Assembly: GCA_045635765.1 (NCBI GenBank)
Contig: JAZTWH010000011.1
Span: 4,411-68,410, forward strand
Direction of reading: 5' to 3'
Length of the DNA stretch: 64,000 nucleotides
Source: Eubacteriales bacterium
Lineage (GTDB): Bacteria; Bacillota; Clostridia; Oscillospirales; UBA644
Of the stretch, positions 1 to 64,000 are shown piece by piece. The notes below the pieces were generated by a model. The model was not told where the DNA came from, did no database searches, and saw nothing but the letters and a program-made list of their open reading frames with translations. The position numbers and the translations under genes are program-made. Each line of letters starts with the position of its first letter. Position 1 is the first letter of the stretch.

Positions 1-184
1 CGCCGTTCAGATCGTCGTTAAGACCCATTTTCGGGTCCACGAACAACGGTGCTGTCACCCGTCTCAGATGCAACGCCTGGCTCAGATGGCCGATGAAAAT
101 TTCCTTGATGCTTCCAATGGCGGTCTGGGTGTCGTACAGGTCCAGTTCCGCCCGGTAGTTTTCGGGGATGAAGGTCTTACTCAT
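1..184 (-). CDS. asnA: aspartate--ammonia ligase (asparagine synthetase A), N-terminal fragment running off the window edge
   Basis: Reverse-strand ATG at 182-184. My translation is MSKTFIPENYRAELDLYDTQTAIGSIKEIFIGHLSQALHLRRVTAPLFVDPKMGLNDDLNG, which fits the AsnA N-terminal pattern (..L.L.ET..AI..IK..F...L...L.L.RV.APLFV....GLNDDLNG). It is absent from the ORF track because it is truncated. Confidence 0.75.
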   Translation of the reverse strand, partial: MSKTFIPENYRAELDLYDTQTAIGSIKEIFIGHLSQALHLRRVTAPLFVDPKMGLNDDLNG

Positions 185-228
185 AACAAAAAGTCCTTTC
201 GGAGCGTTAATGCTTTTTATAATATTTT

Positions 229-258
229 ATTATACTCTAATACGGACACACTTGTCAA
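229..258 (-). promoter_or_regulatory. sigma-A type promoter for asnA (TTGACA-N18-TATAAT)
   Basis: Minus strand reads TTGACA (258-253), an 18-nt spacer, then TATAAT (234-229), about 45 nt upstream of the asnA ATG. Confidence 0.6.
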
Positions 259-425
259 CCCCGTGCTCCCAAAAGCCAAAAAAAATTCGGGAATTGTTCG
301 GATTTTCAAGGCAGAAGTATTTCATACTTTTCAGCCCACGGTGGATAGTTTTCAGAAAACGCCACGACACGGGCGAAGAAAAGGCACGGTCCACCGGGAA
401 ACGAGCCTTTTTCTGTTAAAACGGC

Positions 426-454
426 TTGACATTCTCTCTCACTTATGATAAAAT
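426..454 (+). promoter_or_regulatory. sigma-A type promoter (TTGACA-N17-TAAAAT) for the methyltransferase gene
   Basis: TTGACA at 426-431, 17-nt spacer, TAAAAT at 449-454. It lies inside the 445 ORF start, which argues for the ATG at 487 as the true start. Confidence 0.6.
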
Positions 455-486
455 ATAAATACTATAAAATGGGGGATTGTGGGCTT

Positions 487-1836
487 ATGAAGAAAAACGA
501 TCTGGTGACCGTGGAGATCACCGACATGACCTTTGACGGTGCCGGAATCGGGCACGTGGACCTTTCGGGCCGGCCCTTTCCTCTGTTCGTCCGTGCCGCC
601 GCCGTCGGAGACCTGGTCGAATGTCGGATCATCAAGGTTTTGAAGCATTACGCCGTGGCAATTCTGCATCGGATCGTCACTCCCTCTCCCCATCGAATTC
701 CTCCCGCTTGTCCCGTGGCGGAACGGTGCGGAGGCTGTGCCTTCCATCACGTGTCCTACGAGGCGGAATTGGGATACAAGACCAACGCCGTCCGCCAGGC
801 CTATAAGTTGAACTATCCCCACCCCATTTCCGTCAATCCCTGTGTCCCCTCCCCCGGACAGACCGCCTATCGGAATAAACTGCAGCTGCCCCTCTCTCCC
901 GACGGAAAATTCGGCTTTTATTCTCTCCATTCCCACCGGGTGGTCCCCACCTCCGACTGTTTCGCCGGCCACGGGGACTTTGCCCTCGTGGTGCGGGCGG
1001 TGGAGGAATGGATCCAAAAGAATTCCGTCTCCCCCTACGACGAGTCCACGGGCCGGGGCTTGGTCCGCCACCTGTTTCTCCGCCGGGGACATCACACGGG
1101 ACAGATCATGGTCTGCCTGACCGTCAACGCCGGATCCGTAACCCAAGTTCCCGCAATCCAAACTCTGACGGAAGCCCTGGGCCAATTCCCCGGGGTCAAG
1201 AGCCTTTGGCTCAATTTCAATCAAAAAAAGACCAACGTTATTTTCGGGGACCGGTTTCACCTGTTGTCCGGCACTGAACGGATCCTTGACACCATGAACG
1301 GCGTCAAGTTTGCCATCTCCCCCCGGTCCTTTTATCAGATCAACACCCCCCAGGCGGAAGCCATCTACACCGCCGCCGCCGACCACCTTTCCGCCGACGA
1401 CATTTTGTTGGATCTGTACTGCGGCATCGGCACCATCGGCCTCACCTGTGCCCACAAGGTCAAGGAAATCATCGGCATTGAGGTCATCCCCGAAGCCATA
1501 GAAGACGCCAAAGAAAACGCAAGGCTCAACGGCATCGAAAACGCACGATTCTTTGCCGCCGACGCGGCAAAAACCCTGGAGATCCTCCGCTCCCTCCCCC
1601 GCAGGCCCAACGCCGTCATTGACGACCCGCCCCGAAAGGGCCTGTCTGCCGACGCCGTGTCCGCCCTGAAAGAAATGGACCCCGAAAAAATAATCTATGT
1701 CAGTTGCAACCCCGCCACCCAGGCCAGAGACCTCGCCCTGCTCCGGGTCCGCTACACCCCCGGCCCCGTCACCCCCTACGACATGTTCCCCCGAACCGGC
1801 CACGTGGAGTCCGTCGTTTGCCTGACCCGAAAATAA
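487..1836 (+). CDS. 23S rRNA (uracil-5-)-methyltransferase, RumA/RlmD family (TRAM domain, Fe-S cysteines, SAM methyltransferase fold)
   Basis: ORF 445-1836. N-terminal TRAM-like region (DLVTVEITDMTFDGAGIGHV), Cys cluster CPVAERCGGCAFHH, and motifs FYQINT, LDLYCGIGTIGL, DPPRKG, YVSCNPATQARD. Start set at MKKNDL (487), which has a G-rich RBS and sits downstream of the promoter. Confidence 0.9.
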   Translation: MKKNDLVTVEITDMTFDGAGIGHVDLSGRPFPLFVRAAAVGDLVECRIIKVLKHYAVAILHRIVTPSPHRIPPACPVAERCGGCAFHHVSYEAELGYKTNAVRQAYKLNYPHPISVNPCVPSPGQTAYRNKLQLPLSPDGKFGFYSLHSHRVVPTSDCFAGHGDFALVVRAVEEWIQKNSVSPYDESTGRGLVRHLFLRRGHHTGQIMVCLTVNAGSVTQVPAIQTLTEALGQFPGVKSLWLNFNQKKTNVIFGDRFHLLSGTERILDTMNGVKFAISPRSFYQINTPQAEAIYTAAADHLSADDILLDLYCGIGTIGLTCAHKVKEIIGIEVIPEAIEDAKENARLNGIENARFFAADAAKTLEILRSLPRRPNAVIDDPPRKGLSADAVSALKEMDPEKIIYVSCNPATQARDLALLRVRYTPGPVTPYDMFPRTGHVESVVCLTRK

Positions 1837-2108
1837 TTGCTCTCCGGATTCGGAGTTTAAATCGAACCATCGAAAGTCGTTCCGACACAAAGGTCATTTT
1901 ATAACAATACAACACAACGTCGAAGAGAGCTGTGGGCGGAAGAAAAATCCATCCCCCTTGGCCTTGCCCTTCCCGTTGTGCCCGGCTTGGATGGAAGCAT
2001 CCGCCCCGTCCCACCCCCGTTCCGGGGAGGTCCGGGACGGCCATGACCGACGTTTTCCCTTGGGGCGGGGAAGAGAAATCTTGAAATAATGCGAAAGGAG
2101 TATGGGCC

Positions 2109-2420
2109 GTGTTAAGTGCCGATAATCTTGTGATCCTGGCCATTGCGTTGATCGTGTTGGGAGGGCAGACGGTCCTGTGTTTTTGGGTGCGAAGGTTTTG
2201 GGTCCGGCTGATTCCGGGGACGGTTTGCCTGTCCGGGGCCCTTCTGTTGGGGGGACTGGGCTGCGTGCTTGAGGGATGGGACGCCCTGGGGTGTTTTCTT
2301 TGCTCCCTTTTCGCCCTGGTCCTTGGAGTCCTTTGCGGTCTCCCTTGGGGAATTTGGGGAATCGCCCAAGGAATCGCGGCTATTTCCCGTAGAATAAAAA
2401 ATAGAAAAGAGAAAAAATGA
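2109..2420 (+). CDS. small hydrophobic membrane protein, function unknown
   Basis: GTG start 9 nt after AAAGGAG (2093-2099). Three predicted hydrophobic helices and a basic C-terminal tail (RRIKNRKEKK). No recognisable family. Confidence 0.45.
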   Translation: MLSADNLVILAIALIVLGGQTVLCFWVRRFWVRLIPGTVCLSGALLLGGLGCVLEGWDALGCFLCSLFALVLGVLCGLPWGIWGIAQGIAAISRRIKNRKEKK

Positions 2421-2432
2421 AGGAGTAAAACA

Positions 2433-3440
2433 ATGATGAAACGGTTCAAAGGGCTTAAGATTTTGGCCATGATTTTAGGGACGGTTTTGGTGTTTTTCTT
2501 GGTCATCAACCTGATTCCCCCGACTAAGGTGACTCAACAGAATCCCTTCGTGGTCGGCGATGGAGACCTGCCCATGGTGGCGGCTCACCGGGGTGGCGGA
2601 GCCTGTAACCCGGAAAACACCATGCTTGCCTTCCGGGAAGCGGTGAACACCTACCGGGTGGATATCATCGAAAGCGATCTGTACTTAACCAAGGACGGGT
2701 ATTTGGTCTACAATCACGATGCCTACATCGATGAGACCTGCAACGTCAACGGGGATCTGACCCTGGATCAGGTCAAGGCTCTGTGCGAGAAGGAAGAAAA
2801 CCGTCACTACATTTCCGACCTGACCCTGGCAGAGCTGGAGCAATACAATTTCGGGTATTATTTTGAACGGGACGGCCAGCGGATCTATAAGGACGTCACC
2901 GACGTTGCCGCCGCCGGTTTGCAGATTGCGACGGCAGATAAGCTGTTTGAAGAATTCTATCAGTCGAATTCCGATTTGTTGTTCATCGTGGAGATCAAAA
3001 ACAGCGGGGAACAGGGACTCGAAGCCTGCCGGATCCTCAACGAAGCCTTGGAGCCCTATCCCCAATACCGCAACCAAATCGTCATCGGCACCTTCCACCA
3101 AGAGGTGGAGCAGGAATTGAAGGAGAAATATCCCCATCTGATGCGGGGGGCCTCCGAGGCCTCTGCCGGGGATTTCATCAAGACCCTTCTGCTTGGGGTG
3201 AATCTCTTTGACGACAGTGATTTCGTTTGCCTGCAGATTCCTTTGACCTACGATGTGGGCTTTGATCTTCCCTTGACCCTAAAACCCATCGTAAGCCGTG
3301 CCCATCGGCGGAATATGGCGGTGCAGTACTGGACCATCAACGACGCCGACGATATGCGTAAACTCATCGACCTGAGATGCGACTGCATCATGACCGACAA
3401 CCCTCAATTGCTGCAGCAGGTGTTGGAGGAATACCGATAA
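2433..3440 (+). CDS. glycerophosphodiester phosphodiesterase (GDPD) family protein with N-terminal membrane anchor
   Basis: VAAHRGGGACNPENTMLAFREAV...IESDLYLTKDGYLVYNHD is the GDPD catalytic signature. An N-terminal hydrophobic segment is present. Confidence 0.85.
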   Translation: MMKRFKGLKILAMILGTVLVFFLVINLIPPTKVTQQNPFVVGDGDLPMVAAHRGGGACNPENTMLAFREAVNTYRVDIIESDLYLTKDGYLVYNHDAYIDETCNVNGDLTLDQVKALCEKEENRHYISDLTLAELEQYNFGYYFERDGQRIYKDVTDVAAAGLQIATADKLFEEFYQSNSDLLFIVEIKNSGEQGLEACRILNEALEPYPQYRNQIVIGTFHQEVEQELKEKYPHLMRGASEASAGDFIKTLLLGVNLFDDSDFVCLQIPLTYDVGFDLPLTLKPIVSRAHRRNMAVQYWTINDADDMRKLIDLRCDCIMTDNPQLLQQVLEEYR

Positions 3441-3456
3441 GAAACGAGATGAACGG

Positions 3457-4185
3457 ATGTTCTACGGAAAAATGAAAGCGGTGACCTTCAGCTACGACGA
3501 CGGCACCGTCCAGGATATTCGCCTGGCAGAGATGTTTCACAAATATGGATTGAAGGCCACCTTTAATCTTAATTCCGGATTGCTGGGCAAGCCCGGCCAG
3601 CTGATTCGGGAGGGCGTGGTGGTGGATCATACCAAAAATAATCCGGCGGATGTTCCTCATATTTACGCGGGGCATGAAATTGCCGGGCATACCCTGAAGC
3701 ATCCCCGCCTTCCCGAGATCGAAGACGATGTGGAAGTGATCCGCCAGGTGGAGGAGGACCGTCTGCGTTTGTCAGAGATCGCCGGCTATGAGGTGGTGGG
3801 CTTTGCGTACCCCTGCGGCGGCGTCAACAACGATGAACGGGTGGCGGAATTGATCCGTAAGCACACCGGAGTGCGTTACTGTCGGACCATTACCGGCAAT
3901 GATTCCTTTGATCTCCAATCAAACCTCTATCGGTTCAATCCCACGGTGCACCATCACCGGGATCCGGAAAAAATGCTTGCATTGGCAGAGAAATTTCTGT
4001 CTCTGAAGCCGGAGACCCCGCAGATTTTCTATATTTGGGGCCATGCCTTTGAGTTTGACGTGAAGGACAACTGGGGCTGGTTTGAAGAATTTTTGCAAAC
4101 TATCTCCGGCAAAGACGACGTTTTTTACGGCACCAATCGAGAGGTCCTGCTATGCCAGCCGGCACAGACAACTCCCAAGAAGTAG
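3457..4185 (+). CDS. polysaccharide deacetylase (NodB homology) family protein
   Basis: TFSYDDG...ATFNL...GHEIAGHTLKHP motifs are typical of CE4/NodB deacetylases. Confidence 0.8.
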   Translation: MFYGKMKAVTFSYDDGTVQDIRLAEMFHKYGLKATFNLNSGLLGKPGQLIREGVVVDHTKNNPADVPHIYAGHEIAGHTLKHPRLPEIEDDVEVIRQVEEDRLRLSEIAGYEVVGFAYPCGGVNNDERVAELIRKHTGVRYCRTITGNDSFDLQSNLYRFNPTVHHHRDPEKMLALAEKFLSLKPETPQIFYIWGHAFEFDVKDNWGWFEEFLQTISGKDDVFYGTNREVLLCQPAQTTPKK

Positions 4186-4347
4186 AGGGCCTTTTCGATC
4201 CCGCCGGGTCCTGCTATGCCAGCCGGCACAGACGATTTTTGAAAGAGGTTCTTCTCTTCCATGATTGGCCCTACCTTCAAGTATTCATAAATAACTGCCA
4301 AAAATGCGAAAATTCCTTGGTTGCTAAGAATCTTTCAGAAATAAGGG

Positions 4348-5085
4348 ATGACAATGATTTTAATGGATCTGCATGTTCATTCCTCCGGGATCAGCACTTG
4401 TTGCCGGATTTCGGGGGAGAAGGGGGTGGATTTTGCAAAGGAGAGGGGATTGGGCGGCTTTGTGCTGACCAATCACTACGTGGATAACTACGTGGGAGGC
4501 TCCCGGCACGGGACCTACGAGGAGCTGGCGTCCCATTACAGGGAGGAATACCGCCGGGTCCGGGATTACGGAACCAGGGTAGGATTTTCGGTCTTGTTCG
4601 GGATGGAGATCACGGCCGGCTGGGATCGGGACGTCCACCTTTTGGTCTACGGCGTTGACGAGCAGTTCGTGACGGAGCATCCGCGGGTGTGTCTGTATTC
4701 TGCCCGGGAGCTGTACGACGCAGTCTACGCCGCTGGCGGCATCCTGGTTCAGGCCCATCCCTATCGGAGAGCCCCTCGGTTGCAGGATCTTTCCCTTTTG
4801 GACGGGGTGGAGATTTCGTGCCATCCGAATCCCACGTTTGGGGGAAGCTTTGCCCTTCAGATGCTGGAGATCGCCCGGGAGAATGGAAAAATCCTCACCT
4901 GCGGCGGCGATTATCACGCTGACGTCCCCTACCGTCCTGGCTGTGGAGTTTTCCTCCCCGAAGGGGTCCGGGACGGGCCGTCGTTGGCCACGTATTTAAA
5001 GACCGCCCCCGAGCTGCAACTGCAGGTTCACGAGCCCGGCGGAGAAATTTTTTCTTTGAAATATTCCAGAAAGGATGTACGATAA
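4348..5085 (+). CDS. PHP-domain metal-dependent phosphoesterase
   Basis: N-terminal MDLHVHSS...TNHY and later QAHPYR / GGDYH His-rich motifs of the PHP fold. Confidence 0.7.
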   Translation: MTMILMDLHVHSSGISTCCRISGEKGVDFAKERGLGGFVLTNHYVDNYVGGSRHGTYEELASHYREEYRRVRDYGTRVGFSVLFGMEITAGWDRDVHLLVYGVDEQFVTEHPRVCLYSARELYDAVYAAGGILVQAHPYRRAPRLQDLSLLDGVEISCHPNPTFGGSFALQMLEIARENGKILTCGGDYHADVPYRPGCGVFLPEGVRDGPSLATYLKTAPELQLQVHEPGGEIFSLKYSRKDVR

Positions 5086-6408
5086 ATGGAACAAGTTATT
5101 TCTGCGGTGGAAAAATACCGCGACCTCATCTTGGAGGCAGAGCGTTATATCTGGAAGCATCCAGAGACCGGCTACAAGGAAGTCAAAACCTCCGCCTACA
5201 TGGCCGAGCAGTTTGAAAAATTGGGATATTCCCTCACCTATGCAGAGGGAATCCCCGGCTTTATTACCAGAATCGACACCGGTCGGCCCGGGCCGGAGGT
5301 CATGATTTTGGGGGAATTGGACTCCGTGGTGTGTCCTTCCCACCCCCAATCGGATCCGGAAACCGGGGCGGTCCACGCCTGCGGACACAACGCCCAATGT
5401 GCCGCCCTTCTGGGCATCGCCGCCGCATTGACTGAGCCGGGGATGCTGGACGGCCTTTCCGGGAGCATCCGCCTTTGTGCCGTTCCGGCGGAAGAGCTCT
5501 TGGAGATCACCTACCGTCAGCAGTTGATGGACCGGGGAATCATTAAATATTTCGGCGGTAAGGTGGAATTTTTGTACCGGGGACTGTTTGACGGGGTGGA
5601 CCTGGCGTTCATGGTCCATACGGCCGAGGTCTCTTATTTGCGAAAGGGTGCTGTGGGAATGATCGCCAAGAAGATCATTTACAAAGGAAAATCCGCCCAC
5701 GCGGGAAGCTCCCCCCATCAGGGCATCAACGCTCTTTACGCCGCTACCTGCGGTCTCAACGCCGTCAATGCGTTGCGGGAGACCTTCCGGGAACAGGATT
5801 TGATCCGGTTCCATCCCATCATCACCAAGGGTGGGGATATTGTAAACGCTATCCCCGAATCCGTAGAAATCGAGACCTACGTGCGGGGTGCCTCCTTTGA
5901 GGCTATTGAGAACGCCAGTCGCCGGATCAACCGGGCCCTGGCCGGAGCTGCTCTTTCGGTAGGCTGCAACGTGGAGATCATCGACGCTCCCGGATATGCC
6001 CCCGAACAGAATTCTCCCGAATTAAACGAGATCGCCGCCCAATCCGCAACGGCCGTCGGCCGTAGCTTCCGTTGCCTCGACATTATTGGAACCGGAAGTA
6101 CCGACATGGGCGACCTGTCCTGCATCATGCCCACGGTTCAACCCCATTTCGGCGGAGCTGTCGGCGACGCCCACGGAAATAATTTCTATATCGACGACCC
6201 GGGATATGCCTGTGTGGACAGTGCAAAAATGCAGTTGGCCATGCTTTTCCTCCTTTTGAAAGAGGATGCCCGGCGTGCCAAGGACGTCCTGGCCAACTTC
6301 AAGCCGGCCTTTTCCTCCAAAGAGGCATACCTGGCCTACGTGGACGCCCTCAACGTTTCCGGAGACCGCATCTGTTACGGGCAAGACTCCGCAACGGTCA
6401 AGATTTAA
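5086..6408 (+). CDS. M20-family amidohydrolase (AbgB / aminobenzoyl-glutamate-utilisation-like)
   Basis: WKHPETGYKE, ACGHNAQ, GKSAHAGSSPHQGINA and TGSTDMGD motifs of M20 metallohydrolases. Its start overlaps the preceding stop codon region. Confidence 0.8.
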   Translation: MEQVISAVEKYRDLILEAERYIWKHPETGYKEVKTSAYMAEQFEKLGYSLTYAEGIPGFITRIDTGRPGPEVMILGELDSVVCPSHPQSDPETGAVHACGHNAQCAALLGIAAALTEPGMLDGLSGSIRLCAVPAEELLEITYRQQLMDRGIIKYFGGKVEFLYRGLFDGVDLAFMVHTAEVSYLRKGAVGMIAKKIIYKGKSAHAGSSPHQGINALYAATCGLNAVNALRETFREQDLIRFHPIITKGGDIVNAIPESVEIETYVRGASFEAIENASRRINRALAGAALSVGCNVEIIDAPGYAPEQNSPELNEIAAQSATAVGRSFRCLDIIGTGSTDMGDLSCIMPTVQPHFGGAVGDAHGNNFYIDDPGYACVDSAKMQLAMLFLLLKEDARRAKDVLANFKPAFSSKEAYLAYVDALNVSGDRICYGQDSATVKI

Positions 6409-6527
6409 CTGCAAGATGACAGCCCGCGGGGAATCTTTCCCGACGGACAGGATGTAACCTGCAACATTTATGGCCCGCGGAGCATTGCCTTCGCACGGAA
6501 TGAAATCAGGAAAGAGAGTATTTTATT

Positions 6528-7073
6528 ATGTCGTTATCCGGTGCCGTTCACCATTTCAATACCATTACCCGGCACCGCCATCGGGTGATCGTCCATTGCT
6601 TTAAGGCAGGGATTCCCTGGCGGGGGCTGATGCACGATCTGTCCAAATATACTCCCACGGAATTTTCCGAAGGGGCGAAGCATTGGCTGGGGAACCGTTC
6701 TCCCAACGAAAAAGCCCGGAAGGAAACGGGATATTCCTTGGCTTGGCTTCACCATCAGGGGCGGAATCGGCATCATTTTGAGTATTGGTACGATTACAAT
6801 CCCGCCACGCATCAGCGGATGCCGGTAAAAATGCCCTTTGTCTTTGTTCTGGAGATGTTTTGCGACCGGGTGGCCGCCAGCAAGATCTATCAGGGAAAGG
6901 CATACACCGACCGCCATCCCTTGGATTATTTTATGCGGGCAAAATCCTACCGGGTCATCCATCCCGAAACCTCGGATCTGTTGGAGAGCTGGCTTGTAAT
7001 GCTCTCAGAACAGGGGGAAAAAGAGACCTTCCGCCATCTGCGTAATTTACGAAAACACCATCCCGAATATTGA
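6528..7073 (+). CDS. conserved hypothetical protein (DUF5662-like, His-rich)
   Basis: HFNTITRHRHRVIVHCFKAGIPWRGLMHDLSKYTPTEF...HH.GRN.HHFEYW pattern as I recall it for the DUF5662 family. No functional assignment. Confidence 0.55.
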   Translation: MSLSGAVHHFNTITRHRHRVIVHCFKAGIPWRGLMHDLSKYTPTEFSEGAKHWLGNRSPNEKARKETGYSLAWLHHQGRNRHHFEYWYDYNPATHQRMPVKMPFVFVLEMFCDRVAASKIYQGKAYTDRHPLDYFMRAKSYRVIHPETSDLLESWLVMLSEQGEKETFRHLRNLRKHHPEY

Positions 7074-7088
7074 GAGAGGGGAAATGAC

Positions 7089-8363
7089 ATGAACGTTGAA
7101 ACATTGCTCGATTTGATCCACCGTACTCCTACGGCCTGGCACGCGGCGGAGAAGGGGAAGGAGATGCTGTTGCAAGGGGGATATTCTCCCCTTCCTCAGG
7201 CGGGTGCCGTGGGCGGGGGAAATTGGTTCACCCTGCGAAACGGCTCGGCCCTCGTGGCCTTTCGGATCCCGGAAAAAACCGATTTTCGGACGGTCTGCTT
7301 CCGCATTACGGCGGCTCACGGGGATTCTCCCTGCTTCCGGCTGAAGCCCGACGGGACTCTGAAGGGCACCGTTACCCGTCTCAATACGGAATGTTACGGC
7401 GGGGGGATTCACTCTACCTGGATGGATGTGGGCCTGGGGCTGGCCGGCCGGGTCATGGTCCGTACCGACGGAGGAATTCAGGCGAAATTGCTGTATATTG
7501 ACCGGCCTGTGGCGGTGATTCCCAATACGGCACCCCACTTGCGGCCCATGAACGACGGATTGACCCTGGACCCAAAGGGGGACCTGATTCCCCTGTTTGC
7601 AGGAAGGGACGGGGATCTTAAGGAATTGTTGGCCGCAGAACTGTCGGAAGATCCCGACCGAATCCTGGGGTGGGATCTGTCCTTGGTGGACTGCAGTAAG
7701 GGCTTTACCTTCGGTCCCAAGGGAGAGTTTATGACCTCGCCCCGGCTGGACGATCTGGAATGTGTCTTTACTTGCCTGGACGGATTTTTGTCCGCAACGT
7801 GTCCCGAGAACGTGATCCCGGTCTTTGCCCTGTTCGATAACGAGGAGACAGGCTCTTTGTCCTATGCCGGTGCCGCCGGGACTCTGTTGAAGGATGCCTT
7901 GGCTCGGATCATTCCCGACCCGGACCTGCTTCGAGGGGCTCTTGCCCGGTCCTTCTTCCTTTCGGCGGACAATGCCCACGCCCTTCACCCCAACCATCCC
8001 GAACTGTACGACGGCCAAAACGCTCCCATAATGAACGGAGGCGTGGTGGTGAAATATAACGCCTCTCAGCGGTATATGTCCGACGGCTTTTCCGGGGCGG
8101 TCTTTACGGAAATCTGCAAAAAAGCCGGAGTCCCCTGCCAGGTCTTCTGCAATCGGTCCGACAAACGGGGCGGAAGCACCTTGGGGAATCTTTCCGAGGC
8201 TCAGGTCCCCGTCCGAGGCGTGGACGTGGGGGCGGCCCAGCTGGCCATGCACTCCGCACGGGAGACGGCAGGCAGCCTTGACGTGGAATACCTTTCCCGG
8301 GCCATGACCGCATTCTACGAGGCAGATTTCACCCTGTCCGACGACGGCGTTCGTTGGAATTAA
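7089..8363 (+). CDS. M18-family aminopeptidase (aspartyl aminopeptidase-like)
   Basis: AAHGDSPCFRLKP, SPRLDDLECVF, FDNEETGS and GSTLG motifs characteristic of M18 peptidases. Confidence 0.85.
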   Translation: MNVETLLDLIHRTPTAWHAAEKGKEMLLQGGYSPLPQAGAVGGGNWFTLRNGSALVAFRIPEKTDFRTVCFRITAAHGDSPCFRLKPDGTLKGTVTRLNTECYGGGIHSTWMDVGLGLAGRVMVRTDGGIQAKLLYIDRPVAVIPNTAPHLRPMNDGLTLDPKGDLIPLFAGRDGDLKELLAAELSEDPDRILGWDLSLVDCSKGFTFGPKGEFMTSPRLDDLECVFTCLDGFLSATCPENVIPVFALFDNEETGSLSYAGAAGTLLKDALARIIPDPDLLRGALARSFFLSADNAHALHPNHPELYDGQNAPIMNGGVVVKYNASQRYMSDGFSGAVFTEICKKAGVPCQVFCNRSDKRGGSTLGNLSEAQVPVRGVDVGAAQLAMHSARETAGSLDVEYLSRAMTAFYEADFTLSDDGVRWN

Positions 8364-8436
8364 CCCAAAGGCGGACCCCAAAAAATGCAAGCAACCCAAG
8401 ACCGAAAGTCAAACAATCAAGGAAGGCAATCCCGCG

Positions 8437-8612
8437 AATCAACGGAATTGTGTCAAGGGGTTGCTACCAGTCCATGGAATCAGAATCGTGCCAATTCGTG
8501 CATTGCAAAGCCCGTGGAATCAGAATCATGCCAGTTCAAGTATTGCAAAGTCCGTGGAATCAGAATCGTGTCAAGTCAAGTATTGCGATGAATTATTGAA
8601 ATCATGCCAATG
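8437..8612. repeat. tandem repeat array A, about 40-bp unit x 3 full copies plus flanking degenerate partial copies
   Basis: Units TCCATGGAATCAGAATCGTGCCAATTCGTGCATTGCAAAGC / CCGTGGAATCAGAATCATGCCAGTTCAAGTATTGCAAAG / TCCGTGGAATCAGAATCGTGTCAAGTCAAGTATTGCGATG, plus degenerate flanking copies. Located between the M18 and M29 peptidase genes. Confidence 0.85.
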
Positions 8613-8629
8613 AAGAGGAGAAAGCCGAA

Positions 8630-9877
8630 ATGAATAAAACCATGTTAAAAAAGTACGCCCGTCTGATTGTCCGGGTGGGGGCAAACGTTCCGCGGGGCAG
8701 CCGGGTGGTGGTCTATGCCGACGTGGAGCAGTCCGAGTTGGCCACGGAGGTGGTCCGGGATGCCTATCGGGCCGGGGCGTCCCACGTGGCGGTAGAATGG
8801 AGCCACGGGGAGATCACCCGGATGCATTATACCCATCGGATGACCGACGTTATGACTGAGATCCCCCGTTGGGAAAAGGAAAAAATGAAGGATTTGGCAG
8901 AACGGTTGCCCTGTCGCATTTTTATTGAGTCTTCTGACCCCGACCTTCTGCGGGGCATCAGCCAGGAGAAGATCCGGGCGGTCCAATCTGCCCGGGCCAA
9001 GGTTTTCAAGCCTTACCGGGACCAAATGGACAACCGTCACGCCTGGACCATTGCCGCTGCACCTTCCAAGGCGTGGGCCAAAAAGATCTTCCCCGATCTC
9101 ACCGCCGGGAAGGCCGTAGATAAGCTTTGGGATGCCATTTTGAAATCCGTCCACGTTACCGCCGACACCGATCCCGTGAAGGAATGGCAGAAGATCAACG
9201 ACGCCTTCCGGGCTAAATGCCGGTGGCTGAACGACAACGCCTTTACGGCCATGGAATATTCCTCCTCCAACGGGACCAATTTCTTTGTGGGCTTGATTCC
9301 CGGGGTCCAATGGCTTGGGGGTGGCGAGGAATTTTTGAACGGCCATTTCTTTAATCCAAACCTGCCTACGGAAGAAATTTTCACAACGCCCAAGGCCGGT
9401 GCGGCATCGGGAAAATTGGTCTCCACCAAACCCTTGTCCTACAACGGACAGTTGATTGAAAACTTCTCCATCACCTTTGAGCAGGGCAAAGCCGTTTCCT
9501 GGACGGCAGAACGGGGCCAGGCCATGTTGGACCAACTGCTGGGCATGGACGAAGGAGCAAAAATGCTGGGAGAGTTGGCCTTGGTTCCCAAAACTTCGCC
9601 CATCAATCAGTCCGGCATCCTGTTCTATAATACGCTTTTTGACGAGAACGCTTCCTGCCACGTGGCCCTGGGCTCCGGCTTTACCAACCTGTACCCGGGC
9701 TTTGACAAATTGACCCGTGCCGAGCTGACCGCCCGGGGGATCAATGATTCGCTGATTCACGTGGATTTTATGATCGGAGCCGACGATCTCTCGGTCACCG
9801 GAATTCGGGGCGACGGCACCCGAGTCAAGGTCTTTGAGCAGGGCGACTGGGCTCCCTCCATGCTGGAAGAACTGTAA
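8630..9877 (+). CDS. M29-family aminopeptidase (PepS / AmpS type)
   Basis: N-terminus MLKKYARLIVRVGANV and overall length and pattern (EELFTTP, HVALG, IHVDFMIG) typical of aminopeptidase S/T. RBS GAGGAG upstream. Confidence 0.9.
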   Translation: MNKTMLKKYARLIVRVGANVPRGSRVVVYADVEQSELATEVVRDAYRAGASHVAVEWSHGEITRMHYTHRMTDVMTEIPRWEKEKMKDLAERLPCRIFIESSDPDLLRGISQEKIRAVQSARAKVFKPYRDQMDNRHAWTIAAAPSKAWAKKIFPDLTAGKAVDKLWDAILKSVHVTADTDPVKEWQKINDAFRAKCRWLNDNAFTAMEYSSSNGTNFFVGLIPGVQWLGGGEEFLNGHFFNPNLPTEEIFTTPKAGAASGKLVSTKPLSYNGQLIENFSITFEQGKAVSWTAERGQAMLDQLLGMDEGAKMLGELALVPKTSPINQSGILFYNTLFDENASCHVALGSGFTNLYPGFDKLTRAELTARGINDSLIHVDFMIGADDLSVTGIRGDGTRVKVFEQGDWAPSMLEEL

Positions 9878-9885
9878 AGAATGAA

Positions 9886-10141
9886 AAAAGTCGGGCCTTC
9901 CCTTTGGAAGGTCCGAACTTTTTTGGGGAAGACCCCACTCTTTTATGAACGGCCCGAATTTTTTTAGGGACGCCCCCACTTTTTTGAGGACGGCCCGGCT
10001 TTTTTGAGGACGCCCCCACTTTTTTTGAGGACGGCCCGGCTTTTTTGAGGACGGCCCGGCTTTTTTGGACGCCCCATTTTTTGGGGGGCGGCCCTGCTTT
10101 TTTTGGGGCAGCCCGGCTTTTTTGGGGCCGGCCCGATTTTT
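9886..10141. repeat. tandem repeat array B, about 20-bp unit x about 12 (GAGGACGGCCCGGCTTTTTT and variants)
   Basis: Successive units each consist of a GC-rich 12-14-mer followed by T5-T7. The array abuts the stop codon of the minus-strand gene ending at 10140. Confidence 0.9.
9888..9924. terminator. bidirectional intrinsic terminator
   Basis: A-run, stem TCGGGCCTTCC/GGAAGGTCCGA, then T-run (AAAAAAGTCGGGCCTTCCCTTTGGAAGGTCCGAACTTTTTT). Confidence 0.7.
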
Positions 10142-10670
10142 ATGCTTCCGGATTCTTTGTAAAGAATCGAAGGGCTTTCAGCAGGGGAAAAATCAGCATC
10201 CCGGCCACCAAGTTTCCTCCGAAGTGGAGAAGGTCAAAGGGAAGGCCTGACAGAATCCAGGCTACCGTTTGCTTGAAATCGTATCCGAACATCAGGGGCT
10301 GGGCGGGGGCGTAGAGGGTCCCGTACAGAAGGCCGTGGAGGGCACAGACGGCGGGGTAGACCCAAAGGGCCCATCGGTCGGGGATTTTTTTTGGAATCAG
10401 CATGGCCATCGCCCACAGGACCGTCCAAAGGTACAGATAGGGGACCCACCAAGGGTTAAACCCGTGGAACAGACCTACGAGAAGGACGTAAGCATACAGG
10501 GGGATCAGTGCTTTCCACCGGAACAGCAAGGTCATCAGCATAATGGACATCCCCGTCAGATGGATGTTGGGCAAAAGAGACATTACCAGCTGAGATGCGT
10601 AAATTATGGCCGGGAAAAGCCCGAACAGTACCACTTCCCGTATCGTCAAAAAAGGTTTCTTGGATTTCAC
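10140..10670 (-). CDS. polytopic membrane protein, probable ECF-transporter S component (B12-riboswitch controlled; CbrT-like role inferred)
   Basis: 176 aa with 5-6 hydrophobic helices. Overlaps the upstream DUF4430 gene by 4 nt and is co-transcribed behind a cobalamin riboswitch. The family call is based on size, topology and context, not on a strong motif. Confidence 0.55.
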   Translation of the reverse strand: MKSKKPFLTIREVVLFGLFPAIIYASQLVMSLLPNIHLTGMSIMLMTLLFRWKALIPLYAYVLLVGLFHGFNPWWVPYLYLWTVLWAMAMLIPKKIPDRWALWVYPAVCALHGLLYGTLYAPAQPLMFGYDFKQTVAWILSGLPFDLLHFGGNLVAGMLIFPLLKALRFFTKNPEA

Positions 10671-11101
10671 TTCGTATAGACCAGCTTATAGTGTCCGCCG
10701 TCGGCAATCTTGATTCCGTCCACGCCGGTCATGGCCGCCGTGTCTCCTTGGTAGACGGCCCAGTAGGCCCCGTTGACGTCGTAGTCGGCCAGCTCTCCGT
10801 TGACGGTTTTTATGTAGAGACCGTAGGGTCCGTCCTCGCCCTGAACGAGGGATTCCTGCTCCAGGGCTCCCCGGAGAGTTTCCGATGCGGTCTCAATGGT
10901 GAAGGTGGTGGTCTTTCCGTCGCTTCCAATGACGTCGACGGTGATGGTGACGGTGTTTTTTTGTTCTCCGTTGGTAACTTCACTGCTTCCGATTGCGGAA
11001 TCGGTGCCGTCTGCGGGGGATTCGACTCCCGTGCAGGCGGTGAGGCACAGGGCCATCAATAAGGCCAACAAAAGGGACAGGATGCGAAGATTCTTTTTCA
11101 T
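10667..11101 (-). CDS. DUF4430-domain lipoprotein (transcobalamin-like fold family)
   Basis: Lipobox LLMALCLTAC. C-terminal GPYGLYIKTVNG...AYWAVYQGD...G...I.DG pattern typical of DUF4430. Confidence 0.7.
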   Translation of the reverse strand: MKKNLRILSLLLALLMALCLTACTGVESPADGTDSAIGSSEVTNGEQKNTVTITVDVIGSDGKTTTFTIETASETLRGALEQESLVQGEDGPYGLYIKTVNGELADYDVNGAYWAVYQGDTAAMTGVDGIKIADGGHYKLVYTK

Positions 11102-11124
11102 AATGATGTTTCTCCTTTGAAATT

Positions 11125-11375
11125 AAAATTCAAAAAAGAACAAACGCAATGCCGTCCCCTCCCGAGGGAGAAGACGGCACAAAAACCCCTTGTAGCCATC
11201 TTCTCTCCCAATTGCCCAAGAGACGAATATTGCAGACACAAGACGGGGAGCATTCTGACTGACCGGCCCCTGACGGCAGACCGGATTACAGCAATGGCGG
11301 TTGCTCCGGAGTTTCACCGGATTTCCTCCCCACGGCAGGGCCGCACCGCAATCGGAATTTGTTGCGGTGAATTGC
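11125..11375 (-). promoter_or_regulatory. cobalamin (B12) riboswitch with terminator-type expression platform
   Basis: Minus strand reads GGGGAGGAAATCCGGTGAAACTCCGGAGCAACCGCCATTGCTGTAA...GTCAGTCAGAATGCTCCCC. This is the conserved core (GGGAA..GGTGAAA.TCC..GC..CCGCC..CTGTAA) and a B12-box-like element. It is followed by the hairpin GCCGTCTTCTCCC-TCGG-GAGGGGACGGC and a U-rich tract just upstream of the DUF4430 RBS. Confidence 0.75.
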
Positions 11376-11508
11376 GTGTTTATTCCATTTCTATGTTATT
11401 CTAACATATTTCGGGCCTATTTGCAAGAGATGTTACAAAAAAGAACCGTTTATACATCTTGCACAAAAATCCATCGGTTTTTTTGTGCGAGGGGACCGAA
11501 AAAGTCCA

Positions 11509-11537
11509 TTGACCTTTTTTTATATCTATGATATAAT
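11509..11537 (+). promoter_or_regulatory. sigma-A promoter TTGACC-N17-TATAAT
   Basis: TTGACC 11509-11514, 17-nt spacer, TATAAT 11532-11537, about 35 nt upstream of the GLUG/dockerin gene. Confidence 0.65.
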
Positions 11538-11572
11538 ATATATACATAGACACGATGACAGGAGGGATGACA

Positions 11573-13402
11573 ATGAAGCGGTGTTCCGTTCTTTTGTGCT
11601 TCCTTCTGTCCTTTTTTTTGTTGGGGGGGATTCTTCCCTCTCCCAAAACCGAGGCCCAAGACAGCGTCCCCGCCGGCTGGACGGGGATTTACGACCGGGC
11701 AGGGCTGGAGTCCATTTCCGCCGCCCCGGGGGGCAATTACATATTGATGAACGATATTGACCTTTCCGCCGGCCCTTGGCAGGCCCTTTGCTCCCAGGAC
11801 GCCCCCTTCACCGGGACCTTGAACGGCAACGGCCACACCGTTTACGGCATGACCGTCTCCGATTCGGTGGACGGGTGCGGATTGTTTTCTTACCTGTGCG
11901 GAGGTACCGTCCAGTCCTTGACCGTCTCCGGCACATCCTCCGGCCCCATCGCCGGGATTTTGGCCGGAAAGATCAGCCGGGGCACCGTGAAGGATTGCTC
12001 GGTCAGCGGCCGGGTCAATTCCTCCTTTTTCGGAGGCGGCATTGCCGGGCAGATCTCCGGCTCTTCGGTGACCCTCTCGGGGTGCCATTCCCGGGTAACC
12101 CTTTCGGGAACCGGTTCTTCTGCGGGAGAATTGGTTTTGGGAGGGATTTGCGGCGGCGTCTACGGCACGGGGCAGGTCTTTTCCGACTGTACCTTTTCCG
12201 GGGAGTTATCTCCCCAGGGGCCGGTGGTTAACGCCGGCGGCATTGCCGGACTCCTTGAGGGCGGAGCCGACGGGGTCATTACCGTTCTTGAAAGTCATTC
12301 TCAGGGAACCCTTTCTCTTTCTTATACCGAATCGGCCTGTGTGGGCGGCATTGCCGGACGGATCGGCAATGGAACGGTCACCCTTTCCCGCTGTACCTTT
12401 ACGGGGGATTGGAGGGATTCGGACTGCCGGGGAGTTTTATCCCTGGGCGGCATTGCGGGCCGGGCCGAATCTGCCGGGCAGATCGTGGTGACCCAATGCT
12501 CCTCTTCCGGGAGCCTGACCGGGGTGAGCCATTCAGATTTCTCCTATTCCGACGGCTACCGTTGCACGGGCTGTTCCGCCTTACTGGGCTCGGTCGGGAC
12601 CTCCAACGGCGGAACTGTCGCGGTCCAGCGGGACCTTGAGGTGGACTATTCGGCGTATGTAGGCGGAATCGTGGGAGCAAGCATCGCTAATGGGGGCACG
12701 GTAAAGGTATCCCAATGCTCCTCCTCCGTCTTTCTCACCGGCTCCGGGGCACCGCTGATGATGGGCGGCATTGTCGGGATGAATCGGGCCGATGCCGGTA
12801 CGGCCTTGATCGAAGATTGCTTTTCCGGGGGAAGGATCACCGATTCCTCTCCCGTTCACGGGGAGATCGCCTCTGCCCACGGGGGCATCGCCGGATTCCA
12901 CGGCGGAACCGGACGGGCGGAGCTGACCCGATGCTTTTCCTCCTGCGAGTTGCAGGTGGATTACCCCTTAGCCGACGGTGCCATCGCCGGAATCGTCAGT
13001 GCTTTTTACGGAGATTCCATTGCTTCCCCGGATCCCAATGCCGTCAGCGTCAACGCCTGTTATACCTGGACGGGGGTTCGGGATGCCTACGGGATTCCCT
13101 TGACGGGGACACAGGTTTCCGACCCCTCCTCCTATGAAGAATTCGATTTCCTCTCCGTCTGGAAGATGGACTCCGGGTCCGGGACCCCCAGACCCCAGTC
13201 CTCCGCCTTGGCTGAGGCTTCGGCCCTCCCGGGCGATGTCGACGGAAACGGCCGGATCACCCGACATGACGGGGTGCTTTTGGCCCGCTATTTGACGGGG
13301 AATTCCCCTCTGACCGAGGCCCAAAGGCAACGGGCCGACCTGAATGGCGACGGGGCCCTGAATTCCCTGGACACAGCCCTGATTCTCCGCCGGGCCTCAT
13401 AA
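11573..13402 (+). CDS. secreted GLUG-motif repeat protein with C-terminal type I dockerin
   Basis: Signal peptide MKRCSVLLCFLLSFFLLGG. Many GGIAG/GGIVG (GLUG-like) repeats. C-terminal duplicated Ca-binding segments GDVDGNGRITRHDGVLLARYL and ADLNGDGALNSLDTALILR form the dockerin. Start chosen 6 nt after GGAGGG. Confidence 0.85.
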   Translation: MKRCSVLLCFLLSFFLLGGILPSPKTEAQDSVPAGWTGIYDRAGLESISAAPGGNYILMNDIDLSAGPWQALCSQDAPFTGTLNGNGHTVYGMTVSDSVDGCGLFSYLCGGTVQSLTVSGTSSGPIAGILAGKISRGTVKDCSVSGRVNSSFFGGGIAGQISGSSVTLSGCHSRVTLSGTGSSAGELVLGGICGGVYGTGQVFSDCTFSGELSPQGPVVNAGGIAGLLEGGADGVITVLESHSQGTLSLSYTESACVGGIAGRIGNGTVTLSRCTFTGDWRDSDCRGVLSLGGIAGRAESAGQIVVTQCSSSGSLTGVSHSDFSYSDGYRCTGCSALLGSVGTSNGGTVAVQRDLEVDYSAYVGGIVGASIANGGTVKVSQCSSSVFLTGSGAPLMMGGIVGMNRADAGTALIEDCFSGGRITDSSPVHGEIASAHGGIAGFHGGTGRAELTRCFSSCELQVDYPLADGAIAGIVSAFYGDSIASPDPNAVSVNACYTWTGVRDAYGIPLTGTQVSDPSSYEEFDFLSVWKMDSGSGTPRPQSSALAEASALPGDVDGNGRITRHDGVLLARYLTGNSPLTEAQRQRADLNGDGALNSLDTALILRRAS

Positions 13403-13555
13403 CGGCTCAAAACAAAACACCTCCGTGCCGTCCCCGGCATTGCCGGGCAGCTTAGCCCGGACACCGACACGATTAAGCCCCGTCCCTGCCGGACCTTTTG
13501 ACCACCCCGGCGGCCGTCACGAGAGTAAATTATTTTACGAAACCGAGGATGTCGT

Positions 13556-15616
13556 ATGAAATTGAAAAAGCGTGCTATAACACTTTTCTTGAGTGGGATT
13601 CTGTTTCTCAGCCTTTTGGTTCCTCTTCGGGGGCAGACCACGTCGCTGAGCGTTGCGTCGTCTCTGCAAACGGGGGAATACGTTTTTGTTCTTCCCCAGA
13701 TTCAGCCTACGGGATGGAGTCACGGCGATTATTATATGCGGGCGGAACGGGCCGTCAATCCCGGGATGCGGTTTGCGGAGTTCAATATCAATTTTCCCAA
13801 CTCGCTCACCTATTGGAAGGTGACGAGAATTTCCGCCAGCCAATGTACGGTGCAGGACCCCTCTAAGGGAGAAAACGGATATTTGAACCTCAGTGCCCAA
13901 GGGGGGCTGGTCTTTGGGCCAAAGCAAAATTTGAATTACAGTTTTAGCGAAGGAAAATTTAAATTTTACGTGGTAGAGGGCGGAGTGACCTATTACATCC
14001 GCTTTACCAATCGCACCAACAACGAGCCCCGGTTCCACTGTGGGGCCGACGATTCCAGCACGGCCTTTTATTTGTACCAAAAAGAGACCTTGGCCACCTC
14101 CAACGACGCCGACCGTCCTCTGCCCACGGAGGATCCGCTGTTGACCGTTGCCTGCATTTCCGATCTGCACGCCGATTATGGATTGCAGAGCCGTTCTCCG
14201 TACGTTCGAAATTGTGTGATTACCACCCTTCGTCGGATCGGTGCGGAGGAAGATGCGGACATTGTCCTGTTTGGCGGAGACAATACCTCCGATAATGCGG
14301 GGTTGTCGGAACGGGGAGGCTGGTCCTATCAGACCTATCAAAAGGTTATTGCTGCGTATGGGACCTTGGCCGGCGAGGCCACCGAATCGGGCCGTTCCCT
14401 TTGGGCTGCGGGCAATCACGATTATCAAGCAGGAGAAGATGACGGATACGATTCCTACGCCGGCTACGAATCCATTATGAAAGAGGGCTGTGGCGACCCC
14501 ATCTCCGTCTATCGGCAAAAGGATGACCGAACCTTGTCCGATCAGCGGTACCCCGATTACATAATGGGGCTTCACTATAACGTGGAAGGCTTCGACTTTA
14601 TTGTCTTGAACGCCCCCTATTCCAAGGCTTTGTGCTATTCCACCGGCACGCTCCAATGGCTCAGAAACCGTTTGGCCGCCATCGGGGAAGACCGCACCGT
14701 ATTTTTGTTGACCCATTATCCTTTTGATGCACAGCAACTTACCGTTCCCGATTACGGGCTTTCCGGGGAACAGTATACGGCCATGAAGAACGTTCTGCAG
14801 AATTATCCCAACGTGATTTATCTGTACGGCCACAACCACGGCAGAAATGATTCGGTGTATATCTCTCAGGATACCTTTGAGCGAATTGATTTTTATACCA
14901 AAAGCGGAAAAGTGGTCAACAACCGAAACGTGATCCCCACATCCTTTATCACCTCCTTTATGGGGTCCATGTCGTACTACCGAAATTCCCTCGATCCAGA
15001 TACCCTTTCTGCCCAGGATCCCCAGATCGTTCAGGCCTTGATGATCTACGTGTACCGGGATCGGATTGTGTTCCAGATGAAGAATTACGGCAGCCACAGC
15101 AGTCACGCCAATCGGATTCTGAAGCCCTGGACTGTCATGCGGGATGTGGCCGGATCCTTGAATTTGGAGGATGATTCTTCTTCCAATCCCTCTACCGATT
15201 CATCCGGGTCTTCCAATTCCAACCCCTCCCAGGGGTCTCAATCTTCCCAGGGAACGCCCACCGACTCCCAGGGCGGAGCCGGAGGAAGTCTTTCTTTGGG
15301 CAGCACCGACGGTGCCCAAGGCGGGACCACGGGAGACCTTCCCGGCGGCGGAACGGATTCCTCTCAGGGAGGAATGACCCAGTCAGGATCCTCCGACACG
15401 ACCCATGAACCCCAAGACGGAACGGGGACGGGAAATGACGGCACCGGAAATGCCGGATTCGGAACTCCGGGAGCCGGGGACGAGGCTGTTTTCAGCGTTG
15501 CCGGGGTGATGATGGCCGTGGCTGGGGGCGTGATCGCTCTGGGTGGTCTTGGTACCTTGAGCTTCGTACTTGTTCGGATGTGGAAGAAGGATCGGGAGGA
15601 CCCCGATGGTCAGTAA
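13556..15616 (+). CDS. extracellular calcineurin-like metallophosphoesterase with Ser/Gly/Thr-rich linker and C-terminal membrane anchor
   Basis: Signal peptide present. Motifs ISDLHADYG, GGDNTSD, AGNHDY, LTHYP and YGHNHG. About 130 aa of low complexity (SSNPSTDSSGSSNS...), one C-terminal TM helix, then KKDREDPDGQ. Confidence 0.85.
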   Translation: MKLKKRAITLFLSGILFLSLLVPLRGQTTSLSVASSLQTGEYVFVLPQIQPTGWSHGDYYMRAERAVNPGMRFAEFNINFPNSLTYWKVTRISASQCTVQDPSKGENGYLNLSAQGGLVFGPKQNLNYSFSEGKFKFYVVEGGVTYYIRFTNRTNNEPRFHCGADDSSTAFYLYQKETLATSNDADRPLPTEDPLLTVACISDLHADYGLQSRSPYVRNCVITTLRRIGAEEDADIVLFGGDNTSDNAGLSERGGWSYQTYQKVIAAYGTLAGEATESGRSLWAAGNHDYQAGEDDGYDSYAGYESIMKEGCGDPISVYRQKDDRTLSDQRYPDYIMGLHYNVEGFDFIVLNAPYSKALCYSTGTLQWLRNRLAAIGEDRTVFLLTHYPFDAQQLTVPDYGLSGEQYTAMKNVLQNYPNVIYLYGHNHGRNDSVYISQDTFERIDFYTKSGKVVNNRNVIPTSFITSFMGSMSYYRNSLDPDTLSAQDPQIVQALMIYVYRDRIVFQMKNYGSHSSHANRILKPWTVMRDVAGSLNLEDDSSSNPSTDSSGSSNSNPSQGSQSSQGTPTDSQGGAGGSLSLGSTDGAQGGTTGDLPGGGTDSSQGGMTQSGSSDTTHEPQDGTGTGNDGTGNAGFGTPGAGDEAVFSVAGVMMAVAGGVIALGGLGTLSFVLVRMWKKDREDPDGQ

Positions 15617-15701
15617 TTTTTTTGAGTGGTGAGAATGTCCCGGGGAAGGGGCGTGCCCATTCCCCCCCCCTGCTATAAGAAACCCGACGGGGTCAGAAAG
15701 G

Positions 15702-16385
15702 ATGGAAACTGTGGATTCGGATAAGAAAAAAATATTGGAGCCGGTCACGGCCTACACCGAAGGGGTCTGGGAAGACGAAGAAATGCTTCGGCAACTGGAC
15801 GGTTATCTGCAGATGCAGCATATCTACAACGCCGCCATTCGGGAAGTTACCACAAAGCTGCAGATTTTGGATGAAGAATTTCAGTGCCGTTACGACCACA
15901 ACCCCATTCACCATATGGAATCCCGACTGAAAACGCCCCGATCCATCGTGGGGAAGCTCCGACGGCGGGAAGAAGAGATCAGTGCGGAGTCGGCCCGACG
16001 CCATTTGACCGACATTGCCGGAATCCGGGTCGTTTGTTGCTATATCGAGGATGTTTACCGCATTGCGGAGTTGTTGTTGCATCAGGACGACGTGACGCTG
16101 ATTCGGAAATCCGATTATATCAAGGAACCGAAGGAAAACGGATATCGGTCCTTGCATTTGGTGATTCAGGTCCCCGTGTATCTCTCCAACCGCACGGAAC
16201 GGGTTCCCGTGGAGGTCCAGATCCGCACCGAGGGGATGGACTTTTGGGCCAGCCTGGAGCATCAGATGCGGTACAAATCCGTCCGCCCCGTTTCCCAAGA
16301 TCTTCAGAAGCAATTGCGGGAATGTGCGGAAGATTTGGCGAGAATTGACGTTAAGATGCAAAAAATTTATAAACACCTTCAATAA
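15702..16385 (+). CDS. small alarmone synthetase (GTP pyrophosphokinase, RelP/RelQ family)
   Basis: HHMESRLKTPRSIVGKL, DIAGIRVVC, ENGYRSLHLV and EVQIRTEGMDFWASLEH are the (p)ppGpp synthetase domain motifs. The size (227 aa) fits single-domain SAS proteins. Confidence 0.9.
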   Translation: METVDSDKKKILEPVTAYTEGVWEDEEMLRQLDGYLQMQHIYNAAIREVTTKLQILDEEFQCRYDHNPIHHMESRLKTPRSIVGKLRRREEEISAESARRHLTDIAGIRVVCCYIEDVYRIAELLLHQDDVTLIRKSDYIKEPKENGYRSLHLVIQVPVYLSNRTERVPVEVQIRTEGMDFWASLEHQMRYKSVRPVSQDLQKQLRECAEDLARIDVKMQKIYKHLQ

Positions 16386-16428
16386 AAAACCTCCTCCGTG
16401 TCATACTAAGAGCACGGAGGAATTTTTT

Positions 16429-17586
16429 ATGGATTTTTTAACGCGAGCCATGGCCATGACGCCGGTCCTGACGTCCTTTCGACGCCGGTTTCACAATTGC
16501 CCGGAGATTGGTTTTGATCTTCCCCGGACAAAAACGCTGATTTTCGAGCAATTAAAACGAATGAGGCTGTCGCCTCAAATGATAGGAAAGGGAAGCATCG
16601 TGGCGGACCTGGGCCCCCCGCAACGGGAAGGCGGGGTTCTTCTCCGGGCCGACGTGGATGCGTTGGCCATTCCCGAAGAGGCAGACGTCCCCTTCCGGGC
16701 AACCAACGGACGGATGCACGGCTGCGGGCACGATCTGCACGGGGCTATGCTTTTGGGTGCGGCGGCATTGTTAAAGGAGGTGGAATCCTCCCTGCCCCGC
16801 CGGGTCCGATTGTTGTTTCAGCCGGCCGAGGAAACCTTGGAGGGGGCGGCGGATGCCATATCCGCAGGAGTATGTGACGGCATTTCCTCTGCGTATATGC
16901 TCCACGTAACGGTCAACACCCGTCTGCCCGCGGGAACGGTAATCCTTCCCCCTTCGGGGGTCATTGCCCCCGGGGCGGACTTTTTTGAAATTACCGTCCA
17001 CGGCAAGGGATGTCACGGGGCGGACCCGGCCTCGGGCATCGACGCTCTGTCCACGGCGGCCCGAATTTTGTTGGGATTGCAACATCTGCCTTCCCGGGAA
17101 TTCCCTTCCGGGGCTCGGGGAGCCCTGACCGTGGGAGCCCTCCGGGGCGGAGAGGCGTTCAACGTCATCCCCGACCGGGCCCTGCTTCGGGGAAGTCTGC
17201 GATGCTTTGAGGATGACCTGAGACAGAGTCTGAAAACCCGCGTGGAAGAGATTTCCCATTCCGCAGCCCGGGCTTTCCGGGCAAGGGCAGAGGTGTCTTT
17301 TCCCGTAAGTTGCCCCTCCCTCATCAACGACCCGGCCCTGCGTAATGCACTTCCGCACCCCCTGAGCCGGGCCTTGGGAAAGGAGCGGCTTTTCGTGGTC
17401 GACGCCTCCGACGGAGTGGCAGGCTCCGAGGACTTTGCGGAAATCTCCCGAAAAGTCCCGGCGGTAATGCTGGCCCTCGCCGCCGGTGACCCCGGGGTTT
17501 CCCTGCATCACCCCAAAATTATTTTTGACGAGGCCGCATTGCCCTACGGTGCCGCCACCTTAGCCACCATCGCTACGCTCTCATAG
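16429..17586 (+). CDS. M20D-family amidohydrolase (N-acyl-L-amino acid amidohydrolase / hippurate hydrolase-like)
   Basis: FHNCPEIGF, RADVDALAI, MHGCGHDLH and LFQPAEE motifs. Start taken at MDFLTR (16429) after GGAGGA; the upstream part of the ORF overlaps the relQ-like terminator hairpin. Confidence 0.85.
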   Translation: MDFLTRAMAMTPVLTSFRRRFHNCPEIGFDLPRTKTLIFEQLKRMRLSPQMIGKGSIVADLGPPQREGGVLLRADVDALAIPEEADVPFRATNGRMHGCGHDLHGAMLLGAAALLKEVESSLPRRVRLLFQPAEETLEGAADAISAGVCDGISSAYMLHVTVNTRLPAGTVILPPSGVIAPGADFFEITVHGKGCHGADPASGIDALSTAARILLGLQHLPSREFPSGARGALTVGALRGGEAFNVIPDRALLRGSLRCFEDDLRQSLKTRVEEISHSAARAFRARAEVSFPVSCPSLINDPALRNALPHPLSRALGKERLFVVDASDGVAGSEDFAEISRKVPAVMLALAAGDPGVSLHHPKIIFDEAALPYGAATLATIATLS

Positions 17587-17900
17587 CTTTGGCACCATCA
17601 TCGCCAAAAGCCTTGGTAATTCGCTAGGGCATCATCGCTACCAAAGGATTTGGGAATTATTGTCTTCCGCTAACGGGCTTGGGCGTTGCGGTCGCCCTCT
17701 AACAGCCTTGAGCGTCGCGGTCGCCCGTTAGCAACCTTGGGGGCGTGGTCGCCCGTTAGCAACCTTGGGCGTCTTGGCTGCCCGCTAACAGCCTTGGGCG
17801 TCGCTGTCGCCCTTTAACAGTCTTGGTTATCAGGGCTTGGACATCATTATTCCTTGCAAATTTTGGCAGTTATGAATTTTGGCAGTCATGAATTTTGGCA
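17587..17900. repeat. tandem repeat array C (about 30-bp unit x 5-6, then 17-bp unit x 2.5)
   Basis: Units such as GTCGCCCGTTAGCAACCTTGGGCGT(CGCG) repeated from about 17666 to 17827, followed by AATTTTGGCAGTNATG x 2.5. The array starts directly after the stop at 17586. Confidence 0.85.
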
Positions 17901-17915
17901 ACGGGGGGGCAAATG

Positions 17916-17964
17916 AAAAACCCGGATGCGGCGTGGTTGGACACGTTGCATCCGGGGCTTTTTT
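17916..17964. terminator. bidirectional intrinsic terminator between convergent genes
   Basis: AAAAA-CCCGGATGC...GCATCCGGG-GCTTTTTT. Confidence 0.7.
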
Positions 17965-17974
17965 AAGGGGGGGA

Positions 17975-19273
17975 TTACTGTTGGGTCAGCTCTTCCAGAA
18001 TCAGCTGGGTGGTGTGGACGGCGTTGTTGCGGACGTAGGTGATCTCCATGGAATCCCCGATCTGCATGCTGCGGATCACTTCCTTCAGCTGGTCGATGGA
18101 TTCGATGTTGATTTCTCCGGCCTTGATAATGATGTCACCCTGCTTGAGGCCTGCCTTATCTGCGGGTCCGCCCACGACGACGGAGAGGATGTAGGCACCC
18201 TTCGAATTTTCGGTTTCGTAGGTGGCTCCCGAAATGCCGATGCCGGGACGGGAAACCCTGCCGGTGTTCATGATCTCTTCTGCCAAGGGGAGGACCTTGT
18301 CGATCTGCAGGGCAAAGCCCAGGTTTTCGTAGGTTCCGGAAATTTTAATGGAGTTGATGCCGATGATCTGTCCGTACACGTTCACCAAGGGGCCGCCGGA
18401 GTTCCCGGAATTGATGGCGGCGTCGTGCTGAATCAAGTCCAGGGTAAAGCCCAATTCGGGGAAATTCAACCCCTTCCGCAACGCAGAGACCATGCCCTCC
18501 GTTGCCGTATAGGACAGATTGACGTCGTAGGGAGTGCCGATGGCAATGACGTAATCGCCGGGTACCACCTTGGAGGATTCTCCGAATTCTGCCGGAGTCA
18601 GGCCGGTGGCCTTGATCTTAATGACCGCCGTATCCGATTCGGTATCGAATCCGATCAACGTTGCGGGATAATTGTTTCCCTGATAGTCCGTGACCGAAAG
18701 GGAGGAAGCCCCTTCCACCACGTGGGCATTGGTGAGAATATACCCGTTGTCGGTGTAAATAATCCCGGTGCCGAAGCCTCCCGCTACCTGCCCCTGGACG
18801 ACGTCCTTTTCTACCGAGACGGTAACCACGGAGGGGGAGACCTTCTTGATGATTTCCTGGGGCGTCAGTTTGTCCCCTTCTTCCACGTTATCCCGGTATT
18901 GATACGAGGGGGTGACGCTTTGGGGAATGGCAAAGGCCCCCTGGGAGTTGCTTGCCGCCCAAATTCCGAAAACGCCCAGTAAAAGGGAAAAGCATACGGC
19001 GATAATGGCAACGGCCATCCAGCCCCCGTTTTTCTGCTTCTTGACCGGAGCGGGAGCCGACGGCGTCAACTCACAACCCGCCGGAGCAACCGAGGCGACT
19101 GCCGTTTCTGCCGGAGCGACTGCCGTTTCTGCCGGAGCAACCGAAGTAACTGTCGGAGGAACTGCCGTTGCCGTCGAAGCGGACTCCGGAGCGAGGGGGT
19201 CTTTGGGTGGTTGGGGGAGGTGGACAGTCCGTTCCATGGAGGAGGTTTCGGGGGAAAAATCGAAGGGTTCCAT
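17975..19273 (-). CDS. htrA: HtrA/DegP-family serine protease (S1C) with N-terminal anchor and PDZ domain
   Basis: Catalytic triad contexts ILTNAHVV, DTAVIKI and GNSGGPLVN. C-terminal PDZ (GAYILSVVVGGPADKAGLKQGDIIIK). One TM helix. N-terminal APAETAV repeat. Confidence 0.9.
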   Translation of the reverse strand: MEPFDFSPETSSMERTVHLPQPPKDPLAPESASTATAVPPTVTSVAPAETAVAPAETAVASVAPAGCELTPSAPAPVKKQKNGGWMAVAIIAVCFSLLLGVFGIWAASNSQGAFAIPQSVTPSYQYRDNVEEGDKLTPQEIIKKVSPSVVTVSVEKDVVQGQVAGGFGTGIIYTDNGYILTNAHVVEGASSLSVTDYQGNNYPATLIGFDTESDTAVIKIKATGLTPAEFGESSKVVPGDYVIAIGTPYDVNLSYTATEGMVSALRKGLNFPELGFTLDLIQHDAAINSGNSGGPLVNVYGQIIGINSIKISGTYENLGFALQIDKVLPLAEEIMNTGRVSRPGIGISGATYETENSKGAYILSVVVGGPADKAGLKQGDIIIKAGEINIESIDQLKEVIRSMQIGDSMEITYVRNNAVHTTQLILEELTQQ

Positions 19274-19456
19274 ATAAAAGCTCTCCTTTGAGAAAAATTG
19301 GCAAAGTCGTCGGAAGCGACCGCCGTGCTTACCTTAGCAAGGGGTAAGGTCGGCGATCCTTTCCGTAGGAAGTATAATTGAACTCCCGTAATGTTATCAT
19401 AACCCAATTTCTTGGGCTTCCTTTGACATAAATTCGGGAATTTTATGGGAAGACCT

Positions 19457-20038
19457 TTACAAAATATCCCAGCGGGTCAGGTGGTATTGGAGGCAATCCG
19501 CCGTATTGCCCCGCAGGGAGATATACCCGGGGAGGGTTTTCTGGTATCGGTATCCGGCTTTTTCCAGGACCCGCAGGGAGGGGGCGTTGTCCGGATGACA
19601 GATGGCGATGATCTCGTCCATCCGCAGGACCGTCAGGGTGTAGATCCCCAACGCCTTCACGCACTCGGTGGCGTACCCCTGGCCCCAGCACTTGCGGGAA
19701 AGCCAGTAGCCGATTTCGGCAGAACGGTGAAAAAAATCAATTTTATTCAAATGAATCAGCCCCAGGACCTTGGCGTCTTCTTTTCGCTCCACCGCCCATT
19801 CGGTGCAAAGGCCGTGGTCCAGTTGGTTTTGAATATTTTCAACCATCTGGAGGGTCTCCTGCCGATCGTAGGGCCCCCAGGGCTCGTATCGGGTCACCCT
19901 TGGGTCGCCGGTGGCCTCCCATAGGTCGTCTGCGTCGGCACGGAATACTTTTCGGAGGCGAAGGCGGTCGGTTTCAATGACCGGGTAGGGGTCCATCAAA
20001 CGGGAAAACTCTCGTTCAAACTGTTTTTCCGGCTTCAT
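19457..20038 (-). CDS. GNAT-family N-acetyltransferase (RimJ/RimL-like)
   Basis: RLRLRKV...DDLWE...EIGYWL...WGQGYATE...NAPSLRVLEKAGY pattern. Confidence 0.8.
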   Translation of the reverse strand: MKPEKQFEREFSRLMDPYPVIETDRLRLRKVFRADADDLWEATGDPRVTRYEPWGPYDRQETLQMVENIQNQLDHGLCTEWAVERKEDAKVLGLIHLNKIDFFHRSAEIGYWLSRKCWGQGYATECVKALGIYTLTVLRMDEIIAICHPDNAPSLRVLEKAGYRYQKTLPGYISLRGNTADCLQYHLTRWDIL

Positions 20039-20041
20039 GTG

Positions 20042-21034
20042 TTACTGATTTCCGTATTTTTCTACGAATTCTTCGTAGCAAATTCCTTCCCTCATAATGA
20101 TTTGGGCCGCCTCCTTGCCCACGTAGCGGTAATGCCAAGGCTCGTAAATGATTTTGGTAATTTCGGTCTTATCCTTGGGATAGCGAAGGATAAACCCGTA
20201 TTCGGCACAATGGGAGTAGAGCCAGCGGAAGGCGTCGGTGTTCTCAAAGCCCTGATTGAGCCGGTCGAAGGAAGGAGTGGTAATGTCCGCCGCAAGGCCC
20301 GTATGATGCTCCGACGTTCCGGGAACGGCGACGATGGTGGCCGCAATCTTTGTGGCCTCCTCCCTGGAATGGCCTTTGTTGATATACTCCTGCACCTTGG
20401 CGTTAAAACTGTCGGTCTGCAGCTGAAGTCCCCGGTAGGTAGACCGAAGATACAGAATGATTCCGTCCTTCTTGGCGGCGAGTACCATCTCCTTGAAGGC
20501 GTCGGCACAAAGGGAATGAACCAGCCGGTCCTTGCCGTTGAGGGAAATTTCCGTCAGCTTTAAGGGGTAATTCTGGGGAAAGGGGTTGTCGGGATTGACC
20601 AAAATCATATTCCAAGCGGAGAAATCAAAGGACCCGTCGTCGTTGACCCCCGGAGAGGGGTCGTCGGTCTTGTAGTTGGAATTGGAATCCGTAGGACGGT
20701 TTCCGTTGGACGCTCCCGATGTTGCGGTGGACTGGGAATTGGTACCTGCGGACGAAGAGCCCGAGGCGGAATCCGTGTTGGAATCGGTGGCCGAATCGGT
20801 CCCCGAAGAGGAATTTTCATCGGAATCGGTGGTATCCGTCGTCAAATCCGTGGATAAAGAACCGGCCGAACCGTCCCAGTCCGAGGTCCGAATCTGGGTG
20901 TGGGAGTCGGTATTCCCCGAAAGGGACCCCTCGGAGGGCGTGTCGGGGCCTTTGGCCAACCATTGAACGGCAAAAATAATCAGGGCGACGGTTACCGCGG
21001 TCACGGTGGCACCCAGCAAAAGATGCATCCGCAT
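20042..21034 (-). CDS. membrane-anchored D-alanyl-D-alanine carboxypeptidase (VanY / peptidase M15B) with Ser/Thr/Asp-rich linker
   Basis: LVNPDNPFP, SEHHTGLAADI and FRWL...AEYGFILRYP..K...T.I.YEPWHYRYVG motifs. The ORF extends to 21226 but overlaps queG. ATG at 21034 (MRMHLLLG, followed by a TM helix) or TTG at 21067 are the plausible starts. Confidence 0.8.
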   Translation of the reverse strand: MRMHLLLGATVTAVTVALIIFAVQWLAKGPDTPSEGSLSGNTDSHTQIRTSDWDGSAGSLSTDLTTDTTDSDENSSSGTDSATDSNTDSASGSSSAGTNSQSTATSGASNGNRPTDSNSNYKTDDPSPGVNDDGSFDFSAWNMILVNPDNPFPQNYPLKLTEISLNGKDRLVHSLCADAFKEMVLAAKKDGIILYLRSTYRGLQLQTDSFNAKVQEYINKGHSREEATKIAATIVAVPGTSEHHTGLAADITTPSFDRLNQGFENTDAFRWLYSHCAEYGFILRYPKDKTEITKIIYEPWHYRYVGKEAAQIIMREGICYEEFVEKYGNQ

Positions 21035-21059
21035 CCGGGCGGCGGCTCTTCGGGACGTT

Positions 21060-21875
21060 CTACTCAAGGTCGGAGTCCTCCAATATGTAAAGATTTCGAA
21101 GCATCGTGGCTTTTCCCCGCCAGGCAAAGGCTCGGTTGGCATAGCGTTCCCGGAACTGGCGGTCGGAGAGGGGTTCAATGTCCTCAGCCTGCAACCGGGG
21201 CAGAATTTCATTGGGGGGTAGGGCAATGGCCGCCGTGGGAAGTCCCTGATTGTGGGGACAAACCTCTAAACAGCGGTCGCACCCCCAGGCCGTTTGGTTG
21301 TTGCGGATGGCGGTCCGTTCGGCGGAGGTTAATTCTCCCTTTTTTTGGGTCAAGTAGGCAAGACACCGGGTGTAGTCGAAGCCCTGCTCCGTCAACGCCC
21401 CGTTGGGACAGGCCTGGATACACCGGTCGCAATCTCCGCACTTCCGGGATACGGGAGCCGAGGAAAGATGAAATGCTCCGTCGGTCACGATCTCCCCCAA
21501 AAAAATGAAGGAGCCCTTTTCGGTGATGCACAGATTGTTCTTCCCCTTCACCGCAAGCCCGCTGATCAATGCGGCCTTTTGCTCGTCGACGGGGGCATTG
21601 TCCGTAAAGGGAGTAAAATAAAATTCAGGGTATAACTCCTTTAACTCCCCGGCAATCTGCCGAAGGATTTCCCCAAAATACCCATGATAATCGGGCAGTG
21701 CGGCAAAGCGAGCCAAATTTTGACCTTCCACCGCCGGAAAATAGTAGGGCAAGGGGGCAATCAATACGGTGTTTGCTCCCTCCAGGGGTCGTAACGCCAC
21801 CCGGGAAAAGGGGACGGAGGCAACGGTCAGCCCCTGGCGGGCAAAGGCTTCGGCAATGGGATGCATGACCGGCAC
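21060..21875 (-). CDS. queG: epoxyqueuosine reductase (QueG family, 4Fe-4S)
   Basis: CGDCDRCIQACPNGAL and WGCDRCLEVCPHN ferredoxin-type clusters plus the YLTQKKG motif. Somewhat short (271 aa) for the family. Confidence 0.75.
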   Translation of the reverse strand: MPVMHPIAEAFARQGLTVASVPFSRVALRPLEGANTVLIAPLPYYFPAVEGQNLARFAALPDYHGYFGEILRQIAGELKELYPEFYFTPFTDNAPVDEQKAALISGLAVKGKNNLCITEKGSFIFLGEIVTDGAFHLSSAPVSRKCGDCDRCIQACPNGALTEQGFDYTRCLAYLTQKKGELTSAERTAIRNNQTAWGCDRCLEVCPHNQGLPTAAIALPPNEILPRLQAEDIEPLSDRQFRERYANRAFAWRGKATMLRNLYILEDSDLE

Positions 21876-21947
21876 TTCCTTTCCTTATTATAATCACGAG
21901 AACGCTACCTCGGAGATTGTTGCTACGCAGCGGCTCCTCCGACACCG

Positions 21948-22290
21948 TTGTCCCGTCCGAGACAGACTTAGAACTTCCCCGCACCCGTCTCATCCGAGAC
22001 GGGCTTAGAACTTTCCTGCACCCGTCTCATCCGAGACAGACTTAGAATCGGCGTTATGGTCTGAGGAGTCTTTGGAATCGGCGTTATGGTCTGAGGAGTC
22101 CTTGGAATCGGCGTGCGGATTTAGAATGGAGATCCGGCGTTATGGCCTGAATTCCTTAGAATGGAGAATCGGCGTTATCGCCCGAGGATTCCTTGGGAGT
22201 GGTGGCTGTTTCGTCCGAGGAGTCCTTGGAGGTGGTGGCTGTTTCGTTCGAGGAGTTCTTGGAATCTGCGTCCGATTTATCCGAGGCGGA
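21948..22290. repeat. tandem repeat array D (33-39-bp related units, about 9 copies) spanning the ftsH stop codon
   Basis: Units CCGTCTCATCCGAGACAGACTTAGAAC..., GGAATCGGCGTTATGGTCTGAGGAGTCCTT..., GGAGGTGGTGGCTGTTTCGT(C/T)CGAGGAGT(C/T)CTT. The last units encode the FtsH C-terminal tail; the rest are non-coding. Confidence 0.85.
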
Positions 22291-24168
22291 TTTCGGCTCT
22301 TGGGCGGGGGCGAAAACCTCTTCGGGGGTTTTGCCGTCCAGCAGGGCCCGGAATTGGTCTCCGGTGATCTTCTCGTGGATCATCAGTTGGCCTGCGATGG
22401 TGTGGAGCTGAGGCAAATTGTCCTGCAAAATTTGCTTGGCTCGGGCGTATTGCTCGTCAATAATGCGTTTGATTTCTTCGTCGATGGTGGCGGCGACCTT
22501 TTCCGAGTAGGTCTTGGATTCGGCGGTGAAGTCCCGGCCGAGGAAGACCTCCTCCCGGCCCGTACCGAAGAGGATGGGGCCTAATTTCTCAGACATTCCG
22601 TACCGCATGACCATCTGACGGGCCAGGTCGGTGACCATCTGAATATCCCCGGAGGCACCGGTGGAAATATCATCCAGGCACAGTTCTTCCGCGGCTCTTC
22701 CGCCCATTCCGTGAACGATGCGGTCCAGCATTTCCTTTTTGGACATATAACTCTTGTTTTCCACGGGCAGATAGGAGGTGTAGCCCCCAGCCATGCCCCG
22801 GGGAATGATGGAAATTTCGTTGACCTGGCTGTTGCCGTCGGCCACCACAGTCACGATGGCGTGGCCGGCTTCGTGGTAGGCCGTAAGCTTCTTTTCCTTG
22901 TCGGTGATCAGGCGGGATTTCTTCTCCACGCCCAATTCCACCTTCATGATGGCGTCGGTAATTTCTTCCATGGTGATGACCTTTCGGTTGGCTCGGGCGG
23001 CAAGGAGGGCGGCTTCGTTGAGCACGTTTTCCAATTCCGCAGGAGCAAAGCCGGAGGTTGCTTTTGCCACGTTTTCAAAATTCACGTCCTTGCCCATGGG
23101 CTTCTTCCGGGCATGGATCCGAAGGATTTCTTCTCTGGCCTTCACGTCGGGCAAGTGGATGACGATCTGTCGGTCAAAACGGCCGGGACGCAGTAACGCA
23201 CTGTCCAGAACGTCGGGACGGTTGGTGGCGGCCATGACAATGACTCCTTCGTTTTGCTCGAATCCGTCCATTTCCACCAACAGTTGGTTCAGGGTTTGTT
23301 CCCGTTCGTCATTTCCGCCCCCCAGCCCGGCCCCTCTCTGGCGGCCGACGGCATCGATCTCGTCAATAAAGACGATGCAGGGTGCGTTTTTCTTTGCCTG
23401 GTCGAAGGTGTCCCGGACACGGGAGGCACCGACGCCCACGTAAAGCTCCACGAAATCGGAGCCGGAAATGCTGAAGAAGGGAACCCCGGCTTCTCCGGCG
23501 GTGGCTTTTGCCATATAGGTTTTCCCCGTTCCCGGAGGGCCCACCATTAGAACGCCCCGAGGGATTCGGGCTCCCAGGTCGGTGTACTTTCTGGGATTTT
23601 TCAAAAATTCTACGATTTCCTGCAATTCTTCCTTTTCTTCATCGGCACCGGCCACGTCGTTGAAGGTGACCTTGTTTTTGCTGGAATCGGCAATTCTCAG
23701 CTTGGCACGGCTGAATCCCATGGCACCGCCCTTGCCGCCTCCCGACATCTGCTTCATCATGATCCAGCCGAAGAAGCAGACGGCACCGATCAAAAAGACG
23801 TAGGGGAGAAAGGAGACCCATACGGGGATGGATGCGGCCTGCTGAATGTCGTACCCCTCGGCCAGAACGCCGTTTTGGACGGCGGAATCAATGTAGGGCT
23901 GGACCTGGTCCAAAAACCGGGCGGTACTGTATAGCACGAAGGTTTCTTCGTCGGTAGAGGTGTCGGGTTCGGCCTTGAGTTTATACGTCAGCTTGTTTCC
24001 GACGATTTTAAACTCGGTGACCTGTTCATTTTTAAAATATCCCACTACGTCGGAATATTTTACGTCGTCCTTCTGAATTAGATCGCTGACCAGGTATGCG
24101 GAAATAAAGCATACCAAAAGCAGAATGATCCAAGAAACGACGCTGCGGATACGGTTGCTGTTGTTCAA
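22156..24168 (-). CDS. ftsH: ATP-dependent zinc metalloprotease FtsH
   Basis: Walker A GPPGTGKT, the SRH region, the zinc motif HEAGHA, and two N-terminal TM helices. Confidence 0.97.
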
Positions 24169-24201
24169 GGGGATGCCTCCTGTATTATGAAGTTGTTTTT
24201 T

Positions 24202-24738
24202 TCAGTCTTCGGTGAATTCGATGACGCCCACGTAGGGGAGATTGCGGTGCTTTTCTCCGTAATCCAGGCCGTAGCCCACGACGAATTTGTCGGGGATCAC
24301 GAAGCCCGTATATTCTACGGGGACCATGTGGGTGTGGCGGGCAGGTTTGTCAAGAAGAGATACGATCTTTAAGGAGTTGACCCCCCGGCTCTTCAGGATC
24401 TCGACAATTTTGGAAAGGGTGTTTCCGCTGTCCAGAATATCCTCCACAATCAATACGTCCTTGCCGGCAATGTCCACGGAAAGATCTTTGACGATCTTTA
24501 CGGTTCCGCTGGATTCGGTGCTGTCTCCGTAACTGGAAACCACCATGAAATCAATGCCCACGGAAACGTCCTGGCTGACGGCCCTCATCAGATCGGTCAG
24601 AAACACCACCGCACCCTTGAGAATGGAAATCATCAAAACTTCCTTTCCCCGGTAGTCGGCCGAAATTTGGTCTGCCAGCTCTTGCGTTCTGGCCTTCAGC
24701 TCCGATTCGGTGATGTAAGGGGTAATCTTGTAGCCCAT
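24202..24738 (-). CDS. hpt: hypoxanthine phosphoribosyltransferase
   Basis: VLIVEDILDSGNTL PRPP-binding motif, 178 aa, classical tilS-hpt-ftsH context. Confidence 0.95.
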   Translation of the reverse strand: MGYKITPYITESELKARTQELADQISADYRGKEVLMISILKGAVVFLTDLMRAVSQDVSVGIDFMVVSSYGDSTESSGTVKIVKDLSVDIAGKDVLIVEDILDSGNTLSKIVEILKSRGVNSLKIVSLLDKPARHTHMVPVEYTGFVIPDKFVVGYGLDYGEKHRNLPYVGVIEFTED

Positions 24739-24777
24739 AATAGGGTCCTCCGTATGTATATGGTTTTCTTCTTCCTT

Positions 24778-26076
24778 TTATTTTTCCGAAAGAGTGATAA
24801 AATATCCCTCTTCTCCTTGGTTTGGCGTCTTATCTTGGTTCATTCCCAGGACTTCGCACCAAAGAACGCCCTCTTCGTCGGCCAGAACCCAAAGGGTATC
24901 CCGTTTTTGTTGGGGAATTTTTAATTCAATCATTCTTTTTTTAAGGGTTTTCGTTCCTCCGGGGGTCCGAAGGGAATCTCCGGGCTGTCGGGGACGAAGG
25001 GTCATGGCCCCCGTTGGACGAACCAAAGACCGGCGGTTGGAGGGGGTGCATTGCCCTTTGGTCACCCGCAAGATCCGGCCGTCGGGCAGAGGAGTCTCTT
25101 CTCCCGTGACGGAAATCTGCGGAAGAGGCTGCTTCGGTTGCGATAGCGTAATGATATTCTGCCCCAAATGGAGCCGGTATGTTCGGTCAAATTCAAGGGA
25201 GCCCGTTTCTTTTTTTAACAGTTCCAGAGCGTTTTCCGTTTGTTCAAAGGATAACTGTTTTCCCTGTCTTGCAAATAACTGTCTCAGGATTTCAGCCTGT
25301 TCCCCTTCCGGCAGGGCCCGTAATTCCCGGACGGGCAATTCCCGGGGATGGGATTCCAAAAACTGTTTGGCCCGCACTTCCAGCCCCGCCTGTTGCCGTT
25401 GTACCGTTTGGGCGGTCCGGCAGAGGGCCTGTCGGACGTTGGGATTGATCTTTTCCATCTCCGGCAAAAGAATATGCCGGATGCGGTTTCGGGTATAGAC
25501 GGTCTCTTCGTTGCTTGGGTCCCGTGCGTAGGGAATTCCGTTGGCGTTGCAATAGGAAAGAATCTGCTCCTTTTCCCGTTCGATCAGGGGGCGGATCAGG
25601 GTCAGGGGGCCTTCCTCCCGTTTGGGAAAAATTCCGCACAAGCCCTTGGGCCCTGCCCCGTGGAGCAAATGGAGCAACACCGTTTCGCATTGGTCGTCCC
25701 GGGTGTGGGCGGTGGCTAAGTGGCTCGCCCCCGTTTCTTGGGCAAGGATCCGAAAAAAGCCGTACCGAAGCCTCCGGGCGGCGGATTCCACCGTTTCCCC
25801 CTTTTGCAGTTCTTCCTTCACGTTGGTTCGGAACACCCGACAGGGGAGGTCGAGGCCGTTGCAGTATTCCTCGACCGTTTGGGCCTCTTGGTCCGATTCG
25901 GGGCGAAGTCCGTGATGAACGTGAGCCACGTACAAGGGGAACTCCGGAGCTTTGCGGGCATACCAATGAAGCATGGCCATGGAATCGGGACCGCCGGAAA
26001 CGGCAAGGACCAGCCCGGTGCAGTTTTCATGCAGTCGGAATTTTTTCACCGTATTTTCCACGCCGTTAAGGGGCAT
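24778..26076 (-). CDS. tilS: tRNA(Ile)-lysidine synthetase
   Basis: PP-loop LAVSGGPDSMAM. HTRDDQ.ET motif. Conserved context. Confidence 0.9.
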   Translation of the reverse strand: MPLNGVENTVKKFRLHENCTGLVLAVSGGPDSMAMLHWYARKAPEFPLYVAHVHHGLRPESDQEAQTVEEYCNGLDLPCRVFRTNVKEELQKGETVESAARRLRYGFFRILAQETGASHLATAHTRDDQCETVLLHLLHGAGPKGLCGIFPKREEGPLTLIRPLIEREKEQILSYCNANGIPYARDPSNEETVYTRNRIRHILLPEMEKINPNVRQALCRTAQTVQRQQAGLEVRAKQFLESHPRELPVRELRALPEGEQAEILRQLFARQGKQLSFEQTENALELLKKETGSLEFDRTYRLHLGQNIITLSQPKQPLPQISVTGEETPLPDGRILRVTKGQCTPSNRRSLVRPTGAMTLRPRQPGDSLRTPGGTKTLKKRMIELKIPQQKRDTLWVLADEEGVLWCEVLGMNQDKTPNQGEEGYFITLSEK

Positions 26077-27442
26077 TTCCGTAGCCCTCCGGGACTGTGA
26101 CGTTTTTGGCGGGAGAGGTAAAGGAGGTAAACCGTCCGTCCCAGTTCAGGGTGATCTTACCCACGGAGCCGTGGCGGTTTTTGGATACGTGAACGGTACA
26201 GATATTCTTCTTGGCCGCGTCCTTTTCGTAATAGTCCCGGGCCAAAAATACGATGACGTCCGCATCCTGCTCAATGGAGCCCGATTCTCTCAGGTCGGAC
26301 AGCTGAGGTGTGGGGTCTTCCCGCTTTTCGATTCCGCGGGACAGCTGGGACAGCAAAATGACGGGGACGTTCAATTCCTTGGCCATCAGCTTCAGGGACC
26401 GGGTAATGGCGGAAATCTCCTGGACCCGGTTGTCTCGGGCGGAGCCGGTGGCAGAGGACATCAATTGCAGATAGTCGATGACTACCAATCCCAGGTTGGG
26501 GACCTTACGCAATTTGGATTTCATATCCAAGGCGGTAATGTTTCCCGTTTCATCAATAAAGAAATTGATGTCCCGCAGATTGGAACGCCATACCTTCAGC
26601 AATTCTTCCCAATCCCGGGCGTCCAGCTTGCCCAGACGGAGCTTTTCACTTTCGATCTTGCAGGCGGTGGAGAGAATCCGGCGGGCCAACTGCTCCTTGG
26701 ACATTTCCAAAGAGAAGAATACCACGGATTTACGGGGATTGTATTGCGAAGATAAGGCAATATTGTAAGCAATATTTAAGGCAAAGGAGGTTTTTCCCAC
26801 CCCGGGACGGGCGGCCAAAATAAACAGGTCGCTGTTGTTTAGGCCCCCCAAGAAATTGTCCAGATCGGAAATTCCCATCTTAATGGGGGAGAATTTTCCC
26901 GTGTCGTCCTTTTCCATCTCCGTCAGGCGGTTGATCTCTTCCTTGGCAACAATCCCCAGCCGGTGAAGCTGTACGGCCTGCTTCCCGTTGGAGATGTCGT
27001 AAAATTTTTGCTCCGCCAGCCCCAGAACGGTGGGCAGGTCCGTATTGGCGTAGGACAGGTCGGTAATGTCCCTGCAGGCCTCAATGACCCGGCGGAGATT
27101 TGCCGTGTCGGAGATGATCTTCGTGTAATAATCAATGCTCTTGACCGAAGATGCATTCTCCGCCAGCAGAAGCAAATACTGACTGTCTTCCTCGGAGGTG
27201 AATTCCCCCTGCTCCCGGAGCTTGGAGAGCAAAAGAACCCCTTCGATGGGATCCGAATGGTCGTACATCTCCAGCATCGTTTCAAAAATCAGCTGATGGC
27301 GTTTTGCATAGAATTGATCCACCTGCAGCGTTTCCGCCAGGGTCCCGATGCTTTCGGGGTCCAGCAGCACCGACCCTAAGACGATCTGCTCCGCTTCCAC
27401 GTTGTGGGGCAGTTGCCGGTCAAAATCGTATTTCTGTTCCAT
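26066..27442 (-). CDS. dnaB: replicative DNA helicase
   Basis: PHN.EAE..VLGS, Walker A ARPGVGKT, and IDYLQLM and SQLSR motifs. Confidence 0.97.
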   Translation of the reverse strand: MEQKYDFDRQLPHNVEAEQIVLGSVLLDPESIGTLAETLQVDQFYAKRHQLIFETMLEMYDHSDPIEGVLLLSKLREQGEFTSEEDSQYLLLLAENASSVKSIDYYTKIISDTANLRRVIEACRDITDLSYANTDLPTVLGLAEQKFYDISNGKQAVQLHRLGIVAKEEINRLTEMEKDDTGKFSPIKMGISDLDNFLGGLNNSDLFILAARPGVGKTSFALNIAYNIALSSQYNPRKSVVFFSLEMSKEQLARRILSTACKIESEKLRLGKLDARDWEELLKVWRSNLRDINFFIDETGNITALDMKSKLRKVPNLGLVVIDYLQLMSSATGSARDNRVQEISAITRSLKLMAKELNVPVILLSQLSRGIEKREDPTPQLSDLRESGSIEQDADVIVFLARDYYEKDAAKKNICTVHVSKNRHGSVGKITLNWDGRFTSFTSPAKNVTVPEGYGNAP

Positions 27443-27474
27443 GAATCATCATTCTTCCTTGTAGGAATTTTTCA

Positions 27475-27924
27475 TCAAGCGTCCTGCTCGACCAAAACGG
27501 TCAATTCCCCGACAATCTCGGGATAGAGTTTAATTTCTGCCGTGTATTTTCCAAAGCCCCGGACCGGAAGCTTCAAGGAGATCTTTTTCTTATCCACTTC
27601 CATTCCCGTCTGGGCTTTCAGCGCTTCCGCAATGTCCTTGGTGGTGACGGCCCCCTGAAGGCATCCGTTGGCCCCCACCTTGCCCTTGATGATCACCTTA
27701 ACGGTGGAAAGGCGGGCCTTCATGTCCTCTGCCGCCTTCTTTTCTTCCGCCTTGCGGTGAGCCGCGGCGGCCTGTTGGGAGTTGTAGACGTTCAGATTCT
27801 CCGCATTGGCTTCCACGGCCAGATTGCGGGGAAACAAATAATTGCGGGCGTACCCGTCGGAAGTGTTAACCAGTTCTCCCTTTTTGCCGAGGGATTTTAC
27901 GTCGGCTTTCAAAATTACTTTCAT
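27475..27924 (-). CDS. rplI: 50S ribosomal protein L9
   Basis: [36 protein letters not shown]. Start taken at the internal MKVIL (27924). Confidence 0.95.
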
Positions 27925-27965
27925 GGAATCGAATCCTTTCGGTTTGATTTTAAATTTTGCTGGGC

Positions 27966-28150
27966 AGACTCCCAAAACGGAAATGCTCCCCGCTTCAACA
28001 GAGTTCTAATCGGGAATGTTCCCCGCTTCAACAGAGTTCTAATCGGAAATACTCCCCATTTCAACAGACTCCCCAAAATGCTCTTCGCTTCGACAGGCTT
28101 CCAAAAATGCTCTTCGCTTCGATAGGCTTCCAAAACGGAAACGCGGTTCT
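27966..28150. repeat. tandem repeat array E (33-bp unit x 2.8, then 30-bp unit x 2.5) between gdpP and rplI
   Basis: CGG(G/A)AATG(C/T)TCCCCGCTTCAACAGAGTTCTAAT x 2 plus a partial copy, then CC(A/C)AAAATGCTCTTCGCTTCGA(C/T)AGGCTT x 2 plus a partial copy. Confidence 0.85.
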
Positions 28151-28193
28151 TCTTTGGGGATGTTGTGGGGGCTTGGGTCGGAGGCGGAGGGGG

Positions 28194-30170
28194 TTATTTG
28201 AGGGGTTGGTTGGGGTGGGCTTCTGCCAAATATTCGTCAATATATCCCATCAATTGGGCCTTGGCGTCGGTGACGGAGGTCTTCTCTGCCAGGGCTCCTG
28301 CCATGGTCAGGTGGCCGCCGCCGTTTTTGAACCGTTCCAGAATCAGCTGGACGTTGACTTCGCCGTAGGACCGGCCGGAGATGTTGGTGTTGCCATTCTT
28401 GTCGGTGAACAAGGTAAAGGATGCCTTGGCGTTCTCAATAGACAGCATTTCATCCGCCGCCTGGGCCGCGGCAATCTTTAGATTTCCGTAGCCGTCTCCC
28501 GTCAGGTGGGCAATGGCAAAGTGTTTTCGGTATAACTCCGCCCCGGCCACGAATTTGACCTTGTTGCGGTAAGTCTCCATGTCGGTCTGGAAATATTGCT
28601 TGACCGCTACCGTGTCAGCCCCGGCCTTCCGCAGGGTTGCAGAGGCGTCGAAGGTGCAGGTATTGGTGCGGATGGTAAAATTCTTGGTATCCAGGCAAAT
28701 GCCGGCCATCAGTGCGTTGGCTTCGATGGCGGGGAAGGTATAAACGTCCATGTAATGGAACAGTTCCGTAACCATCTCGCAGGTGGAGGATGCGTAGGGC
28801 TCCTGATAGAGAAGTTTGGGCTCCTGGATGCAGTCCACACCCTTCCGGTGATGGTCGATGACGTAGACCGTATGTGCTTTTTTCAAAATCTCCGGGGCTA
28901 CGGTATGTTCTGCCCGATGGGTATCCACCACTACTACGGCGGTGCGTTTGCCCAAATAATCCAAAGCTTCCTTGCGGTTAATAAACCACTCGGCGTGGGT
29001 GGGGTCGGACTTCAGGTCGTGAAGCAATTTTCCCGTAAGGTCGGTGCTTTCTTCCACGATGATTTTCGCTTCGATTCCCCGTTGCGTGGCGATTCGTGCC
29101 ATGCCCACGGAGGCTCCCAAGCAGTCCATATCTCCGTAATTGTGTCCCATGATGATCATGGTGTCGATTTCCTTCAGGTGCTCGGACAGGGCGTTTGCCA
29201 TGACCCGGGTCCGTACGCGGGTTCGTCTGGCTCCGCCACTGCTCCGGCCTCCGTAGAAGGTGTATCCTCCCGAGTGCTTGACCGCCGCCTGGTCGCCGCC
29301 CCGGGACAGGGCCATATCCAAGGCTCCCCGGGCCGCTTCCTCCGCTTTTGCAAAGCTTTCCGCGTCGGCCCCGACTCCGATGGAGAGGGTGGGGGAAAGC
29401 TTCGAGGGGGTCTGCATGGTCCGGATCCGGTCCATGATATCAAAGCGGGATTTTTCAAATTCCGCCAGGGCCCGGTTCTCAAAAACAAACAAATACCGTT
29501 CCCGTTCTCCGTGACAGAGAATTCCGCCCGATTCCTGGGCCCATTCGTCGATGGTCTCGTCGATCAGTGCCATGGCGTTGGACCGTTCGGTCTCCTTCAG
29601 CCCGGTGAATACCTCGTCGTAGTTATCCACGATCAGGTGGGCTACCACCGGCCGGGAGAGGTTGTATTCCCGTTCCAGCAAATGGTGCCGGGTGGTGTCG
29701 AACAGGTAAAAGATGAACATTTCGTTGTGCTCGCCGAACTGGTAGCAGTCCATGTAGGCGGAGTAAAATTTCCCGTCAAACTTCAGCTCGGTGACCCGTT
29801 GCTCCAAAAGGTCTTTGTTCAGTTGTCGCACGTTGTGCAGAGTCAGGAGGGTGCTCTCTGCCGTGGCGTCGGTGAAGGCTTCGTTGTACCACAGAATGAT
29901 TCCCTTTTCATCGGAAATAACGATGGGGACGGGGAAATCCACAAGACGCTTTTGGGAGGTCATGTTCAGCATGTCCACGATAGCGTGGGCCAGATTCTTC
30001 TTCCGACGGCCGGCAATAAAAAGCCGGATTTCATTGACAATGATGCAAAGGGTAAACAGGATGCAAAGACAGAGCCAAACCTTACGCTCTGCCGTCCATA
30101 CGGCAAAAATGCCTGCCGGAATCAAAAACAAATAAGAAAGCCGGTCTAAAACGGGATACGATCGTTTCAT
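28194..30170 (-). CDS. gdpP: cyclic-di-AMP phosphodiesterase GdpP (2 TM, PAS-like, degenerate GGDEF, DHH/DHHA1)
   Basis: DHH motif IMGHNYGDMDCLGA, DHHA1 motif GGGHLTMAG, N-terminal TM pair, yybS-gdpP-rplI-dnaB synteny. Confidence 0.9.
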   Translation of the reverse strand: MKRSYPVLDRLSYLFLIPAGIFAVWTAERKVWLCLCILFTLCIIVNEIRLFIAGRRKKNLAHAIVDMLNMTSQKRLVDFPVPIVISDEKGIILWYNEAFTDATAESTLLTLHNVRQLNKDLLEQRVTELKFDGKFYSAYMDCYQFGEHNEMFIFYLFDTTRHHLLEREYNLSRPVVAHLIVDNYDEVFTGLKETERSNAMALIDETIDEWAQESGGILCHGERERYLFVFENRALAEFEKSRFDIMDRIRTMQTPSKLSPTLSIGVGADAESFAKAEEAARGALDMALSRGGDQAAVKHSGGYTFYGGRSSGGARRTRVRTRVMANALSEHLKEIDTMIIMGHNYGDMDCLGASVGMARIATQRGIEAKIIVEESTDLTGKLLHDLKSDPTHAEWFINRKEALDYLGKRTAVVVVDTHRAEHTVAPEILKKAHTVYVIDHHRKGVDCIQEPKLLYQEPYASSTCEMVTELFHYMDVYTFPAIEANALMAGICLDTKNFTIRTNTCTFDASATLRKAGADTVAVKQYFQTDMETYRNKVKFVAGAELYRKHFAIAHLTGDGYGNLKIAAAQAADEMLSIENAKASFTLFTDKNGNTNISGRSYGEVNVQLILERFKNGGGHLTMAGALAEKTSVTDAKAQLMGYIDEYLAEAHPNQPLK

Positions 30171-31288
30171 TGATACGTTCCTCCTCCGAAAGTTCCCCGC
30201 AGGTCACGGCCCGTGGAGAAGAGCCCTGCAATGAGCAACAGCGACCCACCGCAGGAGGATAAGCTGACCAGAACGGTAGCGATGATCAGAAATACGCGGG
30301 CGACCGTCGAACGGGCCCGGGTGTTGATAATAAAGAGGACCACGGAAAACCCGGCAAAGGTCAGGATGGCCGAAGCCACGCTAACCACGTTCATGGCCGC
30401 GATCTGCAGAACGGAGCCGGATTCCGAAAACATATTGACCAGGAGAAATACAAAATACAAAGGGGAAAGGATTCGGCCGGGACGGTATCCGTCCAGCCGG
30501 CCCATATGCTTGATCTCCACGGCGGGATCTCTTTTCAGTGCGGCCTTGGTTCCCCACCAGACGATCGTCATCAGGGTCAGGATGCCGATGGTGAAAATCG
30601 CCGGAGCAATGGACAAAAAGAGTTCAACCGCCTGGGATGCGGCTTCTTCTGCGGAAAGGGTTCCTATCAGGTTGGAAACGTCGGTTCCGTTGGGCAGGGC
30701 AATGTCTTGGGATTGGGTCAGGGTTTGGGCTTCGGTCAGCACCGCCGTCAGGGCATCCTTCAGCCGGTTTGCCACCGTCTCAAAGCAGTAGGAAAGGGAA
30801 AAGGAGTTGCCGGGAGAAGAGATGAAAACCTGAATGACCCCGGCAATGCCGGTAAAGAGGATGGAGGTGAGCAAGCCCGTCTGCAGAGAAAGCCCGAAGT
30901 CGGAACGGGTGAGGATACATCCTGCCAAGGGCAACCCCAATCCGCCCCAGGTGAACAGGGTCAGAAGGCCTATGACGGCAGACCGGGCAATCAGTCCGGC
31001 GATGAGGGCCGCAACCAGGGCCGCGACTGCCGAAGGAATGGGCACCCGGTACATATATCCTTCCAATTCCGCGGGCTCGTCTTGGGAAAATCGGGTCAAG
31101 GGATTCTTCCGACGGACGGGACGCACCTCGGTCCCACAGACCAATCCTGCGGCCAAAAAGACGTTGGCTCCCAAACAGCAGGCCAGCCAGGTGCCCAACA
31201 GCCCCAGAAACAGAGCCCCCGTCCCGCATAGAGCGATAGCACTTCCGATCAGGGGATATGCAATTTTAAAATTTTTCGTTTGACTCAT
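30167..31288 (-). CDS. YybS-family (DUF2232) integral membrane protein
   Basis: Polytopic membrane protein immediately upstream of, and overlapping, gdpP, as in Bacillus yybS-yybT. Confidence 0.75.
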   Translation of the reverse strand: MSQTKNFKIAYPLIGSAIALCGTGALFLGLLGTWLACCLGANVFLAAGLVCGTEVRPVRRKNPLTRFSQDEPAELEGYMYRVPIPSAVAALVAALIAGLIARSAVIGLLTLFTWGGLGLPLAGCILTRSDFGLSLQTGLLTSILFTGIAGVIQVFISSPGNSFSLSYCFETVANRLKDALTAVLTEAQTLTQSQDIALPNGTDVSNLIGTLSAEEAASQAVELFLSIAPAIFTIGILTLMTIVWWGTKAALKRDPAVEIKHMGRLDGYRPGRILSPLYFVFLLVNMFSESGSVLQIAAMNVVSVASAILTFAGFSVVLFIINTRARSTVARVFLIIATVLVSLSSCGGSLLLIAGLFSTGRDLRGTFGGGTYQ

Positions 31289-31485
31289 GAGAAAAAAACT
31301 CCTGTCTATGCCCGCTTCACGCGGGCGTACGCGAGTGAATATGCTATAGAGTATTAAACATTATACTATACAATAAAGCCCTTGTCAATACCGTCGGGAC
31401 AAAAACCATAAAATGTTTGGAAAATGATAACCGTTTCCCCACGGTAGTTTCAAGAAAATGACACAAACAATTCACAGTTTATCCA

Positions 31486-31514
31486 TTGAATTCCTTCCAA
31501 TTTATGGCTATAAT
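31486..31514 (+). promoter_or_regulatory. groESL sigma-A promoter TTGAAT-N17-TATAAT
   Basis: TTGAAT 31486-31491, 17-nt spacer, TATAAT 31509-31514. Confidence 0.7.
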
Positions 31515-31518
31515 AGTT

Positions 31519-31545
31519 TTAGCACTTCATGTGTGAGAGTGCTAA
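31519..31545 (+). promoter_or_regulatory. CIRCE operator (HrcA binding site)
   Basis: TTAGCACTT-N9-GAGTGCTAA compared with the consensus TTAGCACTC-N9-GAGTGCTAA, directly downstream of the -10 box. Confidence 0.9.
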
Positions 31546-31553
31546 TCGCATGA

Positions 31554-33530
<1,977 letters not shown>

Positions 33531-33550
33531 TCCAACAGATTCAATGCCGA

Positions 33551-33587
33551 AAACCGCTTCTCCGTCCCCGGAGAAGCGGTTTCTTTA
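33551..33587 (+). terminator. groESL intrinsic terminator
   Basis: AAACCGCTTCTCC-GTCCCC-GGAGAAGCGGTTT followed by CTTT. Confidence 0.75.
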
Positions 33588-33682
33588 TGCCCCCTGCCGC
33601 CGCCTCACCCCCCCCACTCCTCTCCGTTCCGGTCTTTTTTGAGGGGGAATAAATTGTTAAATTGTTTCTTCTTTGACTACAC

Positions 33683-33711
33683 TTGACAACGGGTGGTATT
33701 TATGGTATAAT
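33683..33711 (+). promoter_or_regulatory. perfect sigma-A promoter TTGACA-N17-TATAAT
   Basis: TTGACA 33683-33688, 17-nt spacer, TATAAT 33706-33711. This gives a leader of about 205 nt before the CorC/HlyC gene. Confidence 0.75.
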
Positions 33712-33717
33712 AAGACT

Positions 33718-33885
33718 CAACGACGGAGAAGCATCTCCGAACAACGAAAGAGACGGTGAAAGCGGAATGGACGATTGCGGCAGTAGGGCGGGGCAGCCCC
33801 CCAACCCTTCGGGTGCATACCATCTGCTTTTGTAAGTGAATACGGGCATATCCGAGGATTTGGATATGTCCGTTTGTCGTTTTTA
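33718..33885 (+). promoter_or_regulatory. structured 5' leader ending in an intrinsic terminator (candidate riboswitch/attenuator, class unassigned)
   Basis: Hairpin CGGAGA-AGCA-TCTCCG, the motif GACGGTGAAAGCGGAATGGAC, GC-rich helix GGGCGGGGCAGCCCCCC, and terminator ACGGGCATATCC-GAGGATTT-GGATATGTCCGT plus TTGTCGTTTTT (33842-33885), located 37 nt before the start codon. Confidence 0.5.
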
Positions 33886-33922
33886 AATTGATTTTTACGA
33901 AGGAATTGAGGATATTTTTATT

Positions 33923-35224
33923 ATGCTTGGAGCGATACTGCTACAAATTTTTCTAATCGTGCTCAACGCAATTTTTGCCAGTGCGGAGACGGCGATGATT
34001 TCGTCCAACGCCGCCCGGATCGAGCACCTTGCCGCCGAGGGGGATAAACGGGCCAAGCGGCTGTTGTCTCTCACCGCAAACCCTTCCCGCTTTTTATCGA
34101 CGGTGCAGGTCGCCATTACCCTGGCCGGATTCCTGGGAAGTGCTTATGCCGCCGAGAACTTTGCGGAGCCCCTGGTGGGGGTTCTGTTGGGGCTGGGGGT
34201 TCCCCTTTCGGAGGGGGTCCTGGATTCGGTCTGCGTTTTCCTGATCACCATTCTGCTGTCCTATTTCAGCATCGTGTTCGGGGAACTGGTGCCCAAACGG
34301 GTTTCACTGAAGGATCCCGATCAATCGGCACTGCGTCTTTCCGGCCTTCTTTACTTCGTTTCCTGCATCTTCCTTCCCTTCGTGTGGATTTTGACCAAAT
34401 CCACCAACGGGGTCTTGCGGATGATGCGGATTGACCCCGATGAATCCGACGACGAGGTAACGGAAGAAGAAATTCGCATGATGTTGGAATCGGGAAGCGA
34501 AAAGGGCACCATCGATAAGGCGGAGACCGAGATGATCCGCAATATTTTTGAGTTCGACGATACGGATCTGAGTGAAATTTGCACCCATCGGCGGGACGTT
34601 GTGATTTTGTACGAAGAGGAAAGTGCGGAGACCTGGAAGAAGATTCTTCACGAGACCCGGTTCTCCTTCTATCCCATCTGCGGAGAGACCGCCGACGATA
34701 TTCGGGGCGTTTTGGATGCGGATAAATTTTTCCGTGCCGCCGGCGAGATGGATTTTGAATCCGCCGTGGCCGCCGCCCGGATCAAGCCCATGTTTGTGCC
34801 CGAACACGGGAAGGCGGACGTCTTGTTCTCCAAAATGAAGGAAACGGGAGAGACCTTCGCCGTTTTGATCGACGAATACGGTGGAATGCAGGGTGTGGTC
34901 ACCTTTTACGATCTGTTGGACTGCCTTGTGGGGAATCTGCGGGGCCGGGAGGCGGAGGAGATCCGCTTCGGCGGAGAAGACCGGTGGATCGTCTCCGGGT
35001 CTGCGTCCCCTGCGTCCGTGGCGGAAGCCCTTGGGGTGGAATTGGACGCGGAGGGCTATGAAACCTTTGGCGGGTACGTGCTGGATCTTTTGGGCACCAT
35101 TCCCGAAGACGGTTCCACCCCCGCCACCGAAACCGACGCCTTGCAGTTGCAGGTGACAAAGGTCTCCGACCGCCGCATTGAATCGGTGACCGTGACCAAA
35201 AAAAACCGAATGGAAGAAGCCTGA
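33923..35224 (+). CDS. HlyC/CorC (CNNM) family transporter: DUF21 membrane domain, CBS pair, CorC_HlyC domain
   Basis: N-terminus ILLQIFLIVLNAIFASAETAMIS... (DUF21), a central CBS pair, and a C-terminal CorC_HlyC-like domain (GGYVLDLLGTIPEDG...). Confidence 0.85.
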   Translation: MLGAILLQIFLIVLNAIFASAETAMISSNAARIEHLAAEGDKRAKRLLSLTANPSRFLSTVQVAITLAGFLGSAYAAENFAEPLVGVLLGLGVPLSEGVLDSVCVFLITILLSYFSIVFGELVPKRVSLKDPDQSALRLSGLLYFVSCIFLPFVWILTKSTNGVLRMMRIDPDESDDEVTEEEIRMMLESGSEKGTIDKAETEMIRNIFEFDDTDLSEICTHRRDVVILYEEESAETWKKILHETRFSFYPICGETADDIRGVLDADKFFRAAGEMDFESAVAAARIKPMFVPEHGKADVLFSKMKETGETFAVLIDEYGGMQGVVTFYDLLDCLVGNLRGREAEEIRFGGEDRWIVSGSASPASVAEALGVELDAEGYETFGGYVLDLLGTIPEDGSTPATETDALQLQVTKVSDRRIESVTVTKKNRMEEA

Positions 35225-35299
35225 CCTTTTATTTTCGCACATTTTTCCTCCCGTTTCCCATTCGGAAGCCCTCGAACGGAAGAGAAAAAAGGGGAATTC

Positions 35300-35328
35300 T
35301 TGACAAATTTGTAGAATTGTGGTACAAT
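35300..35328 (+). promoter_or_regulatory. sigma-A promoter TTGACA-N17-TACAAT with TG extension
   Basis: TTGACA 35300-35305. TGgTACAAT ends at 35328. Confidence 0.65.
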
Positions 35329-35384
35329 GAAAAAGGAAAAACCAAAAAGCAGTCCTATAACTTAGAAAAAGAGGAGGATTTTTT

Positions 35385-35909
35385 ATGAATGACATGATTC
35401 AATCCGCATATCCCAAAGGAGGGATGGCCCAGCCCGGGTTTGGAGGGGGAGCTTCCGAAAGCGTGGCCGGAATTCTTGGTATCATTTTTATTGTGTTAGG
35501 CATCGCCATTGCCCTTGCCGCCGTAGTTTTCTGGATTATTTCCTGGTGGCGGATCTATACCAAGGCCGGAAGACCCGGTTGGGCGAATCTGATTCCCGTG
35601 TACTGTTACGTTGAGCTGTTTCAGGTTGCTTGGGGGAATGGGGCCTACTTCCTGTTCATGCTGATCCCAGGGGTAAATATTCTCGTGGCCATTCTCACCG
35701 TCCAGAAATTGTCCGAGTCCTTTGGTCACGGCCTTGGCTTTACCCTCGGTCTGTTCTTTTTCCCCTACATCTTTGTCCTCATTTTGGGATTGGGAAAATC
35801 TAAGCACGTCCGCTATCAGAAGAAATTAGCGGAAACGGCTTTATTGCAGGGCCAGGGAACGGCCGGTGCCCCGTCAGAAGAGGGCAATGTCCCTGTTTCT
35901 TTGGGATAA
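35385..35909 (+). CDS. DUF5684-like small membrane protein
   Basis: WWRIYTKAGRPGWANLIPVYCYVELFQVAWGNG motif typical of this family. 4 hydrophobic segments. Confidence 0.65.
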   Translation: MNDMIQSAYPKGGMAQPGFGGGASESVAGILGIIFIVLGIAIALAAVVFWIISWWRIYTKAGRPGWANLIPVYCYVELFQVAWGNGAYFLFMLIPGVNILVAILTVQKLSESFGHGLGFTLGLFFFPYIFVLILGLGKSKHVRYQKKLAETALLQGQGTAGAPSEEGNVPVSLG

Positions 35910-35931
35910 TCCGTCCCCGTAAAATTGTAGT

Positions 35932-35962
35932 GGGAGACCGCCTTTTGCGGTCTCCCTTTTTC
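35932..35962 (+). terminator. intrinsic terminator
   Basis: GGGAGACCGC-CTTTTG-GCGGTCTCCC followed by TTTTT. Confidence 0.8.
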
Positions 35963-35964
35963 TC

Positions 35965-36180
35965 AAAATAAGATCAGCAGGGAGCATTACGGCTTCCTGC
36001 TGATCTTGGATTTTCTATGAAAAAATTCTTTGTTTGTGGGCGGTTACGATTGCCGTCCCTAAGAACGGCAACCATAAACACCCAAACACACAACAAACAT
36101 CACAAGGAGTAAGTGGCGGAGAACAAAAGTTTTGCTGGCGAAGGACTCCCCGTGCGTGTGTTTGGCCCTTTCATTCTCTA
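35965..36180 (-). ncRNA. candidate stand-alone small RNA (about 215 nt) with its own consensus promoter and terminator; class unknown
   Basis: Minus strand has TTGACA (36214-36209), 17 nt, TATAAT (36191-36186). The transcript contains a long imperfect rod (CCAAACACAC...CACGGGGAGU...ACUCCUUGUG...GUGUGUUUGG), a second hairpin (GGUUGCCGU-UCUUAGGG-ACGGCAAUC) and a terminal hairpin AGAUCAGCAGG...CCUGCUGAUCU plus UAUUUU (35971-36006). No downstream gene lies on that strand. Confidence 0.4.
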
Positions 36181-36185
36181 CGGCT

Positions 36186-36214
36186 ATTATACCCTATTTT
36201 CCGTTGATTGTCAA
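36186..36214 (-). promoter_or_regulatory. perfect sigma-A promoter TTGACA-N17-TATAAT with no downstream CDS
   Basis: Reverse complement of 36181-36220 is TCCCTCTTGACAATCAACGGAAAATAGGGTATAATAGCCG. Confidence 0.65.
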
Positions 36215-36242
36215 GAGGGAGGGGCGATTCTTCACGAAATAG

Positions 36243-37367
36243 TCAATTTTTCCAAATTCCGGAGATGTCCAGGAGGTTTTCGATTCCGAACCGGCGTTTG
36301 ATCAGTTCCAAAAACAACAGACCGCAGGCAAAGGCGTCGGCACTGGACCGGTGGGCACCGGAAAACAAAATAGCACAGTATTTGCAGGCCTCGGAGAGCT
36401 TGTAACCGGGAAGTTTATTTCCTTCCTTGTCCCGAAGAAGCTCTCGGGCAAGGGGCAAGGTGTCAAAGACCTGCCTTCCGGCGGTGGGAAACCCTTCCTT
36501 TGCCAGCATCCGCAGATCGAAGGGGGCGTTGTGGGCTACCAAGGGGAATCGGTCGGTAAATTCGTCCAAGGCCGGGATGATTTCGGCAAAGCGAGGTGCT
36601 TGACGAACCATTTCGTTGGTGATCCCGTTGACGGCGGTGGCCTCGGGGGAGATGCGGCGGTAGGGCTTGCACAAGGTTTCCCACAGGGCCGTAGGGCGGA
36701 ACCCTTCAAATTTGACGGCGGATACCTCCACGATCTCCGCACTTGTCCCCAAGGACGAGGTCTCAGTGTCGATGGCGACGAAATTTCCCAGCTCCCAAGG
36801 GGTGCATCCGGCAAAGGTTTTCAGGATCACACACTCCGGCTTCCCCGGGGGTGCATCGCAGGGGATTCGCTGGATGGAAACTGACGGAAGGGCGGAAAAC
36901 ATACACTCAAATTCCGCCAGATAATAATCCACCACATTGTATTCGGAGGGATAGGTGTCGTGGGCCGTGGTCAGATACCGATGGACGACCTTTTCCGCAT
37001 CAAGCAGCGGCCCCTTCCGGGATCGGGTCGAATGAATAGAGGGGGCCGCAGCGAGAATGGAATCCCCGGAGTGGGAGACAGAAACGGAAGCCGCGGAAGT
37101 ACCGGCTTTGGAATGAGAGGCAGAAACGGAAGCCGCGGAAGTACCGGCTCGGGCTCCGGAATGAGAGACAGAAACGGAAGCCGCGGAACCCCCGGCTTTG
37201 GAATGGGAGATGAAAGAATGGGAGACGGAAACGCCGGCTTTGGAATGGGTTGCGGAGGGAGCGTCTTTTTGGTTTCGTGGAAGGGATTTTTGGCAAAGGA
37301 TGCAAAGCCCCCGGTCGTCTACCGTGACAAAGGGGCCCGAGATTCCGCAACGGATACATTTACCCAT
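36243..37367 (-). CDS. DEDDh 3'-5' exonuclease domain protein with N-terminal zinc ribbon and Ser/Ala-rich tandem repeats
   Basis: CIRCG...CILCQ zinc ribbon. Repeats (SHSKAGTSAASVSV) x about 4. Exo motifs FVAIDTETSS, VAHNAPFDLRML and GAHRSSADA. The start overlaps the ABC gene stop by 8 nt. Confidence 0.8.
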   Translation of the reverse strand: MGKCIRCGISGPFVTVDDRGLCILCQKSLPRNQKDAPSATHSKAGVSVSHSFISHSKAGGSAASVSVSHSGARAGTSAASVSASHSKAGTSAASVSVSHSGDSILAAAPSIHSTRSRKGPLLDAEKVVHRYLTTAHDTYPSEYNVVDYYLAEFECMFSALPSVSIQRIPCDAPPGKPECVILKTFAGCTPWELGNFVAIDTETSSLGTSAEIVEVSAVKFEGFRPTALWETLCKPYRRISPEATAVNGITNEMVRQAPRFAEIIPALDEFTDRFPLVAHNAPFDLRMLAKEGFPTAGRQVFDTLPLARELLRDKEGNKLPGYKLSEACKYCAILFSGAHRSSADAFACGLLFLELIKRRFGIENLLDISGIWKN

Positions 37368-39114
37368 GAAGGTCTCCTTGCTCCGGATCTTCTTCCCGGA
37401 ATTGGGAACGGTACAGTTCGGCGTAGATGCCGTTTTTCTCCAGAAGCTGTTGGTGGTTGCCCCGTTCGGCCACTCCGTCTGCAGTCAGGACGATGATCTC
37501 GTCGGCGTTCTTGACGGTAGACAGCCGGTGGGCTACGATCAGGCCGGTCCGCCCTTGGCTCAGTTTGTCCAACGCCCGGCGGATCTGTTGCTCGGTCACG
37601 TTGTCCAGGGCAGACGTGGCTTCATCCAAAATCAGGATGGCGGGGTCCTTCAGAAAGACCCGGGCAATGGAAATCCGTTGCTTTTGTCCCCCGGACAGCT
37701 TTACGCCCCGTTCTCCCACGTTTGTGTCATAGCCCTGGGGCAGGGCTGTAACGAAGTCGTGAATTTCTGCTTTTTTCGCCGCTTCAATAATTTCTTCTTC
37801 CGTGGCGTCGGGCTTCCCAAATCGGATATTGTCCCGGACGGTTCCCTCAAACAGAAATACGTCTTGGGCCACGGTTCCGATGTTTTTCCGCAGATCTTTG
37901 CGACGCAGACGGCGGATGTCCCGGCCGTCGAGGGTAATGGTCCCTCCGTCGATTTCATAGAATCGGGGGATCAGATTGCACAGGGTGGTCTTTCCTCCCC
38001 CCGACGGTCCCACCAGGGCCACGGTACGGCCGGCGGCAATGGTGAGGGACAGATTCTCGATCACCGGCTTTTCTTCCCCTTCCCGATAAGAGAAGGACAC
38101 GTTGTCAAAGCGGATCTCCCCCCGGACTTCGCCCAATTCTTCGGGGTCGTTACAGTCCTTTTCCGGCTCCTGGTCCATGATTTCCCGGAACCGGGCAAAG
38201 CCGGTCATGCCGTTTTGCAGCTGCTCAAAAATGTTGATCAGCTTTTTAATGGGGTCCAAAAACATGGAAATGTAGAGCAGAAACGCCGCAAATTCTCCGG
38301 GGTCGATCTCCTCCTTCAGGAAAAAGATCCCGGCGGCCACGAGGGTAAGTAAATACAACAGATCGGTCATCAGCCCCATGCCGGAAAAGAAGATCCCCAT
38401 AATGCGGTACGACAGCTTTCGTGCATGGCGGAACCGATCGTTGGCCCGGTCGAATTTCTCTTGCTCCGAATCTTCTGCGGTGTAGGATTTTGAAACCCGG
38501 ATCCCGGAAATGGAAGTCTCCAGCTCCCCGTTGACCGAAGCAATCTCTTCCCGGGAAAGCTTGAAGGCACGCATCATTTCCTTGCGGGTAACCACCGCAA
38601 ACAAAATGACGAAGGGAATGGCGGCATAAACGATCAGAGTGAGACGCCAATCAATGTCCATCATGATAAAGAAGGCCCCGATGAGGGACAAAAGGGACAG
38701 GAACAGGTCCTCCGGGCCGTGATGGGCCAATTCCGAAATATCCTGCAGATCGTTGGTCACCCGGGACATCAGCGAGCCGGTCTTGTTATTGTCAAAAAAG
38801 GAGAAGGGCAGCGACTGCATTTTGCGGAACAGATCGCTCCGCATATCTCCCTGCATCCCGACCCCCACCAAATGGCCCCAATACTGAATTACAAAGTTCA
38901 GCAACGCCTTGACCACGTAAATGGCCAACAGAATCCCGCCCCACAGGAGAATCATCTGCAAATTCTTTTGGGGGACGTAAATGTTAATAATATCCTTGGC
39001 CAAATAGGGATAGATCAGATTGCAGGCCGAAACCAGCAACGCACACACCATATCAATGAAAAACATCTTCCGATAAGGCTTGTAATAAGAAATAAAATTC
39101 CGTAACATCGGCAC
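37360..39114 (-). CDS. ABC transporter, fused permease/ATPase (exporter type, MsbA/MDR-like)
   Basis: 6-TM N-terminal domain. Walker A GPSGGGKTT, signature LSGGQKQRISIAR, Walker B ILILDEATSALD. Confidence 0.9.
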   Translation of the reverse strand: MPMLRNFISYYKPYRKMFFIDMVCALLVSACNLIYPYLAKDIINIYVPQKNLQMILLWGGILLAIYVVKALLNFVIQYWGHLVGVGMQGDMRSDLFRKMQSLPFSFFDNNKTGSLMSRVTNDLQDISELAHHGPEDLFLSLLSLIGAFFIMMDIDWRLTLIVYAAIPFVILFAVVTRKEMMRAFKLSREEIASVNGELETSISGIRVSKSYTAEDSEQEKFDRANDRFRHARKLSYRIMGIFFSGMGLMTDLLYLLTLVAAGIFFLKEEIDPGEFAAFLLYISMFLDPIKKLINIFEQLQNGMTGFARFREIMDQEPEKDCNDPEELGEVRGEIRFDNVSFSYREGEEKPVIENLSLTIAAGRTVALVGPSGGGKTTLCNLIPRFYEIDGGTITLDGRDIRRLRRKDLRKNIGTVAQDVFLFEGTVRDNIRFGKPDATEEEIIEAAKKAEIHDFVTALPQGYDTNVGERGVKLSGGQKQRISIARVFLKDPAILILDEATSALDNVTEQQIRRALDKLSQGRTGLIVAHRLSTVKNADEIIVLTADGVAERGNHQQLLEKNGIYAELYRSQFREEDPEQGDLHG

Positions 39115-39141
39115 TGTACCTTTCTTTTTTTATACCTTAAT

Positions 39142-39169
39142 ATTATAGCACATTTCCCCCAATTGTCAA
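39142..39169 (-). promoter_or_regulatory. sigma-A promoter TTGACA-N16-TATAAT for the ABC/exonuclease operon
   Basis: Minus strand has TTGACA 39169-39164 and TATAAT 39147-39142. Confidence 0.6.
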
Positions 39170-39177
39170 GGACTTTT

Positions 39178-39206
39178 AAAAAAAAGCCCCGCGTTGTTCG
39201 CGAGGC
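39178..39206 (-). terminator. intrinsic terminator of mgtE (downstream of repeat array F)
   Basis: Minus strand reads GCCTCGCG-AACAA-CGCGGGGC followed by TTTTTTTT. Confidence 0.75.
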
Positions 39207-39216
39207 CTTCAAGAGA

Positions 39217-39480
39217 GTACAAACCCATTCGCCAAAAGTATGGCGGCGACGGCGGTTATACGAACCGATTTGTCAAAGCACGGTGGCTGCGGTTACGTAA
39301 ATCCATTTACCAAAAGCACGGTGGCTGCGGTTACGCAAACCCATTTACCAAAAGCATGGCGGCTGCGGTTACGTAAATCCATTTACCAAAAGCATGGCGG
39401 CTGCGGTTACGCAAACCGGGTTGCCAAAGTACTTGGCTGCGGCTACGCGAACCGATTCGCCAGAAGGAGGGTGGCGATGG
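39217..39480. repeat. tandem repeat array F (about 38-bp unit x 7) spanning the mgtE stop codon
   Basis: GTTACG(C/T)AAA(C/T)CCATTTACCAAAAGCA(T/C)GG(C/T)GGCTGCG and degenerate variants. The last unit encodes the C-terminal residues and the stop codon of MgtE. Confidence 0.9.
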
Positions 39481-40819
39481 CAAAATAGGCCACCAAGGCC
39501 AGGGCGTCCACGATGGTGGTGATGAAGGGGGCGGCCATGACTGCCGGGTCAAAGCCGCACCGTTTGGCCAAGAGAGGCAGGATGCTGCCCACGGATTTTG
39601 CGATGATTACCGTTACGGCCAGGGAAAGGGCTACGGTGAGGGACACGGCGGCGTCAATTTCCGGGGCGTTCAAAAGGGCTCGGTCTAAGAGCAAAATTTT
39701 CAAAAAACTGACGGCGGCCAGGGTCAGCCCGCTGAGGGCGGCCACTCGGAATTCCTTCCACAGAATCCTCCACACGTCCCGCAGACGGATTTCCTCCAAA
39801 GACAGGCCCCGGATCACTGATACCGATGCCTGGCTTCCGCAATTCCCTCCCGTTCCCATGAGCATGGGGATGAAGGCGGTGAGGATGACGACCGATTGCA
39901 ATTTTGCTTCAAAGCCCGAGATAATAATTTGGGTAAAGGTGGCAGACAGCATCATGATCAAAAGCCAGGGGATCCGGTGCCGCCAGGTTTCCAATACTCC
40001 GGTCCGTAGATACGATTTTTCCGAAGGGGTAATGGCGGCCATTTTTTGGATGTCTTCCGTCGTTTCCTCCCGAAGAACGTCCATGGCGTCGTCTACGGTG
40101 ACGATCCCCACCAGCCGTTCCTCCCGGTCCACCACGGGCAAGGCGAGAAGGTTGTATTTTTCAAAGAGATTGACGGCAATCTCCCGGTCGGTGTCGGTGG
40201 TTACGTAGAAGGGATTGACGGTCATCAGGTCGGAAACCAACGCCGATTGGTCGGATAACAGCAAATCCTTTGCCGAGACCACGCCCACCAGCTTCCGGGT
40301 CGGGTCGGTGACGTAACAGGTATAGACCGTTTCTTTGTCCACCCCCGTGCGGCGGATCCGCAAAAAGGCGTCCGCCACGGTCATGCGGCCGTCCAGGGAT
40401 ACGTATTCCACCGTCATAATGCTCCCGGCACTGTCGTCGGCGTAATTCAAAATCTGATTGATTTGCGTCCGGGTGCGGGAATCGGTGACCTTCAGAATCC
40501 GACGGACCACGTTGGCGGGCATTTCTTCGATTAGGTCCACCGTATCGTCCAAATACAGCTCCTCAAGAATGGAGCGTAATTCCCCGTCGCTGTAGGACCG
40601 AATGAGGAATTCCTGTAATTCCGGCTCCATTTCCACAAAAACCTCCGCCGCCGTTTCTTTCAACAGAAGGCGGAACAGGGCCGGAATGACCTTTCGGTGG
40701 CCCGATTGGCTGAGATCCTGCAAAATATCCGCAAAATCCCGGGGTGCAACGTCCTTCAGCATCCCTTTCAGTTTGTCGTAGGCTTTTACCTGAAAAAGCC
40801 CGAGAATCATTTCTTTCAC
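39443..40819 (-). CDS. mgtE: magnesium transporter MgtE
   Basis: MgtE N-domain, CBS pair (VVDREERLVGIVTVDD) and a 5-TM C-terminal domain with GNCGSQ and PFITTIVD motifs. Start proposed at GTG 40819, 7 nt after GGAGG; ATG 40810 is the alternative. The ORF extends to 40885. Confidence 0.9.
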   Translation of the reverse strand: MKEMILGLFQVKAYDKLKGMLKDVAPRDFADILQDLSQSGHRKVIPALFRLLLKETAAEVFVEMEPELQEFLIRSYSDGELRSILEELYLDDTVDLIEEMPANVVRRILKVTDSRTRTQINQILNYADDSAGSIMTVEYVSLDGRMTVADAFLRIRRTGVDKETVYTCYVTDPTRKLVGVVSAKDLLLSDQSALVSDLMTVNPFYVTTDTDREIAVNLFEKYNLLALPVVDREERLVGIVTVDDAMDVLREETTEDIQKMAAITPSEKSYLRTGVLETWRHRIPWLLIMMLSATFTQIIISGFEAKLQSVVILTAFIPMLMGTGGNCGSQASVSVIRGLSLEEIRLRDVWRILWKEFRVAALSGLTLAAVSFLKILLLDRALLNAPEIDAAVSLTVALSLAVTVIIAKSVGSILPLLAKRCGFDPAVMAAPFITTIVDALALVAYFAIATLLLANRFA

Positions 40820-40995
40820 ATTGTTTCCTCCGTTTCTTTTTTCTTCGGAGGACAGAAGCTTCCCCTTAGGTCGTCGCCAAAGCAAAACCGAAGTGATAGG
40901 TCACCTTCAGAATCTTCCATCGGGGAGTTCCGTTCCTTCGAGGGATTATGTCCACTGCGGTTTCACCTTCCTTTATGTAGATTTTTTGGGGGGTG
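40820..40995 (-). promoter_or_regulatory. long mgtE 5' leader, possible divergent M-box (Mg2+ riboswitch)
   Basis: About 175-nt leader. Partial matches to M-box elements as I recall them from B. subtilis ykoK: GGUGAAAC... (compare GGUGAGGC), UGAAGGUGACC (compare UAAGGUGAUU), and UGCUUUGGCGACGA (compare GUGCUAAAGCUCUACGA). The match is incomplete and no covariance model was run. Confidence 0.35.
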
Positions 40996-41001
40996 TATCC
41001 C

Positions 41002-41030
41002 ATTATACACCCAAAATAAGAATCTGTCAA
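41002..41030 (-). promoter_or_regulatory. perfect sigma-A promoter TTGACA-N17-TATAAT for mgtE
   Basis: Minus strand has TTGACA 41030-41025 and TATAAT 41007-41002. The inverted repeat GGGTGTAT-N6-ATACACCC overlaps the -10 box. Confidence 0.75.
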
Positions 41031-41082
41031 TCCTTATCATAACCCCGGCCAAAAAAAATATTTCACATTTTTGTGAACTCTA

Positions 41083-41111
41083 TTGACAAGCCCCCGCTTT
41101 TGTTGTATAAT
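41083..41111 (+). promoter_or_regulatory. perfect sigma-A promoter TTGACA-N17-TATAAT for tRNA-Val
   Basis: TTGACA 41083-41088 and TATAAT 41106-41111, 15 nt upstream of the tRNA 5' end. Confidence 0.75.
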
Positions 41112-41125
41112 ATACAAGCAAATTC

Positions 41126-41201
41126 GGACGGTTAGCTCAGCTGGTAGAGCATCTGCTTGACGTGCAGAGGGTCAGGGATTCGAGTTCCTTACCGTCCACC
41201 A
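41126..41201 (+). tRNA. tRNA-Val (anticodon GAC), CCA encoded
   Basis: Manual cloverleaf: acceptor GGACGGT/ACCGTCC, D arm GCTC-AGCTGGTA-GAGC, anticodon arm TCTGC-TTGACGT-GCAGA, T arm AGGGA-TTCGAGT-TCCTT, discriminator A plus CCA. Confidence 0.9.
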
Positions 41202-41203
41202 CA

Positions 41204-41243
41204 AGCACTCTTTGATCCTTCGGGGGAAAAGAGTGCTTTTTTT
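41204..41243 (+). terminator. intrinsic terminator after tRNA-Val
   Basis: AGCACTCTTT...AAAGAGTGCT followed by TTTTTT. A second hairpin plus T-run follows at 41256-41294 (CACCTGAT...ATCAGGTG CTTTTTT). Confidence 0.8.
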
Positions 41244-41319
41244 CATAACGTAAGACACCTGATCTGTCCCCTCGACAAATCAGGTGCTTTTTTATTTTCA
41301 TTTAAAGTAATAAGGGGGC

Positions 41320-42537
41320 TTATTTCAATTTAAAGTGATAGGGAAGGCCGGCTCGGCGGGGGGCGTCGATTTCTCCCACGATCAGAGGTGCCAATTCCCT
41401 CAGAAGTCCGTCTGTGACGTTGCTGCCGTCGGGGGTGATTTTGTCCGGAGGGACGAGTTTGGTCTTGTTGGCAGCTTCTTGGATCGGGACGGAGCCGAAT
41501 CCCACGGCGTAAAGAGCTCCCGGCCTGCGGACGTAGGTGATCATGATCCCGGTTTTTCCTTCGTAGGCCGCCTTGACCGCCGCCCGGCCCAGGGAGACCG
41601 ATTCGGAAATATCGGTGGCGGAAAGGCAGTGGGACGCACACCGCTGGGGGATATTCAGCTCTACGGAACGGGATTTGCACCCAATCTTGTCCTTGACCAG
41701 TTGGCTGAGTCTGCGGGCCGCCCCCGAAAGGGAGGTATGGCCAAAGGCGTCCTTTTTGCCCGACGGGTCGGCCCCGTACCGAGTTCCGTCGGCGGTATGG
41801 ATCCCTTCCGAAACGGCCACCACCAAATTGGTCTTATCCTTTAGCTTTCTGCGGACGTCCTGCAAAAAACGGTCGCTGTCAAAATCGATTTCGGGCAGAT
41901 AGATCAGATCGGCACAATCTTCTTTAAACAGCCGGGGAATTCCGGCCGCGGCCGTAAGCCAGCCCGCATCCCGTCCCATGATCTCAACGATGGTGACGGA
42001 GGGCTCGGGGTAAACGGCACAGTCGCGGGCAATTTCCTGGACGGTGGTAGCCTCTTATTTTGCCGCCGATCCGAAGCCCGGAGTGTGATCCGTAGCGGGA
42101 AGGTCGTTGTCGATGGTCTTGGGCACGCCGATAATGATACGATGGTGTCCCAGGCGGGCGGCCTTCCGGGACAGCTTTTCCACCGTATCCATGGAATCGT
42201 TTCCGCCGATGTAGAAAAATGCTCCGATTCCGTACTTCTCAAAGGTGGCAAAAACGGTATCGTAAACCGGATCGGCAAGATTTTGGGGCAATTTCATCCG
42301 GCAGGAGCCCAAGGCTGCCGCGGGGGTCGTTTCCAGGGCGTAGAACTGGGAATCCGTGGAGATTTTTTCGTTGAGGCAGATGAAATTTTCTTCCAAAACC
42401 CCTTTTATTCCGTTCCGTGCACCGTAACACACGGCGTCGGGAAACAGTTCCCGACAGCCTTTCAAAATTCCGGAAAGAGTGGCGTTGATGGCTACGGTGG
42501 GACCACCCGACTGCCCCACCAAAATATTTTTTTTCAC
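41320..42537 (-). pseudogene. pfk: 6-phosphofructokinase interrupted by a single in-frame TAA (42055-42057)
   Basis: ORFs 42055-42537 (MKKNILVGQSGGPTVAINA...IGGNDSMDT...PKTIDNDL..TDHTPGFGSAAK*) and 41320-41979 (MGRDAGWLTAAA...) are in the same frame. The 25 codons between them read EATTVQEIARDCAVYPEPSVTIVEI. PFKs normally have Tyr at the stop position (GSAAKY). Confidence 0.8.
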
Positions 42538-42802
42538 GTTTTGGGTCCCTCCAATCGTTCACGGTTTCGCCCCGGCGTTCTTGCCGGGCATAACCTCAAT
42601 ATCGGTAGTTTACCCAAAATTCCGCCGACTTTCACTTTTTAGCAAAAAAGGTTTCATTCGGCGTTGGCTTTGACGGTTTCCAAAGTTTTTTGAAACAAAA
42701 TGGGGGCCGGCTAAAAAGGCCGACCCTTGGTTTTTGTGTATTTTACGTTGCGGTTTTTCGGTGTTCTTCGTCTTTTACGAAAGACGGTGCCGTTGGGTTT
42801 TC

Positions 42803-43828
42803 TTACAAAAACCGCTTTTCCGGAAAGTTGACCTTGGCGTCCCGAAGGGAATCAATGCGTTCCAAGGCGATGCCCGTGCCCTTGACGACACAGCAGACGG
42901 CGTCCTCCTCCGTGTGGACGGGGATGCCGATACGGGCGGAGATCATTTGGTCGAAGCCGTAGATCAATCCCCCGCCGCCGGTAAGGCTGATGCCGCTCTC
43001 GGCGATATCGGAAATCAACTCCGGTGCGGTTTTGGCCAGTACGTCGTGAACGGCTTCCACAATGCTCTTGGCAGGCTCCAGCAGGGCGGACATGACCTCG
43101 GGAGAAGAGATGGAGATCTCTTTGGGAAGGCCGGTGGTGACACAGCGTCCCCGGACGGTCATGGTCAAGGTCTCCGGTCTGGGGGAGAGGCAACCGATTT
43201 TGATTTTAATATCCTCCGCCGTCCGCTGGCCGATGATGACGTTGTGTTCTTTTCGTACATAGCGAACGATGGCATCGTCGAATTTATCTCCGCCGCATTT
43301 GACCGATTCGGAGACGACCACGTCGTTCAGAGAGATGACCGCCACGTCCGCGGTTCCTCCTCCGATGTCGATCACCATTACGCCCCGGGGCTTGGAAATA
43401 TCAATTCCTGCTCCGAGGGCCGCGGCCATAGGCTCCTCGATCAGCTCCACCCACCGGGCTCCGGCGTAGCGGGTGGCATCCCGGACGGCCCGTTCTTCTA
43501 CCTCGTTGATCCGAGAGGGAACGCAGACGATGACGTTGGGCTTGATCAGGGAACGGCCGTTGGCTTTGCGAATAAAATATTTCAGCATTTTTTCAGTGGT
43601 TTCGTAATCGGAAATGACTCCGTCCTGCAAGGGGCGGAGGGTCACGATATTGTCGGGGGTGCGGCCCAGCATATCCAATGCTTCCTGCCCCACCTTCAGG
43701 ACCCGGCCCGTATCCCGGTCCAAAGAGACCACCGAGGGCTCCCGCAAAACGATTCCTTTCCCTTTTACGTAAATGAGAACCGTGGCGGTCCCCAGGTCAA
43801 TGCCAATGTCTTTCGCAAAAAATCCCAT
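42803..43828 (-). CDS. mreB: rod shape-determining protein MreB (actin homologue)
   Basis: DIGIDLGTATVLIYVKGKGIVLREPSVV, VIDIGGGTADVAVISL, and typical length (341 aa). Confidence 0.95.
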   Translation of the reverse strand: MGFFAKDIGIDLGTATVLIYVKGKGIVLREPSVVSLDRDTGRVLKVGQEALDMLGRTPDNIVTLRPLQDGVISDYETTEKMLKYFIRKANGRSLIKPNVIVCVPSRINEVEERAVRDATRYAGARWVELIEEPMAAALGAGIDISKPRGVMVIDIGGGTADVAVISLNDVVVSESVKCGGDKFDDAIVRYVRKEHNVIIGQRTAEDIKIKIGCLSPRPETLTMTVRGRCVTTGLPKEISISSPEVMSALLEPAKSIVEAVHDVLAKTAPELISDIAESGISLTGGGGLIYGFDQMISARIGIPVHTEEDAVCCVVKGTGIALERIDSLRDAKVNFPEKRFL

Positions 43829-43884
43829 ATGTTCCCTACTCCTAAAAAGCCTCGCGGCAGGCTGTGACGTTTATTTCGCTTTCC

Positions 43885-43913
43885 ATTATATAATATTTCT
43901 TCCCGCTTGTCAA
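43885..43913 (-). promoter_or_regulatory. perfect sigma-A promoter TTGACA-N17-TATAAT for mreB
   Basis: Minus strand has TTGACA 43913-43908 and TATAAT 43890-43885. Confidence 0.7.
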
Positions 43914-43998
43914 GACCGACGGTCGTTTTTTCTTGAAGAAACAAAGGAGTATGAAATCCAAACGTCTCTCTCGGGGGGCGGTCCTGAGGGGGACGTTT

Positions 43999-44107
43999 GG
44001 CCGGGCTTTTATCGGCGGGGGAGTATTGGCGGGGCTTTAGCGGGCTTTTATCGGCGTGTTTTTATTGGCGGGGCTTTTATTGGCTTGTTTTTATTGGCGG
44101 GAGCGGT
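43999..44107. repeat. tandem repeat array G (about 35-39-bp unit x 3) spanning the stop codon of the GPH transporter
   Basis: GGCTTTTATCGGCG..., TTTTTATTGGCGGGG repeated. The stop codon (44091-44093) lies in the last unit. Confidence 0.75.
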
Positions 44108-45506
44108 TGTGTTTTTCTTTTAGAGCGGCCACGTTGGCGTCGACCTGGTTTTTGTGCAGGGGATACCAAAACCAAAGGACCAGGGCCAGGGAGGCAAATC
44201 CCAGGGCGGGGAGGAGGGTGGAAATATTAAAAATTCCTTGCAGGACCGAGGGGGATTGGGGCTGGCCGGAGGCCGCGGCGGATTCGCTATAGCCAATGCC
44301 GGTCAAAAGCCAGCCCGAAACTCCCGCCGCCAGGGCTTGCCCCATTTTTCGGGCAAAGGAATAGAGGGAGTATACGGCCCCATCCTCCCGGATTCCGTGT
44401 TTCAGCTCCGAATCGTCGATAACGTCGGTAATCAGGGCCCAGGATACCATGGAAAAGATGCCCAGCCCCAGCCAACAGAGGCCTTGAAGCCCGATATATA
44501 CCCATACGTTTTGGGGCCGGAGAAAATACAGCACCAGGCAAACTCCGGCGGCAAACAGATTGGACACCGCTGAAATTTCCGCTTTCCCAAAACGGGTGGC
44601 CAAAGGTTTTGCCGTAAGGGCGGCAAGGACCATCCCGACCATCATCACGACGGTGGAGGCCGATTGGGCCGAGGCGTTGTTGTAATAGTCGGGAAAGATA
44701 TAGGACGCCATATTTTGCATGGTCAACTGTGCCAGCAGCATCACCACCGAGGCGGCAATGATGGAAATCAGGGGTCGGCTTTTTACGGCGTTGGAGAGCA
44801 TTTTCCCAAGGGAACGGGTTTGAAGTCTATCGGGGGCAGGCTCCGGCAAGACCCGTTCCGTGACCAAAAAATAACACAAAAGGTAGCACAGTACGGAAAA
44901 CACCGAAAAAATTCCGGCGATGACCGTGACTCTGCTTCCCTTCAGTACCGTTTGTTCCCCCACTTTTTCGTAGGCAAACAGGGGGATTCCCACCCCAACG
45001 ATCAGTCCGGCCAGGGTTCCTCCCATGGTGCGGTAGGTGGAAAGGGATTGCCGGTCCCCCGGATCGGCGGAAATGGCGGAAGCCATAGAGCCGTAGGGGA
45101 TGTTGATAAAGGTGTAAAAGACGGAGCCCCAAAGAATGTAGGTGACGAATAACCAAGCCAGCTTGATCCCCATGGGGGCGGAAGCCAGGGACGATTGGTA
45201 GATGAGAAAGGACGACAGGGCCACGGGACCGCAGACCCGGAGGATCCAGGGCTTAAATTTCCCAGCCGGGGTGATTTTGCTTCTGTCGCAGATCCGCCCC
45301 ATGGTCACGTCGGTGAAGGCGTCCAGAAACCGGGCGGCCATCATCACCGTTCCCACCGCGGCCCCCGGGATCCCGATGACGTCGGTGTAAAATTTCAGAA
45401 GGAGCATGGTGGATAATATGAAGGTGAAATCATTGCCGAAATCCCCGAACAAATATCCCAGCTTATCCCGAAATCCGAAGGGACGCACACCCTTGACCCG
45501 TTTCAT
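44091..45506 (-). CDS. glycoside-pentoside-hexuronide (GPH):cation symporter family transporter
   Basis: N-terminal KLGYLFGDFGNDFTF motif and 12-TM profile typical of MelB/UidB-type GPH carriers. Confidence 0.85.
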   Translation of the reverse strand: MKRVKGVRPFGFRDKLGYLFGDFGNDFTFILSTMLLLKFYTDVIGIPGAAVGTVMMAARFLDAFTDVTMGRICDRSKITPAGKFKPWILRVCGPVALSSFLIYQSSLASAPMGIKLAWLFVTYILWGSVFYTFINIPYGSMASAISADPGDRQSLSTYRTMGGTLAGLIVGVGIPLFAYEKVGEQTVLKGSRVTVIAGIFSVFSVLCYLLCYFLVTERVLPEPAPDRLQTRSLGKMLSNAVKSRPLISIIAASVVMLLAQLTMQNMASYIFPDYYNNASAQSASTVVMMVGMVLAALTAKPLATRFGKAEISAVSNLFAAGVCLVLYFLRPQNVWVYIGLQGLCWLGLGIFSMVSWALITDVIDDSELKHGIREDGAVYSLYSFARKMGQALAAGVSGWLLTGIGYSESAAASGQPQSPSVLQGIFNISTLLPALGFASLALVLWFWYPLHKNQVDANVAALKEKHNRSRQ

Positions 45507-45665
45507 TGTACCAATCCTCCCGGCAGTATTTGTCGTACGATTTTCCCGTGCAGTTTTTTTGCAGATTTATTGCATCCTTCTCGAAGGTTCCTACATCCTT
45601 CTTGAAGGTTCTTTGGGTAGTGTTCCTCAAAAACCGAAAGATATGACAAAAAAGGCCCCGGAAAT

Positions 45666-45775
45666 TCTTTTCCGGGGCCTTTGGGTTTCGGTTATTTCTT
45701 TTCCAGGGCCTTTGGGGTTCGGTTATTTCTTTTCCAGGGCCTTTGGGGTTCGGTTATTTCTTTTTCGGTTTTTTG
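45666..45775. repeat. tandem repeat array H (31-bp unit x 3.5) spanning the GH2 stop codon
   Basis: TTCTTTTCC(G/A)GGGCCTTTGGG(G/T)TTCGGTTAT x 3 plus a partial copy. The partial copy and the end of the third full unit encode KKPKKK-stop of the GH2 gene. Confidence 0.9.
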
Positions 45776-48006
45776 ATGCGGTTGAGCTGGCGGTTCATCT
45801 TCAGTAATTCTTCTTTGGTGAATTTGATGTTCATGGCACCCACCAGAGAGGTGAGGCGGATGACCGTAAATCCGCCCATCATCTTCATCATGCCTTCGTT
45901 CATCATGGACATATTGTTTCCGCCGCCCTTCTTGCTTCCCAGGCCCTTCATGAGCTTGGTGGCCAGTCGGGTGAACCACAGCTTGCCCCGGAAGGTTGCC
46001 ATAATGTCCTCCAAGGTATCGTTCAGGGAGAAGCGTCCTTCGGGCATGGTGATGTCGAACCAGTTGAGGACGGCACCCTTTTCCTTCAGAACGTAGTCGG
46101 GGTTCATTTCCACCACCTTGCGGATGGTGCTTTCGTCGGTGCAGTCCCCGGCCACGGCCTTCAGGGTGGATTCCCCTTGGTTTTTCACCCGGAAGTAGAA
46201 GAAATGGTTGTCGCTGGTCTGCTTGCCGACGCTTTCCCCGTTGACGAACAGTTCTACCTCCGGCAGGTTGGAATAGACGGTGATCTTTGTCTCCTCTTCC
46301 ACCCGGTCGATATACCGTTTCCCGCACAGGTGGACGAAGGGATCTTCCGAGAGCCAGGCCTTATAGGCGTAGAAGGCGTCTTTTTTGTACTTCCGGTCCA
46401 TGGTCACAAGTCCCTTGTGATTCTGTCCGTTTTCTCCCCCTTCCGCCCGGGCGTCGGCCCCAAAGTCGAACATATTCCAGACGTGGGTGGCCCAGAGATA
46501 GGGTCTGGTGTAGAGCTGTTTGATCAGTTCTTCGTGATAATAGGCCTGATATTCTTCCGTATAGTCGCCCTGACGGGGGTCGGAAGTGTGCCAGTTCAGG
46601 GCTTCACAGCCGTATTCGCTGACCCCAATGGGCTTTTGGGGGAATTTGGCGTGGAATTCGTCGAACCAGGGACCGTTCATGTCCGTGTTCCCGCCATACC
46701 AGCCGAAATAGTGGTTGTAGGAAACCACGTCGGGAATCTGAACGTATTCCTCGTCCATGTCGCACATAGAAACGCAGGCCATGGTGGTCAGACGGGTGTG
46801 GTCCATTTCGTGGACCAGATCGTTGAGGATGTGATGGTTTTCCAAAAGGTCCGGGTCCTTGGCTCCCGCCATGGTGATTTCGTTGGAAAGACCCCAAACC
46901 ACGATGGAGGCATGGTTGTAGTTTTGGGTAACCAGCTCCTTCATCTGAGAGATGGTATTTTCTCTGCCCGCAGCCATGTGGTTGGAAATATACGGAATTT
47001 CTGCCCAAACAACCAAGCCCGTTTCGTCACACAGATCGTAAAAATACTGATCGTGTTGATAATGGGCAAGGCGGATGGTGGTGGCTCCCACTTCCAGGAT
47101 CAGAGCAATATCCTCCTCGTGATGCTCCGGCAGAAGGGCGTTGCCCACGCCCCAGCGATCCTGATGGCGGGAAACCCCTCGGAGGGGATATTCTTCTCCG
47201 TTGAGGATAAAGCCCCGGTCGGGGTCAATTTCAAAGTGACGGCATCCGAACCGGGCACAAACGGCGTCCAGTTCCTCCTCGCCCCGAAGAAGGACCGCCT
47301 TTGCGGTGTACAGATAGGGGTCCTTGCGTCCGTGCCAAAGATGGGCGTCGGACAGAAGGAAGGAGGCGTTGGTTTCGGCGGAAACCGATTCTGCCACCAC
47401 GGTGCCCTCCCGGTCGGTCAGGGTATAGGCGATTTTGTCCCCGTCCTTCCGATCGGTAACGTAGACCTTCACGTCTACCTTGCAGTCGGCCCCCTCCATC
47501 ACCGGGGTGACGGCAATGCCGGGCCCCCCGTAATAATCCAGATCAAAGTGGGTCTTGCCCACGGCGATCAGGTTCACGTCCCGATACAGCCCGCCGTAGA
47601 AGGTGAAGTCCGCCACCTGGGGATACACCCGATCGTTGGGAGCGTTGTCCACCAGAACCGAAAGAATATTTTCCTCGGCGATCTCCTCCGTCAGATTGAC
47701 ACGCCAGGTGGAATACCCGCCGTCGTGCCGGGCCAGATGCTTTCCGTTCAGATAAACGTCGGCAGAGGAGTTTGCACCCTTTAACTCCAAATAAAATTCT
47801 TCGCCCCGGGGAAGGTCTGCTTTTTTAAAGGATTTTACGTAGCAACAGGTTCCCCGGAAGTAGTCGTTGCCCCCGTCGGTGCCGTCCACGGCGTTCCAGG
47901 TGTGGGGAAGACTGACCCTTTCCCATTGGGGATCCACAGACTCCGGAGTCCGGGCAATATCTTTGCCGAAGGACCAATCGGCGTTAAAATTTAAAATCGT
48001 TCTCAT
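45754..48006 (-). CDS. glycoside hydrolase family 2 enzyme, probable beta-glucuronidase
   Basis: GH2 motifs NADWSF, RGVSRHQD, NHASIVVWGLSNE (acid/base) and GVSEYG (nucleophile). VWNMFDF...GQNHKG contains the N-x-K motif that distinguishes GUS from beta-galactosidases (E. coli WNFADF...GGNKKG). The hexuronate catabolic context supports the call. Confidence 0.75.
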   Translation of the reverse strand: MRTILNFNADWSFGKDIARTPESVDPQWERVSLPHTWNAVDGTDGGNDYFRGTCCYVKSFKKADLPRGEEFYLELKGANSSADVYLNGKHLARHDGGYSTWRVNLTEEIAEENILSVLVDNAPNDRVYPQVADFTFYGGLYRDVNLIAVGKTHFDLDYYGGPGIAVTPVMEGADCKVDVKVYVTDRKDGDKIAYTLTDREGTVVAESVSAETNASFLLSDAHLWHGRKDPYLYTAKAVLLRGEEELDAVCARFGCRHFEIDPDRGFILNGEEYPLRGVSRHQDRWGVGNALLPEHHEEDIALILEVGATTIRLAHYQHDQYFYDLCDETGLVVWAEIPYISNHMAAGRENTISQMKELVTQNYNHASIVVWGLSNEITMAGAKDPDLLENHHILNDLVHEMDHTRLTTMACVSMCDMDEEYVQIPDVVSYNHYFGWYGGNTDMNGPWFDEFHAKFPQKPIGVSEYGCEALNWHTSDPRQGDYTEEYQAYYHEELIKQLYTRPYLWATHVWNMFDFGADARAEGGENGQNHKGLVTMDRKYKKDAFYAYKAWLSEDPFVHLCGKRYIDRVEEETKITVYSNLPEVELFVNGESVGKQTSDNHFFYFRVKNQGESTLKAVAGDCTDESTIRKVVEMNPDYVLKEKGAVLNWFDITMPEGRFSLNDTLEDIMATFRGKLWFTRLATKLMKGLGSKKGGGNNMSMMNEGMMKMMGGFTVIRLTSLVGAMNIKFTKEELLKMNRQLNRIKKPKKK

Positions 48007-48111
48007 TGGCTTACCCTTTCTTGTTCTGATAGTATGAGCAAAAACCTTTTTTAAAATACGGCGTCCGACAAATGCAACTCCGTCGGATGCCGAAATTGTA
48101 CCGTAGAAATC

Positions 48112-49671
48112 TTATTCTTCCCCAGAAGCAGGTGCGGAAACGGAAGCGGATTCCGAAGCGGATTCCGAAGCGGATTCGGAAGCGGAGGCGGGGCCGGATT
48201 CGGAGGCGTCGTTGCCCCGTCCCAGTGCGGCGTTCATCTTGGCTAGGGTCTTTTTATCCAAATTGTAAATAACCGCAAGGCCGATGAATTCCAGAAGGGC
48301 ACTGACCAGGAACAGAATTGCCACCAGGTAACGCATGTTGAGGGCCACTTCCGCCGTCTGTGCCCCGCCGTTTTCGCCCACATAGCCTAGGGCCACCATG
48401 ATCACCAGCACCAAAGAAGGACCGGCACCCTGAGCCAGCTTGCGGAAGAAGGAGTGCAGGGAGTAAACGATGCCCTCTTCTCTCTTCCCGGTTTTCCATT
48501 GGTTGTAGTCGATGGCGTCTCCCATCAGCGCCCAGGACACGGTGGAGTAAATGCCCAAGCCCAGATTGTAGATCAGCTGGCAAAGGATATAGATCAAAAG
48601 GCCCTTGCTGTCGGGAGTAATGGGAAGGACCACCAAGCCCACCCCCGCAACCACGGAGCAGAGAGAACCGAAAACGCACAGCTCTTTCTTTCCGAATTTT
48701 GCAACGGCTTTCCGGGCAAAGGGAGTAAAGCAGAGGATGGGAATCATAGAGAACAGCTGAACCACGCCGGAAATTTCGGGGTTCTTAAAGTAGGTTTGGA
48801 ACAGAACGGTGACGGCAGTGGCGGCACCCTGCATCCCAATAAACATCCCCATGGCGGCCAGAGTGGCACCTACGGCGGGCCGGTTCTTCATGAAATTGCC
48901 AAAGGCTACAAATACGTTAAATTTTTCCTGCTGTTCGTTCAGTTTTACGTTGGTGTCGACCCGGACTTTGGTGGTGCGGATCATAAATTGGAAGGCAAAG
49001 AAGCCCAAAACCCCCATGATCAGGGCTGCCCAAAATACGTTGTATCCCTGAAGATCCTTGATGACATCTCCGGCTTCGTCCAGCACCGCCTGACCGTTGG
49101 CGTCCACCCGGTCTTTCCAAATAAGAAAAGGAAGAATGACCATTGGGACCATGTTCCCGATCATGGAGCCGATGGAACGCCATGCGGAAAGGGACGCCCG
49201 GTCTTTTACGTCATTGGAAATAATTGACAAAAGAGATCCGTAGGGGACGTTTGCCACGGTGTAGAAGGCGTCCCAGATCACGTACCCGGCCAAAAAGACG
49301 ATGATCTTTATGACCCGGGGAGCGTTGGGAATGGGGATAAAGCACAGGGCCCCAGCTACCAAAAGACCAATCGACCCGGCCCAGATGTAAGCAAGGAACT
49401 TATTTCTCTTGTACTTGCGGCGGTCTGCGTCGATCATGGACCCGATCAGGGGATCGTTAATGGCGTCCCAAATCTGCACGAAGATCAGCAGAAGTGCGTA
49501 AAGGGAGTCCCCCAGACCCATAAATTGGGACCAGAAAATGGTGAGCGTTCCCTTCAGGGCGAAGCTCATGTTGCATCCGAAGTCACCGGCTGCGTAGGAG
49601 ATACTGTCAAGTATGCCGAACTTGCGTACCCCGTTGGCATCCAATTTTTTTTCTTTTGCCATGGTTTTCAT
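48112..49671 (-). CDS. GPH-family (glucuronide/glycoside) transporter with C-terminal Ser/Glu/Ala repeat tail
   Basis: SYAAGDFGCNMSF N-terminal motif and 12-TM profile. C-terminal SESASESASESAS is encoded by a 12-bp repeat (48136-48215). Confidence 0.85.
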   Translation of the reverse strand: MKTMAKEKKLDANGVRKFGILDSISYAAGDFGCNMSFALKGTLTIFWSQFMGLGDSLYALLLIFVQIWDAINDPLIGSMIDADRRKYKRNKFLAYIWAGSIGLLVAGALCFIPIPNAPRVIKIIVFLAGYVIWDAFYTVANVPYGSLLSIISNDVKDRASLSAWRSIGSMIGNMVPMVILPFLIWKDRVDANGQAVLDEAGDVIKDLQGYNVFWAALIMGVLGFFAFQFMIRTTKVRVDTNVKLNEQQEKFNVFVAFGNFMKNRPAVGATLAAMGMFIGMQGAATAVTVLFQTYFKNPEISGVVQLFSMIPILCFTPFARKAVAKFGKKELCVFGSLCSVVAGVGLVVLPITPDSKGLLIYILCQLIYNLGLGIYSTVSWALMGDAIDYNQWKTGKREEGIVYSLHSFFRKLAQGAGPSLVLVIMVALGYVGENGGAQTAEVALNMRYLVAILFLVSALLEFIGLAVIYNLDKKTLAKMNAALGRGNDASESGPASASESASESASESASVSAPASGEE

Positions 49672-49917
49672 CCTCTTTTCCTATTTTATTTTAATTTCAA
49701 AAAGAATTTCGGAGATATAAGAATACCTTCCATATAAGTATAAAGTATTTCCGAAAATTTTGTGAGTATTATTTTACACAAAATTTGTAATTTTTTAATG
49801 CTGTTACATATTTTCCTATTGTAATTAGACAAAAACTGTGATATAATAATAACAATAACTGGAAAATATATAAATTTTTCCAAATCAGAAGGACTGGGAA
49901 GGAGGGACCTGTACGCC

Positions 49918-51180
49918 ATGGAGTACGAGCAGCGAAACCCACGCGAACGCGAATACGCATATGAAAGCAAGCTGAGTCTGCTTCGGGATACCTTTGCCAA
50001 GGGGCACGTGCCCGTCTCTGTCGTGGCCCTGACCGATTCCATCAGTAAAGTATTTGCACTCGATTCCGAGCTTCCTTTTATGGGTCCTCTGGACCGGGCC
50101 TTGACCTTCCGTCAGTATTACGGAGATCCGGCACCGAAAACCGTGTACAAGGTTTGCGACCGATGGAACCGCTGCTATCTCTATTTTCTCCTCCCCGACG
50201 GAAAAGATTCCACCCTGTTATTTCTGGGTCCCTATCTTTCGGAAAAGCCGTCCTCCTTGCAGACCCTGGAGTTGGCGGAACAAGTGGGAATTTCCCCCAA
50301 GTTTCAACGGTATTTTGATGAATGGTACGCTGCAATTCCCGTGGTCTCCGAGGATAGCAGCTTGTTTTCTCTGCTGGATACCTTTTGTGAACACATTTGG
50401 GACAGCCCGTCCTTTTCTATCGAAGACGTGAATCGGGATGCACGGCTTCCGGCGTCTCCCATCAACGAAGTGGCACGAAGTGATGATTTTGACGGTATTT
50501 TGGTTAATATGAAGGCTATGGAAAATCGCTACCGCTTTGAAAACGAGCTGATGCGGGCCGTCAGCCTGGGCCAACTGCATAAGGAGAGTCAGCTCATCTC
50601 CGCATTTTCCGAATATTCCTTTGAAAAGCGGGCGGCGGACCCTTTACGCAACGCCAAGAATTATTGCATCATCATGAACACGTTGCTTCGGAAGGCCGCG
50701 GAGGGCGGCGGCGTTCATCCGATGTACCTGAACAACGTTTCTTCGGAGTTTGCTTTGAAAATAGAGCAGATGTCGTCCCTTTCCAAGAATTCCGACCTGA
50801 TGGGGGAGATGTTCCGGGGGTACTGCCGGCTGGTCCGCAAACATTCCCTGCGGTCCTATTCTCTTCCCGTTCAAAAAACCGTGCTTCTCATTGATTCGGA
50901 CTTGTCGGCCAATTTGACGTTGCACACTCTGGCAAAACACCAAAGCATCAGCCCGGGCTATCTTGCTACGCTTTTTAAGCGGGAGACGGGGAATACCGTT
51001 TCTCAGTACATTCGGAAAAAACGGATGAAGCACGCGGCCTATCTGTTGGCAACCACCCATTTACAGGTGCAGACCGTGGCCTTGCATTGCGGGATTATGG
51101 ACGTTCAATATTTTTCCAAAATCTTTAAACGGGAGACGGGAAAGACCCCAAAGGAATACCGGGAAACGGTGAAACGCTGA
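49918..51180 (+). CDS. AraC-family transcriptional regulator
   Basis: C-terminal dual HTH (LHTLAKHQSISPGYLATLFKRETGNTVSQYIRKKRMKHAAYLL...TVALHCGIMDVQYFSKIFKRETGKTPKEYR). Confidence 0.9.
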   Translation: MEYEQRNPREREYAYESKLSLLRDTFAKGHVPVSVVALTDSISKVFALDSELPFMGPLDRALTFRQYYGDPAPKTVYKVCDRWNRCYLYFLLPDGKDSTLLFLGPYLSEKPSSLQTLELAEQVGISPKFQRYFDEWYAAIPVVSEDSSLFSLLDTFCEHIWDSPSFSIEDVNRDARLPASPINEVARSDDFDGILVNMKAMENRYRFENELMRAVSLGQLHKESQLISAFSEYSFEKRAADPLRNAKNYCIIMNTLLRKAAEGGGVHPMYLNNVSSEFALKIEQMSSLSKNSDLMGEMFRGYCRLVRKHSLRSYSLPVQKTVLLIDSDLSANLTLHTLAKHQSISPGYLATLFKRETGNTVSQYIRKKRMKHAAYLLATTHLQVQTVALHCGIMDVQYFSKIFKRETGKTPKEYRETVKR

Positions 51181-51290
51181 ACCGTGACGGGATTTGCAAT
51201 CTTTTTTGCAGAAAAATCTCATTGTATCACACCGACTTAAGTGGTATAATAATGGAATAAGAAAAGAAAACTTTGGAAAAGGTGTATAAT

Positions 51291-52694
51291 ATGAAGCAGT
51301 TTATGGATTCGGATTTTCTGTTGACCACCGAAACGGCAAAGGAGCTTTATCACGACGTTGCCGCATCTCTGCCCATCGTGGACTACCATTGTCACGTATC
51401 CCCCAAGGAGATTTTTGAGGACCGCCACTTTGAGAATATCACCCAGGTCTGGCTGGGAGCAGACCATTACAAATGGCGTATCATGCGTTCCAACGGCGTG
51501 GAAGAGCATTATATTACGGGAGATGCCTCCGACCGGGAAAAATTTCAAAAGTTTGCCGAGACCCTTCCCAAGGCCATCGGCAACCCCATGTACCATTGGT
51601 GTCATATGGAATTGCGTCGGTATTTCGGGTATGACGGGATTCTGAACGGGGAGACCGCCCAAAAGGTCTGGGATTTGACGGCGGAGAAATTGAAGGAAGA
51701 AACCATGGGCGTCCGGGGCTTGATTTCGCAGAGCAACGTTGCTTTTATCGGCACCACCGACGACCCGGTGGATTCTCTGGAGTGGCACGAAAAAATTGCT
51801 CGGGACCCTTCCGTAACGGCCGTAGTGGCCCCCTCCTTCCGTCCCGATAAGGCCCTGAACGTCGACAAGCCCGGCTGGAAGGAATATATGGAGACCCTGT
51901 CCACCCGTTCCGGCGTCTCCATCGACGGCATCGGAGCTTTGAAGGAGGCTCTGACCAAACGAATGGGCTATTTTAACGCCCGCGGATGCCGGGCCAGCGA
52001 CCATGGATTGGACTATGCCGTTTTCCGTCCCGCCGACGAAGAAACGGTAGATGGAATCGTCAAAAAAGGCCTTTCGGGACAGTCGGTCACTGCCGAAGAA
52101 GGGGAGATGCTAAAGACCCATCTTCTTCTGTTCTGTGCCGAAAGCTACGCCCGTCTGGGTTGGGTCATGCAGATTCACTACAACTGCCTTCGAAATCCCA
52201 ATTCCGCCTCCTTCCGGGCCTTGGGCCCCGATACGGGATTTGATATTATCGGCCCCCACAACGGGGGACCGGCCCTGACTCAGCTACTGGATGATCTTCA
52301 CGGGAAAAACGCTCTGCCCCGGACGGTTCTTTACAGCCTTGACGCCGGCGATAACAGCTTTTTGGATACGCTTTTGGGGGCGTTTCAGGGCCCCGGAATC
52401 CCGGGAAAGATCCAACACGGCAGTGCTTGGTGGTTCAACGATCACAAACAGGGCATGATCGACCAAATGGTCAGCCTCGCCAGCCTGAGCCTTTTGGGGA
52501 ATTTCATCGGAATGCTGACCGATTCCCGGAGTTTTTTGAGTTATGCCCGTCACGAATACTTCCGCCGGATTTTGTGCCAACTTTTGGGACGTTGGGTGGA
52601 GGACGGCGAATACCCCAAGGACGAAACTGCCCTTAAGTCCATCGTCCGGGGAATCTGCTACCGAAATGCCGTCCGCTATTTCGATTTGGGTTAA
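51291..52694 (+). CDS. uxaC: glucuronate isomerase
   Basis: MKQFMDSDFLLTTETAKELYHDVAASLPIVDYHCHVSPKEI..., HWCHMELR and WWFND motifs. Start at ATG 51291; the ORF track begins at an upstream TTG. Confidence 0.95.
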   Translation: MKQFMDSDFLLTTETAKELYHDVAASLPIVDYHCHVSPKEIFEDRHFENITQVWLGADHYKWRIMRSNGVEEHYITGDASDREKFQKFAETLPKAIGNPMYHWCHMELRRYFGYDGILNGETAQKVWDLTAEKLKEETMGVRGLISQSNVAFIGTTDDPVDSLEWHEKIARDPSVTAVVAPSFRPDKALNVDKPGWKEYMETLSTRSGVSIDGIGALKEALTKRMGYFNARGCRASDHGLDYAVFRPADEETVDGIVKKGLSGQSVTAEEGEMLKTHLLLFCAESYARLGWVMQIHYNCLRNPNSASFRALGPDTGFDIIGPHNGGPALTQLLDDLHGKNALPRTVLYSLDAGDNSFLDTLLGAFQGPGIPGKIQHGSAWWFNDHKQGMIDQMVSLASLSLLGNFIGMLTDSRSFLSYARHEYFRRILCQLLGRWVEDGEYPKDETALKSIVRGICYRNAVRYFDLG

Positions 52695-52752
52695 CTCAAG
52701 TCCGCCAATGGGAATGGAGCTATACCCCGTTTGCCGTTTTGTTTTAGAACCT

Positions 52753-53020
52753 AATCGCAATTGGTTTTACAACTCAGTGGCCACACGTTTTATAACTCAA
52801 TTGCCATCCGTTTACGGCTCAAACGCATTGGTTTACAACTCAATTGCCATCCGCTTACGGCTCAATTAACATTTTGTTTTCGGCTCAAACGTAATTGATT
52901 TTACAACTCAATCGACATTGGTTTTACAACTCAATTGCAATTCGTTTTACAGCTCCATCGTAATTTCGTTTTACTCAGTTGCAATTCTGTTGCATTCAAT
53001 TGAAATTTGAATTTGAACCT
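52753..53020. repeat. tandem repeat array I (about 22-bp unit x 12) between uxaC and uxuA
   Basis: CAATTGCCATCCGTTTACGGCT / CAAACGCATTGGTTTACAACT / CAATCGACATTGGTTTTACAACT etc., with consensus roughly CAATYGNNATTNGTTTTACARCT. Confidence 0.9.
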
Positions 53021-53054
53021 GAAGGTTTTACGCAAGAAAAGGAGGAATTTGGCC

Positions 53055-54140
53055 ATGCAAATGACATTCCGTTGGTACGGAGAGGGGAATGACAAGATTA
53101 CCCCCGCCGACATCAAGCAGATTCCGGGGGTTACGGGCCTGGTCTGGGCGTTGCACGATAAGATGCCCGGCGAAGTCTGGCCGGTAGAGGAGATTGCCCG
53201 GGTGCAGAAACAGCTGGAACCCTACGGATTTAACATGGACGTGGTGGAATCGGTGAACGTCCACGACGATATTAAGATCGGGCTTCCCACGCGGGATCGG
53301 TATATTGAGAATTATAAGCAGACCATCCGAAATCTTTCTCAGTTTGGCGTGAAGGTCATTTGCTACAATTTCATGCCCGTCTTCGACTGGACCCGCAGTA
53401 ATTTATTTCATCCCGTGGGAGACGGCTCCACGGCTCTTTTCTATGAAAAGAACATGATCCAGACCGATTACAACGCCATGGCCCAGTATATTTTGGATTT
53501 TACGGAAAAATATAATATGAGCTTCCCCGGTTGGGAGCCGGAACGAATGGCAAAGCTGGATGAATTGTTTCATGCGTACGCTGAGGTGGATCACGAAACG
53601 CTGTGGGCGAATTTGAAATACTTTTTGCAAGCCGTTATGCCCACCTGTCGGGAGTGCCATATTAAAATGGCCATTCATATGGACGACCCCCCGTGGGACA
53701 TTTTCGGCCTGCCCCGGTTGTTGGTCAACGAGGAAACTATCGACCGTTTCCTTAACATGGTGGACGATGAATACAACTGCCTGACCCTTTGCTCCGGGTC
53801 CTTGAACGCAGACCCGAAGAACAATGTGGCGGACATCATCCGCAAGCACTGCGACCGCATCGCCTTTGCCCATATCCGCAACGTCAAGCATTTTGAGAAC
53901 GGCGATTTTTCCGAGGCCAGCCACCGGGATTGCGACGGGGATACGGGAATTTTGGAAATTCTGCGGGCGTACCACGACTGCGGTTATCAAGGGTATATCC
54001 GTCCCGACCACGGCCGGCATCTTTGGCGCGAAGGCCCCGGCACGGTCCGTCCCGGATATGGTCTTTACGACCGGGCCCTGGGAATTATGTATATGCTGGG
54101 CTGTTGGGATATGTTGGACCGGCTGAAGGGAAAAAAATAA
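53055..54140 (+). CDS. uxuA: mannonate dehydratase
   Basis: MQMTFRWYGEGNDKIT...IKQIPGVTGLVWALHD typical UxuA N-terminus. ATG is 7 nt after AAAGGAGGAA. Confidence 0.93.
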   Translation: MQMTFRWYGEGNDKITPADIKQIPGVTGLVWALHDKMPGEVWPVEEIARVQKQLEPYGFNMDVVESVNVHDDIKIGLPTRDRYIENYKQTIRNLSQFGVKVICYNFMPVFDWTRSNLFHPVGDGSTALFYEKNMIQTDYNAMAQYILDFTEKYNMSFPGWEPERMAKLDELFHAYAEVDHETLWANLKYFLQAVMPTCRECHIKMAIHMDDPPWDIFGLPRLLVNEETIDRFLNMVDDEYNCLTLCSGSLNADPKNNVADIIRKHCDRIAFAHIRNVKHFENGDFSEASHRDCDGDTGILEILRAYHDCGYQGYIRPDHGRHLWREGPGTVRPGYGLYDRALGIMYMLGCWDMLDRLKGKK

Positions 54141-54264
54141 GACCCAAAAGGGCCTTTTCATTGCCAAATAATTGAAATTTTGTGGAATAAATCGCAAAGC
54201 CGTTCCAATGCTATTGATAGGACGGGGTTTGTGACGTTCTAAAAACAGTTAGGGAAGAGGAGTT

Positions 54265-55119
54265 ATGATGAAACAAAACGTTTTGAATACGGATTTGACC
54301 GGGAAGGTGGCGGTGGTTACCGGTGCCGGCGGAGTTTTGTGCAGCTATTTTGCCAAGGTTCTGGCTCGGGCCGGGGCAAAGGTGGCCCTGTTGGACATCA
54401 ACGAAGACGCCGCCCGGACCTACGCCGAGGAAATTGCGGCCGAGGGCGGAATCGCCAAGGCCTTTGCCTGCAATGTGTTGGATAAGGCCGCTTGCTACGC
54501 CGTGGCCGATCAGGTTGCGGCCGACCTTGGACCTTGCGATATTCTGGTCAACGGTGCCGGCGGAAACAATCCCCGGGCCACCACCGACAAAGAATATTTT
54601 GAGTTAGGGGATATTGACGCAGAGACCAAGTCCTTCTTCGATCTGGAATCGGAAGGGGTCGGCTTCGTCTTTAATCTCAACTTCCTGGGCACCCTCATCC
54701 CCACCCAGGCCTTTGCCCGGCAGATGGTGGGGAGGGAAGGATGCAATATCCTGAATATTTCGTCCATGAACGCCTATACGCCTTTGACCAAAATTCCGGC
54801 CTATTCCGGGGCGAAGGCCGCCATTTCCAATTTTACCCAATGGCTGGCCGTCCATTTTTCCAAGGTGGGGATTCGGGTCAATGCCATTGCCCCCGGGTTC
54901 TTTTCTACCCAGCAGAACGCCAAGCTTCTGTTTCGCGATGACGGAACCCCCACGGCCCGGACCGGGAAGATCCTTGCCGCCACCCCCATGGGACGGTTTG
55001 GAGAAAGCGAAGAGCTGGAGGGCGGTCTTTTATTCCTTTTAGACAACCAAGCCGCAGGCTTTATTACCGGAGTGGTCCTGCCTATTGACGGCGGATTCTC
55101 CGCATATTCAGGAGTGTGA
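54265..55119 (+). CDS. SDR-family oxidoreductase, probable D-mannonate (fructuronate) oxidoreductase
   Basis: TGAGGVLC Rossmann motif, YSGAKAA catalytic motif, and position between uxuA and eda, as for the B. subtilis YjmF-type UxuB. Confidence 0.75.
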   Translation: MMKQNVLNTDLTGKVAVVTGAGGVLCSYFAKVLARAGAKVALLDINEDAARTYAEEIAAEGGIAKAFACNVLDKAACYAVADQVAADLGPCDILVNGAGGNNPRATTDKEYFELGDIDAETKSFFDLESEGVGFVFNLNFLGTLIPTQAFARQMVGREGCNILNISSMNAYTPLTKIPAYSGAKAAISNFTQWLAVHFSKVGIRVNAIAPGFFSTQQNAKLLFRDDGTPTARTGKILAATPMGRFGESEELEGGLLFLLDNQAAGFITGVVLPIDGGFSAYSGV

Positions 55120-55123
55120 TCTT

Positions 55124-55678
55124 ATGGAAAAATTCGTCCCCGTAGTCGTTATCAAAGAGTTGTCTGAGACCGACAAAATTTTGACCGCGTTGAAAAATCA
55201 CGGCATCAACTGTGCCGAGATTACCTTCCGGACTTCTTGTGCCGCCCAGGCCATTGCCTACGCCTGCAAGAACTATCCCGAGATGTCTATCGGTGCCGGC
55301 ACGGTCATCAACGCCGAGCAGTGTAATGCGGCTCTTCAAGCCGGAGCTCAGTTTATCGTTTCTCCCGGTCTTTCCGTTGCCGTTGCCAGCATCTGCAATG
55401 AGAAAAACATTCCCTACTATCCCGGTTGCGTTACTCCTACGGAGATTATGCAGGCCCTGGAGCTGGGTATTACGACCGTAAAATTTTTCCCCGCCAACGT
55501 GTACGGCGGTCTGAAGGCCCTGAAGGCTCTCTCCGCACCCTTCCCCCAGGTCAAATTCATCCCCACCGGCGGGGTGGACCGGAGCAACATCGACGAGTTC
55601 TTGGCCTTCGATAAAATTGCGGCCATCGGCGGAAGCTTCTTTGTGAAGGAAGCCCTGGAAAAGATGGAAAATCAATAA
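55124..55678 (+). CDS. eda: 2-dehydro-3-deoxyphosphogluconate (KDPG) aldolase
   Basis: VPVVVIKE...INCAEITFRT...GAGTV....Q...A..AGAQFIVSPG...KFFPA pattern. Start at MEKF (55124) after AGGAG. Confidence 0.9.
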   Translation: MEKFVPVVVIKELSETDKILTALKNHGINCAEITFRTSCAAQAIAYACKNYPEMSIGAGTVINAEQCNAALQAGAQFIVSPGLSVAVASICNEKNIPYYPGCVTPTEIMQALELGITTVKFFPANVYGGLKALKALSAPFPQVKFIPTGGVDRSNIDEFLAFDKIAAIGGSFFVKEALEKMENQ

Positions 55679-56913
55679 TGGCATTGCACGTTTTAGACGA
55701 GGCAAACCGTTGTCTTGAATGTAAAAATCCAGCCTGTCGCAAGGGCTGTCCCATCAACACCCCCATCCCCGACGCGATCAAGATGTTAAAGGAAAACCGG
55801 CTGGACGAGGCCGGAAAAATGCTCTTTGAAAACAATCCCCTTACCACGGTTTGCAGTCTGATCTGCAATCATGAAAAGCAGTGCGAGGGGCATTGTGTTT
55901 TGGCAAGAAAGGGCAATCCCGTGCATTTTTCTGCCATCGAAAGCTATATTTCCAACGCCTACGCCCCCAAAATGGTGGAGGGCCCCCGGGTCTCCAACGG
56001 TATGAAGGTGGCCATCGTCGGGTCCGGCCCTGCGGGCCTTACCATTGCCATCCTTTTGGCCCGGTACGGCTATCAGATCACGATTTTTGAGAGCAAGGAC
56101 AAACTCGGCGGAATCTTGAGATACGGGATCCCGGAATTTCGGCTTCCCAAGAGCGTTTTGGACGATTTTCAGTATCGGCATATTGAATTAAAAGGGATTC
56201 GGATCCGGCCCAACATCCGCATCGGCGACGCCATCGGGATCGACGATCTGTTCCGTGATGGGTATAAGGCAATCTTTATCGGCACTGGAGTATGGCGGGC
56301 TAACACTCTGCATATCAAAGGGGAGACCCTTGGCAACGTTCACTATGCCATCGATTATCTCAAAAATCCCGGCGTTTACAAGCTGGGGGACCGGGTGACC
56401 ATCATTGGCGCCGGAAATGCCGCGATGGACGTGGCCCGGACCGTCATTCGCAATGGGAGCAGAAATGTTACGTGCTTTTCCATCAGCAAGCAGGTTGCGG
56501 CCAGCGATTACGAATTCAAATACGCCAAACTGGAAGGCGTAAAATTTGAATACAACCGAAAACCGGTGGAAATTTTGGATGACGGCGTTCTGTTCCGTGC
56601 CGTGGCGGAGGATGGGGAGGGCAACTACACGGAAATCGAAGGCAGTGACGTCTTTTATCCCTCTTCGTCGGTCATCATCGCCATCAGTCAGGGCCCGAGA
56701 AACGTAATCGTTTCCTCAACCACGGGCCTTGAGGTTAATGAACGGGGTCTGTTGCGTGCCGATGAATACGGCAACACCAGCCGTCCCGGCGTCTTTGCTT
56801 CCGGTGATGTGGTCAACGGTGCCCGAACCGTGGTGGAGGCCGTGGCCCGCAGTAAGATTGTGGCGGAAACCATGCATCAATATATGAAAAACTTAAAAGA
56901 GAATGGAGAGTAA
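55678..56913 (+). CDS. GltD/NfnB-like NAD(P)H-dependent FAD/Fe-S oxidoreductase (glutamate synthase small-subunit family)
   Basis: N-terminal CLECKNPACRKGCP and C..C.GHC clusters. VAIVGSGPAGL and IIGAGNAAMD dinucleotide folds. Its ATG overlaps the eda TAA (TAATG). Confidence 0.85.
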   Translation: MALHVLDEANRCLECKNPACRKGCPINTPIPDAIKMLKENRLDEAGKMLFENNPLTTVCSLICNHEKQCEGHCVLARKGNPVHFSAIESYISNAYAPKMVEGPRVSNGMKVAIVGSGPAGLTIAILLARYGYQITIFESKDKLGGILRYGIPEFRLPKSVLDDFQYRHIELKGIRIRPNIRIGDAIGIDDLFRDGYKAIFIGTGVWRANTLHIKGETLGNVHYAIDYLKNPGVYKLGDRVTIIGAGNAAMDVARTVIRNGSRNVTCFSISKQVAASDYEFKYAKLEGVKFEYNRKPVEILDDGVLFRAVAEDGEGNYTEIEGSDVFYPSSSVIIAISQGPRNVIVSSTTGLEVNERGLLRADEYGNTSRPGVFASGDVVNGARTVVEAVARSKIVAETMHQYMKNLKENGE

Positions 56914-56916
56914 AAA

Positions 56917-57939
56917 ATGGCAAGAGTAATTACCTTCGGCGAAATCATGCTTCGCCTTGCCCCCGACGGATACTACCGTTTCTTTCAAAATGACGTAATG
57001 CAGGCAACCTTTGGCGGCGGAGAGGCAAACGTGGCCGTTTCCCTGGCCAATTACGGAATGGACAGGGTTTACGTGACCAAATTACCCAAGCACGCCATCG
57101 GTCAGGCGGCGGTCAACTCCCTGCGGTATTTCGGGGTGGACACCTCGAAGATCGTCCGGGGCGGGGACCGCGTGGGAATTTATTTCCTGGAAAAGGGTGC
57201 CTCTCAGCGGGGCTCCGTTTGTATTTACGACAGGGCCCACTCCTCCATCGCAGAAGCCCGGTGCGGGGATTTCGATTGGGATGCAATCTTCGACGGTGCC
57301 GATTGGTTCCACTTTACGGGGATCACTCCGGCCCTGGGACAGAACGTTGCCGATCTTTGCCTGGAAGCCTGCAAGGCCGCAAAGGCAAAGGGCGTGAAGA
57401 TCTCCTGTGACCTGAACTACCGGGGCAAGCTCTGGACCAGAGACCGGGCAAGAGCCACTATGACCGAGCTGTGCAAATACGTGGACGTCTGCATCTCCAA
57501 CGAAGAGGACGCAAAGGACGTCTTTGGCATTGAAGCAGAGGGTACGGATATTTACGGCGGCAAGCTGAACCACGAAGGATACAAATCCGTGGCAAAGCAG
57601 TTGGCCGAGAAGTTCGGATTCGAAAAGGTCGCCATTACGCTGCGTTCTTCCATTTCTGCCAGCGACAACGACTGGGCCGCAATGTTGTACGACGGAGAAA
57701 ATTATTGCTTCTCCAAGACCTACCACCTGCACATCGTGGACCGGGTGGGGGGCGGCGACTCCTTCGGCGGCGGTTTGATTTACTCCATTCTGTCCGGCAA
57801 GGACACCCGGCAGGCCATTGAATTTGCCGTAGCGGCCTCGGCCCTCAAGCACTCCGTGGAGGGGGACTACAACCGGGTCGGCGTTTCGGAAGTGGAAAAA
57901 CTGGCCGGCGGCGACGGAAGCGGCCGGGTCCAGAGATAA
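56917..57939 (+). CDS. kdgK: 2-dehydro-3-deoxygluconokinase (PfkB family)
   Basis: VITFGEIMLRL..., GGGEANVAVSLA, and DRVGGGDSFGGGLIY (PfkB signature). Confidence 0.9.
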   Translation: MARVITFGEIMLRLAPDGYYRFFQNDVMQATFGGGEANVAVSLANYGMDRVYVTKLPKHAIGQAAVNSLRYFGVDTSKIVRGGDRVGIYFLEKGASQRGSVCIYDRAHSSIAEARCGDFDWDAIFDGADWFHFTGITPALGQNVADLCLEACKAAKAKGVKISCDLNYRGKLWTRDRARATMTELCKYVDVCISNEEDAKDVFGIEAEGTDIYGGKLNHEGYKSVAKQLAEKFGFEKVAITLRSSISASDNDWAAMLYDGENYCFSKTYHLHIVDRVGGGDSFGGGLIYSILSGKDTRQAIEFAVAASALKHSVEGDYNRVGVSEVEKLAGGDGSGRVQR

Positions 57940-58070
57940 AATCAAGCAACTTAATGCCGGGGGCTTACGAAAAGGTGTGCCCTCGGTTTTTTCTTTGTAT
58001 CTTATCCGAAGGAAAAAGAATTGCAATTATTTTTAAATGTAAAAAAAATGTGAACAGTGGAAAAAATCCC

Positions 58071-58099
58071 TTGACAAATCATGGAAACAAGAGTATAAT
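58071..58099 (+). promoter_or_regulatory. perfect sigma-A promoter TTGACA-N17-TATAAT for feoAB
   Basis: TTGACA 58071-58076 and TATAAT 58094-58099. The inverted repeat GGTTAG-N6-CTAACT lies at 58107-58124, just downstream. Confidence 0.75.
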
Positions 58100-58151
58100 A
58101 ACAAATGGTTAGTTTATGCTAACTCCAAAAAACACAAGCAAGGTGACGGGT

Positions 58152-58364
58152 ATGACGTTAATGGAAGCCAAAGAAGGAACCGAATATATCATCCGTGCCA
58201 TTGAGACCGGCGATGAGGAATTGAATTCCTTCCTGTTTTCCCTCGGTTGCTACAGCGGGGAGCCTATTACGGTAATTTCCCACCGAAAGGGCGGTTGCGT
58301 GGTTTCCATCAAAGACGGCCGTTACAACATCGACCGTCCGTTGGCGGAAGCGATTTTAATTTAA
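58152..58364 (+). CDS. feoA: FeoA-family protein
   Basis: MTLMEAKEGTEYIIRAIETGDEELNSFLFSLGCYSGEPITV SH3-like FeoA pattern. Confidence 0.85.
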   Translation: MTLMEAKEGTEYIIRAIETGDEELNSFLFSLGCYSGEPITVISHRKGGCVVSIKDGRYNIDRPLAEAILI

Positions 58365-58481
58365 AAAAGAAAAAGGCAACGGACGATTTTTTTTCACCGC
58401 AAGTTAGCGAAGGGTAACTCTCAGAAAAACCCTTCCCCATTCCATAGAAAAGCATCCCATCAATCATCAGGAGGAACAGAC

Positions 58482-60554
58482 ATGAGAATTGCTTTGACTG
58501 GCAATCCCAACAGCGGGAAGACCACCATGTTCAACGCCCTGACCGGCCAAAATGAAAAGGTCGGCAACTGGGCCGGGGTCACCGTTGAAAAAAAGGAGCA
58601 TCCCATTAAAAAATCCTATTGGGCAGATTTGGGAGAAGATCTTGCGAAGGATCTTGAACGTTTTCAAAAAGGTTCCGGCGAGCCCCTCACGGCCGTGGAC
58701 CTTCCCGGGGCCTATTCCATGTCCCCCTTTACGTCGGAGGAGAGCATTACCAGTGCTTACGTGAAAAATGAAAATCCCGACGTCATCATCAACATCGTAG
58801 ACGCCACCAATCTGAGCCGCAGTTTGTTTTTCACCACGCAGCTTTTGGAATTGGGGATTCCCGTTGTGGTGGCGTTGAACAAAACCGACGTCAACAGGAA
58901 GAAGAAAACGGTCATTGACGCCGAGGTTCTTTCCGCGGAATTGGGCTGTCCCGTAATTCATACCACCTCCATCACCGCCGACGGCATGAAAGAGGTAGTG
59001 GCCGCCGCCGTTGCTCGGGCAGGGAGGGGGCAGAAGGCTCCCTATCTTCAGGGGGATGTGGACCTGGCCGATAAAAAGGCCGTGGAGCAGGCAGACCGGG
59101 AACGGTTTCGCTTCGTCAACGGGATTGTCAAATTGGTGGAAACCCGAAAGGTTCTCAGCCGCCAAAAAAATGCTCAAGACCGGGTCGACGAGATTTTGAC
59201 CAACAAATGGGTGGGGATTCCCATCTTTGCCGTGGTCATGTTTTTAGTCTTTTTTATTTCCCAAGCCACCCTGGGGATTTGGATCGCCGACTTGTTCGTC
59301 GGTTGGCTCAATCTGTTCCAGGAATGGGTCCGGGGGCTGTTTTCCAACACTCCGCAGATCCTTCAGTCTTTGCTGGTGGACGGGATGATCGGCGGTGCCA
59401 TTGCCGTTATTGGATTTTTACCCTTGGTCATGGTCATGTATTTTTTGATCGCCCTTTTGGAGGATTGCGGGTACATGGCACGAGCCACCGTCGTTCTGGA
59501 CCCCATCTTTAAAAAGGTGGGTCTTTCGGGGAAATCGGTGATTCCCTTCGTCATCGGGACGGGATGTGCCATCCCCGGGGTCATGGCTTGCCGGACCATC
59601 CGCAACGAACGGGAACGGCGGGCCACCGCCATGCTGGCTCCCTTCATGCCCTGCGGGGCCAAATTGCCCGTCATTGCCCTCTTTTCCGGGGCCTTCTTCG
59701 GGAATTCCCCCTGGGTGGGGCCGTTAATGTACTTCGCCGGAATCGTGATTATTTTTATCGGGGCTCTTTTAATCAATAAAATTACCGGGAACAGCGGCAA
59801 AAAGTCTTATTTCATCATGGAATTGCCCGAATATAAGGTTCCCTCCTTCGGGCGGGCCTGCAAGTCCATGTGCTCCCGGGGCTGGGCCTACGTGGTCAAG
59901 GCCGGAACGGTGATTCTTCTGTGCAATACCGCCGTTCAGGTCATGCAGACCTTCAACTGGTCCTTCCAAGTGGCCGAAAGGGCCGATTCTTCCATTTTGG
60001 CGTCTGTTGCGGGACCCATCGCTTACCTGCTGGTCCCCATTTGCGGGGTTTTATCCTGGCAGTTGGCCGCCGCCTCCGTCACTGGCTTGATCGCAAAAGA
60101 AAACGTGGTCGGGACCTTGGCCGTCTGCTTCGTGGGCCTGGAACATCTCATCGATACCGAAGAACTGTCTCTGCTCGAAGGCTCCGGGGAGAGCGTTGCC
60201 GGAATCCTGGCCATTACCCGGGTCGCCGCCTTGGCGTATATGATGTTTAATCTGTTTTCTCCCCCCTGCTTCGCTGCCATCGGTGCCATGAATTCGGAAA
60301 TGAAAAGTGCAAAATGGCTGTGGGGTGCCGTGGGCTTCCAGTTAGGAATCGGGTACTCCGTTGCCTATTTGGTCTATACCGTCGGCACGTTGATTACCGA
60401 TCCCTCCGCCCTGGCGATAGGGCCTGCCCTCGGCGGATTGGCTGCCTTGTTGGTCTTCGCGTTCATCCTTGTGATTCTTTCGGTCCGGGCCGACAAGCAG
60501 GTAAAAAAAGAAAAGGCCTCCCGGTCCTTGCAATCTCCCAAGACCTCCGGTTAA
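58482..60554 (+). CDS. feoB: ferrous iron transporter FeoB
   Basis: G-domain IALTGNPNSGKTTMFNALTG, DLPGAYS and NKTD motifs. Polytopic C-terminal gate domain. Confidence 0.95.
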   Translation: MRIALTGNPNSGKTTMFNALTGQNEKVGNWAGVTVEKKEHPIKKSYWADLGEDLAKDLERFQKGSGEPLTAVDLPGAYSMSPFTSEESITSAYVKNENPDVIINIVDATNLSRSLFFTTQLLELGIPVVVALNKTDVNRKKKTVIDAEVLSAELGCPVIHTTSITADGMKEVVAAAVARAGRGQKAPYLQGDVDLADKKAVEQADRERFRFVNGIVKLVETRKVLSRQKNAQDRVDEILTNKWVGIPIFAVVMFLVFFISQATLGIWIADLFVGWLNLFQEWVRGLFSNTPQILQSLLVDGMIGGAIAVIGFLPLVMVMYFLIALLEDCGYMARATVVLDPIFKKVGLSGKSVIPFVIGTGCAIPGVMACRTIRNERERRATAMLAPFMPCGAKLPVIALFSGAFFGNSPWVGPLMYFAGIVIIFIGALLINKITGNSGKKSYFIMELPEYKVPSFGRACKSMCSRGWAYVVKAGTVILLCNTAVQVMQTFNWSFQVAERADSSILASVAGPIAYLLVPICGVLSWQLAAASVTGLIAKENVVGTLAVCFVGLEHLIDTEELSLLEGSGESVAGILAITRVAALAYMMFNLFSPPCFAAIGAMNSEMKSAKWLWGAVGFQLGIGYSVAYLVYTVGTLITDPSALAIGPALGGLAALLVFAFILVILSVRADKQVKKEKASRSLQSPKTSG

Positions 60555-60566
60555 AGGAGGAATTGG

Positions 60567-60932
60567 ATGGAATTTGAAACCTACGCCGCCATCGCACTCA
60601 TCCTCGCCTTGGTAGGGCTCGCCGGATGGTACGTTGTCCGGCAGAAGAAGAAGGGAAGCCGTTGCATCGGATGCCCCGACGGGTGCCGATGCGATAACCC
60701 CGACGGGAGTCAATGCGGATGCTCCGACGAGAGTCGATGCGGTCACCCCGACGGGAGCCGATGCGATAACCCCGACGGGAGCCGATGCGGTCACCCCGAC
60801 GGGAGCCGATGCGGTCACCCCGACGGGAGCCGATGCGATAACCCCGACGGGAGTCAATGCGGTTCTGCCGGGGATTCCTGCTCTGGGAGCTGCTCCCGCT
60901 GCTGCGGGCGTTGTTCCGCGGAACGGATGTAA
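60567..60932 (+). CDS. FeoB-associated Cys-rich membrane protein, expanded by octapeptide repeats
   Basis: N-terminal TM helix (AAIALILALVGLAGWYVV) plus RQKKKG, then a Cys-rich tail, as in the FeoB-associated Cys-rich family. Here the tail contains 7 copies of C(G/D)(H/N)PDGS(R/Q). Confidence 0.75.
   Translation: MEFETYAAIALILALVGLAGWYVVRQKKKGSRCIGCPDGCRCDNPDGSQCGCSDESRCGHPDGSRCDNPDGSRCGHPDGSRCGHPDGSRCDNPDGSQCGSAGDSCSGSCSRCCGRCSAERM
60682..60849 (+). repeat. in-frame 24-bp tandem repeat x 7 inside the Cys-rich gene
   Basis: CGATGCG(A/G)T(A/C)ACCCCGACGGGAG(C/T) repeated, with alternation of the GATAAC and GGTCAC variants. Confidence 0.9.
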
Positions 60933-60942
60933 AATCATAAAA

Positions 60943-61020
60943 AAAGGGAGTTGCATTTGACACCGTGGGGTCAAGCAGGTATCGTTCTGCCTGACTGGGT
61001 GCCGAAGGCAACTCCTTTTT
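60943..61020. terminator. compound bidirectional terminator hairpin
   Basis: AAAAAGGGAGTTGC...GCAACTCCTTTTT, with inner hairpin GTCAAGCAGG...CTGCCTGAC, between convergent genes. Confidence 0.6.
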
Positions 61021-61038
61021 GCGTTTGCAGAGATTCTT

Positions 61039-61926
61039 TTAATCGACCCGTTCATCGCCCCAGAAGAAGAGTGCGACGGTGCCGGGCCCCGAATGGCTTC
61101 CAATGGTGGTCCCGATGTCGTAAATTTCTACGGGGCTCTTCAGGTTGGGGAATCTGGCCTCCACCAGGTCTGCCACCGCCCGGGCGTCCTCGTAGCAGGC
61201 AGAGTGACACATATAGCACTTGCCACTGTAATTCAGACGGTCGTCGGCACATTCCTCCATCCGGGCTACGATTTCGGCGATGACCTTTTTCTTTCCGATA
61301 CATTTTTTCCGGGCAATCAGGTGTCCCGTGTGGTCCACGTTGAGCAAGGGGCAGATGTTCAGAACTCCCCCCACGAAGCCAGAGGCCTTGGAAACTCGGC
61401 CTCCCTTAACGAAGAAGGTCAGGTCTGTTGCGAAAAACCAATGGTGAAGCTTTAATTTATGGTCCTCCGCCCAGACCTTCAGCTCATCCATGGTGTATCC
61501 CTCATCCCGCAGATCGGCCAATTTGTCCATGAAAAGACCGAAGCCGGAGGATGCCGCCAAAGAGTCGACGATCTCAATGCGGCGGCCGGGGAATTTTTCG
61601 AGAGCCATCTCCGCCCCGATTTTTGCGGATTGCACCGAGCCGGAAAGGCCCGAGGACAGGGATACGTGGAAGACGTCTTTCCCTTGCTCCAGGAATTTGG
61701 TAAAATACGCCAAGTATTCCGTGGCGTTGATCTGAGAGGTCTTGGTTTCGGCCCCCTGCTCCATGGCCCGGTAAAACTCGGGGAAGGACAAGGTTTGGCC
61801 CAAATCGTCGGGGTATTGTTTTCCGTCCAGGAAATAATGAAAGCAGATGTATTGGATCTTACGGTCTTCGAAGTGTTCTTTGGTCAGATCTGCCGTGGAA
61901 CAGCAACTCAAAACGTATTCGCTCAT
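61039..61926 (-). CDS. DegV-family fatty-acid-binding protein
   Basis: MSEYVLSCCSTADL..., SLSSGLSGS and GPGTVALFF motifs. Start at 61926 after GAGGAG; the upstream ORF extension lacks support. Confidence 0.85.
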   Translation of the reverse strand: MSEYVLSCCSTADLTKEHFEDRKIQYICFHYFLDGKQYPDDLGQTLSFPEFYRAMEQGAETKTSQINATEYLAYFTKFLEQGKDVFHVSLSSGLSGSVQSAKIGAEMALEKFPGRRIEIVDSLAASSGFGLFMDKLADLRDEGYTMDELKVWAEDHKLKLHHWFFATDLTFFVKGGRVSKASGFVGGVLNICPLLNVDHTGHLIARKKCIGKKKVIAEIVARMEECADDRLNYSGKCYMCHSACYEDARAVADLVEARFPNLKSPVEIYDIGTTIGSHSGPGTVALFFWGDERVD

Positions 61927-62076
61927 AATCAGTCTCCTCAGGTTTCTTTTTTTGCATACACCATATTTTACCCCGTTTTTTTGAAAAAAGCAACCTACCC
62001 GTGAGGTTTTTCTTTCTACCGTTGCGTTTTGAAGGGGTAGAGTCGAAAAAAAAGAGTTCTCCCTGGAGTAGAGTCC

Positions 62077-62105
62077 TTGACAGACGCGGGTTTTTGTGAT
62101 ATAAT
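62077..62105 (+). promoter_or_regulatory. perfect sigma-A promoter TTGACA-N17-TATAAT
   Basis: TTGACA 62077-62082 and TATAAT 62100-62105. This gives a leader of about 175 nt before the XRE gene. Confidence 0.7.
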
Positions 62106-62230
62106 AAAGAAAAAGTTCCCATTTAATTCTGAAATTTCCGTCGTTTTTGGGGTTTATCCTTGAAAAAATGCTTTGCATTTTTTCTTCTAAAAATATTTAT
62201 TTTCTTTCGGTGGAGTCGGCAAAACCGTAG

Positions 62231-62249
62231 ATTCTACCGTCGGTAGAAT
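62231..62249 (+). promoter_or_regulatory. perfect 8-bp inverted repeat ATTCTACC-GTC-GGTAGAAT (candidate operator)
   Basis: Read directly from the sequence. It lies about 38 nt upstream of the XRE regulator start. A GGTAGAA half-site also occurs upstream of degV (about 62018-62024, minus strand). Confidence 0.45.
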
Positions 62250-62286
62250 GAGATTACAGAGAATTTTCGGAGAAGGAGAAAGAAGA

Positions 62287-62874
62287 ATGGAAGATTTAAA
62301 GCCCATTGTTGCGTCGAATTTATCCGCCTTGCGGAAAAAGAAGGGCTGGACTCAGTTGGAGCTTGCGGAGCACTTGAATTATTCCGACAAGGCCGTTTCC
62401 AAGTGGGAACGGGGGGAATCCTTGCCCGATATTACCATATTAAAGCAACTCGCCGATCTGTTTGAGGTGACGGTGGATTATATGCTGGTCCGGGACCACG
62501 AGCCCGCCGTGGTTCCCATCTCGAAACGAAAACGCCGCAACCGGGCCATGATCACGGGAATTTCGGCAGTGACGGTGTGGCTCATCGCCACTATCGCGTT
62601 TTTCTCCCTGGGATTCGTGGAAGCGGTCACGTCCTGGTCCTGGCTGATTTTTTTGGGTGCCATTCCCGTGTGTTGCATTGTATTGCTGGTGTTCAGTGCC
62701 CTCTGGTGGGGGAAGCGATGGCTGTTTACCACCGTTTCGGTGTTGATCTGGTCCTTGTTGGTGTGTGCCTTCTTTACCGTGTATTGTGCCGCACATTTGA
62801 ATATTTGGCTGATTTTCGTCATCGGAATTCCGGCACAGGTCATCGTCTTTTTGTGGGCGGGAATGAAGAGTTGA
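62287..62874 (+). CDS. XRE-family HTH regulator fused to a 4-TM membrane domain
   Basis: LRKKKGWTQLELAEHLNYSDKAVSKWERGESLPDITILKQLADLFEVTVDYML (Cro/C1 HTH), followed by four hydrophobic helices. Start at MEDLK after GGAGAAGGAG. Confidence 0.85.
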   Translation: MEDLKPIVASNLSALRKKKGWTQLELAEHLNYSDKAVSKWERGESLPDITILKQLADLFEVTVDYMLVRDHEPAVVPISKRKRRNRAMITGISAVTVWLIATIAFFSLGFVEAVTSWSWLIFLGAIPVCCIVLLVFSALWWGKRWLFTTVSVLIWSLLVCAFFTVYCAAHLNIWLIFVIGIPAQVIVFLWAGMKS

Positions 62875-62943
62875 CCGGTCCCTGAGACGGGATGTAAATT
62901 TGAAGGACGAAATGGACATAATAAAACAAAAAAGAGGTGCATT

Positions 62944-63144
62944 ATGGCTGTACGGCTCAATGAAGATCAAAAAATCGTTTCCCAAATCAAAGAAGGACTA
63001 AAGACAAAGGGGGGATATTGCCCCTGTCGGCTGGAGCGAACGGAAGAAAACAAATGTATGTGCAAGGAATTCCGGGATCAGATTGCCGACCCCGAATTTG
63101 AGGGCTACTGCCACTGCCTGTTGTATTACAAATCCAAGGATTGA
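62944..63144 (+). CDS. ferredoxin-thioredoxin reductase catalytic-subunit-like small protein
   Basis: 66 aa with CPC...C.C...CHC cysteine pattern (GGYCPCRLERTEENKCMCKEF...EGYCHCLLY), as in the FTR catalytic domain. Confidence 0.7.
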   Translation: MAVRLNEDQKIVSQIKEGLKTKGGYCPCRLERTEENKCMCKEFRDQIADPEFEGYCHCLLYYKSKD

Positions 63145-63157
63145 GAGGAGATTAAAA

Positions 63158-63463
63158 ATGGTAGAAGTTATTACGAAAGAAAATTACGATGAATTGGTTG
63201 CGAAGAGCACGGCCCCCGTATTGCTGGATTTTTGGGCTGTCTGGTGCGGTCCTTGCCGCATGATGGCTCCCACGGTGGATCAGATCGCCGAAGAAAATCC
63301 GGACATCGTGGTGGGAAAGGTCAACGTGGACGAGGATCCGGAATTGGCCAGACAGTTTGGAATTGCTTCCATTCCCACCCTGGTCGCCCTCAAAAACGGT
63401 GCGGTCATCGGACAGACTGTCGGCGTTCAACCCAAAGAAAAGGTGTTGGACCTCCTTCGGTAA
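63158..63463 (+). CDS. trxA: thioredoxin
   Basis: WAVWCGPCRM active site, 101 aa, start after GAGAGGAG. Confidence 0.95.
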   Translation: MVEVITKENYDELVAKSTAPVLLDFWAVWCGPCRMMAPTVDQIAEENPDIVVGKVNVDEDPELARQFGIASIPTLVALKNGAVIGQTVGVQPKEKVLDLLR

Positions 63464-63478
63464 AGTGCTCCATGAATT

Positions 63479-63510
63479 AAGGTGCCTGCCTCGGTGCAGG
63501 CACCTTTTTT
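63479..63510 (+). terminator. intrinsic terminator after trxA
   Basis: AAGGTGCCTGC-CTCG-GTGCAGGCACCTT followed by TTTT. Confidence 0.85.
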
Positions 63511-63682
63511 AACGTGTCTCTTTCCCGGTTCCCTGTATGGAATCTTCGTTGCCGGGGAAAAGATTAAAATTTTCTTAAAATTGGTACTTTTTTGTGAAGG
63601 CCCTTGTCTTGAACGATTTTTTGGTTTATAATGAAAAAAAGAACACTTTTACACAACAAACGGTCAAAGGAGGGCACCTTGG

Positions 63683-63979
63683 ATGAAATTTTTAGAGGCC
63701 ATGAGCAAGCTGAAAGCATTTTTTGATTTATTTAAGAGATCCCGATCCGATTCTCCCTCTGACGGGAATTCCAGCGGGAAGGGCAGAAGGACGGCGTTGA
63801 TCGTTTCTCTGGTTCTTTCGGGGATTGTCATCTTGGTGGGGGCGGCCCTCTTGATCCGAAAGCTTAAGCAACGCCGATTGGAAAAGGAAGCCAAGGAAGC
63901 GTTGGACTCGTACTATTCCACCGATTTCGACGCAGACGAATACCCCGAGGACGACGAAGAAGACAACTCCATTTCATAA
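63683..63979 (+). CDS. small single-pass membrane protein with acidic C-terminus, function unknown
   Basis: RBS AAAGGAGGG is present. One TM helix (ALIVSLVLSGIVILVGAALLI) and an acidic tail DADEYPEDDEEDN. Confidence 0.5.
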   Translation: MKFLEAMSKLKAFFDLFKRSRSDSPSDGNSSGKGRRTALIVSLVLSGIVILVGAALLIRKLKQRRLEKEAKEALDSYYSTDFDADEYPEDDEEDNSIS

Positions 63980-64000
63980 AAGCCTTGATTTTTTAAGGAT

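Follow-up and report, generated by a model that had tools for sequence, protein, structure and literature searches.

Probable locus-specific minisatellites at unusual density in a chromosome segment from an uncultured gut Clostridia bacterium

Results

Tandem arrays in a 64 kb chromosome segment

The window (the whole stretch of DNA that was analysed, 64 kb) is a piece of chromosome from an uncultured gut Clostridia bacterium; it contains housekeeping genes (dnaB, rplI, ftsH, mreB, tRNA-Val) and is syntenic with metagenome-assembled Clostridia genomes. The following tandem repeats lie within it (× gives the number of copies; TRF, Tandem Repeats Finder):

4143–4233, + strand: 2-copy duplication across the stop codon of a polysaccharide deacetylase gene (3457–4185; Pfam PF01522)
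6394–6483, + strand: 2-copy case, two ~49-bp copies, each with a TAA
8437–8612, + strand: array A, 40-bp unit, TRF ×2.8 plus degenerate edge copies
9925–10141, − strand: array B, 20-bp unit, ~11 copies (TRF ×11.4)
17587–17900, + strand: array C, 29-bp unit ×5.6 and 16-bp unit ×2.6
19098–19169, − strand: 21-bp in-frame repeat, N-terminal low-complexity region of an HtrA-like protease (17975–19273)
21948–22290, − strand: array D, sub-arrays of 37, 30 and 33 bp, FtsH tail and beyond
27966–28150, − strand: array E, related 33-bp and 29-bp units, between gdpP (28194–30170) and rplI (27475–27924)
37066–37239, − strand: array K, 42-bp unit ×3.3, coding, in frame
39217–39480, − strand: array F, 38-bp unit, ×3.7 core by TRF, ~6.5 copies with degenerate edges
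43985–44107, − strand: array G, 14/29-bp units GCCAATAAAA...
45666–45775, − strand: array H, 31-bp unit ×3.2, at the end of a GH2 gene
48134–48191, − strand: 12-bp in-frame repeat, (SE/SA)n C-terminal tail of an MFS_2 transporter (48112–49671)
52753–53020, + strand: array I, degenerate 22–23-bp units between uxaC (51273–52694) and uxuA (53055–54140)
60674–60863, + strand: array J, 24-bp unit ×7.8, coding

A preliminary description of this DNA had listed nine tandem arrays (A–I) and two 2-copy cases (4143–4233 and 6406–6483). TRF recovers all nine in place, and both 2-copy cases are visible in the sequence; what the list omits are the in-frame coding arrays at 60674–60863, 37066–37239, 19098–19169 and 48134–48191 (TRF finds five in-frame coding arrays in the window). 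Unit periods are 14–42 bp in 2–11 copies (TRF), with 49 and 64 bp in the 2-copy cases. The copies are degenerate, at 70–97% identity within arrays (TRF matches).

The density of arrays, previously called unusual, is so by measurement. With a TRF score of at least 100 and a unit of at least 10 bp as threshold, the 64 kb window contains 12 arrays (1.9 per 10 kb), while 4.54 Mb from 289 other bacterial loci contain 38 (0.084 per 10 kb); 0.54 arrays would be expected in the window, an excess of ~22-fold (Poisson p ~7e-13). Close relatives and sister species (443 kb) carry 0.11 arrays per 10 kb, which gives 0.72 expected versus the 12 observed (p ~2e-11). Of the window's intergenic DNA, 22% consists of arrays, and repeats account for 2.7% of all its bases; looser TRF settings revealed no hidden, decayed arrays in its other large gaps. 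Division of the array counts by class gives enrichments of ~11-fold for coding and ~35-fold for non-coding arrays, and enrichment in both points to a mutational propensity rather than to a single function. Short, low-score duplications are no commoner in the window than in relatives (3.1 versus 3.7 per 10 kb). We therefore rejected a general slippage mutator: the excess is confined to multi-copy arrays with units of ~14–64 bp.

In-frame arrays within genes

A small membrane protein (60567–60932), encoded directly after feoB, contains Cys-rich repeats of 8 residues that array J encodes, and array K falls within the linker at the N-terminus of a DEDD/DnaQ-like exonuclease (36243–37367). An inactivated proofreading exonuclease was considered as the cause of the arrays and rejected, since the DEDD exonuclease with array K retains motifs Exo I, II and III. 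The (SE/SA)n tail of the MFS_2 transporter at 48112–49671 is missing in relatives, with which alignments end near residue 499 of 519. Periods are divisible by three in all five coding arrays, versus two of 14 non-coding periods.

Arrays at gene 3' ends

The claim that every array is 3' of a coding sequence stands: all lie downstream of one, and many include its stop codon. For array D it needs qualification, as the array is indeed 3' of ftsH but its 22178–22290 part falls within the ftsH reading frame. Units spanning a stop codon had been reported in five cases. They are demonstrable and number seven rather than five (the 4143 and 6394 pairs, C, D, F, G and H), so that the upstream gene's last codons and stop are copied in the unit of seven of the 11 non-coding arrays. 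The tail test used here compares the last 27 nt of the upstream gene with the downstream array, with the tails of 50 other genes as controls; in 7/11 arrays, a gene's own tail fits better than essentially all others. For A, B, E and I, the test demonstrates no stop-spanning unit, and for A, E and I no local seed.

In the 4143–4233 pair, a 27-nt exact repeat (4143–4169 and 4207–4233; period 64 bp) is placed around the TAG at 4183–4185, and none of the 50 control gene tails fits the downstream copy as well as that of the deacetylase gene. The first copy of the 6394 pair contains the stop codon (6406–6408) of an M20 peptidase gene (5086–6408; Pfam) (tail test: 1/50 controls, 4/500 shuffles). Array C occupies the interval between the stop of another M20 peptidase gene (16324–17586) and a terminator at 17921–17956 (0/50 controls). 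In array D, 33-bp in-frame repeats (22178–22264) encode the FtsH C-terminal tail, and past the stop codon (22156–22158) diverged 30-bp and 37-bp units extend as far as the promoter and ribosome-binding region of the next gene; the tail test score is 21, versus a control maximum of 11.

The first unit of array F contains the last codons and TAG stop (39443–39445) of mgtE (0/50 controls). Its units show a higher-order alternation of 76 bp, with central copies 90–93% identical and edge copies 62–79%; beyond the array lies a terminator (39178–39206) consisting of a hairpin of −18.8 kcal/mol and then U8. In array G, the first unit supplies the stop (44091–44093) and three extra C-terminal residues of an MFS_2/GPH transporter (44091–45506), which ends ...KEKHNRSRQ* in the window versus ...KEKHER* in the nearest homologue (0/50 controls). 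The array H unit comprises the last 4 codons of the GH2 gene, TAA, a spacer and the left arm of the gene's terminator (45651–45682) (1/50 controls). Its duplication junction lies at AAAAGAA, which occurs twice, 31 nt apart: once at the gene end and once where the left arm of the terminator meets the loop.

Arrays B and H both amplify one arm of an intrinsic terminator. Array B is situated between the stop codon of a − strand gene (10140–10670) and a bidirectional terminator (9888–9924); one arm of this terminator, together with its T/A tract, is copied in the unit, and the first in-register copy overlaps the terminator. Array A fills the junction between M18 (7089–8363) and M29 (8630–9877) aminopeptidase genes.

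The order stop codon–array–terminator, also put forward earlier, is seen where intrinsic terminators are clear, at C, F and H, and at B for the − strand gene 10140–10670; these arrays would thus be transcribed. It fails at B for the upstream + strand gene, whose terminator comes before the array. Overlap with a gene 3' end is seen in about seven arrays, and with a start codon in none. Within the window alone, the 3' versus 5' bias among gap types is weak: the four divergent gaps of ≥100 bp contain no array, as could happen by chance. The few non-coding arrays of sister species and of 4.5 Mb of unrelated loci also come after stop codons, with six in convergent gaps versus one in a divergent gap (rough gene calls). 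The 3' bias is thus not peculiar to the genome of the window, which is more in keeping with filtering by selection than with an element of a special kind.

Unrelated units without signs of a mobile family

All-against-all comparison of the arrays found only D2 and D3, at one locus, to be related; each array has its own unit, as the preliminary description had it. Two of its further proposals were not borne out. Firstly, the core thought to be common to A and D amounts to 13 nt with a single mismatch and, at z = 3 among 120 pairs, is at chance level. Secondly, unit lengths do not cluster near multiples of 10–11 bp (Rayleigh p 0.31–0.41). K-mer sharing at array edges is at the null level, with no shared boundary motif, and BLAST found no dispersed copies of the units in the window or in 4.5 Mb of other loci (for unit F, also in a genome collection).

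The arrays were rightly held apart from CRISPR, REP/BIME and IS ends: there are no spacers, no palindromic family and no terminal inverted repeats. In place of the identical repeats and unique spacers of CRISPR, units abut directly. Terminal inverted repeats are absent from the five arrays checked (A, C, E, F and I), the only inverted repeats seen being a weak pair of 14 nt within I and, next to C, the terminator. At the gathering threshold, Rfam matches only tRNA-Val in the window and no array, and RNA structure is not consistently in excess among the six arrays that were folded (z +2.8 to −1.9). In sense orientation, the arrays contain 23.7% adenine versus 22.6% in coding sequence.

Empty junctions in sister species

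Sister species are syntenic with the window at ~75–80% nucleotide identity and are without the arrays. The junctions occupied by A, E and I span 240–370 bp in the window versus ~0–30 bp in sister species (up to 98 bp at I). The A junction measures 245–270 bp versus −6 to 32 bp in 10 sister-species loci; the E junction ~240 bp versus ~0 bp in L001–L003, where stop codon, ribosome-binding site and start codon are adjacent; and the I junction 356–372 bp versus 10–17 bp (L210, L212) or 91–98 bp (L213, L214). Likewise, the B junction is 354 bp versus 33–137 bp in most relatives, and the D gap plus tail ~410 bp versus 73–141 bp in 4 relatives. At the H locus, relatives have a single stop codon and then the terminator, which is the single-copy state.

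Hot-spot junctions common to relatives were considered in view of L167 at the B site and L213 at the I site, and rejected: because 22% of junctions carry arrays, two such coincidences are not above chance. Exact-protein look-ups, a metagenome scan and genome scans found no conspecific genome. The window transporter protein forms a singleton cluster (nearest homologue 82% identical; best match of the metagenome scan 74%), and the species is represented by one contig in the collections searched.

Discussion

Origin of the arrays

The preliminary description could place the arrays in no described class. They do correspond to one, that of locus-specific minisatellites of the kind made by slipped-strand duplication: units of ~10–100 bp lie head to tail, each unit is confined to one locus, and local sequence is the source of the unit in the seven arrays that copy a gene end and in B and H, which copy a terminator arm. 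We think it probable that the arrays are such minisatellites, of independent, lineage-specific origin by local tandem duplication and then expansion.

The process envisaged has three steps. In step (i), replication slippage between short direct repeats tens of bases apart would duplicate the intervening segment. This step is shown for H, the clearest case, which is the exact product expected of slippage between the AAAAGAA at the gene end and that at the left-arm/loop junction of the terminator; in the other arrays it is presumed. Hairpins stall polymerases, and terminator hairpins may have contributed: in H one microhomology lies at the left-arm/loop junction of such a hairpin, and B likewise amplifies a terminator arm. 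In step (ii), once at least two copies exist, further slippage and unequal sister-strand exchange would add and remove units, homogenising centre copies while edge copies decay. In step (iii), to judge from positions and periods, selection would determine which duplications persist. A duplication that carries the stop codon with it, or lies between stop and terminator, would do no damage to the encoded protein or to the promoter and ribosome-binding site of the following gene; within coding sequence, survival would be limited to repeats that keep the frame and fall in disordered tails or linkers. Given their place at gene 3' ends, the arrays would be transcribed as 3' UTR or intercistronic spacer.

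Most likely the arrays are DNA of near-neutral effect and neither a mobile element nor an RNA with a dedicated role; the peculiarity lies in how often such events arise or are retained in one lineage. At A, E and I, the ancestral junctions of only ~0–30 bp leave most of the unit sequence without an explained origin, a puzzle also noted for Borg repeats (PMC9879509).

Alternative explanations

We entertain, only tentatively and as a minority view, a lineage with a heritable, genome-wide repeat-forming activity that stems from an altered function in replication or repair, or from an enzyme specialised for it, with some of the arrays co-opted as regulators. Possibly, at the same modest level of credence, this activity, of the sort proposed for Borgs, would seed and extend units of ~14–64 bp, favouring transcript 3' ends and terminator hairpins, and the regulators would be intercistronic or in 3' UTRs.

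That the arrays are selected, transcribed elements in their own right—mRNA-end stabilisers, translation uncouplers, or platforms for RNA- or DNA-binding proteins—we regard as unlikely. They do lie within transcription units, some after the stop and ahead of the terminator, others separating the genes of an operon; the tight junctions gdpP-rplI, uxaC-uxuA and M18-M29 become spacers of 250–370 nt; and a regulatory-RNA role has been proposed for intergenic Borg repeats (PMC9879509). However, no motif or core is common to the arrays, so no common binding factor is indicated, and neither consistent excess structure on folding (z +2.8 to −1.9) nor an Rfam match speaks for an RNA function. The degeneracy of the copies (70–97%), their absence from all sister species with the same operons, and the enrichment of repeats in coding regions too also count against selection for function.

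It is quite doubtful that the arrays are decayed in-frame C-terminal coding repeats, in which a new stop cut the tail and left the distal units non-coding. Such a history would suit D, where the FtsH tail repeat runs past the stop as related units, and it gains from the C-terminal tail repeats in the MFS transporter (48112–49671) and the small Cys-rich protein, and from the three residues by which G lengthens a transporter. Yet most non-coding periods (20, 29, 31, 37, 38, 40, 14 and 22–23 bp) are not multiples of 3, so these units could never have been in-frame repeats; moreover, terminator arms form part of H and B, and the GH2 protein encoded upstream of H retains its conserved, native C-terminus.

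An assembly or sequencing artefact is very improbable. The window is a singleton metagenomic contig, and assembly of tandem repeats is error-prone (PMC6868369, PMC9879509), but the copies have diverged, their variants are ordered and higher-order structure is present, the coding arrays stay in frame, and the joins to conserved flanks are clean; assemblers collapse repeats and do not invent diverged ones. The exact copy numbers of H and F could still be wrong. Lastly, that members of one mobile or repetitive family, dispersed in the manner of MIRU, REP/BIME or MITE elements, were inserted is already largely refuted and scarcely credible: several arrays sit in operon junctions and touch stop codons, as MIRUs do, but the units are mutually unrelated, not found elsewhere in the window or in 4.5 Mb of other loci, devoid of terminal inverted repeats (five arrays checked) or hairpin form (six arrays folded), mostly of periods not divisible by three, and in several cases plainly copied from the adjacent gene end or terminator.

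Comparison with known repeats

As probable locus-specific minisatellites, the arrays resemble bacterial VNTR/minisatellite loci, which are formed by slipped-strand mispairing and used in MLVA typing. Shared features are head-to-tail units of 10–100 bp that are unique to a locus and intergenic or in frame, degenerate edge copies, and a duplication junction at microhomology (here in H); the difference is density, here ~20-fold above the measured background. The defining property of VNTRs is copy-number polymorphism, and the present arrays are known from one contig.

The closest described analogue is found in Borgs, extrachromosomal elements rich in tandem repeats (Schoelmerich et al. 2023; PMC9879509). 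In both systems the repeats are pervasive, genome-specific and near absent in related genomes; virtually each array has its own unit, with independent origin in otherwise alignable regions; repeats in ORFs are all divisible by three and form disordered, low-complexity sequence, while intergenic ones mostly are not so divisible; and partial flanking copies occur (PMC9879509). The systems differ in that (i) the host here is a bacterial chromosome, whereas Borgs are archaeal, linear extrachromosomal elements, (ii) copies here are 70–97% identical and Borg copies perfect, (iii) Borg units are adenine-enriched on the coding strand and those here are not (23.7% versus 22.6% A), and (iv) repeats account for 2.7% of bases here versus 0.62% in Borgs, under differing definitions.

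MIRUs were reportedly described in operon junctions by Supply et al. in 1997; they are one dispersed, supposedly mobile family with a short ORF translationally coupled to the downstream gene. They share with the arrays tandem units in operon junctions that contact the stop or start codons of flanking genes (PMC12548453). Units here are, in contrast, unrelated, not dispersed and mostly not multiples of three. Nor is there a coupled ORF in A, the second sub-array of E, or I, whose periods (40, 29 and 22–23 bp) are not multiples of three, so that no frame is kept through them. REPs of enterobacteria are imperfect palindromes of a single genome-wide family; REP/BIMEs, like the arrays, come after stop codons within transcription units, but the arrays lack both fold excess and shared sequence.

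Significance

The arrays are an ordinary kind of repeat at unusual density. They make operon junctions longer and alter the tails of proteins, here FtsH and two transporters, and they put both short-read assembly and the annotation of gene ends at risk. The sister species, which keep the empty ancestral junctions, offer a natural before/after series of minisatellite birth, informative on the microhomologies that act as seeds, on the part played by terminator hairpins and on how selection filters arrays at stop codons. Should the density extend to the whole genome, young, locus-specific minisatellites would constitute about one-fifth of the intergenic DNA of a bacterial chromosome, and genome-specific repeat proliferation would not be limited to archaeal extrachromosomal elements.

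Tandem arrays of the window and their gene neighbours

TRF analysis of the whole window recovered all nine tandem arrays (A–I) that the preliminary description had placed in it, and added four more, all within reading frames. The two proposed 2-copy cases (the 4143 pair and the 6394 pair) are real, and can be seen directly in the sequence.

Tandem arrays in the window (A–I and coding arrays by TRF; pairs by inspection)
A: 8475–8586, 40-bp unit, M18 peptidase/M29 peptidase junction
B: 9917–10141, 20 bp x11.4, after the M29 peptidase
C: 17667–17826 (29 bp) and 17859–17900 (16 bp), M20 peptidase/HtrA-like protease junction
D: 21956–22264, adjoining sub-arrays of 37, 30 and 33 bp, FtsH/ferredoxin-domain protein
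E: 27978–28135, 33 + 29 bp, gdpP/rplI junction, dnaB next
F: 39275–39417, 38 bp, MgtE/ABC transporter junction
G: 43988–44101, 14/29 bp, GPH/mreB junction
H: 45665–45764, 31 bp, GH2/GPH junction
I: 52764–52974, 22–23 bp, uxaC/uxuA junction
4143 pair: 27-nt exact repeat, spacing 64 bp, flanking TAG 4183–4185
6394 pair: ~6394–6482, two copies of ~49 bp, TAA in each
Coding array: 19098–19169, 21 bp
Coding array K: 37066–37239 (-), 42 bp
Coding array: 48134–48191, 12 bp
Coding array: 60674–60863, 24 bp x7.8

A gene map built from codon usage, plus Pfam and NCBIfam scans, upholds the gene names proposed earlier (polysaccharide deacetylase, FtsH, MgtE, MFS_2/GPH transporter and GH2 glycosidase). The neighbours of the arrays are ordinary chromosomal genes, and one tRNA-Val lies in the window. 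In a mechanical ORF list, rplI (27475–27924, -) and uxuA (53055–54140, +) begin at an upstream TTG inside arrays E and I; judged by the relatives and by the ribosome-binding sites, the true starts are the ATGs at 27924 (rplI) and 53055 (uxuA).

Array density exceeds that of other loci

With a single TRF setting throughout (score at least 100, unit at least 10 bp), 12 arrays are counted in the window (1.9 per 10 kb), versus 38 in 289 other loci (4.54 Mb; 0.084 per 10 kb) and five in 26 sister-species loci (443 kb; 0.11 per 10 kb). The Poisson probability of 12 arrays is ~7e-13 against the other loci, and ~2e-11 against the sister species. Non-coding arrays occupy 1,909 of 8,551 intergenic bases (22%), and of the 28 gaps that reach 100 bp, 11 hold an array. 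Short, low-scoring two-copy repeats show no enrichment (3.1 per 10 kb in the window vs 3.7); the excess is confined to multi-copy arrays with units of roughly 14–64 bp. Looser TRF settings revealed no additional decayed arrays in the remaining large gaps. The original observation holds and comes out stronger; its interpretation is supported in part.

The arrays are missing from sister species

The nearest genomes are uncultured Eubacteriales/Clostridia metagenome assemblies, from ruminant or deer gut where a source is given. Their FtsH is 82–90% identical to that of the window, and their DNA is syntenic at ~75–80% identity. The window transporter forms a singleton protein cluster, represented by one 68.5-kb contig; the next protein is 82% identical, and no other sequence of the species turned up in the collections searched. 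Alignments with the sister species show conserved flanks and missing arrays.

Gap length at array junctions, window versus relatives
A: 245–270 bp versus -6 to 32 bp in ten relatives (TGGAATTAA-GGAGG-ATG)
B: 354 bp versus 33–137 bp in most relatives
D: ~410 bp versus 73–141 bp
E: ~240 bp versus ~0 bp (stop, ribosome-binding site and rplI start adjoin)
H: 227–275 bp versus 88–136 bp in L213 and L214; L210 has an unrelated 1.1-kb insert
I: 356–372 bp versus 10–17 bp in two relatives and 91–98 bp in two others

The syntenic loci L001–L004 contain almost no arrays by TRF. The contigs of the relatives cross these junctions uninterrupted and in sensible sequence, and therefore no array has collapsed in the relatives. 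Judged from the alignments, the arrays are lineage-specific additions.

Other species of the clade hold arrays of their own, with units different from those of the window:
L167: 12568–12772, 71-bp x2.9, contains a hairpin arm, junction orthologous to B
L213: 900–949, 25-bp unit copying the last codons of uxaC, junction orthologous to I
L166: 1137–1222, 44-bp x2, across the stop of a DUF5662 gene
The two coincidences of site with the window (B and I) are not above chance.

Most units derive from adjacent gene ends and terminators

In the tail test, the last 27 nt of the upstream gene were compared with array sequence lying wholly 3' of the stop codon, with 50 other gene tails as controls. Five units had been proposed to contain the stop codon; these five stand, and the test raises the number to seven (4143 pair, 6394 pair, C, D, F, G and H). 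Each of the seven arrays matches its own gene tail above all, or all but one, of the 50 controls (for D, a score of 21 vs a control maximum of 11), and one unit in each is a copy of the last codons and the stop codon. For A, E and I the match is no better than the controls and no seed can be recognised, though the ancestral junctions were tiny.

Array H can be traced base by base. At this site in the relatives, a terminator hairpin follows the stop codon after ~15 nt. In the window, [AAAAGAAATAACCGAACCCCAAAGGCCCTGG] is repeated, and the final copy leads into an intact terminator (hairpin -25 kcal/mol, then a U tract); the unit starts at the last four codons and extends to the hairpin's left arm. 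The duplication joins at a microhomology, the heptamer AAAAGAA, found once at the gene end and again, 31 nt away, at the left-arm/loop junction of the terminator. Slipped-strand duplication between two such microhomologies would be expected to yield H.

Elsewhere, B consists of ~11 copies of one arm of a bidirectional terminator and its T tract, the non-coding 30-bp units of D are diverged copies of a 33-bp in-frame repeat encoding the FtsH tail, and G gives the transporter a new stop and three extra residues. Eight arrays are of local origin.

Position, reading frame and transcription

Arrays within genes are constrained by frame: all five coding periods are divisible by 3 (12, 21, 24, 33 and 42 bp), and their products are low-complexity tails and linkers, rich in Ser/Ala/Thr/Glu/Pro or in Cys. 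Of the 14 non-coding periods, only 2 are divisible by 3. Around seven arrays overlap the 3' end of a gene, and none a start codon. The proposed order of array followed by terminator holds, with clear intrinsic terminators 3' of C, F, H and, for the - strand gene, B. Transcription would place these four in 3' UTRs, and A, D, E and I in spacers between cistrons; the operon-junction arrays contain no strong promoter consensus.

By gap type, arrays lie in none of the divergent gaps of the window and in two of its five convergent gaps, a contrast that carries little weight by itself. In the sister species, non-coding arrays are few and are found at stop codons or shortly past them (in L167, two begin 17 nt past stops). 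Roughly classified, the 38 background arrays comprise 20 in coding sequence, every one with a period divisible by 3, and 18 non-coding arrays, six of them in convergent gaps and one in a divergent gap. Since the same 3' tendency is seen in sister species and background, the 3' bias is general to surviving bacterial minisatellites. What is special to the window is the number of arrays, not their 3' bias.

The only tandem duplication seen 5' of a gene is at 45569–45610, a two-copy, 21-bp direct repeat (CATCCTTCT(C/T)GAAGGTTC) in the GPH 5' region, flanked by the GH2 terminator and the start of GPH. L210, L213 and L214 have a single copy.

The 64 kb also contain nine perfect (12/12) sigma-70 matches, TTGACA-N16/17-TATAAT, several with an extended TG:
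+ strand: 33683–33711, 41083–41111, 58071–58099, 62077–62105
minus strand: 43913–43885, 41030–41002, 39169–39142, 36214–36186, 31388–31360
By our estimate, roughly 0.02 would be expected by chance, and the lineage seems to use near-consensus promoters.

Comparison with known repeat classes

Cross-array comparison bears out the claim that each locus has a unit of its own; the one related pair is D2 and D3, sub-arrays within D. A core thought to be common to A and D amounts to a 13-mer in which one base differs (z=3 across 120 comparisons) and is discarded, as is the suggested clustering of unit lengths near multiples of 10–11 bp (Rayleigh p 0.31–0.41). Copies of the units are absent from the rest of the window and from 4.5 Mb of other loci; the genome collection, searched with unit F, has none either. 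Five arrays were checked for terminal inverted repeats and lack them, array edges have no motif in common, and no Rfam family matches. RNA folding gives no consistent excess of structure (z: A +2.8, D -0.8, E +0.7, F +0.1, I -0.9, C -1.9). REP/BIME and CRISPR had been set aside at the outset, rightly: the defining features of each fail.

MIRUs share the operon-junction position of A, D, E and I (PMC12548453), but form a single dispersed family whose units carry a coupled ORF; neither applies to the window arrays. Of the phenomena described so far, the tandem repeats of Borgs, archaeal extrachromosomal elements, come closest (PMC9879509). In both, repeats are pervasive and genome-specific, nearly every unit is unique, and origin is independent in regions otherwise alignable; repeats in ORFs are all divisible by 3 and encode disordered segments, intergenic repeats are mostly not divisible by 3, about half are intergenic or have their first unit within a gene end, and partial copies occur at the flanks (PMC9879509). 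However, Borgs are linear and archaeal whereas the window is bacterial chromosome, Borg copies are perfect and those of the window degenerate, and Borg units are enriched in adenine, a bias that the window arrays lack. Repeats make up 2.7% of sequence in the window versus 0.62% in Borgs, under differing definitions.

Repeat-bearing proteins

The FtsH tail (22156–22356, -) and the tail (48112–48222, -; ...SASESASESASESAS...) of the MFS transporter at 48112–49671 are made of repeats. Both tails are missing in relatives, with alignments ending ~20–28 residues earlier. Directly 3' of feoB, 60567–60932 (+) encodes a small protein without an NCBIfam match, comprising one transmembrane helix and a Cys-rich tail of eight-residue repeats, C(D/G)(N/H)PDGS(R/Q).

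The gene at 36243–37367 (-) encodes a DEDD/DnaQ-like 3'-5' exonuclease whose best match among solved structures is the PolC exonuclease domain (2p1j). It is the one repair-type gene in view, and bears the 42-bp, in-frame array K in its N-terminal linker. An inactivated exonuclease was considered as the cause of the raised rate or retention of arrays in this lineage and rejected: all three catalytic motifs, Exo I (DTE), Exo II (NAPFD) and Exo III (HRSSAD), are preserved.

Proposed mechanism

Slipped-strand mispairing and hairpin-induced stalling have well-established roles. A first duplication would arise by replication slippage, sometimes at terminator hairpins, and could then expand by more slippage and unequal exchange. 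In F, central copies are 90–93% identical and edge copies 62–79%, with a higher-order alternation of 76 bp. Purifying selection would discard duplications that alter proteins, promoters or ribosome-binding sites; the survivors would be those that include a stop codon, or that lie between stop and terminator. The arrays of the window are ordinary minisatellites, each specific to its locus; as a group they are unusually dense, belong to this lineage, and were seeded at terminators and the 3' ends of genes.

Follow-up and report, generated by a model that had tools for sequence, protein, structure and literature searches.

The stretch of DNA analysed here (the window, 64,000 nucleotides) very probably contains a real, conserved, stand-alone noncoding RNA gene whose family is not in Rfam. 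Our main reading, to which we gave a probability of about 0.5, is that its product represses by base pairing in the manner of GcvB and has a self-gated seed. The original prediction had described an orphan transcription unit with a structured RNA that lacked both a gene and a known family, and each of these parts was supported by the comparative data. The term orphan was appropriate in that no ORF is present, and inappropriate in that the unit was always attached to an exonuclease gene. Three features had been missed: the helix a/a', an invariant core resembling the GcvB seed, and the constant attachment to the exonuclease.

The gene lies on the minus strand. Its promoter, a perfect sigma-70-type TTGACA-N17-TATAAT at 36214-36186, was present where it had been predicted (TTGACA at 36214-36209, a 17-nt spacer, and TATAAT at 36191-36186), and the distance from the exonuclease stop codon (36245-36243) to the -35 hexamer was measured as 28 nt instead of 29. 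Eight perfect matches to TTGACA-N17-TATAAT were found in the window, with 0 expected from 100 dinucleotide shuffles. The remaining seven each sat ahead of a real gene, as claimed: MreB (43828, minus strand), a tRNA (41126, plus), FeoA of the FeoA-FeoB pair (58116, plus), a CNNM transporter gene (33923, plus), and real genes likewise for the other three. The predicted transcript of ~215 nt (35965-36179, minus strand) was strongly folded, the stretch 36180-35965 having a folding energy of -83.5 kcal/mol versus -54.2 ± 4.3 kcal/mol in shuffles (z = -6.8). Both ends are predictions without read-level evidence, the 5' end (A36179) being inferred from the position of the -10 hexamer and the 3' end from the T run of the terminator. 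The terminator hairpin and T run of the original prediction were found as an intrinsic terminator at 35965-36008 (minus strand), with a 17-bp stem at 36008-35969 followed by UUUU. Upstream of the promoter, a conserved 19-nt element, TGACTATTTCGTGAAGAAT (36227-36245, minus strand), kept a constant distance to the -35 hexamer and aligned without gaps in all homologues. Its first 3 nt were the exonuclease stop codon in most loci, and it was retained in three loci (L021-L023) in which the stop codon sits 17-26 nt further upstream. This element is a possible regulator site, and its function is unknown.

Relatives of the exonuclease were drawn from species-representative genomes and public assemblies, and 17 related loci were recovered, in which the exonuclease was 53-80% identical to that of the window and formed 12 protein clusters at 75% identity. 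An RNA homologue followed immediately after the exonuclease gene in all 17 loci (18/18 with the window). Two of the 17 RNA homologues ended at contig boundaries; with the window included there were 14 distinct RNA sequences, from which a family alignment and model of 157 positions were built. All of the homologous loci were reached via the exonuclease, and the only locus found from the RNA side (L038) was cut at the RNA. Every recovered exonuclease has the RNA, and the converse, that every RNA is accompanied by an exonuclease, has not been shown. Both promoter hexamers and the 17-nt spacing were invariant in the 14 distinct sequences, with a variable spacer sequence. An intrinsic terminator (stem plus T run) was present 15-75 nt past the 3' hairpin P2 in 12 of the 12 homologues with enough downstream sequence, and the contig of a further locus (L037) stopped within the terminator stem. 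The terminator sequences were unrelated to one another, and their runs of 6-8 U were compatible with Hfq binding without being diagnostic of it. Sequence divergence among homologues fell in the spacer, the loops, the hairpin apex, and the terminator. The original prediction had proposed covariation analysis of homologous regions; the promoter, RNA, and terminator were kept in 14 homologues, and part of the fold covaried, so that the gene unit and its conservation are supported by sequence comparison.

The outer neighbours varied between loci on both sides. Upstream of the exonuclease lay an ABC transporter, a divergent ArgS, an MBOAT gene, or a 23S-rRNA-IVP protein gene, depending on the locus. 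Downstream of the RNA lay a convergent DUF5684 gene, NrdD, a V-ATPase operon, a convergent FeoB, a phosphoribosyltransferase, or a convergent transposase fragment, and the downstream gene was convergent in the window, L022, and L033. Since the downstream neighbours change between loci and no same-strand gene is conserved, a cis-acting leader or riboswitch was ruled out.

The original prediction had noted no signature of SRP RNA, 6S RNA, tmRNA, or RNase P RNA, and cmscan with Rfam 15 gave no match of the RNA to any family at the gathering score. At E<=10 over 35850-36300, 21 Rfam matches were obtained, all of them chance-level hairpins far under the family thresholds, with GcvB not among them. 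The 5' end of the RNA pairs with an internal segment and not with the 3' end, which differs from 6S RNA. A type III toxin-antitoxin RNA (ToxI-like) was rejected: there is no tandem array, only a two-copy imperfect 11-nt repeat, and the RNA comes after the protein gene. The absence of a coding sequence is likewise supported by the homologues. No ORF on the RNA strand or antisense to it was conserved when start, frame, and length were compared. The 24-codon ORF of the original prediction lacked its ATG in 8 of the 14 homologues and the frames differed, and neither a small RNA-strand ORF (MFVVCLGVYGC...) nor the antisense ORFs kept start, frame, and length. Searches of phage, plasmid, and viral contigs gave no match to the RNA, E. 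coli genomes gave only chance matches (E about 6), there was no rRNA likeness, and the RNA was not found in the literature searched by sequence and keywords.

Transcription of the gene is inferred. The RNA sequence was found in one metatranscriptome (X25) and one library labelled 'TRANSCRIPTOMIC WGS' (X36), in both cases in assembled contigs only, some of which also included promoter DNA. The contig ends coincided with conservation boundaries, where the sequences of different species diverge; we read them as branch points of the assembly graph, and they are therefore uninformative on transcript ends. The only RNA run available as raw reads (X34) had zero reads on the RNA. In the metagenome scan, a first 22-mer gave no match although L022, a JGI contig, contains it, and the scanned collection therefore lacks these samples; a second pattern yielded the single locus L038.

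The most conserved part of the RNA was a GU-rich core of 52 nt (36067-36118, minus strand; columns 70-121 of alignment A3), in which only 3 of 52 columns varied, each in one sequence only. The mean identity of the core was 0.992 (99.2%), versus 0.657 (66% at the DNA level) in the last 480 nt of the exonuclease gene, 0.69 in the 5' loop region, and 0.50 in the hairpin apex. The core consisted, in order, of the linker CGCCACUU, the segment c' ACUCCUUGUG (36110-36101), AUGUUUGUU, the segment b' GUGUGUUUGG (36091-36082), and GGGUGUUUAUGGUUGCC. The segment c' is anti-SD-like, and within the core a GcvB-R1-like seed (36105-36082, minus strand) forms an imperfect direct repeat of 11 nt in two copies. 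As far as the alignment can tell, such invariance beside a neighbouring gene at 66% would be expected of a seed common to many targets. The 3' strand of P2, GGCAAUCGUA, was invariant as well. The invariance extended to the linker and the P2 stem, which is more than a seed requires and is a point against a base-pairing role.

Pairs were counted both on a MAFFT alignment and on a model-guided alignment (A6). Helix a is formed by the 5' strand GAGAAUGAAAG (36168-36178, minus strand), which begins at 36178, 1 nt past the predicted transcript start, and the pyrimidine-rich 3' strand a' CUUUUGUUCUC (36119-36129); of its 11 pairs, 4 showed changes on both sides, and 93.5% of cells were paired. In helix a2, GGC (36165-36167) pairs with GCC (36137-36139), the latter being separated from a' by the asymmetric loop AGCAAAA (36130-36136). 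This helix was 100% paired on A6, with GC, UA, and GU variants. The hairpin P2 (36038-36083, minus strand) has the base GGGUG/CGCCC, the stem UAUGGUUGCCGU (36076-36065)/ACGGCAAUCGUA (36056-36045), and a variable apex; its 12 pairs were 100% paired, 6 of the 14 sequences showed compensation from G-C to U-A, and its apex remained paired while varying in sequence and length. Overall, 97-98% of cells were paired, versus 42-55% when the 3' partners were slid by 1-3 columns, and the covariation score was reached by none of 500 shuffles. The 5' stem (a, a2) and the 3' hairpin P2 are thus supported by compensatory changes in the alignment.

The loop of the 5' hairpin contains an internal segment (36145-36165, minus strand) that is CA-rich, then SD-like, and complementary to the core. 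It comprises b CCAAACACAC (36165-36156) and c CACGGGGAGU (36154-36145). Helix b/b' was 98.8% paired, and its changes were all one-sided with pairing kept (A-U to G-U, G-U to A-U). Segment c was variable, yet it formed a duplex of 8-11 bp with the invariant c' in 14/14 sequences. Only one-sided changes are possible in b/b' and c/c', because the 3' strands are invariant; the complementarity of both was retained in 14/14. The long helix with the arms CCAAACACAC/GUGUGUUUGG and CACGGGGAGU/ACUCCUUGUG and the second hairpin, both part of the original prediction, do exist, and the helix held in all sequences. The alternative pairing GUUUGUUGUGUGUUUGGG/CCCACAAACAAAG survived only in part, as GGGUG/CRCCC at the base of the second hairpin was conserved and the remainder was not. 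One element of the single-sequence fold, its closing stem AUGAAAGGG/UUUUUUCAU, was found in the window only and was rejected as a family feature.

Helix a/a', which joins the 5' end to the stretch just upstream of the core, crosses b/b' and c/c' and is in competition with the long helix. Simultaneous formation of a, b, and c as a full pseudoknot was considered unlikely because the linkers are too short (0-3 nt from a2 to b and 8 nt from a' to c'), although this is our own geometric estimate and was not computed. Constrained alternative folds differed by 0.2-6 kcal/mol in 14/14 sequences. Given the near-equal fold energies and the unlikely pseudoknot, we therefore assumed two alternative states. 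In the open fold (fold A), the core remains single-stranded and the 5' hairpin is formed, its loop containing b and c; in the closed fold, the core is paired with b and c. The switch between them is inferred. In the minimum-energy fold the seed was mostly sequestered, an observation that goes against the base-pairing reading.

GcvB, with its G/U-rich R1 seed, was a comparison of our own choosing for the core, and E. coli K-12 gcvB was then aligned. The local alignment of the core with E. coli GcvB R1 had 23/23 identities with two 1-nt gaps, a score reached by 2 of 5000 dinucleotide-shuffled cores (p about 0.0004). The two seeds, UUGUGAUGUU(U)GUUG-UGUGUUUG here and UUGUGAUGUUGUGUUGUUGUGUUUG in GcvB, are nearly the same, and the likeness is supported at the level of sequence. 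G/U-rich sequences are of low complexity, which is a caveat on any such likeness. P2 lies directly 3' of the seed, as does the hairpin after the G/U-rich stretch of GcvB, and the seed is unpaired in fold A. The covariance model of the RNA family scored E. coli gcvB at 4.9 bits (E 0.5, not significant), and the GcvB model RF00022 gave no match in the window at the gathering score nor at E<=10 over 35850-36300. Judged by these comparisons, the RNA is a functional resemblance to GcvB and not a member of its family.

To find candidate targets, the whole 64-kb window was scanned on both strands (31,982 windows) for segments able to form a duplex with the core. Outside the region of the RNA gene itself, the best duplex, -38.1 kcal/mol, fell in a 5' UTR at 63641-63676 on the plus strand (GAACACUUUUACACAACAAACGGUCAAAGGAGGGCA), a site containing ACACAACA and an SD. 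The predicted duplex is an imperfect one of 33 bp in which CUCCUU and the SD are aligned in register. The gene behind it (63683-63979) encodes a 98-aa single-pass membrane protein without a Pfam match and is preceded by a TTGTCT-N17-TATAAT promoter of its own. The energy of -38.1 kcal/mol was reached by 0 of 119 dinucleotide-shuffled cores (best shuffle -36.0). The second-best of the 52 gene start regions scored -28.6, equal to the mean best score of shuffled cores, and the site ahead of 63683 was the sole outlier among 1,024 SD-start contexts from the window and all related loci. The internal b-c segment (CCAAACACAC..AAGGAG) has the same make-up as the site at 63641-63676, and we called it a pseudo-target because of this match. 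The predicted target UTR was not found, at 80% likeness, in the metagenome contigs of relatives with RNA homologues. Pairing of the core with the start region of the exonuclease was rejected, as nothing was conserved past generic SD pairing, and strong duplexes in other loci were antisense to the coding sequence of nrdD or of an ABC transporter and were not regarded as targets. The mRNA of the 98-aa gene is the best candidate target in this genome; both the pairing and its effect are inferred, from one genome in which 64 kb were searched.

We propose that the RNA would be a clade-specific sRNA, ~215 nt long in the window, with a consensus sigma-A promoter of its own driving transcription up to the intrinsic terminator, and that it may act in trans by base pairing, like enterobacterial GcvB. 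Its G/U-rich single-stranded seed and the adjoining anti-SD-like CUCCUU would pair with the C/A-rich sequence and SD of several 5' UTRs, and pairing there would block translation initiation. In the open fold, the 5' end would form stem a/a2 and leave the seed free, and in the closed fold the pseudo-target of the 5' hairpin loop (CCAAACACAC...AAGGAG) would pair with the seed. The pseudo-target may protect the seed or may gate it, such that only mRNAs with long complementarity could displace the mimic.

The adjacent gene (36243-37367, minus strand) encodes a DEDDh exonuclease of the DnaQ/PolC-exo-like type (Pfam RNase_T, 2.5e-21) with an N-terminal zinc ribbon, and it was the invariable upstream neighbour of the RNA gene. 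This strict linkage is left unexplained by the GcvB-like model. The RNA could instead be a protein-binding partner of the exonuclease (a scaffold, guide, inhibitor, or substrate mimic), with the core as the protein-contact surface, which we consider unlikely. The RNA followed the exonuclease subfamily in 18/18 loci though the outer neighbours changed, and it was absent both from the loci of homologues at 42-44% identity, which are prophage-like and lie after a cI-type repressor, and from those of distant homologues in other phyla. Moreover, 62 nt were invariant, unpaired linkers and stem included, as is typical of RNP RNAs. However, the nearest relatives of the protein are of the DNA proofreading type (PolC-exo, DnaQ, DinG-exo, ExoX, TREX). 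Its NCBIfam, PADLOC, and PDB matches were all DnaQ/PolC/DinG-type domains, PADLOC giving a generic DEDDh match only, and an AlphaFold model (pLDDT 92.7) compared by Foldseek retrieved only DNA-type DEDDh folds. No RNA-binding domain was recognised in comparisons with Pfam, NCBIfam, PADLOC, PDB, and Foldseek, and the conserved N-terminal domain, for which AlphaFold and Foldseek gave no informative structural match, was also present in homologues without the RNA. The adjacency could stem from a shared terminator alone, and a protein partner would leave unexplained both the GcvB-seed likeness and the outlier 5' UTR site.

It is also improbable, in our judgement, that the RNA is a structured noncoding RNA of some other unknown function (for instance a switch that responds to a ligand or to temperature, a ribozyme, or an RNA that titrates a G/U- or pyrimidine-binding protein), with the GcvB likeness and the target coincidental. 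The conservation of two near-equal-energy folds, the extreme sequence conservation, the lack of a family match, and the restriction of the target evidence to one genome all speak for such a function, whereas both the likeness of the seed (p about 0.0004) and the top 5' UTR site (0/119) would then have to be chance. The structure outside the core is simple, with one 5' and one 3' hairpin, and contains no conserved junction or pseudoknot backed by covariation. It is very improbable that the RNA is no separate gene at all and belongs to the 3' UTR of the exonuclease mRNA, a cis-acting leader, or a small-protein gene, since the likely read-through in the absence of a terminator between the exonuclease stop and the RNA, the 'TRANSCRIPTOMIC WGS' contig spanning the promoter and upstream sequence, and the presence of short ORFs are opposed by the invariant perfect promoter between stop codon and RNA in 14/14, by downstream genes that differ or are convergent, and by the lack of any conserved ORF, start, or frame, a 52-nt block without synonymous variation not being coding-like.

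The reading as a GcvB-like repressor remains preferred, and several known systems share parts of it. RsaE/RoxS and FsrA are sRNAs of Firmicutes with stand-alone genes, and they pair with SD regions through conserved C/U-rich motifs. The RNA resembles them in its pyrimidine-rich motifs, CUCCUU and CUUCCCCC; however, they use C-rich loops, without a long G/U-rich seed or an internal mimic, and no sequence or Rfam match between them and the RNA was found. The type I sRNAs embedded in 3' UTRs (MicL, DapZ type) have their own promoter at the end of the upstream gene and a terminator common to both. The RNA is similar in having its own promoter at the upstream gene end and a shared terminator, a possible reason for its constant position next to the exonuclease gene, but its promoter lies just past the stop codon and not inside the coding sequence as in the MicL/DapZ type, and only TGACTATTTCGTGAAGAAT touches the stop codon. 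OLE RNA with OapA and other RNP RNAs are encoded beside their protein partner and show very high conservation. The RNA shares with OLE RNA the very high conservation and the fixed protein-gene neighbour, but it is much smaller and simpler, and its neighbour is a DnaQ-like exonuclease without evidence of binding. To our knowledge, few sRNA regulators are known in Clostridia and none in uncultured ruminant-gut lineages. Across its whole clade the RNA is conserved at the level of tRNA or rRNA, and it stands out by this invariance, by the convergent appearance of the GcvB seed in a Gram-positive anaerobe, and by the strict exonuclease linkage. The exonuclease pairing could point to a new RNA-protein partnership, the pseudo-target offers a testable model for self-gated seeds, and RNA databases can take up the family, with which many gut MAGs can be annotated.

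GcvB and the RNA are alike in length (~200 nt), in having their own promoter and an intrinsic terminator, and, in the open fold, in the order of 5' hairpin, G/U-rich single-stranded linker, hairpin, spacer, and terminator. Like GcvB sites (PMC5900567), the site predicted for the RNA is rich in C and A, includes ACACAACA, and extends as far as the SD; the published target consensus of GcvB reads CACAACAU for E. coli and Salmonella, and for Pasteurella it reads AACACAACAU (PMC5900567). The two differ in their hosts, those of GcvB being Enterobacteriaceae, Pasteurellaceae, and Vibrionaceae and that of the RNA a Gram-positive anaerobe. They also differ in gene context: GcvB is divergent from gcvA and under GcvA/GcvR, whereas the RNA is in tandem after a DEDDh exonuclease gene, and a LysR-type regulator was adjacent in none of the loci. 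The R2 region of GcvB was not recognised in the RNA, which, unlike GcvB, has a conserved internal pseudo-target able to sequester its seed. GcvB represses many mRNAs of amino-acid and peptide transport or biosynthesis, whereas the sole predicted target of the RNA encodes a small membrane protein. Shared ancestry is unlikely; it is simpler to assume that the two converged on one target motif. More tentatively, and with some doubt, gut Gram-positive anaerobes may have evolved independently, or anciently acquired, the GcvB solution of an invariant G/U-rich seed that reads C/A-rich translation-enhancer/SD regions, and may have added gating by a pseudo-target and an obligatory genomic, possibly physical, coupling to an exonuclease. 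If the GcvB-like reading is true, the logic of a G/U-rich seed against a C/A-rich enhancer and SD arose in very distant bacteria, an outcome that would clearly exemplify the convergent evolution of RNA regulation and give a handle on the translational enhancers of Firmicutes. Set against these systems, the RNA is best read as a new, previously undescribed family of uncultured gut Clostridia within a known class, the base-pairing sRNAs.

Full-consensus promoters (TTGACA-N17-TATAAT) were unusually dense in this window, with 8 perfect matches in the whole 64 kb versus 0 expected. One of the perfect promoters preceded a CNNM/CorC-type transporter gene (33923-35224, plus strand) and was followed by a leader of 212 nt, both within 33683-33922; the leader carried a terminator-like hairpin at 33842-33873 (plus strand). 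An Rfam search of 33683-33922 (plus strand) returned no match, even at E<=0.1. The leader might represent an attenuator or a riboswitch that has not been described before.

Between the predicted sRNA gene and its convergent neighbor, the DUF5684 gene, two separate intrinsic terminators (35932-35956 on the plus strand and 35969-36008 on the minus strand) were placed back to back, 12 nt apart. At L024, a locus from another genome, no gene was called over a stretch of about 800 nt downstream of the sRNA terminator (2330-3144).

The exonuclease encoded upstream of the sRNA gene was 374 aa long, versus 284-304 aa in close full-length homologues (at least 53% identical), because of a Ser/His/Ala-rich insertion, which was encoded by a tandem array inside the gene (37066-37239, minus strand; 42-nt period, 3.3 copies). 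Zinc-ribbon DEDDh homologues with 42-44% identity were also found in five prophage-like loci of other genomes (L026-L030), with the gene at 2501-3508 in each. There the homologue was directly preceded by a cI-like repressor (HTH_3 and Peptidase_S24), and smpB lay nearby; a serine recombinase followed it in three of the four loci L027-L030, with none at that place in L029. The sRNA gene was absent from all five loci, and their DEDDh homologues look like accessory genes expressed during lysogeny.

Upstream of its promoter the sRNA gene had a conserved element, at 36227-36245 (minus strand) in the window and at 3375-3393 in L021, another exonuclease-homologue locus, where the element read TGTTTTGTGAAAATT. 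Compared with the CodY box AATTTTCWGAAAATT, the L021 element matched at 12 of 15 positions and the window element at 10 of 15. If real, this putative CodY site would link the sRNA to amino-acid status.
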